Shown here: one piece after another, positions 1 through 64,000 of the stretch
Layout: every line of letters begins with the position of its first letter
How positions within the stretch are numbered: the stretch's first letter is position 1
Origin: Lingula anatina
Taxonomy: Eukaryota > Animalia > Brachiopoda
Direction: 5' to 3'
NCBI GenBank assembly: GCA_051362555.1
Contig: CM120648.1
Location: 13,140,587-13,204,586, forward strand
Length of the DNA stretch: 64,000 bases
The notes under the pieces: generated by a model
Databases searched by the model: none
What the model saw: only the letters and a program-made list of their open reading frames with translations
Told to the model about the DNA's origin: nothing
Position numbers and translations under genes: made by a program

Positions 1-949
1 CCGCAGTAATAACATTGGATGAAAGATTATGAAACGGGAGACTCAGACAAATATATCATATGGATGGCGTATAATCTCATTTCATTAGTCATTTTATGTG
101 GTAATGGATATAATAGAGATGAATTGTTGAATCATTTCCTCGCCACGTGTATTTAAAGACGACATAAATAACAAATACGTCTTAGTCTTGGAACAAATAT
201 GAAGATAAGCTTCTTATAACAATAGGAAGCGACATATTTCTTTATTCATTTGTGTCTGGCTACAGTGACTTAGCAATTACTTGACAAGGTAAATCCAATA
301 AGCAACTATATATTTTAGCCTGAAGTTAAAAACAGGTGCTTCCGGGGCATGCAGAATGATTATAAAATATTTTTGAAACCCCTCGGAAAAAGTTTCAAAG
401 TGTTCACAATTATTTAGAATATCCCTTTTGCCATCTTGTATTTAGCCACATTCCAGTTATTCTGGAGGAATGTTTGTCCTACAGGCACGATGTCGGTGGG
501 ATTAACAAAGCTGCCACCAATATTTTGACGCCAATTTTCCACCCATCTTCAGAGGTAAACTCGCCCACCCATTTCTGTTCATTGCCGGTGTACCGCCAGT
601 ACCGTATAGTATTGCTTTGGTAGCACGTTTCCTATTTTGATTCCAAGTGCATTGCTGGTTCCTCACTAAAAAACTCTATATTTTTTAACATACCTAAACA
701 TTAAAGACCTCATTACTGTACTGTGAGCCCCACGGCCCAGTATATCCGAGCTCCTCTCCTAGGTAACTGTAATAAATAGGACGTTGATTCAACACAAATT
801 TCCAATTAAAATGAATGTAAAACACATAACATGTAGGCGTCATCCGTTTAGACATTGCATTCATATACGAAATTTATCATTGACATAATGAAAAACAAGC
901 AAACAAATTTGATAAAAAGCATCCAGGTTTAAAAGACGCTGCATAAGAG

Positions 950-1105
950 AGAGGTCTTGAGAGGTTTTTTAGGTCATGACAGGTGATGAGGTCATGAGAG
1001 GTCATGAGAGGTCATGAAATTTCATGAGAGGTCCTGACGTCATGAAAAGTATAAAGGTCCTGAGAGTTTTTTTAGGTCATGAAAGGTCATGAAGTCATGA
1101 GAGGT
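950..1105. repeat. Degenerate 10-bp minisatellite (GAGGTCATGA)n
   Basis: Repeated GAGGTCATGA/AGGTCATGA units. Confidence 0.8.
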
Positions 1106-1685
1106 GAATGGCTATGATTTTTATAGCACTTTATAACACTGAATGTTTAAGGATTTTAGACTTTTTTCATATATATCTCGCAACGCCATGTCCCCAAACA
1201 TGGTCTTGTCAACTTTGAAGCACATGAGGTGCCTGAGATTTTGATTGAGAAGCCAAGCGTCATTAGATAAATTCTATTTAGTATGACTTTGTTTTATGCT
1301 GAGATTTATTGTGGTTTAAAGAAGGGGATTCCGTTTCTTTTGGAATGACAGGTCTCGGATTCGAAGCAACCCTCGCCCCCCCTTGGAGTGAGTACGGGGT
1401 CTGCTGAAGGGCCCTGGAGGTTTTTGTCTTTTGGAGGGAAAACGGTGTCATTTGGTACGGTTTAAAAGTTTGAAATGACAAGTCAAATTTCTAATTTCAA
1501 GAAAAAAAATTTTTTTTTCAGAAACCGAAGGGGAGGGGGGTCAGGTCCCCCCTGACCCCCTAAATTCGCCACTGCATAGGGTTTGACTGTCACTTTATCT
1601 AATAATATAATATTCGCTTTCTATGCCATGTATTATATTTGGTACTGTCGCAGAAATATTTCTGTTAAACTATTTGCCATGAATT

Positions 1686-1794
1686 GGGGATAACAACTGT
1701 TCATTTTGGCCAAAAAGGAATTTTTCTGGGGTAAACGGCAATATTCCCATACTTTATTTAATATTTAATGAATCCATTCAACATTCAGAATTAG

Positions 1795-1828
<34 letters not shown>

Positions 1829-2041
1829 TTAAAGTTTGCATTTTTGTAATATTCTCTTAAGAGGTTATTACAGAGTATAGTAAGCTATGGAGGACACGTG
1901 ATGTGATGGCAAGCACAAATTCTAGAATAATGCGTTAACCGCCATTTTCGGTGGTAAAATAGAATTTATTATATTTCTATGAATTGTTTACAATGTATTT
2001 ATTGTGAAATATGGATATCATACGAACAGTTGTTATTCCTT
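1686..2041. mobile_element. Older copy of the same Kolobok-like MITE
   Basis: GGGGATAACAACTGTTC ... GAACAGTTGTTATTCCT|TTAA; the interior matches 45665-46003. Confidence 0.72.
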
Positions 2042-2961
2042 TAATGAAAACCAATCTTAATCCATCCTTTTGTGCGCGATCGGATGAAAAGCGTGACAAA
2101 CAACAACGCCATTATCCCGTGGTACCAGGACACGGCATGGGGTCTGCGACCTTACGGAACACGTCGAAGAGATTAAATTGACTATAAATAAATAAATACA
2201 TAAATAAATTAATTAATTAATAATAACAGGATTATTTTAGAAGAAAGTGCGAGGTCATCCTATTATGTTATGATATAAACAGCATTTTATTTCAATATGT
2301 AAAAATATTTTGAATAGACACGAAAAGAGACCAAAATCAAAATGAGACTAAACTTGTAATTTCTATGAGAATAATTCTGTTTCTATAAAGTTTTTATAAT
2401 CCCTAAAATCTACCATTTGGATACTGTTCAAGTGACATAATATACATACTAATAAACATACTAATTTTGACTTCCCTTGTCTTTTCGTTAAGAGAGCATG
2501 GTGAAAAGATAATTAAGGCACCGACTTTGCTAAATCCAGGTTAACAATTACATTTACCTGGAATAACACTGAAACTGTCGATGACCAGCAAGTATTGCAT
2601 GCAACGATAAATGTTCGTTCAAACAATGTGCTCTTGGGGTGCTGCTTGTCTCACAATAAGACTGCTACAGTTTCCGATTCCATGTTTTGTTCACCACTGA
2701 CGTACAAAGACAATTTGATATGTGCTATAAGCTATTACTGCGAGCAAAATCCGTAATCTATCTCACTTTCTTGTGTCTTATTTTTGTCTTCTGGTTCGAG
2801 AAATGTTATCAATACTTTTGCTTATGCATCTTTTCCATAAACTTCTTAGTACCTGGCTCGACTATTTGATAGCAATCTGGTCGACCTTTAATAAAGTGGA
2901 AGCACGTACAGCATGATGAAATAGACTTTGAAACAGCTCGTGTCAGCTGGCAGTTCTTACA

Positions 2962-5900
2962 ATGGATTCTCAAATGCGGAGCATCAAGCAGCAGTATTTT
3001 TTATTGTTCCACCTATTTCTTCGAGGAGTCTTAGGCATTGAGACAGTCAGTCCACAGGCACGGATTAGTACAACGGTCACCCAAACCTTCCCCGACGGCG
3101 ACAACACCACCTCCCTTATCTCTGGTGTACTAGATAGCAGTAATTCAACGGAAGCGGAAGTTTCCTCCCAGGTTGGTGTCCCAAAGAATCCGCCGCTACA
3201 ATATCAGACTTCTTCAAAAGCAGCCAGTTTCACCGGATCCTATTCTGGTGTAGATGACGGTGATGTGGAAGAACCGGTGACAGAGGCCCCATTGGAGGAA
3301 ATCTCCTCTGACGGAAGGAACACAACCATATCTCCTTTTCCATTCGACTCGAGAAAGGAACAAGACGACACCATGTCCTCAAATTTCACTACGAGCCCAC
3401 TAGCCGCTGGTGAATCCACAGTGACACTTTTGAATGGCACTTCACTTCCGTTTAACTTGCCCAGAACATTTTGCACAGGAAAATTCGTAGTTCAGACAGC
3501 TGGGTGCTTCTGTGACAACTTTTGCGGTTTGTTCCAAGACTGTTGTTCCAATGACTACTGTAAGAAACGTTCTTCATCGGTGGGAATGCGTTTAAGCTCA
3601 AACAACATTGAATGCGTCTTGCAGTCCACCTCGTTTTTTTCTGAACTTAATCCCCAGCATTTCTGGATGGTGACATCATGTCCAGATGAATGGCCACATG
3701 ATACCGTGCGCAGTAAATGTGAAGGTCCTCGAAATACCAGTGATGTTAATCGCATTGTTCCCGTGTCTGACTTGGCAACAAACCTGACATTTCATAACGA
3801 ACATTGTGCAATGTGCCACGGTATATCTGATTTCCAACAATGGGGTTTTTACTTCACATGTCAAAAATCCTTATCTTTTGACATCGACAGTTTTTTCAAC
3901 ATTATCGATGAAGACGATTTCATGGAACAGGGAAGATCAAAAGATGGTTGTAGCTTGTTCTTTACCCCTCCAGTCGACATTCCCGGCAGACCGTGCATTC
4001 CATCTGATTTCATGCCTATTGTTTCTGTATCGGGTATAGGGATCAGAGCAGTGCAGTGTTACCCAGAACTCGAGGAACTTTGTTGGACAGGACCAATATC
4101 CGTCACTCATATTCAGTGGTGGTCGTGGCACTTTTACGCAAGAAATGCCTTTTGTTGGCTTTGCAGATGGCCCAGTAATTTACTGACGCACATTAGAAAT
4201 TGTACTGTTTCAGGTAAGTTTTATTTCTTTTTGTCTCAGGAGGAAAGTGCAAACGTTCATTGGACGCATTGAACAAGTAAAACAATAGCTACAACACATT
4301 CTACAAAAAGTATTTTTAACGTATCAATATTTAAATTAAATTAAAGCACTGCCCTGATTTTGCCTATGTAGAGTTTCGGATCGGAACGGGAAGAGTTATT
4401 GCTATTATGAGGTAACTGTTGTCTTCTTATTCCTTCATCAATTCAAAGCATCCGATAGGAATTTGGAAAATGTAAATATTCGATTGATAAACTGTCATCA
4501 TATGGCAAATACTGGCCTCATCTTGCTACGTATCTATTAACTTGTTTTAAAAGTGTCACTAGCTAACTGCAGTTAAGATTTCATCTGTCATCTGTTATTT
4601 TGTTCAATTAGTTGTGTCGCGTGGTCAACGATTGAACAAAGTATTATCTGCTATCATTAAAAAAATTGTTTTAAATTTTATGCATATAATACTGATAGAA
4701 AATGAATGAATAAAGGAGGAAGGAATCTTGACAGAAAACCCAGTGACTTATATATTTATAAAGTAAAAGTTACAGCCAAATCAAAATATAATTTTGAAAT
4801 TCCAGCAACAATTCACATAAAATACTAGTAGCATCATGGCAACATGTGCGCATTAGCCGAAGAAAGGACGAATAAATAAGAGATGTAACAAAGAAAGAAA
4901 CACGTTTTAAAAACAAATATCGCTTATTATTACACGTAGCCTCACCTTATACGAATCACGTGTACTGAAAAACGAACGGAAATGACAACAGTCTTATCGG
5001 GAAATTAGTTGATCTAAAGAAACAAGTCATCTGATTAGCCTCGGCTTAGATGTCCGGTACGCTTAATGAAGCTGCAAAACGATAATTAATTACCCCCCAA
5101 AACACGTACAAAATCACACTGGTCTTTTCACCATTTTTGTAAGAGAGTAGTGCACCCTGTGGTTAGAGAGTATTATTTAACTAGATTAAGGGAAGTAATT
5201 GGAGCCATCAGTTTCTGATTTTATAGATGGAAGTAAGCTTACCCTTTTCAACATTGGTTGTGTTCACAAAAGACTGTAAATGTTACAGAGAGGAGGGAAA
5301 TACCAGACAGAGAGAGAGAGAGAGATTGAAGGAGCAAATTACGCAAAAATATTGATACTGGGTAGATTGTTCTCTCGTCCACTTCTTGCATGTTATATGT
5401 CGATGAGAGGAGATAGGCCTTTTTTTCAACTTTTGCTCCTAGATAGATAAATAGATATTTTGTTTAAAGGGATAATAACTCTTCGTTTTGGCCAAAAAAA
5501 TGAAACTTCTTCCATGTTATATGTCGATGAGTGGAGATAGGCCTTATTTAACTGTTGCTCCTAGATAGATAAATAGATATTTTGTTTAAAGGGATAATAA
5601 CTCTTCGTTTTGGCCAAAAAATGAATTTTCCTGGAGTAAACAACAATTTTCCCATACTTACCATCCATTTTTACATTCAAAGTTAGTCCCTGTTTTTTTT
5701 TCTAAAAAGTTTAGTTTTTTGTTAAAATTTCTTTAACAGAATATATTTTATGTCTGTGAGTTATTCACAATGTTTTTATTGTGAAATATAAATCTCATAC
5801 GAAGAGTTATTATCCCTTTAATCTTTATTTTATAGCCATTTTTACAATACCAACAAGTCAAGCTGTCAAAATATATTTGGGGAGATACTGTACATGTACT

Positions 5901-8900
5901 GTCAACACGTTTACATATATCGCTAGTGATTTTTTTTTTTTTTTTTTTTTTGTCCTAAAAGCTGTGGCTATCCTTGGACATAATAACGAAATTTCGTAAT
6001 TTACTCCATGGGCTATCTCATATCTGTTGAAAGGACGAAGTGTCGCTTTGTCTTGAAAACAACCACTTGTCCTAGCGGGCTTGTATCAGTGAGCTATATG
6101 AATAAGGTTTATACATGTAGATCCTCACTTGCACTTTCTACGCTTGAATCACTATGATTTTCTTAGCACGATTTAACTCTCCTCTGATATCAGGACCGCA
6201 CTAAAATAACCACACTGTGCTTTTCAACATATCTGTAACAGACTACTAGTGCACCATGTGGTCAGAGAGTATTATTTAACCATGATTGATAGATAGAGAG
6301 ACAAGGGAGCTGGGGTGGGTTGAAAGAGCACAATATCAAACAAATTGATACTCTGCAAATTGTTCTCTCCTTCATTTTCTGCACGTGTAATGTTGAGGAG
6401 TAGAAATTGGCCTTTTTTCAACTTCTGCTGCCTGATACATGTATCTATCCCACTCTGTCCTTGGATTCGACCTTTGATAAAAAGTATCAAGGTCGATTTT
6501 AGCCTTAAATGAATGACCAGGCATTATCACAGTGACCATTTTCCTATGTAAGATCCAATGGAAACATCAACATCAAGTAAGTTAAGTCGGGAAAATCCGT
6601 TTAATCTGAGTGCTGACTGAAAAATCCTAGCTTGGAAGGCTTAAAGGATTGAATGCCTTTGTCGGTTGAAAGGACGGCATGTCGCCATGTTTTCACGAAG
6701 ATCTGGGCGTGTCAATGTTATTAAAAATCACTAGCCCTAGCCTAGCTTGACCCTCTAAGGTTGAATAAATAACACTTTCTTACATATAGCACCCAGGGGC
6801 GTTTGCACCTCCTTGCAAGCAAAGTGTAATCATGACTAAGGAAAACGGTGGCAATCAGCACTTTCAGATTGAAGAGATACTAGCAAAGTTATTTGTTTTT
6901 CTTTTACACAGATCGTATTTACAGAATGCTGTGAATATTACAAAGGATGAGTGATGGTAACCCTTGGCAAAGTGCCCATCGTCAAAATTTAAAAATAATT
7001 TGCTATTATAAAGTTTATGCATATATTTGTTGCGTGAAAAAACATTTTTAAGGCATTATTACTGGGTATATTAAATGAGTTATACGAAGGGGTTGCCAGA
7101 TATACCTGTTGTATGCAGTCTAATGAATCAGATCAACTTGTTTGACCATATATATTACATCAATGATATTTTCTAATGGAATGTGTCTTGTTGTATAAAA
7201 GGGAGTTATATGTTAAATACTTGTGGCGTGTGCACAAGTAAATGGGAAAGCAATTGTATTTTTAAAACTCTATAGAAGAGAGGGAGGGGTGGTGTATTAC
7301 GGTATTTTCTCACAGAAGCCATCACTGATTTCACTCTACTTGTGTAACTAGGGCAACTTGTTTCAGCATATTTATTCATTTTATGTAACTTTTTTTCCTA
7401 GACCCGCATTTGTTGGTCTAAATAATTGTATTGATGGCCAATATACCTTTTGTTAAAGGCTCTATAAAGAATAATAAAAAATGCTGAAAGCAAAAAGCGG
7501 TTACAGTACCAAAAATATCATTGGTAAAAGCACTCTAAATAGCTATTTGGAATATTTCCAATAACCATAAAATAAATAACGTATAAATTCACCCAAAATA
7601 ATGATAAGGTAAATATAAAAACTGAATGAAAATAAAGTATACATCAAAACAGCTGTGGCTAATAATCTGTATGACAGTGAAATTAATCCATCAGTATAGT
7701 GGCTAGCTTGCTTTATCTGGTAAACGTCTGGTAATTAATTATAGGCTGGTGGTCTCTTGTTTGGACTATTTACCAAGTCAATAGGTTTTCACTGATCTCC
7801 TTGACATCAGAAGTCATTCATAGCATTTTGGCCAAAAAGAAAACAACAGTGCCATAACAAACAGTGCTGTTGTGGAACGTTAAGTAACAAAACTAGGATG
7901 TGTGTGATGGAGCCGTTTATTTTACTTTTTATGCTAAATATATGTAAAAGGGGGTATTAACACAATGATCTTAGTTGTACAATATGTTAACCATGCCCAT
8001 TAGGAGTGTGATGGGTCAAGCCCACCCTTTGTGTAAAGGGTCTCTATATAATGTAGGGGCCACTACAGTGTACGTCTGCTATTATCATAACTAATATAAC
8101 TTTGAATATCTGAAGAACAACTTACATTTTATCTTTCTTAATTCTAAGAAATAAGAATCGAAAAAATATACTAACTGTATTTAGACTCCATTTCTCATCC
8201 ATATTTTTCTTTTAACATGCAAAAAATTAAATGAATTTTCTTTTTCTGCTTGCAACTGAAAATATTTTACTAATTCTTACTATTGTTTCCCTTTCAAAGA
8301 CACGTTTTTTTAGGAGTTGTTCTTTTTGTACAAAAGATACCCTTTGTCTGTCTACCTTTCCTATGTAAGCATGAACAGGTAGCAGCTACCTCATGACAGG
8401 AATAAACATGGCTGACGGCCAGCATATGGACTGAAAATGTCCACATAAGTTCTGAGTAGATATCAAGCCCAACCTTACGACAAGCTGATTTTTAAATATA
8501 TCTCACCTTATATTCATGTCTTTTCAACCATGAATAATAAGCTTGTCTTAATCAGAGGTTCATATAAAAAATGAACATCGTTTATCCTCAAGTCATTGTG
8601 AGATTCTTCTTTCAATCAGCACTTCATGTAAGAATAAAGCAATCCAAATATTGATCCCAAGCATTGATTGGCCACTTATTGCCTTTCCTTTTTAAACTGA
8701 CAGCTTATGTACCCAATTACAAAATTTCACCGATTGTTTTTTCTGCGTACTGATAAATGCCAAAACTTACCCACACAGACCTTGCGGGGAATCAAGATCA
8801 TTTAAAGATGCATATGAAGGCAATTTTTGCACACAAAAGCCAACCAAATGCCAGCATATAGTTTCAAATAGCATAAGTAAGAGAATAACCAAAAGACATC

Positions 8901-11440
8901 TGTTAATATTACCCCCAAAATTTTATCTAAACAAGCTTTCTATGACGTAAATGAATGGGACATAAAAGTAGGTCAATTAAGTAGGTTAAATTTCTGACCA
9001 AAAATTTAAAGAAGGAGCAGTCTAAAGCGTTTTTATGTCTGATCGAGTGATTTATTCAGTTGATCCCTTGGCATGTCGAATTTATTTGAGTCGTATAAGA
9101 AACTAGCAGCAGTGGTTTATATGTGTAAATGGGAATCCACGCTCCACCGAAGTTCGGTTCATCTGTACCTTTGAAAAAAGATTGTATTGTGGACTGAAAA
9201 AATCCAGCAATGCGGAGATCAGTGGATAGTATAAAAATGGAGGTAGAGTGGGCTCTACTTAAAATCCACTTTAATGTCACTATGACGTGCCTGAGTGTGT
9301 GGCAGTCACAATGCAAGGCTGTGCTTTTTACTTATTAGTATATCATAAGACAGTATGTATTGGTTGTATTAATTTTAAATGTGCTATTACTTTGTGTTGT
9401 AATGTGGGTATTGAATAAAACGCTTAAGAAAATCCGCCCCTGACTGCAGGCACAAGATTGATGAATTATAGATCACTTCTTAGGCCTTTCATCTAAATAA
9501 TAATATTTAGTATTTACTAAATTTTGTGATGAGGTGAAAAATGTCGTGTCGACTGAAGAAAAAACATGCAGTTGGAAACAAAAGCGTCGATGGACTGCTT
9601 ATATAAAGTCACCTTTATCGATCTAAATAAAAATAGAAAAAAAATTAGAAAAAAAAATAAAAATTTAATCTTTCTTGACTTGAAACAATGCCGTAGATAG
9701 TGAATATTAATTCTAGTGGCACGTGTCGGCTTAGATCTCACTCACCTAAATCAATTACCATTTTGCTGCAACGAAGAGCGGCTACCCTTACTGTTTGATA
9801 TATTGCTGCTCCCTATGACAGAGGAGCACCATGCTTGCGCGAAGACAACGTCGTCATGCGGTTTAAAGGCAGATCTCTAAAGAGAAAAAAAACCCTCTAG
9901 TAATGTTTTTCTTTTAAGTTTTCGCTCAAAAAGCAAATGTTTATTTCTGTTATTATTATTATGCAACCTCCTTTATTATTCAGTGTATCTTTTTATCTTT
10001 CCAGTATCAAGTCAATCCTTCGATCCGCTAGGTTTTACTGTCCAGATCGACACCTCCGGGGCGCGGTATAAGAAACCATGTGAACGAAGCAGAGACCAGG
10101 TAAGTCATTAATTCGAAGAAGCCATGGATATAAAGGTTTTAGAGATACATGTAGAATATCATGTATGTTCTTGTGACTATCTACATTTTTTTCTACAGCT
10201 GAATACGGATGTGATAGAGGCATACTCTTAGAGGGCATAGAAATTATTTGTTAACACAAACAATATGGATTACGTTCATGTAAAAAAATACTTTTTGGGG
10301 TTTACAAAAAATACCATAGAAAATTTAAAGCTGGTTTCATTTCTATTACACCATTAGAAGCGTCTGCATATTGTTATCATGCAAAATACCCGCCTTGCAG
10401 ATAATGAAGTACATCAATAGAAAAAAATGTCAAATCCATCCTATCTTACATCATTTTTTAAGATAGACGTCGCCTCTGTCAATGTAGTACACCTTGGACA
10501 CATTCGCTATTATTAGATTAGAGAGTTTTTTTTTAAATACTGTTTTTAAAAAAAAATATTTATTAAAATACTGACGTTAATTGGGTAAACGTTTGATAGC
10601 ATTTGGCGGTGTCTTTTTAATTTTAATGAACATTTTTGTGCTCGCTAACTATCACTGTAAAGCATCCGATTTGACGGTGTGTTTACCGATGAGACTTAAT
10701 TAGTCATGCCGGATATGGAATCTGGACTTGTAAAAGAATCTATATAAAATGATTTATAGTTCTGCCAAAAGTTATAGTTACAAGGAACCTTTTGGAAAAT
10801 TCTGTATATCTGAGGGGAAACTTTTGCTTTCTAGGCACTTTGCAACGAAGAAGAGGACCAGTGTTTTACTCCAATACGATATCTGGTCAACATTGATTTT
10901 AACATCCAAATGGCGCTTATGTCGGAACACGAACAGAAGGCTTCTGCAGCTGAAGGCATTTGTGAGGTGGGCATAGCTTATCTATTCTATGCCAAGATTT
11001 ACAAAGCTATCGGCAACGGGACATGGCGCTTTATGCCTGACCGGAACACGTGTACACAGATGAGCCGCAATGCAACAAACCAATCACTGGTGGCGATCTC
11101 CAACTTTCAGGTCAGATTAACCAAAATGGTACGTGGTTATCGTGAAGGTTCCAAGCTGTTTGCTTCCTACCGTGCAGAGTTCTCCAGGACGCTGAAGGCC
11201 AGGAACGAAACGGTCTACTTTAACGCCCAAGAATATCTTGTCATCTTGCTGGATTCGGACGCGGGCCGCTGCCCACTGCCGATGGAGGTGCATGACGGGA
11301 AAAATGACACGGCGTCCTCATGTGCCAGGGGTGGTCTGCGTGGTGATGCACTGGTACACGCCGTGTTTGCTATTTTCTCGGGTATTTTAGCTTGTGGGTG
11401 TTTGATCTACCGGTTTGACAGGAATGTAGTCTTAGGTTGA
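2962..11440 (+). CDS. SMB-like/Cys-rich cell-surface protein, paralogue 1 (3 exons: 2962-4213, 10005-10099, 10835-11440; 650 aa)
   Basis: Exon 1 ends CAG|GTAAG (phase 1). Exon 2 is bounded by TTTCCAG| and CAG|GTAAG (95 nt, VSSQSFDPLGFTVQIDTSGARYKKPCERSRDQ). Exon 3 follows CTTTCTAG| and is in frame with ORF 10910-11440. Total 1953 nt with no internal stop. Signal-like N-terminus, S/T-rich stalk, CFCDNFCGLFQDCCSNDYC (somatomedin-B-like), WMVTSCP..W..CE..VPVSD..TF.N.HCAMC module, hydrophobic C-terminus. The same exon structure is conserved in the inverted paralogue. Confidence 0.85.
5590..5817. mobile_element. Internally deleted copy of the same Kolobok-like MITE
   Basis: TTAA|AGGGATAATAACTCTTCGT ... 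ACGAAGAGTTATTATCCCT|TTAA; its left end is included in a ~120-bp tandem duplication (5385-5627). Confidence 0.78.
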
Positions 11441-13755
11441 CTTGCCAACACATTCTACCTCTCTTCTCTGTAACTCTTTTTGGACTAGGGTGGGCCATTT
11501 TCACCCACAACCAGGGGAACAAAGAACTTTTGGCATTAGATATATCTATGGACATTGATTATCAGGTTCTGTCCTATATTTTTTTTCGCATAACAACGTC
11601 GTTTCCAGGCGGCTTCGTCGGCAGCATACCATGTCCATGATTACATTAGTTAATACAATATTAATAAGCCCCTGGGTCACTGTAGGTATGTCCCCCTTTA
11701 CAGGGTACTTAGATAATCTTCCCTTAAATTTCCCTTCCCAAAAAAGGAGCAACAAGCGAAGCAAAGCAAAACCAAACATTTTCCACCCCTATGATGTCTA
11801 TATTGTAGTAAATCTGTACTTGTTCATTGCTTATTTTCCCAATATCAGCATTTTGCTCTTTCCTTGATCTCCCAGCCTGTGTGGTAAACCACCCTATAGC
11901 TTAAAGGTACATATGAACCGAGCATCGGTGGAGCGTGTATTCCCAGTGACATATATAAATCGCTCCTGCTAGTTTCTTATACGACTGCCAAGGGATAAAC
12001 TTAATGAACCATTTGATCAGCCATTTAAGAGCTTTAGACTGCTCCTTTCTTTCAATTTTTGGTCAGAAATTTAACCTACTTTCGTGACCTACTTTTCTGA
12101 CCCATTGATATACAGCATAGAATGTTAGCAGAGAAATCCATTCAAATATCATTTTTGGGGTAAAAGTAAACAATGCCTGGTCATTCTCTTAGTTATACTA
12201 CTTGAAACTGTATGCTGGTATTTGGTTGGCTTTTGTCGCAAAAATTGATTTCATATGCATCTTAAATACACCCAAAGACGTCTTTAAATACGCAAGAATT
12301 CACCTGTACCGGACTTCATCCGACATGCTTATGTGCAATTAGTATGAAAATGTATGGTCTGGGAGTCGTCTTAGAAAGCATTACATAGGCGATTCACAAA
12401 ACGCAGTGAATTTGGAAGACATAAAATGGAATAATTAAGAAAATATTTGTAGTTTTTATCATTTTTATTATTTTATTCGTTGCGGCACGCACCCGCTAGA
12501 ACGCCATTATTTCTGACCCTACTCTCCACGTCCTGCAAAATGTCACTTGATTTTACGCTACATGTAATTCCTCAGAATTAGGAGTTTCTCGGTTGATTCT
12601 CATGGATAGTGCTTTCTACCTGACGACTCTTTTAAAATGGCCCGGCGTAACACTGAGTTACCATCAATGAAAAATTGGTACTCTGTTTATATTGGTAGAA
12701 TTTATTTCTGTGGCCCATAAACATGTTTTATCTTTGCCTATTGGAATACAACATCATATTGATAGTAATTACCATATAGGGAGATGCTCATATACTAACT
12801 GTTATGTACAGAAATCTCTGGAGTATCTATTATTATACGGAAAAAATTGTACATGTAATGGAACATTGTATGTATATGTAAAAGTGTGTAGGTGTCAAGG
12901 TGTGAAGTAAGATGTCAATTTTCCACATTTAATTATCACCGAGGTTTTGACTTAACCGTGCGATTGTAGAATCGGCGTTTGGTGGAATGACTTGGTGTCG
13001 TTTGCACAATTGCTAAATACGTTAACTGAAGCCACTGACACACCTAGCTCATAGCAAAAACGCATGAGAAACAATGCCCATTAGCAGTCAGACTTATGTC
13101 GCATACGTCTGGAGTACGCAACCAAACGTTGGTGTCGTCCTCTTCCCCAGAGGATATAAACTTCAAAAACACTTTCGGATGCTGCTTTTATATATTTATC
13201 TTAATACTCTGGAAACCGGGTGTTTTTAAACGATCAAAGTTGGGCGTATAATCGATGTTACTATGATGCTCATACGGACCTCTTTACGCTAGGTGTTACA
13301 GTGTTTTACATACCTGGGATCCAACGAAAAGAGAAACACTGAACTTGGCAACCTCATATCATCCAAATTTGGCTCCAACTGATGTGAGTGGCCAATCTTT
13401 TTCTACAGATATTGTACAGAACTGTGTTGTGCAAGCGTGTTGTAGTCGTCAAAATTTCTATAACAAATTTCATTAAATTTGCTAAAGTGAATATACTGTT
13501 ATGTGTAACATCATATATTTATAGTAAAATGCAACAGGGGCCTATATAAATCCCACCCCAATATACATGTATCTGTATCTTAGAGAATCATAGCATATAA
13601 ATATGTCTAAGTAGCAATAGCTAATATTTATCTGTCTTCATTAAGCATGGGCTTTAAGCAAAGAAAAGGATACGAAGTAACAGTAGAGAGAAAGGTGATA
13701 ATATTACATTACATTCAACTTTGTATAAAGTGCAAGGTAACAGTTCAAAATATTG

Positions 13756-13756
<1 letters not shown>

Positions 13757-13825
<69 letters not shown>

Positions 13826-14162
13826 ATGTATGTATACATATGGCATTGGGTAATATTTGCTCTGAATGTGCCCATTATTCGTAATTTACTCGTGTTATTT
13901 TTTTGTTAAGTGTTTTATTAAATTGAATTTACTGGTTTTTAGTGGCTCATCGGATGAGTTGGCTGAGAGAGAGAGAGAGAGAGAGAGAGATAGGGAGAGA
14001 AAGAGAGAGATGAAGAGAGACTGTAAGAGGGAGATAGAGAGAGGGAGTGTGTAAGAGGGAGAGTGAGAGATAGTAAGAAAGAGTAAGAAAGAGAGAGAGG
14101 AAGAGAGAGAAAAAGAGAGAGAGAAGGAGAGGAAGAGAGAGAAGAGAGAGAGGAGGAGGAGG
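13757..14162. repeat. (TA)n/(TG)n and (GA)n microsatellites; the (GA)n part is mirrored as (CT)n at ~20155-20400
   Basis: Directly visible. Confidence 0.9.
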
Positions 14163-14379
14163 AATGTTTACTTCTTTTATGATATAAATATATTCAAGAA
14201 AAATATGTTCTAAAATATACTTAACTTTCGTCTCTATGTTTATATTATTTTATAGTGTAAGGAATAATAACTTTTGGCTCATGTCTGACAATAGTCGCAT
14301 GTGCATACAGCATTTAATTAATTCGTTGAATGGGTAGACGCATGCACCCATATAGAAGCAATGTTGGACGCATGGTCAG

Positions 14380-14460
14380 TAAGGGTCAGGTGGTCAGTAA
14401 AGTAGGGTTGCTGTCTGTTGACCAGAGGTCACGGGATCGATCCAGGCCCCATGTGTAATA
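14380..14460 (+). mobile_element. Possible decayed tRNA-derived SINE head (mirrored at ~19890-19965)
   Basis: A-box-like TGGTCAGTAAAGTAGG and B-box-like GGGATCGATCC at tRNA-like spacing; no convincing cloverleaf. Confidence 0.35.
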
Positions 14461-15299
14461 AATCACTGAATTGTGAATAAATCACGAGCTGTAAGAGCTG
14501 TTGTGTTTTTCTTTAAACCGAAGTGACAGAGAATCTGGCAGTCAAAACTGCGATTGCAAAGGATGGAAGGCTGTGGCAAGAACTGACATGCAATTACAAA
14601 AAAGCATCAGTTTACAGCAATAATGAGGCACGTGTTTCCATATATTTCAAAAGTAGAACAGATCTGTATCTTCATCCCACGGAATTAATCGCTGGATAAG
14701 CTTTCCTGATGATTTGATGGCTTCTTTCTCCGGTTCTTAATCTTCTTAGTGTTTTCAAAGCAAAGTGCAGACTGTATCAGGTAGTCTACATAAATGACAA
14801 ATAAAATCTATATACGTTATCCACATCTTGTAAGTTAGTGTTAAATGTATCTTTACTTGCTGTCGCTCCTTAGAAAATGCACTTCAAGACGATCGTCTAA
14901 CCCAGTAATTAATGCCCGTTGATCAAGATAAATATCATTAATCAATGCCACTTATAAAATGCAGTATCAGCAAAATTGGGTATCCGGTGAAAATGTCGAT
15001 GCATACTATAAAATTAATAAAGTTATGAAAGGTAATTGTAAACTAAAACAACAACTTTTAGTTAAAGAGAATAATACTGGTGGATGAAAACAGTAGAACA
15101 CGTTTTTTTCTTATAATCTAAAAGATTAGCTTTGTCTTTTAAAAAGTAAATATATATATATACTCTGTAAATTGTTGAACAAAATATCAGCAGCATGCCG
15201 GGCTGCAAATATACATATACAGTGAATTTCGATTGTTTTTAACGTTTTTCGAGATATCAAACCTTAAATCAGATGTTATCTTCTTACCCAATTCACAAC

Positions 15300-15797
15300 T
15301 GACATTATTACGCTTAATATTAACAATTTTGGGGATATAATTCATCCTGTACTATTAAGAAAGACGTAGGTTATGTTACTTGTAATAAATAGCTGACGTT
15401 CCCTACACAGAAGACCGTTAGCAGTCCCGAAAATGTGCTGAATACGTTGTTCTCTAATATAACTCCTCCGATTAAAGGGCCCATAAACTTCAGAATGAAA
15501 AAACATGGAATTTCGTGATCTTTCAACAAAAACGGAAACCTTGTACCCAACAAAATATTTAAAAAGACTTTGAAATAACATTAACAAAGAATTGTCCTGT
15601 TTACAGTGAATTCAGGAGAAAGACTCTTATGTCTTTTAAAATCCAACATCTTCTTATTAAATCCAAACGAGATACTTCCATTTTGAAATGTTAAAAAAAC
15701 TATTATTAAATAGATGGTATTGCTGGATAGTCAACGCCATCGACATCACAGAACTGCACACCTGATATAAATAAATATCTGAAACTGGACTGACACA

Positions 15798-15852
<55 letters not shown>

Positions 15853-15853
15853 A
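15300..15853 (+). mobile_element. Highly decayed LINE 3' end with (TAAA)n tail
   Basis: Residual AHKLQNEK and CPVYSEFR motifs on the + strand, followed by (TAAA)n at ~15798-15853. Confidence 0.4.
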
Positions 15854-16714
15854 CTCATCCTAAGCCAATATCAGTCTCATATATTGCCTCTATATTTCCA
15901 TATGTCGTCCTATCATCTGGAAGACCTGATGATCTGCAATAACAGTGGTAAAATGACACTAACACAATGATACGCTCGGATCTCTGACATGCATGGATCT
16001 CAACTAATGCATCGGTGCGTGTTCATCTCAACAAGCGAAAATGATACGCGTGGAACTCAAATTATGCAATGATGATGATGCCCTCTCACTTACACAAAAC
16101 GAACCAATTCTAGTTTCAGAATTCGTAAAGGCCTTTCGACCTTCCGAAGTTTATCTTTTATCTTGTAAATATTTATTTAAAAAATGTGTTGCATATTTTG
16201 CAATATGTAGGTAATAGGTGAAATGATATAGCGCTGTATAAAAACTAACATGGCATTTTATATGCGGTCTGCCATAACTGCCACCTCAGTACATGTTTGC
16301 TCAGTTGCCTATGGTACAGGTTCCTAAGTAAAGGCTCCAGGACGACCTTGAATACCATATAGTATAATGTCCCATTACCTGGACTACCATGTTTGATTAC
16401 GCATTAAGGGTTTATACAGGGGTAGAAATGTGCAGTGAGTTATATGGTTCTCTATAGCCTGAAATAAACACCTATTATACTTGCAGATATGAGGTAAAGA
16501 AATTATCATTTAACAACAAAAAACCCGCTGCTTCAAAATAATTATCCAATTCCAATCCAAAAAGGAGCCTCGTTTTGGCTTCCAGCGAATGTTACATTCA
16601 TGTCATCGTGCCTAAACGAGTTAAACGTACCTTACGGGTATATATTTATTGGTGTATGTGTGTGTGCGAATGTGTGTGAGTGATTGTATTACAGAATAAA
16701 CATATGAATTGTTT

Positions 16715-17215
16715 TCTGCTTTACTGCAGAAAAACATAAAACCCTCACCAGCAAATGCAGACATTGTAGAAAATGCATGGGCAGACCAAACGGCATGAAC
16801 GTAGCTACCCGGTATGTATGCAACGTCTTTATTTTGAACGGTCATTCTATGTCGGAGATTGTCTCCGGTTTGTCCTATATACTGTAGTTCTCATCGCATC
16901 CACTGCAAGTTAATACAAATTTGAGCTTGTGCAGGTGAATGGGTGTTTAATTCTAAATGTAAGTCCATTTTTAAATGTTAGGTGGCTCCACCCTTTAATA
17001 AGTGGACAGGTGCCGCACCTGGGTACCTTACATTTCTGTACTCGAATTGTTTTCAAATTTTGCTTTTGTTAAAATTTGCTTAAGTGATGGACTTTGTTTC
17101 TTTCTCTTTATAATCTGCATTTCAGTTAGTATCTCATTCATTTTGTCATCTTGTTTTACCAAAGGTAAGTTTCCAGTTATGACATTGTGTACTTCCGGAT
17201 TTTTTGGATTATATA
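16715..17215 (-). mobile_element. Penelope-like retroelement remnant (linker + GIY-YIG endonuclease)
   Basis: Minus strand reads YNPKNP...NL...KQSPSLKQILTKAKF, then FRIKHPFTCTSSNL, TCSGC and YIGQTGDNLRHRM, with frameshifts. Confidence 0.78.
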
Positions 17216-17479
17216 TATATATATATATATTTCCCTTGTATATATACAACACTGGTCAAAACGGTTATCCCACCTCCACTATCATGTGTTTTTATTTATA
17301 AATGATCACATCACAGGTGATAATTGTTATAAATAGTGATTTTCATACCGGATACCATAACTAACATGATTAGTGGTACAGAAAAAACAAATTAGCGTGA
17401 AGATATTAATATTTAATACCATTTATTAATATTTATTACATGTACCCCCTCAAATCCGACGCTTCACGTTGATTTTCAC

Positions 17480-17960
17480 AGAGGTAAAGAAATGTCCATA
17501 AGATGAAAAAGAGAGCACCAAATGTCACCAATTTTACACACATTTAGCATTAGAGTGTGCTCGTTAAAGGTTAAGTGTCTAATAGCGTTTGTGTCTACCG
17601 CGTACTGTAATTATCTCCTGTAGGCGGCGCGGCCTGGCTTCAACAAGGGTAACAATTCTGTTTTCTTTGATATTGTCCCATTCTTTCTAAAGACATTGAA
17701 GGAGTTGGTACAGATTATTACACTCCAATTCATGTCACAGCTGCTTAGTAGGGTTAATAACAGGGTTCAAAGATGGTTGCTTCATCCTCTGAACATTGGG
17801 TTTCTGCAACAAATCACTCCATAGACAAGAGCGGTGTGCAATTGCACTTCCCTGATGACGCCTGCAGTATCCCTGAAATAACATCTTGCAAATGGAGTGA
17901 GATATTTGTTAAGAATGTTTCAGTGAATTGCTTCAACAATGTTCTAACAATGTACTAAAA
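17480..17960 (-). mobile_element. Old Tc1 remnant of the same family, in the spacer of the inverted duplication
   Basis: Reverse complement shares TGATTTGTTGCAGAAA, CAACCATCTTTG and CGCCTACAGGAGATAAT with the 31.5/37.4-kb remnants. Confidence 0.55.
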
Positions 17961-18646
17961 CCATGGGCTTGGAATGCTCTCCAAACGTGTCCTGACCTGA
18001 CACCTTACGCGATATTATCCCGCACACACCTACAAAAAAGCATTCTGCAGCATGTCTACACGTCGTCCCTGCAAGGGCACTGTAACTCTCGGCTCCATTC
18101 GACCGGACACGTGCGGAGGAGTGTGAGAGGCGGAGAGAAAAGATTAAACGGTTTTCTTTTCATAAAGGGTCTGGCATATTTGATCCTTGGACTAGTTGAT
18201 ACTCGTATCTTCTATTATGAAGAGCCCCTCTCTCTCTCTCAGTTCATTTACCCAATGGTCCATTTAAAACCGGTTGATCGAAAAAAATATATATAGCACA
18301 ATTCCGATTGTTCTTCGAAGAATAGGGCGCATTTAGAAGAAATATGACACATGGTGAAAGTAGTTAGAAATGGACACCAGGTTTACTAACGGCGTGAGGA
18401 GTGCAAGCGCACTATTACCTATCAGATGAGACGCGACTGAAAATCAAAACAGACAACATAAGTTTTTCAAAAACAAAGAAAATGATGTAGAACAGTTTCA
18501 TTAGCTATGTTATTTTGATAGACTTGTGATGATTCTTTTGTCTATAGCTATTTATATTTGTCTGATCTTACCATCCAATATTTCGTGTGCCTCATAAAAA
18601 TACAGATTAGAGATATTGGTACTTAAAAACTCATATGTTTTGACAT

Positions 18647-18771
18647 CAGGCCCCAGTTTCCCCAAAAAATAAAAAAACTGTTCCCTGGCTTAGTTGACTT
18701 GGATTTCCACGAGAGTGCGCATGTGACCATGTAACATTGGTAATTAAGTTCTTAGCCAGGGAACCTGACTT

Positions 18772-18802
<31 letters not shown>

Positions 18803-18818
18803 GTGAAACCGGGGCCAG
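18647..18818. mobile_element. Short MITE
   Basis: Inverted termini CAGGCCCCAGTTTCCCAAAAA / TTTTGTGAAACCGGGGCCAG. Confidence 0.55.
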
Positions 18819-20189
18819 GTTCTAAACTGTGCAAGTGTTGGGGTTCGTGCCCTAATGCATTTGAAGTGCCTTGTTTATCAATTACATTTTACTACAAAAA
18901 CATGCTGTTGCAGATTTAACTGCAAAATATTAAAATATTCTTCCCTTAAGCAAACTTTGGGAAACTATGCCGAACACCATGCAGGCATGAACAACACAGT
19001 TCTAGCTCTGCACAATATCTTCCCCTTCCAGAGTTTAGAAAAAGGTTTGTCACTCACATCTGTCGGTGCCATAATTGGACCATATAAGCGCGAAAAATTC
19101 TACAGTAAAGTGTCGCTGTTACATTTATTACTTTTCATAGGACATAGCTAATCTTTTAGATTATAAGAACAGTTAACGTGTTTTACACTGTTTTCATTCG
19201 TCAAAAACATTCTCTTTTAACTAAAATTTGCTTATTTTAGTTTACATCTACCTTTCATAACATTATTAATTCTATATTATGCATCGATATTTTCACCGGA
19301 TACCCAATTTTGTTAATACTGCATTTAATGAGTGACATTGGATTAATGAATATTTATCTTGAACAACGTTTCTGTTGGGTTAGACGATTGTGGTGAAATG
19401 CTATCTCTAAGGAGTGACAGCAAGTTGAGATACATCTAACACTGCAACATAAGAGTGGATTAGGTATGAAGATTTTATCCGTCTTTCTGTAGGCTATCTG
19501 ATGCATTCTGTACCTTTCTTCGAAAACACTAAGAAGATTAGGAACACCGGAGAAATAAACCATCAAATTATCAGGAGAGCTTATCCAGCGATTATTACCT
19601 TGTGTGATAAAGATAAAGATCTGCTCTTCTTTGGAAGACAACTTATGGAGAAATATAAGCTGCGGTAACACGTACTTCTCATATTGTTGCTGTAAGCTGA
19701 GTTTTTTTTTTTTTTTTTTTTTTTGGTAATTGCATGACAATTCAAGTATAGCCTTTCATCCTTTGGGATCACAGTTTTCATTACCCGATCATCTGTCATT
19801 TTGGTTTAAAGAAAAACATAACAACTAGTGATGCAACTTCAATAATTTATTACACACGGTAACATGCTGACATCCAGCGGGAATTGCCTCATGGGGCCTG
19901 GACCGACCCCGTGACCTCCGGTCAACAAACAGTAACCCTACTTTACTGACCAACCCACTGGACCCTGCGTCCGACATAACTTGTATATACGTCTTCCAAA
20001 CGAATTAATCAAATGCTTTATGCACAAACGACTATGGTCAGACCTGAGCTTAAAGTTATTATTCCTTACAATATACAAGAATATAAAAAAAGTTAAGTAT
20101 ATTTTAGAACATGTTTGTCTTGAATATATTTACATTACAAAAGAAGTGAACAGTCCTCCTCCTCCTCCTCTCTTTTACTATCTCTCTCT

Positions 20190-20225
<36 letters not shown>

Positions 20226-21469
20226 CTCTGTCTCTCTGTCTTTTTCTCTCTTTTCCTCTCTCTCTCTCTCTCCCCCCTCTCTGCCTCTCTTGCTTTCTCT
20301 CTCTCTTTCGCTCTTTCTCTCCCTACCTTTCTCTTGATCTTTCTATCTCTTTCTCTCTATCTCTGCCTCCTCTCTCTCTCTCTCTGTCTCCTCTCTTTAT
20401 CTGTCAGTCAACTCCAAAACCAATAACTTGAATTCAATAAAATTCTTAACAAAAATAACAAAATCCCGAGTAAACTACGAATAATAGGGCGCATTGAGAG
20501 CAAATATTACCCGAGACGAAGCAATATGATATTGATACATGTATATGCCAGTATAAAAAGAAATAAGTGTGCCAGTACCTTTAGTCAGCTTATCCTAGCA
20601 ACTGTGCAAACGGCACCAAGTTATATCCCAAAACACCTATTCTACAATCGCGCGGTTAAATCAAAACCCTCGGCGATCATTTCATGCGAAAAAAATTGAC
20701 ATCTTGCTTCACACCTTGACACCTAAACACTTTTACATATACGTACAATGTAAAATGACATGTACAATTATTTCCGTCTAATAATAGATACTCCAGGTAT
20801 CTCTATAGATAATAGTTAATACAACTCCATATTTTATAATTTCTATCATTTTGATGTTGTTTCCAATAGGCAAAGATAAAAAATTTATGGACCACAAAAA
20901 TGACTTATAGCAATATAAACAAATTACCAATTTCTAATGGTAACTCAGTGTTACGCTCGACCCCTTTAAAAGAGTCATCAGGTAGAAAGTATTATCCATG
21001 CGAATCAACCGAGAAGCTCCTAATTCTGAGGAATTACACCAAGCATAAAATCAAGTGGCATTTTGCAGAACGTGGAGGAGAGACGGGTCAGAAATAATGG
21101 CGTTCTAGCGGGTGCGTGCCGCAACAAATAAAATGATAAAAGCTGACAAAAGTTACATGTATCTACGAAAATTTGTTATTTTTTTATATATATAGTTCGC
21201 GTGTGCCGAATTCACCGTGTTTTGTGTATCGCCTATGTAATGTTTTCTAAGACGACCATACATTTTCATGCTGATTGCAAAAAGCATATCGGATTAGGTC
21301 CAGGTATGATATGCTGCCTACCAGACAGACTGGAAACGACGTTGTTGTGCAAAAGAAAAAATATTATAGAACATGAACTGATACTCAATAGATATATCTA
21401 GTGACAAAAGCTCTTTGTTCCCCTTACTTGTGTACGAGCTCATTGTGTATAGTGAAAATGGCCCACCCT

Positions 21470-21633
21470 AGCCTGTAGCCAGCAATTTCAAAAGGGGGGT
21501 TATTTTTCTGAAAAAGTGGACCTTTTTCCATAAAAATTTCATGTACCTAGATCAAATTTTATCCAGAGTGGACCTTTTCCCAGAAAAAGGGGTGGTTCTT
21601 TCGAACCCCCGAACCCCCCTGGCTACGGGCCTG
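21470..21633. mobile_element. Short MITE inserted just downstream of the paralogue 2 stop codon
   Basis: Inverted termini GCCTGTAGCCAG / CTGGCTACGGGC; absent from the equivalent left-arm position (~11480). Confidence 0.6.
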
Positions 21634-21696
21634 CAAGGGGACTAGAATACGTTCGCAAGTCTACCTAAGACTATATTCCTATCAAACCGGCATGTT

Positions 21697-22878
21697 TTAG
21701 ATCAAACACCCGCAAGCTAAAATACCCGAGAAAATAGCAAACACCGCGTGTACCAGTGCATCACCACGCAGACCAGCCCTGGCACTTGAGGACACAGTGC
21801 CATTTTTCCCGTCATGCACCTCTATCGGCGGTTTTGGTTGTGTCGCGTCGACATCCACAGGGCAGCGGCCCGCGTCCCAATCCAGTAAGGTGACCAAATA
21901 TGTTCTGCCGTTTAAGGTGACCGTCTCTCTTCTAGCCTTCAGCGTCTTAGAGAACTCTGCCCGGTAGGAAGCAAACAGCTTGGTACCTTCACGATAACCA
22001 CGTACCATTTTGGTTAATCTGACCTGGAAGTAGAAGACTGCCACAAGTGATGGGTTTGCTGCATTGCGGCTCATCTGTGTACACGTGTTTCGGTCAGCCA
22101 TAAAGCGCCATGTCCCGTTTCCGACAGCTTTGATAACATTGGTAGAGAATAGATAAGCTATGTCCACGTCACAAATGCCTTCAGCTGCAGAAGCCTTCTG
22201 TTCGCGTTCCGACATAAGCGCGACTGGGATGGTAAAATCAGCGTTGACCATATACCGTATAGGAGTAAGACACTGGTCTTTTTCTTCGTTGCAAAGTGCC
22301 TGGAAAGCAAGCGTTTCACCTCAAATATACACAATTTAAAAATCAAGTCTACATTAAAAAAGATATAAGTTGTTTATAGGATGAAATTGACATTTTTATT
22401 ATTGATGTATAATTATTTCACTATATTGCCAGGCAGGGATTACATGATTGCTATCTGCAGCCGCGTCTTATGATGTTAAAAAAAATAACCAGCTATAAAT
22501 TTTCTACATATGGCACCTAGTTTACTCTAAAACCTAAATAGAATTTCTATGCGTACGTGACCATATTGCTTGTGTTACATAATAATTTTTTATGCACTCC
22601 AGGAGTATGCTTCTGTCTCATCTGTGTTCTGCTGGACAGAAAATGCAGATTGTCATAAGAACATAACAGAAATCCTATCTCTAAAACCTTTATCTCTATG
22701 GCTTCTTCAAATTAACGGCTTACCTGGTCTCTGCTTCGTTCACATGGTTTCTCATATCGCGCCCCAGAGGTGTCGATCTGGACAGTATAACCTGGTGGAT
22801 CGAAGGATTGACTTGATACTGGAAAGATAAAAAGATACACTGAGTATAATACGGGGGTTGTTAACGGAAAGTTGAATA

Positions 22879-22918
<40 letters not shown>

Positions 22919-23337
22919 GCATTTGCCTTTTGAGTGAGGCAAATAATTCTAAAGCAAAATCTATTACTATGGGTTTTCTTTCTTCTCTGTAGAGATCTCC
23001 ACCCCCCACCAGTCAACAATCAACTTCCATTTTTTTTCAGCCCACAAAACAATGTATTTTTGAATGATCTTGATTCCCCGCAAGATCTCTGTGGGTAGGT
23101 TTTAGCATTTATCAGTACACAGAAAACAATCAGCAAAAGTCACATATATTTTTGCGAAGGATACCTCAGCGTATAGTATTTTCGCTTAAACTTTGTAATA
23201 TTCACAGCATTCTGAAAAGACGATCTGTGTAAAAGAAAAACAGATAAATTTGCTAGTATCTCTTGAATCTGAAAGTGCTGATTGCCACCGTTTTCCTTAG
23301 TCATGATTAACAGTGCTTGCAAGGAGGTGCAAACGCC

Positions 23338-23373
<36 letters not shown>

Positions 23374-24256
23374 GTGCAATATTTAAGAAAATATTATTTA
23401 TTCAACCGTAGAAGGTACAAGCTAGGCTATGGCAAGTGTTTGTTTTGAATACCAACGACAGGCCGAGCTCATCGTGAACACATGGCGACATACTGTCCTT
23501 TCAACCGACAGAGGCGTTCAAATTACAGTTCTAGACCATTATTATCCTTAAATCCTTCCAAGCCAGGCTTTTTCCGCCAACACTCATATTAACGAATTTT
23601 CTCGACTTAACAACCTTTAATCTTCCTTTTATGACCCTCGCCATAACTCTGTACTGGTACCAATTTTGGAAAATCCAAACACCATAATACTAGCTTAAAG
23701 GTGCACTCCATGGGTTAACAATTCTCCACCCAAAAAAATGCTTATTTTCACATCCACATCTTATAAAACCTTACGTACGCCTTAAAATGATTTAAGCCCT
23801 AAAATATATTTGAAGCGTACCTAATGTTGATATATCCATTGGATCTTATAAGGAGATGGACACTGTTATAATGACTGGCCAGTCATTTAAGCCTAAAATT
23901 AACCTTGATCAAATCAATCTTCGAATCCAAGTGCAGAAAGGGATAGATACATGTATCTACAGTAGTAGCAAAAAGTTGAAAAATGCCTTTTTAAGCAATA
24001 TTATTTTTAAATTCTTGTAAGAATACTTTTTACGAATAGTTTTTCTTAGTTCATAGTTTTAATTTTCACTTCTTAACCATTTCATATATCTATTTTTTAT
24101 CATTTTTCCTTTTTATCATTTATCATTTTTTTTTCTATTATAATTTTCCTTCTATTCATCTTAGGACCATTAGTAATTTTTTCCCTTTAAATTATGAATT
24201 TTTATAAATTCTGTGAAGTCTATTGAACATACGCTGGATTTTAGACTATAAATAAA

Positions 24257-24304
<48 letters not shown>

Positions 24305-27300
24305 TCAAGCCGTTGAAATACATTGTATGCACTAACCAGGATAAAGAAGAAAGTCTAGCCCAATTAGACCTTGCGGATAATTAACTGAAGATGTGTCTCA
24401 TAAAACGTGGGTCGTTCAGCACTGCGAAAAGCGGCACATGGTTAATGATTATCTATGAAAATGTATAGTTTTTTCTTAAAATATTGAGAAAATTGAACCT
24501 ATTAAAATTGAGCTCTGCACAACACTCATCTGAGAAAGAGGAAGCCCAGGATTAAGGGTACTGATTGACCAGAAATCAGTTTACTTCTTGGATTACAGAG
24601 AACAGGGACGAGGGCATGGGTTATAAATTATATAATTCATACGTTAATAATGGTAATTGGGGGAGGCCTCTGTTTTTCATTCTTATGTTAGTTCCTTCCC
24701 GCCGGCCTCACATTAACAGGTCTCAAACAGACCCAAAGACGTGCTTCTTTAGAACAAGGAACTTTCTGACAAGACTATTTTCATTTTTTTTTTTCATTTT
24801 TCAGTACATGTGATTTGTATAAAGTGGGGCTACGTCTAATAAGCTTGTTTACGATATCGATATTTATTTCTTTGTTACTATTTTAATTGCTTCGTCCTTT
24901 CTTCGGCTACTACGGACATGTTGCGATGATGCTACTGATATTTTATGTAAATTGCTACTGGAATTTCAACAAATCTATTTCGTTTGACTGTAACTTTTAC
25001 TTTATGAAAATACAAGTCGCTGGGTTTTCTGCCAAGTTTCTTTCCTCCTTTATTTATTCATTTTCTATTAATACTATTTACACAAAATTTAAAACAGTTC
25101 TTTTTGAAATAAAAAGAGACAGAGTGAATTGTTGGCAATGTTCAAACAAATAATACACTGTACTTTTTTCAATAGTTGACCACGCGACACAGCAAATTAA
25201 AAGAAATAACAGATGACACAGATTTAACCTGCAGTTAGTGAGAAGCACTAATAACATAATTCCCTGCGCGTGCCAAGGTGGTAAACAAAATGACAGTTCG
25301 CCGCAGAGAACATTTTGTTTACATAAGTAATCGAAGGGGGCGTGCCTACTAAGTCCATCGGGGAATAAGACCAGTCACCATATTTCGTTTAAAATCTCTA
25401 AGAGGCCATTCCCAGAGATTTAGATCGATCTTACTAGAGCTTGTAGTAGGCGGGACGGACATTTAAGCCAGATTATCTGACAGTAATCTAGTGAGACTCC
25501 AAACGGGGATAAATCGATCTGAAATCTATGGAAATGCGCCCTAAGCGACCCTGGTCACACTGGTCTATTACATATTTTAACGTTGGAATTAGAGTGTAAT
25601 CTTCGAATGGTGCACGGAATATATAAATAGACGTAATTATGACCCAATCAAAACAAAAGCAACTCTGTACATCCTACCAAAAACGTTTAATTGACAAAAT
25701 CAAGAAATATTGTTGAAATATTTTAACAGAGGAAAATAGATGCGTAGCAAAAGGAAAGCAGTAACTGCCATATGATGACAGTTTATCAACCAGATAGTTA
25801 CATTTCCCTAATTCCTATCAGAAGATTTGGATTGAAGAAGGGAGAAGAATACAACAATCACCTTATAATACAATTTGTCCTTACCAATTCATATCCGAAA
25901 CTTTACATCGACAAAATCAAGAACAGTGTTATAATATTGTTTAAATATTGAAATGTTAAAAATACTTTTGTAGAATATGTTGTAGCTATTGTTTACATAT
26001 TTGATGTATACAATGTAAGTTTAAGTTTGCACCTTTCTTCTGAGACAAAAAGATATAAACTTACCAGAAACTGTACAATTTCTTATATGCGTCAGAAGAT
26101 GCTTGGGCGAAATACAAAGCCAACAAAAGGCATTTCTTGCATAATAGCGCCGCGACCACCACTGAACATAAGTGACGGAAATTGGTCCTGTCCAACAAAG
26201 TTCCTTGAGCTCTGGGTGGGCGTCTCTGCGACTACACTGCAATGCAGTGATGCCTCGGCCCCATGTTGCAACAATTGGCATGAGATCAGATGGAATACAC
26301 GGTCTGCCGGGCATGTCGACTGGAGGGCGAAAGAAAAAACTACAACCATCGGTTGATCTTGCCTGTTCCACAAAATCGTCTCCATCTATAATGTTGAAAA
26401 AACTGTCAATGCCAAAAGATAAGGATCCGGGACATGTGAAGTAAAAACCCCATTGTTGCACATCAGATATACCGTGGCACATTGCACAGTGTTCGTTATG
26501 AAATGTCAAATTTGTTGCCAAGTCAGACACAGGAACAATGCGGTCAACATCACTGGTATTTCGCGGACTTTCACATTTAGTACGAACGGTATCATTGGGC
26601 CATTCATCTGGGCATGATGTCACCATCCAGAAATGTTGGGGATTAAGACCAGAAAAATGCAAGCTGGACTGCTTGATGCATGCAATGTTGTTTGAGCTTA
26701 AATGCATGCCCACCGATGAAGAACGTTTCTTACAGTAGTCAGTGGCACAACAGTCTTGGAACAAACCGCAAAAGATGTCACAGAAGCACTCACCTGCCTG
26801 AACTACAGTGCTCCCTAAGCAAAATGTTCTCGGCAAGTTAAGAGGAAGTGAAGTGCCATCCCGAAGTGTCACTGTGTACTCACCAGGCGGAAGTGAGCTC
26901 CTAGTGAAATTTGAAGTCGTAGAGTCGTTTTGTTCCCTTCTCGCGTCTAACGGAAAAGGAGCCTTTGTCTCGTTCCGAGGTGAGCTCCTTCCGTCAGCGG
27001 AGACTTCTTTCAATGGGGCCTCTGTCACTGGTGCTTCCACATCACTGTTATCTACACCAGAATAGGATCCGGTGAAACTGGCTGCTGTTGAAGAAGTCTG
27101 ATATTGTAGCGGCGGGTTGTCTGGGACATCAACGTGGGAGGAAATTTCTGCTTCCGTTGAATAACGACTATCTAAACCAGAGCTAAGTGAGGTGGTATCA
27201 TCGTGGTCGGGAAAGGTTTGGGTGTTCGTTACGCTGAACCATGTCTGTGGGCTGACTGTCTCCATGCCTAAGACTCCTCGAAGAAACAGATGCAGCAATA

Positions 27301-27340
27301 AAAAATGCCGCTGCTTGTTGCTCCGCATTTGCAAATCCAT
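21697..27340 (-). CDS. SMB-like/Cys-rich cell-surface protein, paralogue 2 (3 exons: 27340-26065, 22818-22724, 22299-21697; 657 aa), possibly GPI-anchored
   Basis: Reverse-strand GT-AG junctions at the same positions and phases as paralogue 1; 1974 nt open frame; ends ...SSSARAGLRGDALVHAVFAIFSGILACGCLI* with no cytosolic tail. Confidence 0.85.
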
Positions 27341-28004
27341 TGCAAGAACTGCCAGCTGCCGCTGAGTGTTTCAAATCCTTTTTCAGCACGTTATGCGTCT
27401 GCTTTTATAGAAGTCGCCCGGCATATTATTAAAAAGTCTCGCCGGGCGGGCGCTAAGAAGTTAATGGAAAAATTGCATCATCAAGAGTACTGATGACGTT
27501 TTTCGAACGTAAAGACAAAAAATAAGACTCAAGAGAGTATGACAGATTACAGAATAAGCTATATCTAATTGCACAAAACAAACTTTTTACGTCAGCCGAA
27601 ATTGGTGGCGAACAAACATGGAATCGTAAAACGTATCTGACTTACTGTTAGACAAGGAGCACGTCAAGAGCACATTGTCTGAATGAAAATGTTGATGGTT
27701 GCATGCAATACATTCTGGTCATCGATATTTTCAATGTAATGCCGGGTAAATGCAATTCTTAACGTAGATTTAGCAAAGTTGGTGCATTAATTATCTATTC
27801 ACATTGCTCTCATCGAAATGACAAGAGGATTAAAATTAGGATTAAAATTAAGATGTCACTTGAACGGAATCCAAAGGTTAAATTATAGGGATTATTAAAC
27901 TTTAATAGAAACGGAATTATTCTCACAAAAATTGCAAGTTAAGTTTTATTTTGATTTTTACCGGTTTTATCGTGAGTGTTCATATACAATACTAAGTATA
28001 GCTA

Positions 28005-28239
28005 CACACACTGGACAACAGAAGTGTCACCCCCTGAATCAGAGTAATCAAAGGTATAATGTCTGGTCTACTTATAATGTGATTAATGAGTATAAAACCG
28101 CTGTACCATGGAATTGTATTGTTGGTCTTTTTGTGAAATTTGATGTTAATAAAATTATACAAGAAGCACATAATTCCATAGACATTTATCTCCCCCAAAG
28201 TACTGGTTCAGTAGGGGTGACACAATTGTCCAGTGTGTG
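28005..28239 (+). mobile_element. 235-bp non-autonomous internal-deletion derivative (MITE) of the Tc1 element at 54991-56370
   Basis: Same TIRs, TA on both sides; the left half matches 54991-55133 and the right half matches 56265-56370. Confidence 0.9.
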
Positions 28240-29059
28240 TAAATATTAAAATGAAAATGCAGTTCACACCATAACATCATAGAATGACCTCATACTTCTA
28301 GTTAAAATAAAAACAGCTCTCACGAGCCCAAGATCTCTCATTACATCAGGATCTTTTATGCACAGTCTTCTGCTTACCTGAATGCGTTTCATTTCATTTG
28401 TTTGTTTATCACTTTGTTTTTGTTTGTTTGTTTTTTCATTTATTTTATTTAATAAATTTGGTTTATGAATGCAATGCCTAGACACGTGATATGCATTTTG
28501 CATTCATTATATATTATAAATTTGTGTTTTATCAATGCCCTATTTATTTCAGTAACCTAGGATAGGAGCCCGGGTGTGCTGGGCTGTGAGTCTCATATAA
28601 CCTGGGGTCAGCTCTTTAATGTTTAAGTACTTCCTAAAAAATATAATTAAATGAAATAAAACAAAAACGGACCGGTATCAAACGAAAACTTTATGGTAAA
28701 GCAACTGAAAAAAGGCGTTAGGCTCTGATGTTCCAACGGCATTTCTAAGGCGTGGGTGGTCGTAAAAATATAAACCATTTCTAAAGCCCCCTTTACACTG
28801 GACGGCGTCCTTTCTACGTCCAGCAGTACGGCCCCGTTTGAGAGTGAAAAAATAATAATACTTTACGTGCCGACAACTGGCCGATCACTGAGCATTCATT
28901 CTGATTCCAAATCAATGCTCGTGCCTCCTTATTACGACCATAGCGATGCCAAACTAATAATTAGAATTTTTGTTCCTTTTGAGAGATTTAAGAGCAAATC
29001 ATTAAGAAAATTCAATTTTTCACTTTTAAATATGTGCATGTGCAATGCTTATTTGGCCT

Positions 29060-30232
29060 TAAAAATACTACGAAACTTCGCCTTCCTAGGATTATTATTT
29101 TATTTGTCAGAAGCATATACTGGTACATATTCGGTAATTCTATTTCCGGTTACTATTTTCAACGGTTACAAAAGTACTACTACTATACTACTATTATTAT
29201 TATTATTATTATTATTCGACATGCCGCGGATACAGCTGTTTTTAACTTCAGGCAAAATTAGATGCCAGTTGGATATACCTTGTCAAGTTAATACTAAGTC
29301 GCTGTAAACAGACACAATTGAATATATCCGATGGTTATAAGAAGCTTATCTTCACATGTGTTCAAAGACGCAGTCGTGTTTGTTAATAACGTCGTAATAA
29401 AACATGCATGGCGAGGAGATAATTGAACAAGGAATCTCTTTTGTATCTTTTACCAAATAAAATGAGTAATGAAATGAGATTTTACGCTATCCACATGATA
29501 TGTTTTTCTTAACCTCCTGTTTCGTAATCTTCCAGCCAATGATATTACTGTGTCATGGCTAAACAACAAACAATCTTACTAAAATCAGTTTTTGTTTTTT
29601 GGGCAATTCTTCAACAGCCACCAGAAAATTCTTACTGATTGTTTTTGAGGCTAACCGTGAACCATTCTCAGATTTGAAAAGGACTAAAAAGCGAGTGCAA
29701 GTAAAACTAATTGACAAAATAAAGAAATATTGCTGATATATTTTTAAAAGAGGAAAATAGATATGTAGCAAGGAGAGGGCAGTAATTGCCGAATGATGAC
29801 AGTTTATTAACTAATAGTTACATTTTCCTAATTCCTATCAAAAGCTTTGAAATGATTAAGGAAGAAAAAGACAACAATCACGTTATAATAGCTGTTCCCC
29901 TTCCCTAATTCTTATTCGAATCTCTTCAGTGACAAAATCAGGAACAGTGTTATAATATTATTAAAATACTGAAATGCTAAAAGCCGCTTAAGCTGAAAGC
30001 AATTAAAAGACAAACCCCTCGGAGATGGGTCAATTCTGTTAGATCAATCTAGGTATGGAAATGGGGTTTAAACGGTATGCAAGCAGACATTGGTGGCAGC
30101 TTTGTTAATCCCACCTACGTCGTGTCTGTAGGACAAATATTTCGCCAGAATAGCTTAAAAATGACAAAATGACACAAGGGATATTGTAAAATATTTTGAC
30201 AACTTTGTAACTATTTCCAACGGTTACAAAAA

Positions 30233-30286
<54 letters not shown>

Positions 30287-31030
30287 AAACTTTCGCATTC
30301 ATAGGATTATTGATTATTTTATTTGTCAGAAGCATATACTGGTATATATTCGGTAATTATATTTTCGGCAACTATTTTCAACGGTTACAAAAGTATTATT
30401 ATTATTGTTATTATTATTATTATTACTATTATTATTATTCGACATGCCGCGGATGCAGCTGTTATTAACTTCAGGCTAAATTAGATGCCAGTTGGATATA
30501 CCTTGTCAAGATAATACTAAGTCACTGTAAACAGACACAATTGAATAAGTCGCATGGTTATAAGAAGCTTATCTTCAGATTTGTTCAAAGACCCAGTCGT
30601 GTTTGTTATTAACGTCGTATTAAGATATGCATTGCGAGGAGATTATTGAAAAAGGAATCTCTACTGTATCTGTTACCAGATACAAATGAGTAATGGCATG
30701 AGATTTTACGCTATCCATATGATTTTTTTTTTTTCTGAAACTCGCGTTTCGTAATCTTCCAGCCAATTTTATTACTGTGTCATGGCTAAAGAACAAACAA
30801 TCTCACTAAAATTAGTTTGTTTTTTTTTTGTTTTTTTTTGGACAGTTCTTCAACAACCAACGGAAAATTCCTACTGCGAGCTTTTGAGGCTAACCGTGAA
30901 CCATTCCCAGATTTAAAAAGGACTAAAAAGCGGGTGCCAGTTAGAGTAATTGACAAAATAATGAAATACTCTGAGATGTTTTTAAAAGAGGAAAACAGAT
31001 ATGTAGCAGGGAGATTGCAGTTATTGCTAA
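29060..31030. repeat. Direct tandem duplication (29060-29790 vs 30290-31030)
   Basis: Colinear near-identical blocks, e.g. TTCGACATGCCGCGGAT and GAGGCTAACCGTGA...CCATTC in both. Confidence 0.85.
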
Positions 31031-31479
31031 ATACAATGTTGTCATAAGAGCCTAAATCTCCTTATTTTACCTTTATGTGGCTTCTGACTGAAACTAGAGT
31101 GTCCGCCATCGGAGCAGGGGGTGCGTGGATTAGACCCCGTCCGGGGACATACCAGTAATTCATAAACGGTGCCTGCACAGCAACACCTTGAATTCAGATG
31201 GTTGAAAGTTTAAGTTTAGGGAAATTTTCTGATGTAAAATATTATGTCAAATATAATGACTCTGATTAATAAATGTAGTTCTTTGCTTTTACATTATACA
31301 TGCAATATTTACGAGAATAAACTGTTTGTGTTATGAAAGTCTACCACTCATTGAGTATGAACTAGTGCCACGTGATCAGATTCAGCCTGATACTTGTTCA
31401 TCACCAGAGGTATTCATCCTTGTTGTAAAAATCGTGTTATATTATATTATATTATATTATATTATATTATATTATATTA

Positions 31480-31950
31480 TCAAATGAGTATGCGTGGGCA
31501 TGTTGGGGGTGCATTTGCAAGGTCAGTCCGCGTTTTGGGTGCATTTCGTGCCCATGCGTATAGTTTTTCATTCCTTGGCAACCTGAGATATTGAACCTTA
31601 TGGCAACCTGAACCTTATTGCAGAAAGGCAATGTTCTGAGAAAGGAACAACCATCTTTGAGGTCAAATACCAACCATACTGAGTACCACAGGAATGATTT
31701 GGAGTGCGCGATGCAGAGAAGAATTATCCCCAACAATAGCAAACAACTCCGTTAAGCTCTTAAGGAATAATGGGTGAACATCCCACAAAACAGGCCTGCA
31801 GCCCTTGTTGGAGGCACGCCACGCCGCCTACAGGAGATAATTGCAGTATGCTGCAGAGGTCCACACTAATAGATACGTGATTTTTTAAAGAGCGTTTCCT
31901 GACGTTAATTATGTATACATTTGTATACCGGGTTTCGTCTTTTAAATTTT
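31480..31950 (+). mobile_element. Old Tc1 remnant upstream of peptide gene A (paralogous to 37370-37900)
   Basis: Colinear similarity to 37370-37900 (e.g. CAACCATCTTTG, GATGATTTGGAGTG-like, GTTAAGCTCTTAA, CGCCTACAGGAGATA). Confidence 0.6.
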
Positions 31951-33409
31951 ATGGTGCTTTTTAAAACATCTATGGGAATCATTGTTGAAATCATATTTAA
32001 CATGGAGCATGTTCTTAATTTGAATGAATGGCATGAATGGATGTCTTCACCAGTACTTTGGCTTTGTTTGCCTTAACTCATGATAAAATTGGTATGTGTA
32101 AAAAAAAACACTCTTTAAAACGGTCAAAGGCTGTCGTGTGATCGTGATCATTTGTAAACAGAAGCATATAAGACTTCAGGTGTGACAAACTTTTTAACTG
32201 AAATTTTTAACAGAAATATTTATGTCTAGACCGAAACCTGAGAGGTAACTTTACTGGGCACCATCACAATTTTACCCCTCTCTCCACACAAGCTTTCTTT
32301 CAGTTTCCGAATCAGTGGTGAAGGTTAAAGGAGACCCAATTCATTGGGTAAAAAATTATCCCTCCCAAAGTCCTTTACCCTTTCCTATAAACAGATTTCA
32401 TTAAAAGCTAGAGTTACACCGCGGGGACAATGGTGACAGTGAAGGGTGACTGGCAACCAAACAAAGATTGAGATTTCGCTCAGATGACCTTGGATAGCAT
32501 GAGCGGGGGTGACAACACGGTTCATACTTTGTCAACAAGTTCCTATGGGAGATAGAGTGGAATTGTTGTTTGTGTGCGTTTGGAAGAAAAACCGTATGGC
32601 AAAAGAGATAGGACATGAGGGATTTTCTCAATTTTATTCTTCTTATTTTTTATTTATAATTGTCATTCTGAGTCAAAGTATCGTTAAAAGTCCTAACTGT
32701 GAGATCCGTTCACCTTAAACAAAATTATGGTTATAGCAAAACAAAAACAAAAACACATCAATCAACAGGTAGTCAGTCAGGGACAGATAACTAAGCAAAA
32801 AAGTTCCGTATTAACTGAAAAGAGTCACGAGGCAACGAGAAGGAAATAAACATGCTTATATGTATACTGTTATCAGTCCTCACACATCTGTCATTATTCT
32901 GATAACGACGATGACGAGTTGGAGCTTTCAACCGTTTATTCACCCACTGATTTTACATACAAACTTAAGAGTTCATATGCTCTATATGCTCTCCGTACCG
33001 AAGCCACCTTTCACTCGTTTTCGTTACATTTGCGTAATTACCAGACTTTTCCATTCTGATGTTTCACTCGTCCGTCCATTATTTCCTAATAAGGCAATCT
33101 GTTAGAGCCTTTTTTAATCAAAAATCTACACTTGTATCATACCCGTCACTCATTTAAATGTGTTAAACACGTGATAGAAACTTTCAATTCCATTGTGGAG
33201 TTAACCAAAGAAATAAACTTGGACATGTTCCATCTTTTCCTTACACGGAAAGGGTTTTCTACACTTGTTAACTTTTGAGGACATTTAACTCACACACAGT
33301 AACTCTTTTTCCTTTTACGTCTTTGATTCCCTTTTACTTATTACTTTTTCCCATTCGTTTTTATAATAAGCTAGGACAGTCCCGGCTTCTGGCAGTTTCA
33401 TCACCTGTT

Positions 33410-33520
33410 GAATAAATGGTGACGTAAGTGAGTGACTCGGCCTGATAAGTTGCGGGCAGGTAGGATGGTAGGGTTATAAAAACTGACGTACGGGGACAAC
33501 TTAACCAGCTCCATTATCAC
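33410..33520 (+). promoter_or_regulatory. Putative core promoter of peptide gene A (TGACGTAA, TGACTC, TATA box, second TGACGTA)
   Basis: TGACGTAA 33420-33427, TGACTC, TATAAAAA 33475-33482, TGACGTA just downstream; block conserved in all three copies. Confidence 0.65.
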
Positions 33521-33561
33521 TGCAGCTTGGATAAAATATTGTCTTACAATATAACGTGAAG

Positions 33562-36500
33562 ATGAAGACCGCATTTGTTCTGCTCTTGGTTTTTACGGTT
33601 GTTGCGGCTCGGTAGGTCTATACGAAATTCTTATCCTTATAATTCTTTTAAACATATCTCTTCTATGTAACTATTAGTTGCTTTTGATTGGTTATTCAGC
33701 CATTTCAGATTTACAGTGATAAAGATGTTCTAACCGTCTCTCTTGTCTCACGTGCCATACTCTGTCCTTCTTAAGCCTCCGAGAATGTTTCACCAATGTT
33801 TTCTCTTAACAGGTGGGAGCTCGACCAGCCACCGCCAGGCGAAGGGTAAGCCAAAAACAAAATGTATTCCTTACAAAGATTTTAAAGGAAATGACCTTCT
33901 TCTCGAACGTAATATATATGTAATATGTAATATATTATGAAAATCAGAGGACCTATGAGTACAATCGGTAATACTGTTAGTAGTAAAACTATAGCTAGTT
34001 GTTACCATTTTGATTATAAAGACGTCATGTGTTTGCTGGGTTCATATCTGAACACTGAAAATCGAAAGCAGAAGTATTGAATCAAAAGAGTAGCTTATCT
34101 GTAATATGTTAATTTTTGGCTCAAATTTATACAAATAATATTAGCATACTTTGCAGCCAATTTTCGATGCAGTTTGAGTTAAATTGAATATATAACACAG
34201 ATAAACGACTGTCTTAATTTTACATCTACCTGTAATTTCTGTCATGGTGTATAATCGACAAGGGTGACATATGTCCCGGTGTGGCAGGAGTTCACGTCCT
34301 AGTAACGCAAGACCGCCCGGACAAGTCCGTCCTGGGAATGCAAGTCCTAGGGCATGCATTGCTAGGAATGGAAGTCCTAGGACATACGTTACTAGGATTC
34401 AATGTCCGTAGGACAAAGGCTCCCAAGTAATGTAAGCCCTACGTGTAGTAATGCACGTCCTAATGGGTCGTGCGTTCCTGACATTTTAGTAACGCATGTC
34501 CTATATAGTTTACACCAAGAAAAGACATGACACTTCAGGCAGAATCACCCGATCAAATAATAAGGGAAATATCTATTTACCAGTTGGCAGACATAAAGAT
34601 ATACTGTACTAAATAGGGGCCCAATATCATTCCACACATTTCAATATGGACTTCGATTAAAATATGGAACTTCCTAAACTAGCTCTGTAGTTAGTAACTC
34701 CAAAGAATTGGATACTATTCAAAAGTTGTGTTTTAAAAAGTAAATTTTATTAATACAACCATTAAGTCATGTAGATTTAAGATTATACTAACATAATGAC
34801 TGTGTGGTCACACTATATAAAGTACGTTCAGTTAACAATGTATGATATCATTTAAAGCGGAGGGGGTCCTACTATAGCTCGCATCTATTGTTCAACACGA
34901 TTGTTATCATTTCCCAAACAAGCTAAAACCATGCTTTTACAATTTTCCAAAAAATAAAATGGAATAAAATCGGAGTTGGTTTGAACTGAAAATATAACAA
35001 AAACAACGGCTGTCTAAATTTTACATCTACCTGTAATTTCTGTCATGGTGTGTAATCAAAAGTTTACATTGCCAGATGATACTTATGTTCCAGTTACCTT
35101 TGTTCTGGGAGATTTTTTTTTACCGTGTTCCAATATATGCTGTAGTGATTCAGTCTAATTAAGTTATGGCTTACTAAAACAAAATTAGTAATTCGTGCAA
35201 TAGGTAACAGGGTTTTCTGTATAGTATTTTTATATGTTGTTTGACATTTCAGCAACACTAATAAAAAAAATGGTCCATTTGATGCTTCTTTTATTGTCAG
35301 CACGCTGCATTTCTATAATATTAATTGACAATCAAACTTAAACTAGGTACCAAAATCAATCGCTCTGAAAAACCTTTTTTGATGTTTTTACAACATTGCA
35401 TTTGTAATAGATTAATCATAAAACTAAAACCAGTTGTGATCAAATTTTCGAAGTAAATAAAACACTTCCGTAGCTAAATACAAACTGTATGCTTCTTTTT
35501 CACATTGGCTGTTGAATTATTTTTATTCGCCATGATTTCAGGACAGTGAAACTTTGATAAGAACTTCTTCATGATTATGTGGAATCCTGAAATTATCAAA
35601 CATAATTTCTACCCCGAGTACTAAATATTTAAAAAGCACGTCTGTGACATTATTTGCGCCTATATATTGGGCTTAGATGCATATAGTTTGTATATTACAG
35701 CTCTGTTGGTATTTGGAAGTGCTAGCAGGTGTCTAAACTGCATGGTTACTTTACCAATCTAAAATATTTTTACGTGCGGATGGTGACAATAGAAAGTTAT
35801 GACGGTTGGAATTATAAACACAGGTAACCTAAATTATTAAACTTTTATTTGGGGTACCTGGCGTCACGGCTAATTATAAGACGTATAAATAATAACGTTA
35901 TTTAAAAAAATTACATACAAGTAGCAGATGTTAGGGTGCATAAACTGAGCAAAGGAGCGTGTTATAGCATTGTAGCTCTGCGCCAGATTGACGCAAAACA
36001 GATTTACATTGCCAATATTATTGTATCGCAAGCAACGTTGGGGGCATCTACATCTGGAGTTGAATTCACGTTGGTGCCAAAACCTCATTGGCATCAAAAC
36101 CATCATACATAGCAACCCAAACTAGATCAAACGTAGGAACATTTGCTAGGAGACACCTCAGGAAAAATTTCACAACACAAGATAGAAATAACGCTTTAAA
36201 CGGTCGTGTTTGACTTAGAATCAGTTCTGCTTTTTTTTTTACCTTAATTTAGTGAATCCAATTAAGTATCTGATGTCAAAATTACACTGATTAGAAAATT
36301 AAAATTTCAAACGAGAATTTGAGTCTCGTTTTCATTTTAAAATCTGAAAGTAGGAGAAGTAATGTCATTTAGTTCGTAGTGTTGCGGTTCAGGGGCGACT
36401 TATAAAACGTAGCTTTCATTGTAAGTTTGGGTATGTATGTATTATATTTGGACTATGTTTTATTTTTTAGATTTATTAAGTGTCAATATAATTTAATACA

Positions 36501-36654
36501 TGCTGCACCAGAAGAATTTACACGCGATGACAAACAAAGTTAAGGATTGTTAACATAAGCAGCTTTAAGTCTATTACACAACCCAAGGTACAAGTATGTA
36601 CCCCTGCAAAAGTGACGCTATAGAAGTTATTCAGAGGGGGATCAAGAAACACAC

Positions 36655-36687
<33 letters not shown>

Positions 36688-36899
36688 CAAATATGTAAAA
36701 GTTTAAATGTATTTTCGCAGAAGGCAGAGTCAAGTAACACCCTGTAGGGGACCCGTTTGGCGGTAGTTTTGGAATCACGTCACTTCTTATCTTTAACAAT
36801 CCCCCTTTTCTCTTCCTCAGTGGACCACGAGGTCTTAACGAGGGTATCGTCATGAAAGTCATCAAACGTGCAGTTGACAACCAGAGGATGGAAAGGTAA
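33562..36899 (+). CDS. Secreted peptide precursor copy A (exons 33562-33611, 33813-33845, 36821-36895/36899): MKTAFVLLLVFTVVAARWELDQPPPGEGGPRGLNEGIVMKVIKRAVDNQRMER*
   Basis: ATG about 85 nt after a TATA box; hydrophobic signal exon ending CG|GTAGGT; 33-nt exon (TTAACAG| ... GG|GTAAG); 75-nt exon (TTCCTCAG| ... AG|GTAAAT). All junctions phase 2 and homologous to copies B/C. No exon-4 homologue seen, so the 3' end is uncertain. Confidence 0.72.
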
Positions 36900-37369
36900 A
36901 TATCTGGTGTAGGAATTGTAATTTTGATGTATGTTTTATTTTTAAGTTTTACTTTTTATTCTATTTTCATAGGATTTCGATCAATTCATTCAAAATATAC
37001 CTAACCCAGATTAACTGAAATCAGGCGGTGTTTGTAAAGTTATTAACAAAGTTTAACCCATGTAGCTTCAACATATGGCACAGTCCAAATGGTATGAGTT
37101 GCAATAAATATACTAGTACACCATAACTATCCATATTGTTTAAATGTGAAGAATGGACACGGTAAAATGCCGGTTTTCGAAATTTACCGAAACAGCGCCT
37201 AAACTGAGATTGCCCCTCGAAATGAAATATGAAACTTTAAAAAGCATGATTTTGTTTTATTAATGATGAAAGCTGAACTACGGCGTTTGATAAAATCGCT
37301 GTCAGGGTTCTCGAGTATTAAATAGTGTAATTAAATTACATTACATTTGCAAGTCTGGAAGGGTGATAT

Positions 37370-37900
37370 TGGTTGAGGTGCCATGTCAGTCCGCGTTTTG
37401 GGTGAATTCCATGTCAATGCTTATGGTTTTGAAGAATCTTCATTCCGGAACAGAGCATTAATTGGTACATTTGCAGTAACTTTCTCAACAGATATCTCCC
37501 TCCATCAGTAGAAAGTGACTTCACTTATGAGTACAGGCTTCATCATGACAACGCACTGGCTAACAGTTCTTGTTTGTTGACTGATTTGTTGCAGAAAGGA
37601 GATATTCTTAGATGGGTACAACCATCTTTGGGGTCGAATACTAACGGTACTGAGTACCTGAGGGATGATTTGGAGTGAGCGATGGACAGAAGGATTGTCC
37701 CTAACAATAGGAAACAATTTCGTTAAGCTCTTAAAGAATAATGGCACAACATAAATAGACCTGAAACCCTTGTTGGAGGCATTCTGGCCGCCTACAGGAG
37801 ATATATGCAGTACGCTGCAGAGACCCACGCTAATATGCACATGACTTTTAAAGAGCGTTTCCTGATGTTGATTATGTATACATTAATGACACTTGGTGGC
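37370..37900 (+). mobile_element. Old Tc1 transposase C-terminal remnant, duplicated with the peptide-gene unit
   Basis: Reads HHDNALA...QPSLGSNTNGTEYLRDDLE*...ALKE*WHNI, a decayed form of QDNA..H / WP..SPDLNPIE.LW / L..EW..I. Confidence 0.65.
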
Positions 37901-39519
37901 GTCTTTTAAATTTTATGGTCATTTTTCACTTCTATGGAAATCACTGTGGAAATCATATTTAAGATGGAGCATGTTCTTAATATGAATGGATGGCATATTG
38001 GCTTTTCCTTACCTGAAGTCACCATAATCATGGCATATGAAATTAATACAATATTTAAAACGGTTCAAAGCTGTCATGTGATCGTGATCATTTGTAAACA
38101 GAAGCACATACAGGTAGGACTTACGGTGTGACACACTTTTTTACCGAGAAGTGTATAATAAAAATCTTTATGTCTAGACCGAAACCTCTAAAGTAAGCTT
38201 ACAGGGCACGGTCACAGTTTTACCTCCATCTCCACACAAACCCGTGAACAAACACAAACCTGTTTCCTTCTACCTTTGAGTTTCCGCATCAGTGGTGAAG
38301 GTAAAAGGAGACCCAATTTATTCGGTAAGAAAATTTCCCTCACAAAGCCAAAAGAAATGTACACAGGTTTTCCACTTTTCTTCTTTTACCCTTTATTATA
38401 AGCAGCCTTCATTAAAATCTAGAGTTACACTGCGGGGCCAATGGTGACAGTGGGCCGTGAACGGTGACTGGCAGCCAAACAAAGATTGGATTGTCACTCA
38501 GATGGCCTTGGATAGCAGGAGCGGGGGTGACAACATGGTTCATACTTTGTCGACAAGTTCCTATGAGAGAAACTGTGGATATGTTGCTTGTACGTGTTGG
38601 GAAAAACCATATGGCAAAAGAGACAGTGCTTGAGGTTTTTCCTCAATTTTATACATATTATTTTTCATTTAATTGTCGTTCTGAGTCAAAGTATCTTTTA
38701 AAAGTCTAACTTTTCCACAAAGAGATCAGTTCACCTTAAACAATATTATGGTTATAGCAAAACAACGACACATGAAGTGATGTCATCAATCAACAGGCAG
38801 TCAGAAATTTGCAAAACTGGATATAATCGGTGTCATCAGGAAACCATGATGCTTTAGCATATCACTACTGGGGAAGGGGAATTCTACATGTACATAAAGA
38901 CACCCCAAGATTCTTAGCAAAAAAAATGCGGTATTAACTGAAAATATCCATGAGACCATGAGAAGTCCTCACGCATTTGTCTTTATTCTAATGACGAGGA
39001 CGACGAGTTGGAGCTTTCAACCGTTTATTTACCCACTAACCTTCCATACAAATTCAAGAGTTTATAGCTTTATATGCTCTTCGTGCCATCACCCATTTAC
39101 TCGCTTTTTTTTTTTTTTTTTTCATTGTAGTTTGCGTGATTACCAGACTTTTCCATTCTGTTGTTTCATTCGTCCATCCAATATTTCCTAAGGAGGCAGT
39201 CTGTTAGAGCCTTTTTTAATCAAAAATCTAAAGTATTTGAATTATTCAAACTTGTGTCATACCCGTCACTCAGTATGCATGTGTTAAACACGTGATGGAA
39301 ACTTTCAATTCCATTGTGGAGTTAACCTAGGAAATAAATTTGGACATGTTCGATCTTTTCCCTACACGAAAAGTGTTTTCTTCACTTGTTAACTCTTAAG
39401 GAAATTTAACTCACACTCTTTTTCCTTTTACCTATTTGATTCATTTTCAATTATTCCTTTTTCCCAGTCGTTTTAATTATAAACTAGGACATCCCCGGCC
39501 TCTAGTGGTTTCAGCACTG

Positions 39520-39630
39520 TATAAATGGTGACGTAAGTAAATGACTCGGCCTGATGAGGTGCGGGCAGGTAGGATGATAGGGTTATAAAAACTGACGTAC
39601 GGGGACAACTTAACCAGATACATTACCACT
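39520..39630 (+). promoter_or_regulatory. Putative core promoter of peptide gene B
   Basis: TGACGTAA 39529-39536, TGACTC, TATAAAA 39584-39590, TGACGTA; same spacing as copy A. Confidence 0.65.
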
Positions 39631-39676
39631 GCAGCTTGGATAAAACATTAATATTGTCTTACGATACAACGCGAAA

Positions 39677-42600
39677 ATGAAGACCGCACTCGTGCTGCTC
39701 TTGGTATTTACGGTTGTTGCTGCTAGGTAGGTTTTAATGGAATTCTCATACTCATACCCCCCCCCCCCCTTTACATCTTTTGTCGCCTTTGTGCGACCAT
39801 GAATCTGGCCCAGTTTCACTAAAAAACTTGAGTCAGTCCCTGTTTATTTACTTATTTATTTATTTATTTTATTATTTTTTTTTTTTTTGACAGTTGTCAG
39901 CATGTACAGTATTAAAACAGTGCCGAACTCGGGAACATCCAGTGTAAAGGGGGTTTACATGTGATTTTTAGATTTCGTCGATTATTTTATTCAATTATTT
40001 CAGATTTGCACGGATAATAAACTGTTTAAAAATCGTCTCCCTTAACAAACCATACTCGGGTTTCCCATAAATTCTGAGAATTTTTCACCGATATTTTGTC
40101 TTACCAGGTTGGGACTCTCGGAGGCACAAGAGGATAATAGGTAAGTCACAATAATAATAGCATTTACTTGTTTCAACGATTTTAAGGGTTATGCCCCGCA
40201 GGGTAGCCCACAATTATGTATTAAAAGTATGAACTTAGAGAAAATATACGTACCATAGGTAATGTAACCTTACAATACAACTAACACTTTATATCAGTAA
40301 ATTTTGAAAAGCAATGCATGTGATATTCCGTCAAAATAAAAAAGCGAAGCTTGTTTGAAATGTATATTTTTGGGCCCAAATTTTACAAATGTTATAACAT
40401 AATTTGCAGCTGATTTTGTGGCGGACAGTAGATAGCTGTGCGTTTTTCTTAACAGCATACTCTTAGAAAAACCGATTTTTCTGTTTTTACCTGAAATCGA
40501 AATTTCGACGTCACCTGTTAGATGACATATGTGTAAATGTCATTTAATTTAGTCGCTGAACACTGAAGATCTATTTATTACCCCCAAAAAATGTATGTAT
40601 GTATGTAAATAAATAAGTGGTTTTGGGTGAAGGATGACAATATCCTAAAGGACAGCGTCGGTATAAGACCTAATGAGCGGCTGAGGCGCACCAATCACGC
40701 TACTACAGTTTGTTGACTCTAAGCTCTATTGGTATTCGGAATGGCAAACCGGTGTCTTAACTGGACACCCTATACCTGGTCAATAACTTAAGAGCACGGA
40801 AACGTGTATTTGGGCTTATTTCCAATGAAACTATATATATGGCTACGTAGAACTCTGATTAGCACGCCTTCTCTTGTTTCTAACGTACCCATATAATCAT
40901 TCGCTCCTTTGTATTTTACTGGTACCCAACGCCAGGAGGAGAATGACAGAATTATTCTCAAGTTTGTTGCCAGCCTGACATTCCGAGCCTGAATTATCAA
41001 ATTCAAAGTCTTTATAGCTTCTGTTAGTCACGTGTGCCGTTGACACGTGAGTCAGTCCACAAATGTCACTGAAGCTCGTTACGCACTTGACCGGCTTCCA
41101 AACTGCTTACAATAAAGTAAAAAAATTTCAGATTGTTTGTATTGGTTCAACAGCTAACATGCTCCTTCTTCGCTGTTGGTCTTTGATGCATGACTTGGCA
41201 AGTGTCAACTTACTTTTATAAAGGCAATTTCAATACCAGTAAAAACTAAACCCGAGGCGCTGCAGTAAACCAGTTTTGCAACGCTGCACCAACAATATCG
41301 TATCGATAACTATATCGTAGGTAAATAAGCTTTGGTATTTTGTGAGCGTTCTGCAAGATATTAGGTTGACGAGGCATCATTACGTGCGGTTTTTCTTGAA
41401 AACAACACATGCGTCATTACTTTTGTGGATATTATAGCCTTTATTTGAGAGGTTCATACAAGTTAGACTGCAGAAAGAGCCAAAAATCATGAGGTTCCAG
41501 TGTAAGTACGGGTGTTCTCTTCACGTCCCTGCATTGTTTCTTATATATAACTTTTTTTCTCGCATCGTCGATACGCCCCCCCCCCCCCTCCCCTATGCAG
41601 AGAGAGAGATCGACCTGTACCTTATGCCCCCATCATATTAAAGCACTCCTGTCACCTCACCTGGTGCCGCCGTGTCTATTGGGGAGTAGAGCTGTGCTGT
41701 CCCTTGAAGTGCCTAAATGTATCCCATGACCCGACTTGACCTTAAAGCACTCCTGCCATCTCACTTGGTGACACCGCGTATTTTAATGTCCTCCGGGGCG
41801 TAGTACTAAGGTCATGGGGCGATTTATGAAACGCAAAATTATTTTTAAGGTTGGGAATACATACTTGATTTTTTTGGACAATTCCCTTTTTCAGTTTTAT
41901 TTAGAGCCATTGTAATTTATCTTACGCTACACTTGCTGTATCGTATGCCGAAAAGTACACAATGAGGCCATTAAGTATAGAAGATCCGAGGATCTTCTGA
42001 TCCACAGATAAATTATGACGGACCCTTCATGAAAGAAGAGCCGACTACCCCTTCGAAATTTTGTCTCATTTAACATTCATTTACAGTTCTCCATCTATTA
42101 TTGAACAAATAATATATATCTCCAAAACTGGCAGAGATAGGTCAATAGTTACAATTGAAGTTGAATAGGAAGTCATGTATTGGCAATTTAACTGTGACCT
42201 TGAAATTGACCTTTGACCTAATTTTCACCATGAACTGAAAATTTTCCTTCCTTTTTATCTCTAAAACTGGCAGAAATAGGCCCATAGTTACTATTGAACT
42301 TGAATAGGAAGTCATATACTGGTAATCTAACTGTGACCTTAAAATTGACCTTTGACCTAATTTTTGAAATGAACTGAACTGTGCAACTTTTTCAGTGCTT
42401 ATACTTTCAAAACTAGCAAAGATTTGCCCGTAATTACTATTAAATTTAAATAGGAATTAATATATTGGCAATCTAACTGTGACTTAAAAATAGACCTTTG
42501 ACCTACTTTTCACCATAAACCGCACTTTGCAAGGTTCCCTTTATATCTCCAAAACTGGCAGAGATACACCCATAGTTACTATTAAACTTGTAGGAAGTCA

Positions 42601-43079
42601 TATACTGGCAATCTAAGTGTGACCTTAAAATTGACTTTTGACCTACTTTTCACCATGAACTGAACTTTGCAACATTTAAGTTCCTTATATTTCCAAAACG
42701 GGCAGAGATAGGCCCATAGTTTTTATTAAACTTGTATGGAAAGTCATATACTGGCAATCTAAGTGTGACCTTTAAATTGACTTTTGACCTACTTTTCATC
42801 ATGAACTGAACTTAGATAGGTCCATAGTTACTTTTGAAGTTGAATAGGAAGTCATATACTGGTAATCAAACTGTGACCTTGAAATTGACCATTTACCTAC
42901 TTTTCATGATATATATATATTTTTTTAATCTCAAAAACTGACAAAGATATGACCATAGTTACTATTGAACTTGAATAGGAAGTCATATACTGGCAATATA
43001 ACTGTGATCCTGAAATTGAACTTTGACCTAATTTTTATTATTATATATTTTTGACAATGACCTTGTTAAATTTCATTTA

Positions 43080-43132
<53 letters not shown>

Positions 43133-43689
43133 CATTGTAGTAGCAGTAATAGTATCAAATATGTGTACAAGTTGCAAGCATCTTTGCACAGGGCTGAGTC
43201 AAGTAACGCTGTGCAGGTGTCCGTCACGTGGTGTTAATGGGTGTCATATACCTGTGGTAAGTCCTAACAATTCTCTTTTCTTATTTCCCAGAGACTGTCT
43301 AGAAAATAACAGGTGCCTCCTCCTGAAGGTTATCAAACGTGCCGTTGACAACCAGAGGATGGAAAGGTAAATAACTGCCTTATTTTGGAAAGGTGCAAGT
43401 TTTATTTATTTATTTAATTTTTTTTTTTTTTTTTCGTGTCACACTCTGATTTTTTACTCGAGATTTCGGTAAAATTTTAGAAACCAATGTAGAATATCGA
43501 CGAGCGTACTAGTACGTACCCCTGACACCTTTTGAACAGTCATTCAAAATATTAAGTTTAGCCCAGTATTTGACTTCCCTTATTTTGCTTTATATGGAGT
43601 ATTTTCTGATTTTATTTATTAACAGCTCCGAGCACTCAAACATTGAACATGCGCCCCCACAGAAGGTTGTCAAACGCAGCGTGAAGTAA
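39677..43689 (+). CDS. Secreted peptide precursor copy B (exons 39677-39726, 40108-40140, 43292-43366, 43626-43689): MKTALVLLLVFTVVAARLGLSEAQEDNRDCLENNRCLLLKVIKRAVDNQRMESSEHSNIEHAPPQKVVKRSVK* (73 aa)
   Basis: Canonical GT-AG phase-2 junctions give a continuous frame: signal peptide, C-x5-C loop, two KV[IV]KR dibasic sites. A further acceptor at 43968|43969 (TTTCGTTACAG) and ATTAAA at 44073 suggest a terminal, probably UTR, exon. Confidence 0.8.
42115..43035. repeat. Tandem satellite-like array, ~8 units of ~115-120 bp
   Basis: Recurring AAAACTGGCAGAGATAGG...TAGGAAGTCATATACTGGCAATCTAACTGTGACCTTGAAATTGACCTTTGACCTA; present in intron 2 of copy B only. Confidence 0.9.
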
Positions 43690-45664
43690 ACAAAGTAAAT
43701 GCACATGGAAAAAGGTGACCCAGATTTTTCTTTAATTGGGCGTGAGAGCAAATTCATTTGATATATTTTTATCAAAAAATATGTTTTAAAATGTTAATGT
43801 TACGTTTCCACTCAATGCTACAAATCAGATTTGATTATCATTACGGTTCCAGCCTAGTCGATAGTTGCTCATGACTGAAGTTAAAAACGAACGATTACAA
43901 AATGTAGATATTCAATTTACGATACTATCCGTCCGTTTAAAAGAAATGTCCAATTTCTTTCGTTACAGGTGTCTGTTCAATGTCCGTTGAATGCAGTTGG
44001 AAACCTTTCTTGGAGGAACACTGAAGAGTGCCCTGAGTGCCCATATATTTACTGCTACATTTGATACAGAACATTAAAATCACATGCACTAGTTAAAATC
44101 TTTTTTTTTTATTTTCTGATGCAGCCTTAAGCAAAGTGTCAAATATTATGACCCTGAGTTATACATTGTTACAGTCGCTCTTCGCTTACATTTTGAGAAT
44201 AAAATGTTTATCTTATAAAGGTCTACCGTACCACTTATTGTTTGTGAAGTTGTACTCTTTGTGCACAATATCTGAGTTATCTGAGTAACGCAATTCTGTT
44301 AATTAGTATCTTTTTGCAAACAGTTCTTTTTAGCATCTTTAATACATGTATTTAAATAAAGACGTCAAGTGTAAAAGTAGGTATACACCTGTCTTGATTT
44401 TTTTGTACTATATGAATTAAAACGTATTGAAATACAAATTATTAATTCAATTTTGTATGCAAAATTAATTTTTAAGAGAGAGTTGAGAACGAGATACAAT
44501 GGGGAAAAGGCGTAACAGTAAAGGGAGATATTTTTGAAACAGCGCGTTTAAAATTTGGTTGAGCCACGATCCCCAGGGTATTGTGCTTTTGTTGTCACAT
44601 CTTTGTCTTCTCTAACACAATCTTCAGCCTGCAATCTTCCATACCTGTCGCAGTATTGTTATTCAAATAAGAGCAATCGCATGCGACAACTATTCAAGAT
44701 GCCAGGAAGGAAGACAGATTTTCAGGCAGACTGTGAAGATTTCCGTGAATGCAACATGATTCATTCAGGTCTTCCTGCTTAAATTCTCCACATCAGCGTG
44801 TAAGTACAGTTTGAATGTTACTTTTCTTGCTACTGTATGTGACAAATACGCATAACACTTTCTAGTAAGATGGGGTATTTCAAAATTTTATCCTTGTGTC
44901 AAGTTCTCTGCTTTTTATCTAATCACTCAGAACGCCTGGACGTACGCGTGTTTTAACTGTTTATTTCTTAGCTGGTTATTTTTTCGTTTGTAGATGCTGT
45001 ATTTTAGTGATATTTAGTCTTGACATTTGATTCTAATGGAATGGTACATGAACTTTCGTACTTATCAGTATATAATCATACTCGTGAATTTCTTTATTTT
45101 CGTCCATTCTTTTGTCCTTGGACGCTGCACTGGTATTTGCAATACACGAAATTTTAAGTATAAGAGCATTACCAACGCATTGACTTTAGTACTGTCGAAT
45201 AAATGATCTCTTTTCTGACTTAATATTTTATTTCTAATTTCAGTTGTCCGGGCATACGAGTGATAAAGATGAAGATCGTTTCCTAGGAATAGACTTGTGA
45301 AGATTCTTTTGTCTATAGCTATTTATATTAGTTTGATCTTACCATCCATATTCCATATTTCATCTGCTTGCAGTCAGATTTCATCAGAATCAGACAAAAG
45401 AATCTTCACAAGTCTATTACAATAACATAGCTAATGAAACTGTTCTACAGTTTCCTAGGAAGAAGTAACAACAGTTCAAATACACCTTTTAAATTCAATA
45501 ACATGGATGCATGTTATACGAATGCAATGTGCATTTACACCGACACTGTAATGCACTTGCAGTGAAGTAGTAAAGGGCGGATAAAACGGGAACTCACTTT
45601 GATAATGTATTATTTTACTGCCTACTCAGTTGCAACGTTCGTTTGTACCCCCCAAAAAACTTAA

Positions 45665-46003
45665 AGGGATAATAAATCTTCGTTTCGGCCAAAAAATGAA
45701 ATTTCCTGGAGTAAACAACAATTTTTCCATACTTACCAATGGTTAATGAATCCATTTTTACATGCAAAGATAGTCCCTGGTTTTTTCTAAAAAGTTTGGT
45801 TTTTTGTTAAAATCTCTTAAGAGATTTTAACAGAGTATAGCCATCAATGGAGGTCACGTGGTCTAAAGACAAGCTCAGATATCAGAATAATAGCTATAAC
45901 TGTGCCGTTTTTGTGGTAAAACAGAATATATTATATTTTTATGAGTTATTCACAATGTTTTTTAATGTGAAATATAGATCTCATACGAAGAGTTATTATC
46001 CCT
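45665..46003. mobile_element. 339-bp MITE with TTAA target duplication and AGGGAT termini (Kolobok-like)
   Basis: TTAA|AGGGATAATAA(A)TCTTCGT ... ACGAAGAGTTATTATCCCT|TTAA; absent from the paralogous site after copy C (~62521-62535). Confidence 0.82.
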
Positions 46004-47542
46004 TTAATTGGTACAAACCATTTATATTTAATGGGTGTTTAAAAATATGACGGAGGCGCTTGTTGAGGCGGGGGGACCATGAGGTAATTACTCGGCGCTA
46101 CTTTTAAGCGAGTCGACCATATTTAGACCGTGGATCTGTTAGTCCGCAGAACAGCTTGTTCTGAATACGTTCTGTGGTATACAGTTTTACTCAGTTTACA
46201 AATTTTATTTGTGCTCCGACGAAAATGGTAAATAGATGATTTTTTCCTCATATGGTCAGATGTTTGCATAAGCTAAGCGTCCTTGGTACAACACATTCCA
46301 TTCGTATTACCTTGAAATCTGTGTTGCACGCTTATACATAAATACCGGTACATTGAAATAAATTGAATAAATCCTGACCAAATCTAAACAATATTTGTAT
46401 CTTGGTTTATTTTTCATATTTCCTATCCTTGCTGAAAATGAAGGAAAAAAAGGACCCGTTCCTTTTTTTTTCACTTCGACCGCCCGTTATTAACTGTAGA
46501 GTCCCCGAGTCGTGATTCTCGAGTTGTTGGGCTAAAGGATTTCATTCGCATTAAATGAAACTTTATAGTCCAATTCACCCATCCACTCACCCTTAACTTT
46601 GGAGCCTCTATTTATGGTTATGGGACGAATATTCTTTTTTTTTTCTGCAAAAAGTGACTTCATTGGATATTGATCTTGTCGCCTTCTTGTTCTCAGTCCA
46701 GCATTTTACCGGTTCTTCTGTTCAACCAACAGCCCACACTGTGCCAAAAACACTCTTTAAAACGCTTCAAATCCGCCATCTGATCATGATCATTTGTAAA
46801 CAGAAGCACATAGGGCTTAAGTTGTAACAAGCCTTTTGACCTAAAGTGAATATTAATAATCTTTATGTCTAGACCGAAACATCAGAACCCATCTCACAGG
46901 ACACGGTCACAGTTTCGCCATATCCCACGTGTACCCCTCTCTCTCCACACAAACGCGTGAAACACAAACTTGTCTCCTTCTACCTTTCAGTGATAAAGGT
47001 TTAAGGAGACTAAATTTATTTGGCACAAATTTCTCCCTCACAAAGCCTGAAGGAATGTACACAAGCTTTCCACTTTTTTCTGTCACCCTTTCCTATAAAC
47101 CATGGATCCATCCATCCATACGTGTCTATTAATCAATATGAGATTGACGTGAAATGACCTTCCATCTTGCCCTGTTCTTTTCTTTATTCGTGCATTCTTC
47201 CATTGATTTACTTGTCTGTCCCAGATATTTGAAACTCACAACCTGTTCCTTTTATCATCGATGGTTATGTTTGTCCCCAGTGGATTTTTTAAATCAACAT
47301 GACTTGCCAATAAACAGCCTTCATTAAAAGCTAGAGTTACATCGCGGGGATAACGTTGACACCCTGGAAGTGGGCCGTGAACGGTGACTGGCAGATAAAC
47401 GAAGATTGGAATGGCCTTGGACAGTAGGAGCAGGGTGACAACATGCATGTAGTCCACACTTTGTTACAAGCTCCTATGAGAGAAAGCGTGGATTTGTTGC
47501 TTGTGTGCGTTTGGAAGAAAAAACATCTGGCAAAAGAGTATG

Positions 47543-50475
47543 CCGGTGTACCATGAAAATCTGACTCCCCTAAAATGTGACTCCCCAGTCAGATTTTCAT
47601 AATGAAAATCTGACTCCCCCTATGAAATTTTGACCCCCCCCCCCCCCAAAAAAAAAAAAACATTCATTAATCTCATTTTATTTGGGTAAATGACTATGAT
47701 TTTGTAGTATGCATAATGGATGATACATTGGCACTTTTTTGTAGTTTGCAGGTGAACATTTTCATAAAAATAAAGAAAAATTAAAAATGTGCACATAATG
47801 AAAATGTGGTTCCCCTATGAAAATTTGACTCCCCTACAAAAAAACATTCATTAATCTCTAATTAATTAAGTATATGGCTGTGATCTTGTAGTATGTAAAT
47901 TGGTTGATACATTGGCACATTTTTTGTAGTTTGCAGTGAGAATTTTAATGAACAAATAAGAAAATTAAAAATGAGCACATAACGAAAATCTGACTCCCCC
48001 ATGAAAATATGACCCCCCTCCACAAAACTTCATAAATCTTATTTTATTTTGAGTATATGACTGTGATCTTGTAGTATGGAAAATGGATGATACATTGGCA
48101 CATTTTTTGTAGTTTGCAGTGAAAATTTTAATGAAAAAATAAGAAAATTGATAATGTGCACATGGTTAAAAAATTGAGAGAAAAAAAGTAATAAAACACA
48201 TGAAAGTAAGAAAAATTAAGGATTTGTTTTCTAACACCCAATGGCTCCCCTATAAACAGCTATTTATTTGATGTTTGATTATCATTCTGACAACTTTTCT
48301 TTTATGATACTTTATGAAAAAATTTATTGGAAATATTAAAAAGTTTTATGGTAAAATACTGCGTGAAAATAAATGAAAAAAGGATAATAAATTTGCATTC
48401 TTGTACCCGTAGGATTTTGACTCCCCTAGTTAAAAGCACTTATTTCATATTTAGCACACATTTAAATGTTTCTACTTTTTAGTTTTCTTATGGAGAACAT
48501 ATGTGGAATATTTAAATTTTGTGGGTAAAAATTTTTGCAATAAGTGTTTGAAATTTAAAAATAGTGAGAAATTCAGTATCATATTTATTTTACACCCATG
48601 AAAAGGACAATTATTTTTTTATTCAGTCATTATATCACTATTTTCCACATACTTTTCATTGTAATTGTATATATAATGATAACTCTGCACACTAAGCTAT
48701 ATGAAAATAAAAATTGTTTTGTGTCATATTAGAAAAGAATATTTTTTCAATTAAGTGCATACAATATCAACAAAATGTAGATGAATGTAAAAAGGATCCA
48801 CTGAGACAAGAAAATTCTGCTTCTCTTCAATATTTTACCTTGTGGCAGTGAAAACTTAATGATTACTTTGCACACTAGGCTAAATCAAAATACTTTTGCC
48901 CCTTAACTAAAAAAAAATCATATTGGAATTTAAGAACACAATAGTAAGGAAATATCACCAACATGTGAATAATGCTGCTAAAAAATTCTCAATTTTGACA
49001 AAAGTTATCACCACCAAACTTTCAAATGTGATAGGACTGTGACATGCTTGGTGGTAGCTTATTCATATGTCGTAGCTTAAAGGAAAAAATATTAAATATG
49101 AAACATTTGATTTGTAAGATGGGTCGTCAAAGTCCTATGGGTGCAAGAGAGCATACTTATTATCCTTTTTGCTTAATTAACCCCCATCTTTCATCCAGCT
49201 TTGGGGAAAATAATGGGAAAACAAAAGCAAGTGTTTTGTTGAGTATGCTATATAAGAAGAATTAAATAAAAAGGCGATGGGGCCAATTTCTTGTGTTAAA
49301 AATGTAGTGTTTTGACATGGGAGTGCAAAACCTACCAGAATAAAGATGGATACTTGTTTTAAAAATATTGACCAAAATTTTCATCATCAAACTTTCAAAT
49401 AATGACAAAATATCCATCTCTATGCAAACTATGTGGAAAACAGTGGTATGGTGACTGAATATAAATAGGTCCTTTTCTCCATGGGAGTCCAAATCTCATG
49501 GGTGTAAAAATAAAGATTTTCATGAATTCTTTTTCATGCTTTCATAATTTATCATCAAACCTTTAAATATTTCCAATATATTTTTCATAAAGTATCCTAA
49601 AAGAAAAGGTGATGAAATGATCATCAAATATTAAATAACTTTTTCATAAGGGAGACAATAGGCGATTAAGTGGACATTTTAAATTTTCTTATTTTTTCAT
49701 GAAAATTTTCACCTGCAAATTACAAAAAAAAGCGCCAATGTATCCTCCATTTCACATACTCAAAATAAAATAAGATTTATGAAGTTTTGTGGAGGGGCAG
49801 TCATATTTTCATGGGGGAATCAGATTTTCATTATGTGCACATTTTTAATTTTCTTATTTTTTCATTAAAATTTTTACTGCAAACTACAAAAAATGCGCCA
49901 ATGTATCAACTATTTTACTTACTACAAGATCACAGACATATACCCAAAATAAAATAAGATTTATGAAGTTTTATGATGGGGGAGTCAAATTTTCATGGGG
50001 GAGTCAGATTTTCATCATGTGCTCATTTTTAATTTTCTTATTTTTTCATTAAAATTCTCACTGCAAACTACAAAAAATGTGCCAATGTATCCTCCATTTT
50101 ACATTCTACAAGATCACAGACATATACTCAAAATAAAATAAGTTTTATGAAGTTTTGTGGAGGGGGAGTCAAATTTTCATGGGGGAGTCAGATTTTCATT
50201 ATGTGCAAATTTTTATTTTTCTTATTTTTTCATTTGAATTATCACTGCAAACTACAAAAAATGTGCCAACGTATCATCCATTTTACATACTACAAGATCA
50301 CAGTCATATACTCAAATAAAATAAGATGTATGAAGTTTTTGGAGGGGGAGTCAAATTTTCATGGGGGGAGTCAGATTTTCATAATGAAAATCTGACTGGG
50401 GAGTCACATTTTCATAATGAAAATCTGACTGGGGAGTCACATTTTCATGGGAGTCAGATTTTCATGTTACACCGG
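47543..50475. mobile_element. Foldback-like non-coding element with ~1-kb inverted arms built from ~180-bp tandem subunits
   Basis: Termini CCGGTGTACCATGAAAATCTGACTCCC / GGGAGTCAGATTTTCATGTTACACCGG; repeated ATGAAAATCTGACTCCCC and GATACATTGGCAC units on the left are mirrored on the right; no transposase ORF and no clear TSD. Confidence 0.8.
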
Positions 50476-50519
50476 GTTTTACCGGTACCCTTGTTCCATC
50501 CTCTTTGCTTATATTACCC

Positions 50520-53500
50520 ATAACTCCTGGTCTGTTCTATAAAACTTATATATATGTCTATTGCTCCTAATTTCAGGTGATATCCACCCAAATCCGGGTC
50601 CTCATAAACGTCTTCAAAACTGGGTTGAGGGAGTTAATATAATGTTTGCTAACATCAGAAGCATCGGCGCTGAAAATGGTGCAAGATTCGAGGCAAACTC
50701 TTAAAAGCGTCAATCATCGGCTTATGTGAGGTGGGAAAGTTATCTACTAATCAGTTAAACACTGTCTACAACATCGAGGGTTTCCATTCTCCCATCTACT
50801 ACAACATTGGCCAAGGCTTATTAATCTATGTCAGCTCGAAAATAGTTTTCAAAGAATGTCCTGAGTTAAAGATTGACGATCTCAACTGCATCTGGATAGA
50901 ATTTCAGTTACAGTTTAAGCGGTTTTTATATGGCATCTTCTATAGGTCGCCTAGTCACACATCAACCGAAAGAGACAAGTTTGTAAACTTACGTAAAATG
51001 AGTCTCGAAAAAGCATGCCAACTAAATTCAATCGGTATTTTTATTAATGGAGACTTTAATGCTCACTGTCTTAATTGGTACAGAAAAGGTAGGGAAGACC
51101 TCACGGGTAAGCTTTTGAGCAGTGTGTTTTTAGAAAAAGGCTTCGATCAACTGATCCACGAGCCTACCAGGATACAAGGAAATTCCGTTTCTTGTATAGA
51201 TTTGACTCTGACAAACAGACCCGACTTTATTAACAGTGCCTTCGTAGACCCGCGCATTAGCCAAACGGATCATAGCACCCTCGTTACTGAACTTAGCATT
51301 ACTCAACCCAAACACGATCCTGTATATAGAACAATATGGAAGTACGATCAGGCTAATTTGGTGGCTTTAGACAAAGACATAAGCGAACATGACTGGGAAA
51401 CTTTATTTTCAAAAAATAATTATGATATTAACGTAAAAACTGAAGTTTTTACTGATTCTTTACTCTCTTTTTACAAATGCCATATACCCCATAAAAGAAG
51501 GCTGATCAGGTCAAATGACAAGCCATGGTTTAATGACCAAATCAAGCATGAGTTAAATAAGAAAAAGAAACTATATAAAAAAATGAGGATTAAACCTTCA
51601 GAAAGGAATGAAAATAATTACAAAATTCAGGCGATAAAAGTTAATGAATTAATAATTAAAACAAAAGAATCATTCCTTAATTCTAAAATAGAGAGCCTCG
51701 ACAATAAAGGTGATGATAGTAAATCATACTGGACCGCAATGAAAAATATTCTTGGGAAAGAGCGATCGTCTTCTATTCCTATTCTCAAAAACCCGAGAAA
51801 TGGATCTGTCGCGTTTACTGATCAAGAAAAGGCTGATGAATTTTTGTCCTATTTCTCATCAATGTACCACTCGGACTCTGTAGCAAATGTTGGCGAAATT
51901 CTCTTTCCTGTAAGAACTAATGCTTCCCTATCTCAGATACAATCCACTAGTAGTGAAATTAAATCGATAATTGATGATCTAGACCCATCCAAAGCTAACG
52001 GCCCTGACCTGATTACCGTCAAGTCAACTCTCCAAAAACTCCGTGGTGAAGCCCCTTAATATTTTGTTCAATGCAATTATTCAGTCTAATACCTTCCCCA
52101 ACATCTGGAAAATTGCCGAGATTTGCCCAATCTTTAAAAAGGACGATAAAAAATCTATTTTAAACTATAGACCAATTTCTTTACTTAGTATTATATCTAA
52201 GATTTTAGAGCGAATAATATATAATAGGGTGATTAACTTTATTCTGGACAACAAGCTCCTATACCCTAAACAATCCGGCTTTTTGAAGGGTCATAGCACA
52301 GAGCACCAGCTCTTGGCGATTCATAATTTAATTACGAGTAACTCTATTAATGGTTATGACACCAGAGGAGTCTTTCTCGATATAGAGGCTGCATTCGACA
52401 GAGTTCCCCATTCACTCCTTCTCTTTAAACTTAAGTCTTACGGTCTAACCGGCGAACTTCATGCACTATTGTCATCGTACTTGACAAATAGAAGAGTTAA
52501 AGTACGTGTTGGTGGGAAATCGTCTAATTTATCTAAGGGAGGTTACATAAATACAAGTGTACCCCAAGGTAGCATACTTGGCCCGTTACTTTTTCTCATA
52601 TATATAAATGACCTCCCTGACGGACTCTCTACCGATTGTTTCATCTATGCGGATGATACTTCCCTCTTTATGCCCTCGCGTCGGGGAGATGTCGATTCAC
52701 ACGCTATATTACAAGGTGACCTACGTACCATCGAAAATTGGTCCAATAAATGGAAACTGAATTTTAAACCGGCAAAGTGCCGCGAAATTATATTCGGCAA
52801 AGAAAATAATACTAATACATACCCTGGATTGTATATTAACAATACCATGATACCTAGGTCTAAGAGCCATAAACACCTGGGACTAGTACTTGATTCAAAA
52901 CTAAATTTTAACGATCATACTGATCTTGTTTGCGAAAAGGTTCAACGGGCTGTAAATGCACTAAAACCTCTATACTGCAAAGTTAGGTCCAAACATTTAA
53001 ATGTTATATATAATGCCTTCATCCAATCACAATTTGATTACTGTGACATCTTCTATCATAACTCACTCCAGAAGAAATTATTGAAACTATCGTCTCTTCA
53101 ATACCAAGCCGGCATTATATAATACATGTAGTACTGGGAGCCTTACCTAGCTCTTGTACCTCCAAAATATTTGAACAACTAAATTGGATTTCTCTATTTG
53201 ATAGAAGAAAAATGCACGCTCAAAAAATTATGTTTTCAGTTATGGCGAATTTGGTCCCCTCCTATGTTTCTGATAGTTTCCGCCCATTCAGAAACTCCTT
53301 TCCAATCATAACACGAGAAAATAACAAAAGAGACTTTAAACTTCCTCCTAAATACCCCCGTACCCCAGTTAACTATTTCCTAATGTCTTCATGGGATCAA
53401 CTCTCCTCCTCCACTAAATCTTTACCTTCAATCTCATCTTTCGAGAACTCAATAAAAAATCACCTCACTGCTTGGTCGCTTTCAACAACACTAAACTTGG

Positions 53501-54050
53501 ACAGAAATCAAGAAAAAATTCTTAACAGAGCGAGGGTCGGGTGTTTATTTAGAGCAGAATTGTTTAGGCATAACTGGACTACTATTGACACACCACACAG
53601 CAACCGGGGTTCCCTTGAAACTCCTCTGCACTTCTTTTTCAGATGTCCCTCACTCAATTTAAAGTACCCTCCCCTTTACCAAAAAGTAAATGAAATTATA
53701 CATGAAAGTAACACATCTTTTAAAACACAAAAAGAAAAGCTGTCCCTATTTCTCTACGGTCATGGATCTTTATCACCCACCCAAAATGAAATTATCTTTG
53801 AAACTGTTGCAAATTTTCTTCTCGAAAACTTTGTCATCACTTAATAGGTACTATCTCTTTTCTTCTCCTTTCTTTCTGTTCTTAATTTGTGCTCCATAAT
53901 ATTTGAAGTTTTACATTTACTCTGTTGTATATATGTATATATGTATCCATTTGTTTTATTTATTTATTTATTTAATTTTGTGGAGAGCATATAATGCTTC
54001 CAGCGCCTTGCCTCCATTTCTTACTTTTGAATAAATGTTGTTAAAAAAAA
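50520..54050 (+). mobile_element. Non-LTR retrotransposon (APE endonuclease + reverse transcriptase; CR1/L2-group-like), disrupted ORF2
   Basis: FANIRS (APE start), YRSP, GDFNAH, PTR..SCIDL, TDHS in 50640-52059; K..GPD, NYRPISLL, QSGF, FLDIEAAFDRV, VPQGSILGPLLF, YADD in 52043-53122; C-terminal HFFFRCP in 53212-53844; AATAAA plus A-run near 54030-54050. Stops and frameshifts at ~50702, ~52050 and 53120. Confidence 0.93.
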
Positions 54051-54107
54051 TTTATTAATAATGAGCTACTAGGACAGTCCCGCCTCAGGCAGTTTTAGCA
54101 CCTGTTG

Positions 54108-54215
54108 AATAAATAGTGACGTAAGTGAATGACTCGGCCTGATGAGATGCGGGCAGGTAGGATGATAGGGTCATATAAACTGACGTACAGGGACAACTTA
54201 ACCAGCTCCATTATC
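54108..54215 (+). promoter_or_regulatory. Putative core promoter of peptide gene C
   Basis: TGACGTAA 54117-54124, TGACTC, TATAAA 54174-54179, TGACGTA 54181-54187. Confidence 0.65.
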
Positions 54216-54258
54216 ACTGCAGATTGGATAAAATATTGTCTTACAATATAACGTGAAG

Positions 54259-54352
54259 ATGAGGACCGTACTTGTTCTGCTCTTGGTTTTTACGGTTGTC
54301 GCGGCTCGGTAGGTAGTTTTACACTTGACGGCTTCCTTTCGGTGTCCTATGG

Positions 54353-54409
<57 letters not shown>

Positions 54410-57400
54410 TTGTTGTTGTTGTTAAACTGGGACCAGTCATCGGTGTGGTCGTAGCAAGAAGGCACAACAATCGCTTTGGTTGCAGAATGAATGCTCATTT
54501 GTTTGGCCAGTTGTCGGCACGTTAAGTATTTATTACTCTCAAACAAGGCCATACTAGGGGGCATGGAAAGGACGCCGTCCAGTTTAAAGGGAAGGGGAGT
54601 TACATGCGACTTTCAGATTTCGCCGACTATTTTATTAAATTATTTTAAATTTGCACGGACTGTAAATTGCTTTTTAAAATAATCGTCTCCCTTAACTCAC
54701 CATACTCGGATTTCTTATTATTGTTGAGAATTTTTCACAAATGGTTTTTCTTTCAAAACAGGTTAGGATTCTCGGAGGAACAAGGTAGAGGGTAAGTGAA
54801 CATTAAAACAACCTTAACTTGTTCCAACTCGTATGGACTCCCATTAGAGAAAGGTCCCATTTTATATTTGCTGTTGTTTTTTCCATTTTTTCCCAAAGCT
54901 GAATGAAAAATGGGGATTGATGATTTTAAATGGATAATAAATTTGCATTCTTGTACCCATAGAATTTTGACTCCCCTAGTCTTTCAAATACACACACTGG
55001 ACAATAGAAGTGTCACCCCCTAAATCAGAGTAATAAAAGTAGGCAGATCTTGGGTAGTTATAATGCCTGATCTACTTATAATGAGACTTATGAGTATAAA
55101 ACCGCTATACCAGGGGATTGTATTGTTGGTCTTGTACAAGTACAGCAAATTTTATTCCTGTCTTCCTCCAATATGGCAAGATACAGGCAATTATCTAACG
55201 GTTACAGGCGTCAAGTTATTAACCTGAAGAGGCGGAATATAAGCAATGTCAGAATATCGATACAATTGAATTGTTCAGTCAGAACCGTGCAGAGGTTCTG
55301 GTCTCGGTATAGAAACCCTGGATCAAGAGACAAATTGCCTCTGATGGGTCGTCCAAGAAAAACTACTGGCCGTGAAGACCGACGACTGATTTTGATGTCC
55401 AGGTTGTCAAAGTTTGACACTGCTTGTCAGTTGACAACACAGTGGAACAATTTCATACATAAGAATGTGTCTGTGAAAATTGCTAGGCGTCGGTTACATG
55501 CTCAGAGAGTGTACAGCAGGGTAGCAAGACTGAAATCTCTTATATCGTTACAAAACAGGCAACGTAGAGTGAACTAGGGTCAACAGGATCTGGAACTGGA
55601 CAGTTCATGACAATTGTTCCTATATATTTTTTTTCTGATAAGTGTCGCTTTGGTCTGACCTCTGATGACAGACTGGTGCGATATGCTGGCGAACTGCTGG
55701 TAAAGCATTTGTACCACATGCACTGAATTTTCGAACCCGGAGCAGTATATTCATCATGGTGTGGGGCTGCATCAGTATCCATGGCTTGGGCGAATTGATA
55801 GTGGTTGATGGAAACACGATCGAATCACTAGAAATATATCGATGTTTTGGAGTCAGGCTTGCTACCATCTATTACTAACATGTTTGGTGACAGGAATTAT
55901 CCATTTGTTCACCAGGATGCTCCTTGTCACAGGCCCAGAGCAGTTGATCATTGGTTTGACCAACAGGGCATTCGCAGGGTGATGTGGCCTGCCCAGAGTC
56001 CGGATGCAAACATAATGGAAAATGTGTGGAATGATATGTCAAAACTTTTGACAAATGCCCGTCTAACCAGCAGAGAAACTCTGTTATATTCAGTGTTTCA
56101 TGCTTGAGCCAGCAGAAGCCCTGGACGCACCAGACAATTATATGAATCCTTGCCTCGTAGACTGGCACCTATTATTAGGTCACTTGGCTATGCCACTAAG
56201 TACTAATTTTGGACTTGAAACTGCATATTTTGGTAGAATGTATATTTTGTTATCATTTTGTGATTTTTTGTGAAATTTGATGTTAATAAAATGATACTAG
56301 GAGTCATTCCACAATCATTTATCTCTCCCATAGTATTGGTTCAGTAGGGGTGACACTTGTCCAGTGTGTGTATTTCCAATATAATCTTCATAAAGGAAAA
56401 GTTAAGGAAAGGTGTTGAAATGATCATCAAATATTAAATTAGATAGCTTTTTCATAGGATAGTTATTGGGTGATAAAATGCCCTTTTTTAATTTTCTTAT
56501 TTTTCATTTTTTTTTTTTTTTTTTTTTTAGATTTTTCACCCAATATTTTACTATCACACTTTCGAATATTTCCAATATAATCTTCATAAAGTAAAAGTAA
56601 AGGAAAAAATTTGGAATGATCATCAAATATTAAATAGATAGCTCTTTCACAGGGGAGTCACTGGGTGATAAAATGCACATTTTTGATTTTCATATTTTTC
56701 ATGTTTTCTTTTAATCCAATAGTTAACCATCAAACTTTCAATTATTTCCAATATAATCTTCATAAAGTAAATTTAAAGAAAAGACGTAGAAATGATCATC
56801 CAATATCAAATAAATAGCTTTTTCATAAAGAAGACAATGGGCGGTAAAGTGCACATTTTTAATTTTCTTATTTTTTCATGAAAATTTTCACCTGCAAACT
56901 AAAAAAGTGCCAATGTATCCCCCATTTTACATACTACAAGATCACAGTCATATACTCAAATAAAATAAGATTTAGGCCACACTTTTTTTATTTTTATGGA
57001 TGACATCCTCTGGGTACCCCAAAATCGGTGCGAGAGGGCGAAAAAAAAAAACAGTCCAAAAAAAAAAACTGCTTAAGTAAAGGAATGCTGTCAGTACACA
57101 GCTGGAAACACAAATTTAACCACAGAGACACGTATCAAACTAACAATATGTCTTTATCCATGCTCTCAAAATATTAAAGCATTGTGAATACTTCGTAGAA
57201 ATGTAAAAAAAAAGTCATGAATTGATATACTTCATATTACCAAATCTATTTAAGGTTATTTCATGCATTCATTTGGTATAGCAATCAATAAAACAAATAT
57301 CAATCAAACAGTGTGTCTTTATTTGTATTCTCAGAATATTAAAACATTTTGAACACTTCACAGAAATGTTTAAAAAATGAGGCAAAGATATGCTTAATAC

Positions 57401-60400
57401 TACCAAATCTATTAAAGGTCATTTCAGACGATGCCATTTTGTCAACTTCAACTCACACGAAGCAGCTAAACTGTCAGGTGGCCTGTCCGACCTTCAGCCC
57501 ACCAAATACCTCGACGCCCCTTGTCGACCCTTTTTTCGCTACAGAAAACCTGGTATTAATGTGCTGCTTTAAACAGAATGTCACAGAAATGTTTCGGCCG
57601 CCGCCAGCCTTTCGCACAATTGTAAAAAGGTGATATCTCCATGCCCAATATCAATGGCATACCAATCCAAAACGATGGCGCCCGTTCTCTTTATGACTTA
57701 TTGTTGTGTAATTTGAAAGTAATCCTAGAGATGAATTTGACAGCAAAGTGGCCGCATTTCCACGTGGCGAAAATACGCATGCGCAGAAAGCTCATTTCCT
57801 TGCAAATTCAATAACAACGTTTGCGACAACCGACTTCGTTGGGGGCTGGGGGGGGCTTTTTTTTTTTTTTTTTTTTGGAGAACGGACGAAAATCCATGCG
57901 CGCGCAGGATGTCATCCATAAAATTAAAAAAGTGTGGCCTTATGAAGTTTTGTGGAGGGGGAGTCAAATTTTCATGGGGGGAGTCAGATTTTCATTATGA
58001 AAATCTGACTGGGGTAGTCAGATTTTCATGGGAGTCAGATTTTCATGTTACACCGGGCATATATTTGGCTCTGTAGCCATTATATCGTGGACACACAAGC
58101 ACGAAATGGTACTCGTCCTCTATGTATGCTTCATTATAAGCGTTGCAGCAGAAATCACAATGTCTAAATTTGGGATCTATATTCTGATATCTACCCCTCT
58201 CGATTTTCAAATCATGACATGACGTTCTGAGCCGTGATAAGGCACTTCGCAATATCGTAGGTAAATACCCCTTGATAGATATTGTGCAAGATATTACATT
58301 GATGAGTCAACAGTGCGTGCGTTTTTTTTTTTTTTTTTTTTGTTTTTTTTAACAACAACACTTGTGTCATCACTGTTGTGCAAAGTATAGCCTTAATTTG
58401 AGAGGTTAATACACGTTAGACAGCAAACGGAGCCAAAAATCTTGAGTTTCCACTTTAAGTACGGGTGTTCTCTTCACGTCCCTGCATTGTTTCTTATAAA
58501 TATCTTTTTTTCTCGCATCGTTGATACCCCCCCCCCCCCCGCCACCTCCCACCCCACGCAGAGAGAGAGTTCAACCTGTAGGCTACCATAAATTTCGATC
58601 ACATTAAAGCACTCTTGTCACCTCACCTGGTGACACCGTTTCTATTGTGTCTTTGGATCTGCGTTCGTGTACTTGGAAGTGGCTGAATGTATTCCACGAC
58701 TTGACTTGAACTTTAGGCACTCCTGCGATCTCACTTCGGGGCCTATAGTGTAAAGGTCATGGGACGTTTTTAAAGTTGGGAATACATGCTTTATTTTTTG
58801 GACAATTTCCTTTTTCAGTTTTATTTAGAGCCATTGTAATTTATCTTACACTACAGTTGAGAGATTCATATTTGCTGTATCGCATGTGCCAAAGGTAAAC
58901 AGTGAGGCCATTAAGTATAGAAGATCCGAGGATCTTTTGATCCACGGATAAAATATGACGGACCCTACATGAAAGAAGAACCGACTACCCCTTCGAAATT
59001 TTGTTTCGTTTTACATTTCTCAAGCTATTATAAAACATTTGGTGTATTTTTTTTTATTTTTTTTTTTAATTTTTTACAGTTCTCATGTTGTTTTGTAACG
59101 AATTTAAGAGTTCGAGAACTGTTTCTGGGAAGTCCTTCAGAACTGTAAAATAAAAAAAATTTGAACCAGCGCAAGTTTTTATTTACTTTCAACTTCAACA
59201 TTTTTTTTTTTAAGTCTTACATTACATTCAAACCACGTGTGACCAACAAACATGTCACAACTTCACCCCGCATGGAGTCCACACTCTCTCCAACATGGAA
59301 AAACTACTCCTTCACTCCTTTTTTACCACTGCATATTCACCTCTAACACAATTTAACACAATTGGTCACAACCATACAACAACCATATTTGACATTAAAA
59401 GAGAAAAACATTATGTTCTAGGACAGATTTAGAACCGCGAGTGAGCGTTAAATGAGACAAATTTTCGCAAGGATAATCCGCTGATGGTGTTTCGCCTCCA
59501 CACTCGCCAGTAAACGGCTGCGAGGTTTAATTGCTAGACCCCTGCAAGGACGGCGCGTTAGTCGGCTCTTCTTTCGTATAGGGTCCCCCATATTTGATCC
59601 GTGGATCAGAAGATTCTTGGATCTTCTGTTCTCAAGAGCCTAAAGCACTTCTGCCATATCTCATTTAGTGTCACCGTGTCTTTAGAGGCGTAATGTTTAC
59701 GTTGGGGTTATTATATATTGGCGACATATAGAACTTTAGGTTCTTTATATGGTTGAGAATTCATGTTTTATTGTACCACCAGCGTAAGTGATGGCGGTAT
59801 ACATGTTGCATGTTTTATTATTGCATATTTTTGACAATGGACTTATTTAATTTTTATTAAGAGCCATTGCAGTAGTAGTAGCAGTAGCAGTAGTTGTATT
59901 AAATATGTGTAAAAGTTACAAGCATCTTTGCAAAGGGCAGAGTCAAGTAACGCTCTGCAGGTGTCCGTCACGTGGTGTTCATGGGTTTCATATAGGCCTA
60001 CCTGTGGCATGGTAAGTCCTAACAATTCTCTGTTCTTATTCCCCAGAGAGTGTCAAGGAATTACCAAGTGCCTTCTCCTGAAGGTTATCAAACGTGCCGT
60101 TGACAACCAGAGGATGGAAAGGTAAATAACTGCCTTATTTTGGAAAGGTGTAAGTTTTATTTATTTTTATGTATTTTTTTTCGTGCCACACTCTGATTTT
60201 TGACTCCAGATTTCGGTGAAATTTTAGAAACCCATGTAGAATATCGACGACCGAACAATTACGTACCCATGACACCTTTCGATCAGTCATTCAAAATATT
60301 ACGTTTAGCCCAGTATTTGACTTGTCTTATTTTGCTTTATATGGAGTATTTTCTGATTTTATATATTAACAGCTCCGAGCACTCAAACATTGAACATGTG

Positions 60401-60436
60401 CCCCCCCAGAAGGTTGTCAAACGCAGCGTGAAGTAA
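54259..60436 (+). CDS. Secreted peptide precursor copy C (exons 54259-54308, 54762-54791, 60047-60121, 60373-60436): MRTVLVLLLVFTVVAARLGFSEEQGRGECQGITKCLLLKVIKRAVDNQRMESSEHSNIEHVPPQKVVKRSVK* (72 aa)
   Basis: Same splice sites and phases as copy B; exon 2 is one codon shorter (30 nt), so frame is preserved. Probable terminal exon from 60716. Confidence 0.8.
54991..56370 (+). mobile_element. Tc1/mariner DNA transposon, full length, transposase inactivated
   Basis: TIRs CACACACTGGACAA...GTGTCACCCC / GGGGTGACAC...TTGTCCAGTGTGTG; TA target duplications at 54989-54990 and 56371-56372. Confidence 0.93.
55173..56206 (+). pseudogene. Tc1-family DDE transposase pseudogene
   Basis: HTH region SVRTVQR, GRPRKTT.REDR, MVWGCI, HQDAPCH, WPAQSPDANIMENVW, terminal GYATKY*; broken by a stop at 55575-55577 and by frameshifts. 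Confidence 0.9.
56975..57939. mobile_element. Non-autonomous TIR element with TTA target duplication (PIF/Harbinger-like)
   Basis: TIR GGCCACACTTTTTT(T)ATTTT(T)ATGGATGACATCCT at both ends; TTA at 56972-56974 and 57940-57942; the empty site AAGATTTATGAAG is seen in other foldback subunits (e.g. 49772-49784). Confidence 0.82.
58058..58255 (-). mobile_element. LINE ORF2 3' fragment
   Basis: RSALSRLRTSCHDLKIERGRY...RHCDFC...IEDEYHFVLVCPRY..YR is the typical C-terminal Cys/His region of non-LTR retrotransposon ORF2. Confidence 0.8.
58917..59630. mobile_element. Non-autonomous element with ~110-bp imperfect terminal inverted repeats (only the left end is retained in copy B, at ~41978)
   Basis: AGAAGATCCGAGGATCTT(T)TGATCCACGGAT...GAAAGAAGAACCGACTA is mirrored by TAGTCGGCTCTTCTTTC...ATCCGTGGATCAGAAGATTCTTGGATCTTCT. 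Confidence 0.6.
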
Positions 60437-63400
60437 ACAAAGTAAATGCACACGGAAAAGGTGACCCAGATTTTTCTTTAATTGGGCGTGAGAGCAAATT
60501 CATTTAATATATTTTTATCAAAAAACTATATTTTAAAATGTTAACGTTACGTTTCCACTCAATGCTACAAATCAGATTTGATTATTATTACGGTTCCAGC
60601 CTAGTCGATAGTTGCTCATGACTGAAGTTAAAAACGAACGATAACAAAATGTAGATATTGAATTTACGATACTATCCGTCCGTTTAAAAGAAATATCCGA
60701 TTTCTTTCGTTACAGGTGTCTGTTCAATGTCCGTTGAATGCAGTTGGAAACCTTTCTTGGAGAAACACTGAAGAGTGCCCTGAGTGCCCATATATTTACT
60801 GCTACATTTGATACAGAACATTAAAAGCACATGTACTAGTTAAAATCTTTTTTTTTTCTGATGCAGCCTTAAGCAAAGTGTCAAATATTATGACCCTGAG
60901 TTATACATTGTTACAGTCGCTCTTCGCTTACATTTTGAGAATTAAACGTTTATCTTATATTATAAAGGTCTACCGTACCACTTATTGTTTGTGAAGTTGT
61001 ACTCTTTGTGCACAATATCTGAGTTATCGGACCTTAGAGAGGACACCAATATTGGGGTCTGGTCTCTCTCGCGGCGATGTGTGCTAGTCGGACCAGCGTT
61101 AGAACGTGCTTGCTCCACAACTCACATAGTCTTTATAAACCGCTGAAGTAAAAAATAAATGAATAGATTAATAAAATCTATGAGAAATCACGCAATTCTG
61201 TTAATTAGTATCTTTTTGCAAACCGTTATTTTTAGCATCTTTAATACATGTATTTAAATTAAGACACCAAGTGTAAAAGTACATGTAGGTATACACCTGT
61301 CTTGATTTTTTTGTACTATATGAATTAAAACGTATCGAAATACAACTTATTAATCCAATTTTGTCTGCAAAATTAATTTTTTAGAGAGAGTTGAGGACGA
61401 GATACAATGGGGAAAAGGCGTAACAGTAAAGGGAGATATTTTTGAAACAGCGCGTTTAAAATTTGGTTGAGCCACGATCCCCAGCGTATTGTGCTTTTGT
61501 TGTCACATCTTTGTCTTCTCTAACACAATCTTCAGCCTGCAATCTTCCATACCTGTCGCAGTATTGTTATTCAAATAAGACCAATCACATGCGACAACTA
61601 TTCAAGATGCCACGAAGGAAGACAGATTTTCAGGCAGACTGTGAAGATTTCCGTGAATGCAACATGATATATCCAGCGCTTCCTGATTGAATTTTCCGCA
61701 TCAGCGTGTAAGTAGCCTACAGTTTGTATGCGACTTTTCTAGCAACAGTATGTGACAAATACGCATAACATTTTCTAGTAAGATGGGGTATTTCAAAACT
61801 GAACCCTTGTGTCAAATTCTCTGCTTGTTAGCTAATCACACAGAACGCATGGGGGTGTTTTCACTGTTTATATCTTAGCTGTTTATTTTGTCGTTTGTAG
61901 ATGCTGTATTTTAGCGATATTTAGTGTTGACATTTGATACTAATAGAACTTGGTACATGAACTTTCGTAAACAGCATAAATAATGATTATAAGTGACTTT
62001 TGGTTATCGCACCTTCAAGGGCAATATGACCTAATATTGCTACAGATGTACAAGCATGTTTAATGCAGTGTAATTGCGGTTCCCTGTATATTCTCGAATG
62101 AAATCAACAGAAGAAACCTGTGAATTTCTTATTTTTGTCCATTGTTTTGTTCTTGCACGCTGCCCTGGTATACGCAATACACGAATTTTTAAGTGCATTG
62201 TCACAACGTTGACTTAAGCGCTGTGGAATAAATGATTTCTTATCTAACTTAATACTTAATTTCTAATTTCAGTTGTCCAGGCATACGAGTAATAAAGATG
62301 AAGATCGTTTCCTAGGGGGAAATAACAACAGTTCAAATGAACTTCTAACGGTCAATAATGTGGATGTATGTTATACGAATGCGGTGTACATGTACGGTGA
62401 CACTGTCCAGAATGCGCTAGTAGTGAAGTAGTAAAGGACGAGCTGATTAAATGAGAACTCACTTTGATTACTTGGGATCATAGTGCCTACTCAATGTACG
62501 TTTGAAACATAACCTATCAAAACTTAAATTGGTACAGACCATTTATATGTATAGGGTGTTTAAAAATATGACGGTGCAAATAGAAATAGTAACTAATTTT
62601 ACTGTTTGCGAGATTTCTAAATATTTTGATTAACTTAAAGTATCTGTGCCAGGGTTAAAGGGTTGTAATTACATCAAAGTAGGAATGTTGAATTGATGAA
62701 ACGGGGACGATGTGACTGGAATAGTAGTCCTAGAAATGGCATAATCATTGTCCTATTTACATTATTTCTTGGTGATGATGTTTGATTACTTTTTAATGGC
62801 TAAAAGACAAGAAGAATGGTTAAGGAATCTAAGATTCTGTCTACGTTTGTAACATTACCCAGCGTACTTAAATCGGTACAAACAATTTTACTGATATTAA
62901 TAGGACCTTCTGAACGATGACGGGACGTAGCGAAATGGTTGCTACCCGGTAATTCAAGTTTGCGAGATTTTGAAATATTTTTGATAATCTAAACATTTTA
63001 TGCAGAACAAACTCCATGTCGCTTCTTGAGACATGGATTTTTCCATGGTCTGTAAGGATAATTTCCTCTGTGTTACTATATAATATACGAGTCCATTCAC
63101 AACAGATGATCCGCCGACTAATATGACCGACCCCACTAAAAACAATGCCGCTTAATTCCTGATGGTCTCCCTGCCTCCAGAGGCTCCGAGATTTAACTGC
63201 TAGGCCCCTGCAGCGAAGGCGTGTGTGGAGGCGGGGAGATCATCAGGTAATAAGTCGGCAGTGCTTTTAAGTGAATCGGCCTTATTTAGTTTGCAGATAT
63301 GTTAGTTCACGGATCAAGTTCTTCAGAATGCGTTCTATGGTATACAGTTTTGATCAGTTTACAGATTTTATTTGTACTCCGACGAAAATGGTAAATAGAT

Positions 63401-64000
63401 GATTATATCTTATAGGGTCAAATGTTTGCAGAAGTTAAGTGTCCTTGGTACCGGGTATAGAAGTGGCCGAAAGCTCGGATTGTATTTAACAACTATAATG
63501 TAGATCTTTCAAGGTGCATCAATATATATACTTCTATTTTTATCAAGATCTATACGGTGAATTAACATGGTACCGGGTATAACACATTAAAATTGTATTA
63601 CCTTGAAATTTGAGTTGTATGTTAATTCATACATGTATCATTAGTAGAACAAAGTGAATAAATCCTGGCCAAATCTAAACAACTTGGGATATGTGAACTT
63701 CGATTTATTTTCATATCTTCTATAAGATTTTAAAAGTTACCGTTCCATTTTGTTCATCTCGACCTCAGTGTCGCCAGTCGTGATTCTTGGGATATTGGGC
63801 TGAAGGCTTTCACCCGCATAAAATGAAATTTTACAGTCAATGCAGTTGAATCTTATTTTACAAAAGTGACTTCTCTATTATTCGATACTGTTACCTCCTG
63901 GTTCCCAGTCTAGCACGCTATCGGTTTCTCTATTCCCCCAAACAACCTCTCTGAATTTTGGGTCTTCTCTTTCTAGTTATGGGACGAATATTCTTTTTTT

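Follow-up and report, generated by a model that had tools for sequence, protein, structure and literature searches.

What does the cluster of very short exons in the second half of this stretch of Lingula anatina DNA code for? A sequence-only reading of the window (the whole 64,000 nt stretch analysed, with positions counted from its first letter) had proposed three paralogous genes, with coding exons of 50, 30-33, 75 and about 64 nt dispersed over 3-6 kb, that would specify a lineage-specific family of secreted peptide precursors. Two matters are considered here: whether these genes are real, and what their products are likely to be.

Gene structures and tandem duplication

The motifs of all three copies (A, B and C) were found at the positions given previously, and the genes are upheld: each of the eight introns is GT-AG and in phase 2, and the exons, spliced by coordinate, contain no internal stops. 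Coding exon lengths in A, B and C are 50 nt throughout for exon 1, 33, 33 and 30 nt for exon 2, 75 nt for exon 3, and 64 nt for exon 4, the last being present in B and C only, so that the proposed exon set holds for these two copies and fails for A. The internal exons are symmetric in every copy. Introns range from 201 to 5255 nt, giving gene spans of 3.3, 4.0 and 6.2 kb. The spliced frames are open for 73 aa in B and 72 aa in C, and for 52 aa without an end in A; they are uninterrupted, and every indel has a length divisible by three. The features of the region are:

31615..33641, plus strand: upstream portion of the duplicated unit, with a second copy at 37586-39756 (75-81% in self-blastn)
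33420..33490, plus strand: copy A promoter, with CRE-like, AP-1-like, TATA and second CRE-like sites (function predicted from consensus)
33562..33611, plus strand: copy A exon 1, coding part (predicted signal peptide, 50 nt), placed by motif and splicing; A-like reads map here
33813..33845, plus strand: copy A exon 2 (33 nt, proline-rich), placed by splicing; scarce RNA depth, present in DNA run X1
36821..36895, plus strand: copy A exon 3 (75 nt, lacking cysteine, with the invariant KR cassette), placed by splicing
36973..37110, plus strand: the only candidate terminal exon of copy A, unproven (15 codons; AATAAA at 37103)
39529..39600, plus strand: copy B promoter elements (predicted from consensus)
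39677..39726, plus strand: copy B exon 1, coding part (predicted signal peptide), with an RNA junction to exon 2
40108..40140, plus strand: copy B exon 2 (33 nt, acidic), with joint 39724->40106, GT..AG, in RNA
43123..46570, plus strand: downstream portion of the duplicated unit, with a second copy at 59871-63838 (92% in self-blastn close to the gene)
43292..43366, plus strand: copy B exon 3, with C-x5-C ring, hydrophobic tail and invariant KR cassette; ring present in X15 reads
43626..43689, plus strand: copy B exon 4 (64 nt to the stop), with the second KV[IV]KR; an old duplicate of exon 3
54117..54190, plus strand: copy C promoter elements, just 3' of a LINE 3' end (predicted from consensus)
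54259..54308, plus strand: copy C exon 1, coding part (predicted signal peptide), spliced by coordinate
54762..54791, plus strand: copy C exon 2 (30 nt)
60047..60121, plus strand: copy C exon 3, with C-x5-C ring and invariant cassette; C-type ring letters present in X12 reads
60373..60436, plus strand: copy C exon 4 (64 nt to the stop)

The array arose by segmental tandem duplication, with an upstream unit common to A and B and a downstream unit common to B and C (~92%). Conservation is uneven along the coding exons. The signal exon is alike at 42-46 of 50 nt between copies, and 13 of 13 residues of the cassette around the first KR are identical in A, B and C, which confirms the earlier description of both segments as nearly invariant; exon 2 of A and B is alike at only 15 of 33 nt, and exon 4 of B and C differs at 2 of 64. 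Exact matches to KV[IV]KR number five in the window, three in exon 3 and two in exon 4. No 64-nt fourth exon of copy A was found within the window, and the candidate terminal exon after nt 36972 bears no relation to the exon 4 found in B and C, so that copy A is either truncated or newly ended, and is probably truncated. Run X19 has a depth of about 4.6x in the bin containing this candidate, and a joint to it is not among the joints listed.

The promoter pattern common to the copies occurs three times against 0.00 expected and, together with the presence of junctions in RNA (below), this argues that the copies are not chance assemblies. Elements of the CRE/AP-1/TATA type are often found on regulated secretory genes. 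The CRE-like, AP-1-like and TATA elements are retained in all three promoters, although this retention carries little weight, as the promoters are 84-91% alike overall; judged by these motifs, the promoter looks inducible.

Expressed members and mosaic exons

Reads were mapped onto the stretch containing A and B from five of nine RNA runs (6% of X12 and X15, 25-30% of X18-X20) and from one of eleven DNA runs (X1). An intronic tandem repeat dominated one read-mapping table. The splicing predicted for this locus was borne out in RNA: the GT..AG joint between exons 1 and 2 of B is carried by 97, 110 and 109 reads in X20, X19 and X18, and by none in the 6% of X12 and of X15 that was mapped. Junction reads occur at about 9-10 per million records in X18-X20 and at 0 in X12 and X15. 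Transcripts resembling A run from exon 1 to exon 3 (84, 56 and 36 reads) via a different exon 2, 30 nt in length, in which the first six codons are those of A and are followed by an acidic run where A is proline-rich; exon 3 of these transcripts comes in two 5' variants that are about equally frequent. The exon 2 of copy A itself has an RNA depth of 0, 0.14 and 0, or about one read. The ring of the window's copy B is unchanged in 4 of 4 X15 reads, and C-type ring letters are found in all 23 X12 reads mapped on B; the copies expressed differ by sample. No exon-skipping joints occur among the joints listed. The family is spliced and expressed, the window's own copies are thinly supported in the mapped RNA runs, and the copies mainly expressed are not identical to A, B or C.

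The family also has members beyond the window. In DNA run X1, exon 2 of the window's copy A lies, with one difference, on a 531-nt contig of depth 89 (neighbours 88), and at two exon-3 sites the letters of the window and those of the expressed A-like copy are both present (99.3 of 185.8). The simplest reading is that the expressed A-like copy comes from a fourth locus and is not an allele, bearing in mind that summed contig depth is not true copy number. The X12 reads, none of which cover the first exon of A or B, hint at yet another copy.

An expressed B-like copy joins the exon 2 of B to a ring one residue from that of C. A count by eye puts 6 differences from B in the first 28 nt of its exon 4, which is further from B and C than these are from each other, so that the copy groups with B in exon 2, with C in the ring, and apart from both in exon 4. 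Such mixed affinities suggest that copies have exchanged sequence or that the ring of B has changed quickly.

Two kinds of exon 4 follow exon 3 in the reads, each visible for 30 nt. The first (127, 151 and 128 reads) is homologous to exon 4 of the window, has no cysteine in the visible 30 nt, and belongs to the B-like transcripts, in which the match likewise stops at base 36892. The second (68, 34 and 33 reads) carries a cysteine pair, comes in length variants (agreement 0.76-0.79), and has 0 matches in the window at three mismatches; because its counts track those of the A-like transcripts (110, 80 and 56), we infer that it belongs to them. With two further kinds of exon 4 among the reads, the earlier view that variability is confined to the segment between the signal and the first KR has to be given up.

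Precursor layout and selection

Hydropathy in A, B and C peaks at 3.37 at residue 6 and does not exceed 1.57 later, and sites after residues 15 and 16 satisfy the -3/-1 rule in each copy, pointing to a short N-terminal signal peptide removed at one of these positions. The pyroglutamate peptide proposed earlier would need a cut after residue 23, which fits the -3/-1 rule in B only. A KR is present at 42/43 in A, B and C and again at 68/69 in B and C, and a Gly-basic amidation motif is absent from the A, B and C precursors (the A-like exon 4 being visible for 30 nt). By hydropathy and the -3/-1 rule, these precursors have the signal peptide, the dibasic sites and the lack of further hydrophobic segments that characterize prohormones.

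Shuffled alignments identify exon 4 as an old duplicate of exon 3. In the four B/C pairings of the two exons, 0-1 of 2000 shuffles reach the observed score; when exon 3 of A is compared with exon 4 the figure is 146-174, which is not significant. Exon 2 was considered as a further duplicate of exon 3 and ruled out (232-1968 of 2000 shuffles reach the score). The duplication gives the precursor two variable modules that flank the invariant 13-residue cassette, and both modules end in KV[IV]KR in B and C. A C-x5-C motif lies at residues 30 and 36 in B and at 29 and 35 in C, with none in A, and the ring starts 13 residues into the predicted peptide. Each precursor probably has one cysteine pair, situated in module 1 in B, C and the B-like copy and in module 2 in the A-like copy.

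In every precursor the amphipathic moment is greatest at the cassette (0.80-0.81), a marginal result in that 70-80 of 2000 shuffles reach this value (p ~0.04). The cassette is helical, with a pLDDT of 89, in a single-sequence structure model, itself a weak guide. As the first KR is inside this predicted amphipathic helix, it may stay uncut. Net charge is -1, -1 and +1 for module 1, and -2 for the segment after the KR; such near-neutral values argue against cationic antimicrobial action or membrane killing.

Between A and B/C the cassette has three synonymous and no replacement changes (p ~0.007), and the A-like reads have one replacement within it. In the signal exon, synonymous to replacement changes are 4:1 (A-B), 5:2 (B-C) and 1:3 (A-C). 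These codon comparisons show purifying selection on the cassette and on the signal exon, the latter being mostly constrained. In the ring interior, B and C differ at 5 of 15 nt, all of them replacements, against 98 of 1775 non-coding positions (5.5%; binomial p 0.001). One non-coding patch is as dense as the ring (6 of 1733 overlapping windows), and the ring window was picked post hoc, so that the case for positive selection on the B/C ring is moderate. Across the variable codons of A and C, pN (0.45) is lower than pS (0.59).

Possible functions and comparison with known systems

The sequence-only reading had recognized no known family, and this stands: the exon pieces gave no match in any protein, family, structure or paper search. 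An exon-3 alignment run against proteins of length 13-91 produced one candidate and none at E up to 10, Pfam returned 0 families for the four exon pieces (24 aa for exon 3, E up to 10), and PDB sequences gave 0 matches to exon 3 (24 aa) at the same limit. A search of representatives gave three matches, all repeat-rich and without the cassette, from a profile in which 28 of 52 columns were intron-derived padding. The best score in an Atlas structure search (0.81) was at chance level, and a metagenome pattern search and Rfam gave 0 matches each. Paper searches found no publication with the motifs of the family, and subscription journals, figures and further supplements may still describe it; in the accessible part of the PMC8557429 supplement there were 0 matches to family-specific motifs and seven to general motifs, of which the five listed are unrelated. 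The neighbour gene has its best match in Lingula (34%), with none among longer proteins, and its clusters are mostly molluscan DUF8401; its gene family points to marine invertebrates. Since all queries were exon pieces rather than a spliced precursor, remote relatives may be missed, and as the proteins of this animal seem to be missing from the collection (best match 34% for the neighbour gene), the absence of a homologue weighs little. The family is apparently lineage-restricted and undescribed, as the earlier reading proposed; of the roles it had suggested, an antimicrobial one, if cationic, is disfavoured by the charge of -1 to +1.

We consider the locus to be, with a probability of about one half, a set of tandem copies of a fast-evolving gene family encoding secreted precursors of about 73 residues that are cut at two KR sites into recognition ligands. 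The signal peptide would be removed after residue 15 or 16, and the amphipathic cassette would sort the precursor to regulated secretion, as the accessible text of PMC3602189 describes for proCART, which is directed to secretory granules by such a helix. A double role of the cassette, as sorting and as cleavage signal, would account for its invariance. A convertase would then cut at KV[IV]KR, and trimming would leave two non-amidated peptides, about 25 and 24 residues long and close to neutral in charge, acting as ligands for recognition between individuals or at a host surface. Diversification would proceed by tandem duplication, by exchange of the symmetric phase-2 exons, and by selection on the ring. 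Recognition ligands are favoured by the near-neutral charge, the presence of at most one disulfide, and the fast mosaic change; the last speaks against a conserved hormone, and the second makes a classic channel toxin less likely. Because conservation is the rule among endogenous signalling peptides, rapid change in itself fits defence or toxin equally well. The alternatives are ranked below recognition in the order defence, calcitonin-type hormone, toxin, and unprocessed or drifting protein.

Innate defence is the strongest of these, though still unlikely. Module 1 would be an antimicrobial peptide of the myticalin kind and the acidic part after the KR would be discarded. Myticalins and modiocalins, in the accessible text of PMC5577615 and PMC12294457, have their parts in the same order as this family, a signal followed by a variable core similar in length (23-42 residues), Lys-Arg and an acidic C-terminal part, and likewise form a lineage-specific multigene family that varies between individuals. 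Copy variation, the probably truncated copy A, the amphipathic stretch ending at the KR, and a promoter that looks inducible would all suit such a role. However, the same part of PMC5577615 gives myticalin cores a pI >11 and >10% Arg, whereas module 1 here has the charges given above, and the part after the KR is, by its codon changes, under purifying selection and has its own variable, sometimes cysteine-bearing module.

A derived and duplicated calcitonin-type or class-B hormone ranks next and is improbable; here the first KR would stay uncut, and ring and helix together would form one ligand of 35-40 residues. These peptides may bear a likeness to the calcitonin-family peptides of amphioxus, which we do not use as evidence, and no amphioxus sequence for comparison was found in the accessible supplements of PMC8557429 and PMC7200681. 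The layout in B and C, a putative seven-residue C-x5-C disulfide ring followed by a predicted amphipathic helix, resembles that of invertebrate calcitonin-type peptides (accessible text of PMC6283891 and PMC6002491), and the sea cucumber calcitonin-type gene, in the accessible part of PMC12638048, is split into four exons, its two peptides being encoded by exons 3 and 4. There is also a loose likeness by eye, unscored, to a starfish calcitonin-type peptide. Against a hormone of this type, the precursors lack a Gly-basic amidation signal and a Pro-amide, exon 3 lacks a Pfam or PDB-sequence match at E up to 10, copy A has no cysteine, and the rapid change of the ring is unlike a conserved hormone. 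The nemertean calcitonin precursors in the accessible part of the PMC8557429 supplement have a dibasic site ahead of the ring, which these precursors lack, and here the KR is inside the predicted helix.

A more elaborate version of the recognition reading, which we regard as doubtful, is a combinatorial two-slot generator, in which symmetric exons would be swapped among tandem copies round the invariant KR helix, to give each individual a secreted set of ring and linear peptides, its one disulfide lying in either slot, that would serve as a mate, kin or self code. Such a system may derive from a co-opted calcitonin-type hormone gene.

Venom or defensive toxins made in a gland, as one-disulfide or linear peptides, are less probable again. 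The conserved signal exon, the replacement-biased ring, the birth and death of copies and the exon mosaics would be expected of them, and cone-snail hormone-mimic toxins are built by exon shuffling at compatible intron phases (accessible part of PMC13542836). That source, however, describes conotoxin first introns as mostly phase 1, whereas all introns here are phase 2; there is at most one cysteine pair, and expression in the five mapped RNA runs is modest. In the accessible text of PMC4558851, pro-region and variable part stand in the opposite order in conotoxin-like precursors, and MgCRP-I, toxin-like in architecture, showed no toxicity, so that architecture does not prove a toxin.

The least probable reading, unprocessed matrix or mucus proteins or drift under relaxed selection with incidental KR motifs, is compatible with cleavage sites that are predicted only, with a modest selection signal in the ring and with a copy A that looks truncated and is almost silent, but not readily with KV[IV]KR retained in both duplicated exons, purifying selection on cassette and signal exon, or intact frames with indels in multiples of three.

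Lineage-specific secreted peptides encoded by tiny exons escape gene callers and homology searches, and this family, clearly transcribed, is missing from the protein collections searched. Its predicted peptides can be synthesized and are definite candidates for a signalling or defence system not yet described, and the family lends itself, as a compact example, to tests of how new bioactive peptides arise through exon exchange and selection. Its layout is unusual, with two variable slots formed by duplicated exons, an invariant and predicted central helix that includes a putative cleavage site, a disulfide that apparently moves, and mosaic exons.

In order of parts, the myticalin precursors are the closest of the systems compared, and they differ in charge and gene structure. 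As described in the accessible literature, myticalins are strongly cationic, lack cysteine and in many cases are amidated, and a single exon, followed by a phase-1 intron, holds their signal, core and KR; in the present genes the cores are close to neutral and the same parts occupy three exons joined in phase 2. The second module after the first KR and the four coding exons are also unlike myticalins. The sequence-only reading had compared the architecture to that of conotoxins and amphibian skin peptides. In conotoxins and frog-skin peptides, pro-region and KR lie before the C-terminal mature peptide. The present family is arranged otherwise, since a variable module precedes the KR, as in myticalins, and a second module follows it, and the comparison is not retained. 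The MgCRP-I and other conotoxin-type families resemble it in a conserved signal exon, a hypervariable peptide, a dibasic site and duplication with positive selection, but in MgCRP-I the six-cysteine peptide is C-terminal and comes after a conserved pro-region and KR (accessible text of PMC4558851), whereas here the variable module precedes the KR, there are 0 or 2 cysteines, and the conserved piece is central.

Schistosoma MEG genes likewise encode secreted variable products by short exons in long introns but, in the accessible descriptions, have 10-20 exons, mostly of 15 nt, and generate diversity by alternative splicing, whereas the genes here have four coding exons, of which one is below 36 nt (30-33 nt), and no skipping among the joints listed. 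Elevenin (L11) is a conserved peptide. Its mollusc precursors, in the accessible part of the PMC8557429 supplement, similarly have a ring peptide directly after the signal, a short tail, a KR and a C-terminal region, with eight residues between the cysteines and no sequence motif in common with this family. The family departs in one or more defining features from each of the calcitonin, myticalin, conotoxin-like and MEG families, and a lineage-specific, convertase-processed family of recognition peptides appears to be the best reading of its sequences. Hypervariable secreted peptide families are a well-known general kind, among which the two-slot layout is unusual.

Mobile elements around and inside copy C

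The surroundings of the three tandem peptide-precursor genes (copies A, B and C) contain the following features:

355–15149 (+) and 19128–30248 (−), a DUF8401/somatomedin-B-like multi-exon gene, present as a duplicate pair
29066–31027, local tandem duplication with a period of about 1.2 kb
42115–43052, tandem repeat whose units measure about 143 nt, located in the second intron of B (between exons 2 and 3)
47539–50476 and about 54830–58060, two copies of a foldback-like element
50476–54055, LINE-like element, with motifs of an endonuclease and a reverse transcriptase recognised by visual inspection in three frames
55071–56370, decayed Tc1/mariner transposase (Pfam HTH_Tnp_Tc3_2, E 1.5e-6), within intron 2 of C

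The upstream unit common to A and B (31615–33641, repeated at 37586–39756) is cut short before C by the LINE-like element, which terminates in AATAAA followed by poly(A), some 205 nt ahead of the start of C. The foldback-like element has long inverted arms composed of tandem units, and its second copy, which is partial, lies in intron 2 of C. The ends of the Tc1/mariner element are also carried at 28003–28241.

Flanking duplications

The DUF8401/somatomedin-B-like copies are inverted, tail-to-tail, and 74–84% alike. The units of the 1.2-kb duplication are 86% alike and, by ORF scan, non-coding.

RNA reads on B and further expressed copies

Thousands of RNA reads match the intron-2 repeat of B at 90–95% likeness, with a strong strand bias in runs X12 and X15; these represent a transcribed repeat family at other loci. 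Within the 3' untranslated region of B (43719–44034), 314 nt are skipped in reads of X18 (n=34) and X20 (n=52). The gap ends lack splice signals, and it is probably a deletion in some expressed copy. In X12, the C-type ring (the exon-3 C-x5-C segment with the letters of copy C) occurs in 23–25 reads, while depth over the signal-peptide exon 1 of A and B (within 33300–33703 and 39360–39763) is almost nil. This may point to another copy whose 5' end differs.

Follow-up and report, generated by a model that had tools for sequence, protein, structure and literature searches.

Comparison of the window (the whole 64,000-nucleotide stretch of Lingula anatina DNA analysed here; AT-rich, 36 % GC, intron-bearing and of animal type) with itself placed three copies of a short gene, A, B and C, in tandem on the + strand. 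Copy B has five exons. The coding part of exon 1 (39677..39726) carries the ATG and 16 hydrophobic, signal-like residues. Exon 2 (40108..40140, 33 bases) has AG/GT ends, and its letters precede those of exon 3 in a contig of run X5. Exon 3 (43292..43366, AG/GT) encodes the end of a variable peptide, a Lys-Arg site and the start of a linker; the C-x5-C motif within it (43296..43316) would form a ring through a predicted disulfide. Exon 4 (43626..43714), entered by the splice 43366>43626 and left by 43714>43969, holds the remainder of the linker, a second Lys-Arg and the stop codon (43687-43689); 13 of the 14 bases at 43663-43676 match the K-V-I-K-R codons of exon 3. A start of exon 4 at 43969 was considered and rejected, since reads splice to 43626. 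Exon 5 (43969..44210, end approximate) is untranslated and contains AATAAA/ATTAAA at 44073 and 44198.

The coding part of exon 1 of copy C lies at 54259..54308, and its exon 2 (54762..54791, 30 bases) supplies the letters that precede the C-type ring in 13 reads of run X12. Exon 3 (60047..60121) encodes the ring CQGITKC, and all 35 reads of X11 and all 14 of X12 have the C-type letters there. Exon 4 (60373..60460, stop 60434-60436) and the start of exon 5 (60716) were placed through the splices of C-type X12 reads aligned on B. In copy A the coding part of exon 1 (33562..33611) is followed by a Pro-rich exon 2 of 33 bases (33813..33845, predicted from sequence) and by exon 3 (36821..36899), in which a cysteine-free variable part precedes the same Lys-Arg and linker; read unspliced, exon 3 stops at 36897-36899. 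No exon 4 or exon 5 of copy A was found within the window.

All three promoters (33420-33491, 39529-39600 and 54117-54188) have a pair of CRE-like sites at a spacing of 64 bases, together with an AP-1-like site. The predicted sites in the promoter of copy B (39520..39600) are TGACGTA at 39529 and 39593 and a TATA at 39584; copy A has CRE-like sites at 33420 and 33484 and a TATA at 33475, and copy C has CRE-like sites at 54117 and 54181 without an exact TATA match. Six of the nine TGACGTA matches in the window (both strands) fall in these promoters. The precursors have 73 (B) and 72 (C) residues with Lys-Arg at 43 and 42, respectively, and in both a second Lys-Arg sits three residues ahead of the stop; their order is signal-like start, variable peptide, Lys-Arg and constant linker. 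Mean hydropathy of the first 16 residues is 2.2-2.4 across the copies (2.3 in B). The introns of the family are in phase 2, and exons 1-3 have AG/GT ends.

Read evidence was taken from seven of the 21 listed runs (X4, X5, X7, X11, X12, X14 and X17). The splice 43366>43626 was found in 13 X12 reads and one X5 contig and the splice 43714>43969 in five X12 reads and one X5 contig; the letters of exon 2 stand as a loose end ahead of B exon 3 in X5 and X17. Spliced, expressed forms of the family occur in five RNA-derived data sets from four studies (reads of X11, X12, X14 and X17; spliced contigs of X5). X5 is listed as 'DNA?', but is likely RNA-derived because its contigs are spliced. The region of copy A (36632-37993) has an RNA depth of ∼4-7 per mate direction in X17, part of this stretch being repeated elsewhere.

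The B-type ring was found in four of the seven runs (X4, X5, X7 and X14; three studies) and the C-type ring in three (X7, X11 and X12; two studies), X7 carrying both. Assembly error as the source of the difference between B and C was ruled out by this recurrence in independent runs. Among the variant sites listed, both rings are unchanged across independent samples, as read from contigs that drop rare variants. Each RNA set holds a single ring type (35/35, 14/14, 4/4 and 116/116 reads), which fits the use of different copies in different tissues, stages or animals. The B-type contig in X5 has a depth of 1295 and one unplaced difference in exon 3. In X12 the loose-end consensus at 43292-43295 (agreement 0.75) hints at another first-codon residue in some C-type reads.

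Direct alignment of exon 3 of B (43292-43366) with that of C (60047-60121), two 75-base exons bounded AG...GT, gave seven differences in 75 bases. Five of these lie at 43300, 43303, 43306, 43309 and 43312, each the second position of one of codons 3-7, and change the ring from CLENNRC in B (43296-43316) to CQGITKC in C (60051-60071) by L>Q, E>G, N>I, N>T and R>K. The remaining two lie outside the ring, at 43295 (D>E) and 43319 (synonymous). Both Cys codons are the same, none of the ten first and third positions within the ring has changed, and codons 10-24 are identical (0/47 bases). The letter pattern as originally predicted (five non-synonymous second-position changes, D>E, one synonymous change and intact Cys codons) was thus reproduced exactly on realignment. 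The adjacent introns, which had been called highly similar, are ∼92 % identical (13/155 bases differ at the end of intron 2 and 20/250 in intron 3, plus indels). Given five changes, the chance that all fall at position 2 is 1 in 3003, calculated post hoc.

The ring was compared with the flanking introns, as the original prediction had proposed. It differs at 5/15 bases, the introns at 33/405 (8 %; Fisher p 0.007); counted over non-synonymous sites, the ring has 5/11.8 (pN 0.42; p 0.002 against the same 33/405), 5.2 times the intron divergence and 2.3-3.9 times that of older backgrounds. The excess was found, but B and C resemble each other more closely in the flanks than over the remainder of the units, so that homogenisation likely accounts for some of the contrast. 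Against the older backgrounds, 5/15 gave p 0.02-0.14, the comparisons with intron 1 and the far 3′ flank (18 %) giving p 0.13-0.14, so that density by itself does not reach significance there. Along the precursor, codons 1-11 of the exon have six changes in 25 non-synonymous sites and the part after Lys-Arg one in 79 (p 0.0007); the contrast of non-synonymous with synonymous change gave p 0.055 for the whole gene.

The ring region was chosen after the pattern had been seen. Of 8000 simulations of a 75-base exon at 8 % divergence, four produced a five-step ladder; a 15-base stretch with at least five differences, at any place, was found in 7.7 % of the simulated exons and in 43 % of 480-base blocks. 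Over all repeated pairs in the window, three of 1213 five-difference windows are one-phase ladders (∼1.2 expected); these three overlap and all of them are this ring. With the window-wide count near expectation, the ring pattern is notable for its location and not for its existence. The chance that five changes are all non-synonymous is 0.31. Taken alone, the pairwise test on the ring is suggestive, not decisive.

Divergence between B and C is patchy. The promoters differ at 21/195 bases (11 %), intron 1 at 29/165 (18 %), mid intron 2 at 92/705 (13 %) and the far 3′ part at 44/238 (range 10-18 %), whereas just behind exon 4 the count is 15/592 (2.5 %); overall the two units are 11-19 % apart elsewhere and 2.5-8 % apart around exons 3-5. 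The promoter and exon 1 of C are nearer to A than to B (15/201) and its 3′ half is nearer to B, which makes C a mosaic. About 2 kb upstream of A and B is also duplicated (31615-33641 and 37586-39756, 75-81 % alike). A template switch from nearby DNA was rejected as a source of the ring changes, as no template within two mismatches of either ring was found elsewhere in the window.

Further versions of the stretch were read from 30-base loose ends of contigs and from read stacks rather than from assembled genes, and were compared by eye and ungapped. Version D (X17) has the ring CEGITKC in 116 of 116 reads, together with a B-like exon 2, B's letter at 43319 and an exon 4 of its own; it differs from C at one ring site (43299, Q>E relative to C) and at many sites in exon 4, and may be an allele, a paralogue or the form of a distant population. 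Loose ends in X7 and X5 gave two more versions, one cysteine-free and one with a single cysteine elsewhere. The stretch thus exists in at least six versions (A, B, C, D and the two from loose ends), which are very unlike one another before Lys-Arg and near-identical after it.

At the five ring sites D has C's letter in all five cases, the two loose-end versions in four each (neither letter at 43300) and copy A in three, with B's letter at 43309 and neither at 43300. Because these four versions share C's letter at three to five of the five sites, the changes likely fall mostly on B: by this polarity at least three of them, and probably four or five, would be new on B. When all five are assigned to one branch, the test over five backgrounds gives p 0.0002-0.009; four give p 0.003-0.04 and three p 0.02-0.16. 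The cysteine-free version has CGT and GGT at the places of TGT and TGC in B and C, and copy A also has GGT at the second; with relatives that lack cysteine and codons one step away from each Cys codon, the two-cysteine ring would be a young gain, and the comparison suggests that it was acquired recently.

Selection on the ring is, on this evidence, the probable evolutionary step. The ancestral ring would have resembled the G-I-T-K found in C and in other versions. B would have exchanged Gly, Ile and Thr for Glu, Asn and Asn, so that a once hydrophobic and weakly basic ring became polar and neutral; the changed surface would alter binding or specificity. The linker, exon 4 and the 3′ end of the two copies would have been made alike by exchange, in the same period or afterwards. 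In its full form, in which copy B underwent a short burst of positive selection once it had split from C and the processing model given below applies, this reading has about an even chance. Copy A, which has B's letter at 43309, stands against it, as does the weaker range of p (0.02-0.16) that applies if three changes only belong to B. The original prediction had proposed strong diversifying selection on a disulfide loop that would contact a variable target or receptor. Its amino-acid excess in the ring (pN 0.42) was upheld; many alleles were not seen, and both the unchanged recurrence of the B and C rings at the sites listed and the agreement of four versions with C speak for something narrower. 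A directional burst on one duplicate fits better than ongoing diversification. As for the contrary outcome foreseen in the prediction, a loop at background level between converted flanks, the flanks are likely homogenised and the contrast of non-synonymous with synonymous sites within the ring was not significant (p 0.26), but the loop exceeds every background measured.

The likeliest of the evolutionary alternatives is a conversion mosaic. The ring would then be an old or imported tract, either spared while its flanks became homogenised or brought into B from a paralogue outside the sample, and no special selection on the five codons of B would be needed. The patchy divergence described above is of the expected kind, with 15/592 behind exon 4 next to 0/47 in the rest of exon 3, as are the closeness of the promoter and exon 1 of C to those of A and the joining of a B-like exon 2 to a C-like ring in version D. 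An old tract should, however, also vary at third positions, and none of the five does; only 4 of 60 intron bases ahead of exon 3 differ, so that the spared tract would be ∼25 bases long; more distant relatives keep C's letters, which marks the ring as conserved and not drifting; and any donor would have had to acquire five second-position changes of its own. The window contains no such donor, though the family extends beyond it. We consider the mosaic unlikely as a replacement for selection on B.

Chance or relaxed constraint, in which the ring of B lost its importance, changes accumulated neutrally and the regular pattern was picked out afterwards, draws on the simulations: dense 15-base windows are common under the neutral null (7.7-43 %), the chance that five changes are without exception non-synonymous is 0.31 and the ladder count is near expectation. 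The neutral rate is nevertheless a ceiling, and the ring exceeds every background measured (2.3- to 5.2-fold); both cysteines, Lys-Arg and the frame have been kept, and B is well represented in X5 (depth 1295), which leaves this explanation with a small probability. Ongoing diversifying or balancing selection across alleles and copies, such as an arms race against a variable target would produce, could call on the at least six versions that vary before Lys-Arg and on the added change at 43299 in D, but it is improbable to a similar degree, since among the sites listed the ring of B is the same in the window, X4, X5, X7 and X14 and that of C in the window, X7, X11 and X12, and C and D differ at one ring site but at many sites of exon 4.

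As for processing, the precursor would enter the secretory route and lose its signal, and a convertase cut at Lys-Arg would free a peptide of ∼14-26 residues ending in K-V-I, in which two cysteines would close a seven-residue ring in B, C and D by a putative disulfide. The products of the family are thus likely secreted short peptides, and they most likely act extracellularly on a receptor or binding partner. Net charge ahead of Lys-Arg is -1 in A, -1 in B and +1 in C, and the tail has a net charge of +1 over 29 residues in B and C. This near-zero charge favours a signal acting on a receptor over a classic cationic antimicrobial; a role as signal, pheromone or gamete cue is adopted tentatively, at somewhat under an even chance.

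In calcitonin-type peptides, which convertases release, a C-x5-C ring close to the start is followed by ∼25 residues and an amide derived from Gly-Lys-Arg. The ring size is shared with the present family, which differs in lacking a Gly ahead of either Lys-Arg and a match in Pfam, in the mere six residues that follow its ring and in its mostly ringless relatives. In the precursors of echinoderm sperm-activating peptides and of apidaecins, variable short peptides lie between constant, convertase-flanked spacers; an X5 contig in which the linker runs into another module resembles this arrangement, without a sequence match.

Myticalins of mussels form a taxon-restricted multigene family with a conserved signal, a hypervariable middle, Lys-Arg and a conserved C-terminal extension (PMC5577615). 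The same order of signal, variable middle, Lys-Arg and conserved tail, and the multigene nature, link the present family to myticalins and modiocalins. Myticalins are described as linear and strongly cationic, with an anionic tail, three exons, the signal and the mature part in exon 2 and a signal consensus starting M-K-G (PMC5577615). The present family is unlike them in its near-zero charge, its tail of +1, the ring in some copies and the lack of a sequence match, and in its five exons and phase-2 introns, with the signal in an exon of its own and the variable part spread over exons 2-3. MgCRP-I peptides of Mytilus have six invariant cysteines and a C-terminal mature part, and multi-module precursors occur (PMC4558851). 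With these and with conotoxins the family shares duplication, amino-acid change between preserved Cys codons and a function not obvious from sequence (PMC4558851, PMC3823881); its site counts favour positive selection between the Cys codons. Unlike that type, it has two cysteines or none, a middle position of the mature part and modules that seem to be whole exons. The Rana box of frog peptides is a C-terminal two-cysteine ring in a cationic peptide (PMC6591156). Seven residues and two cysteines also make up the ring predicted here, but in contrast to the Rana-box peptides it is followed by six residues and Lys-Arg, and the likeness is likely convergence. The family lacks a defining feature of each of these systems and is set apart as a new one.

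A host-defence family, myticalin-like, mucosal or humoral and killing or binding microbes, is a possible but less likely function. It is supported by the myticalin-like order of the precursor (PMC5577615), by the ring size shared with frog Rana-box peptides (PMC6591156) and by the CRE- and AP-1-like promoter sites; the variable part, at -1 to +1, is however not cationic, the tail, at +1, not anionic, and the exon layout is another one. There is a slim chance of a function other than signal, defence or venom. A venom or deterrent family is very doubtful: the loop varies between unchanged Cys codons as in conotoxins (PMC3823881) and mussel CRP-I (PMC4558851), but no Pfam or solved-structure match was found, the mature part lies before Lys-Arg and most versions of the family are ringless.

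Pfam returned no family for four exon pieces, and no protein match was found in a set of 5.8 billion sequences (queries of 24-77 residues), in 1.84 billion representatives, in Atlas or in PDB sequences. Each protein query covered one exon only, and those run against the 5.8-billion set, the 1.84-billion representatives and Atlas were led by 20 or 6 intron-encoded residues; with queries so short, the blanks say little about homology. A 26-base pattern had no match in metagenome contigs. Twelve short peptide motifs and the topic of the family had no match in the literature searched, the scope of which ends short of subscription papers and supplements. The family is called undescribed in the sense of not found in that literature; peptide catalogues published as supplements or behind a subscription may already include it. 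The genes are short, with 30-90-base exons of the type that gene callers miss, and may plausibly encode ligands or defence peptides that have escaped listing.

One contig of X5 and four reads of X17 join the end of an exon 3 to an exon 2 (43366/40108 and 36895/40108). These joins may have arisen because transcription read on from A into B, or because exons 2-3 were back-spliced into a circle of 108 bases that has no stop. They keep the frame and place an Arg after R-M-E, which we take to be a furin-like site. One X5 contig runs from the linker end of exon 3 (behind 43366) into a module-like start resembling the cysteine-free versions; other parts of the genome may thus hold members of the family with more than one peptide module. 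It is conceivable, if rather unlikely as a whole, that this is a lineage-restricted exon-module family in which a linear peptide gained a ring by two point changes, the ringed gene was duplicated, one copy rewrote every ring position under selection for a new receptor and read-through splicing strings the modules of neighbours into multi-peptide precursors. Fast-evolving secreted peptide families are already known. Here a single species would retain the linear ancestors, a new ring and the rewriting of that ring on one branch, which makes a compact test case for the origin of a small cyclic peptide and its change of target; three or four synthetic peptides would cover the whole path.

The surroundings of the three copies hold an inverted gene pair and several repeats. 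The pair (2932-11440, + strand; 21697-27370, - strand) has a large Cys-rich exon, which gave a weak somatomedin B match (E 0.038), and a last exon with a hydrophobic tail; its sole distant match is P0004, a secretin-family 7TM protein, and the two genes look like membrane-anchored receptor-ectodomain proteins. A LINE-type element with endonuclease, reverse transcriptase and frame breaks (50674-53844) ends ∼200 bases before the promoter of copy C, and a broken Tc1/mariner-like transposase (55071-56107) lies within intron 2 of that copy. Intron 2 of copy B contains a tandem repeat of ∼140 bases (42115-43050), a very abundant, transcribed repeat family; its summed contig depth in X4 exceeds 1 million, and its RNA depth in X11 and X14 strongly favours one side. 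A short repeated element (45660-46008, also 1687-2045 and 5586-5822) has high RNA and contig depth in all four runs compared.
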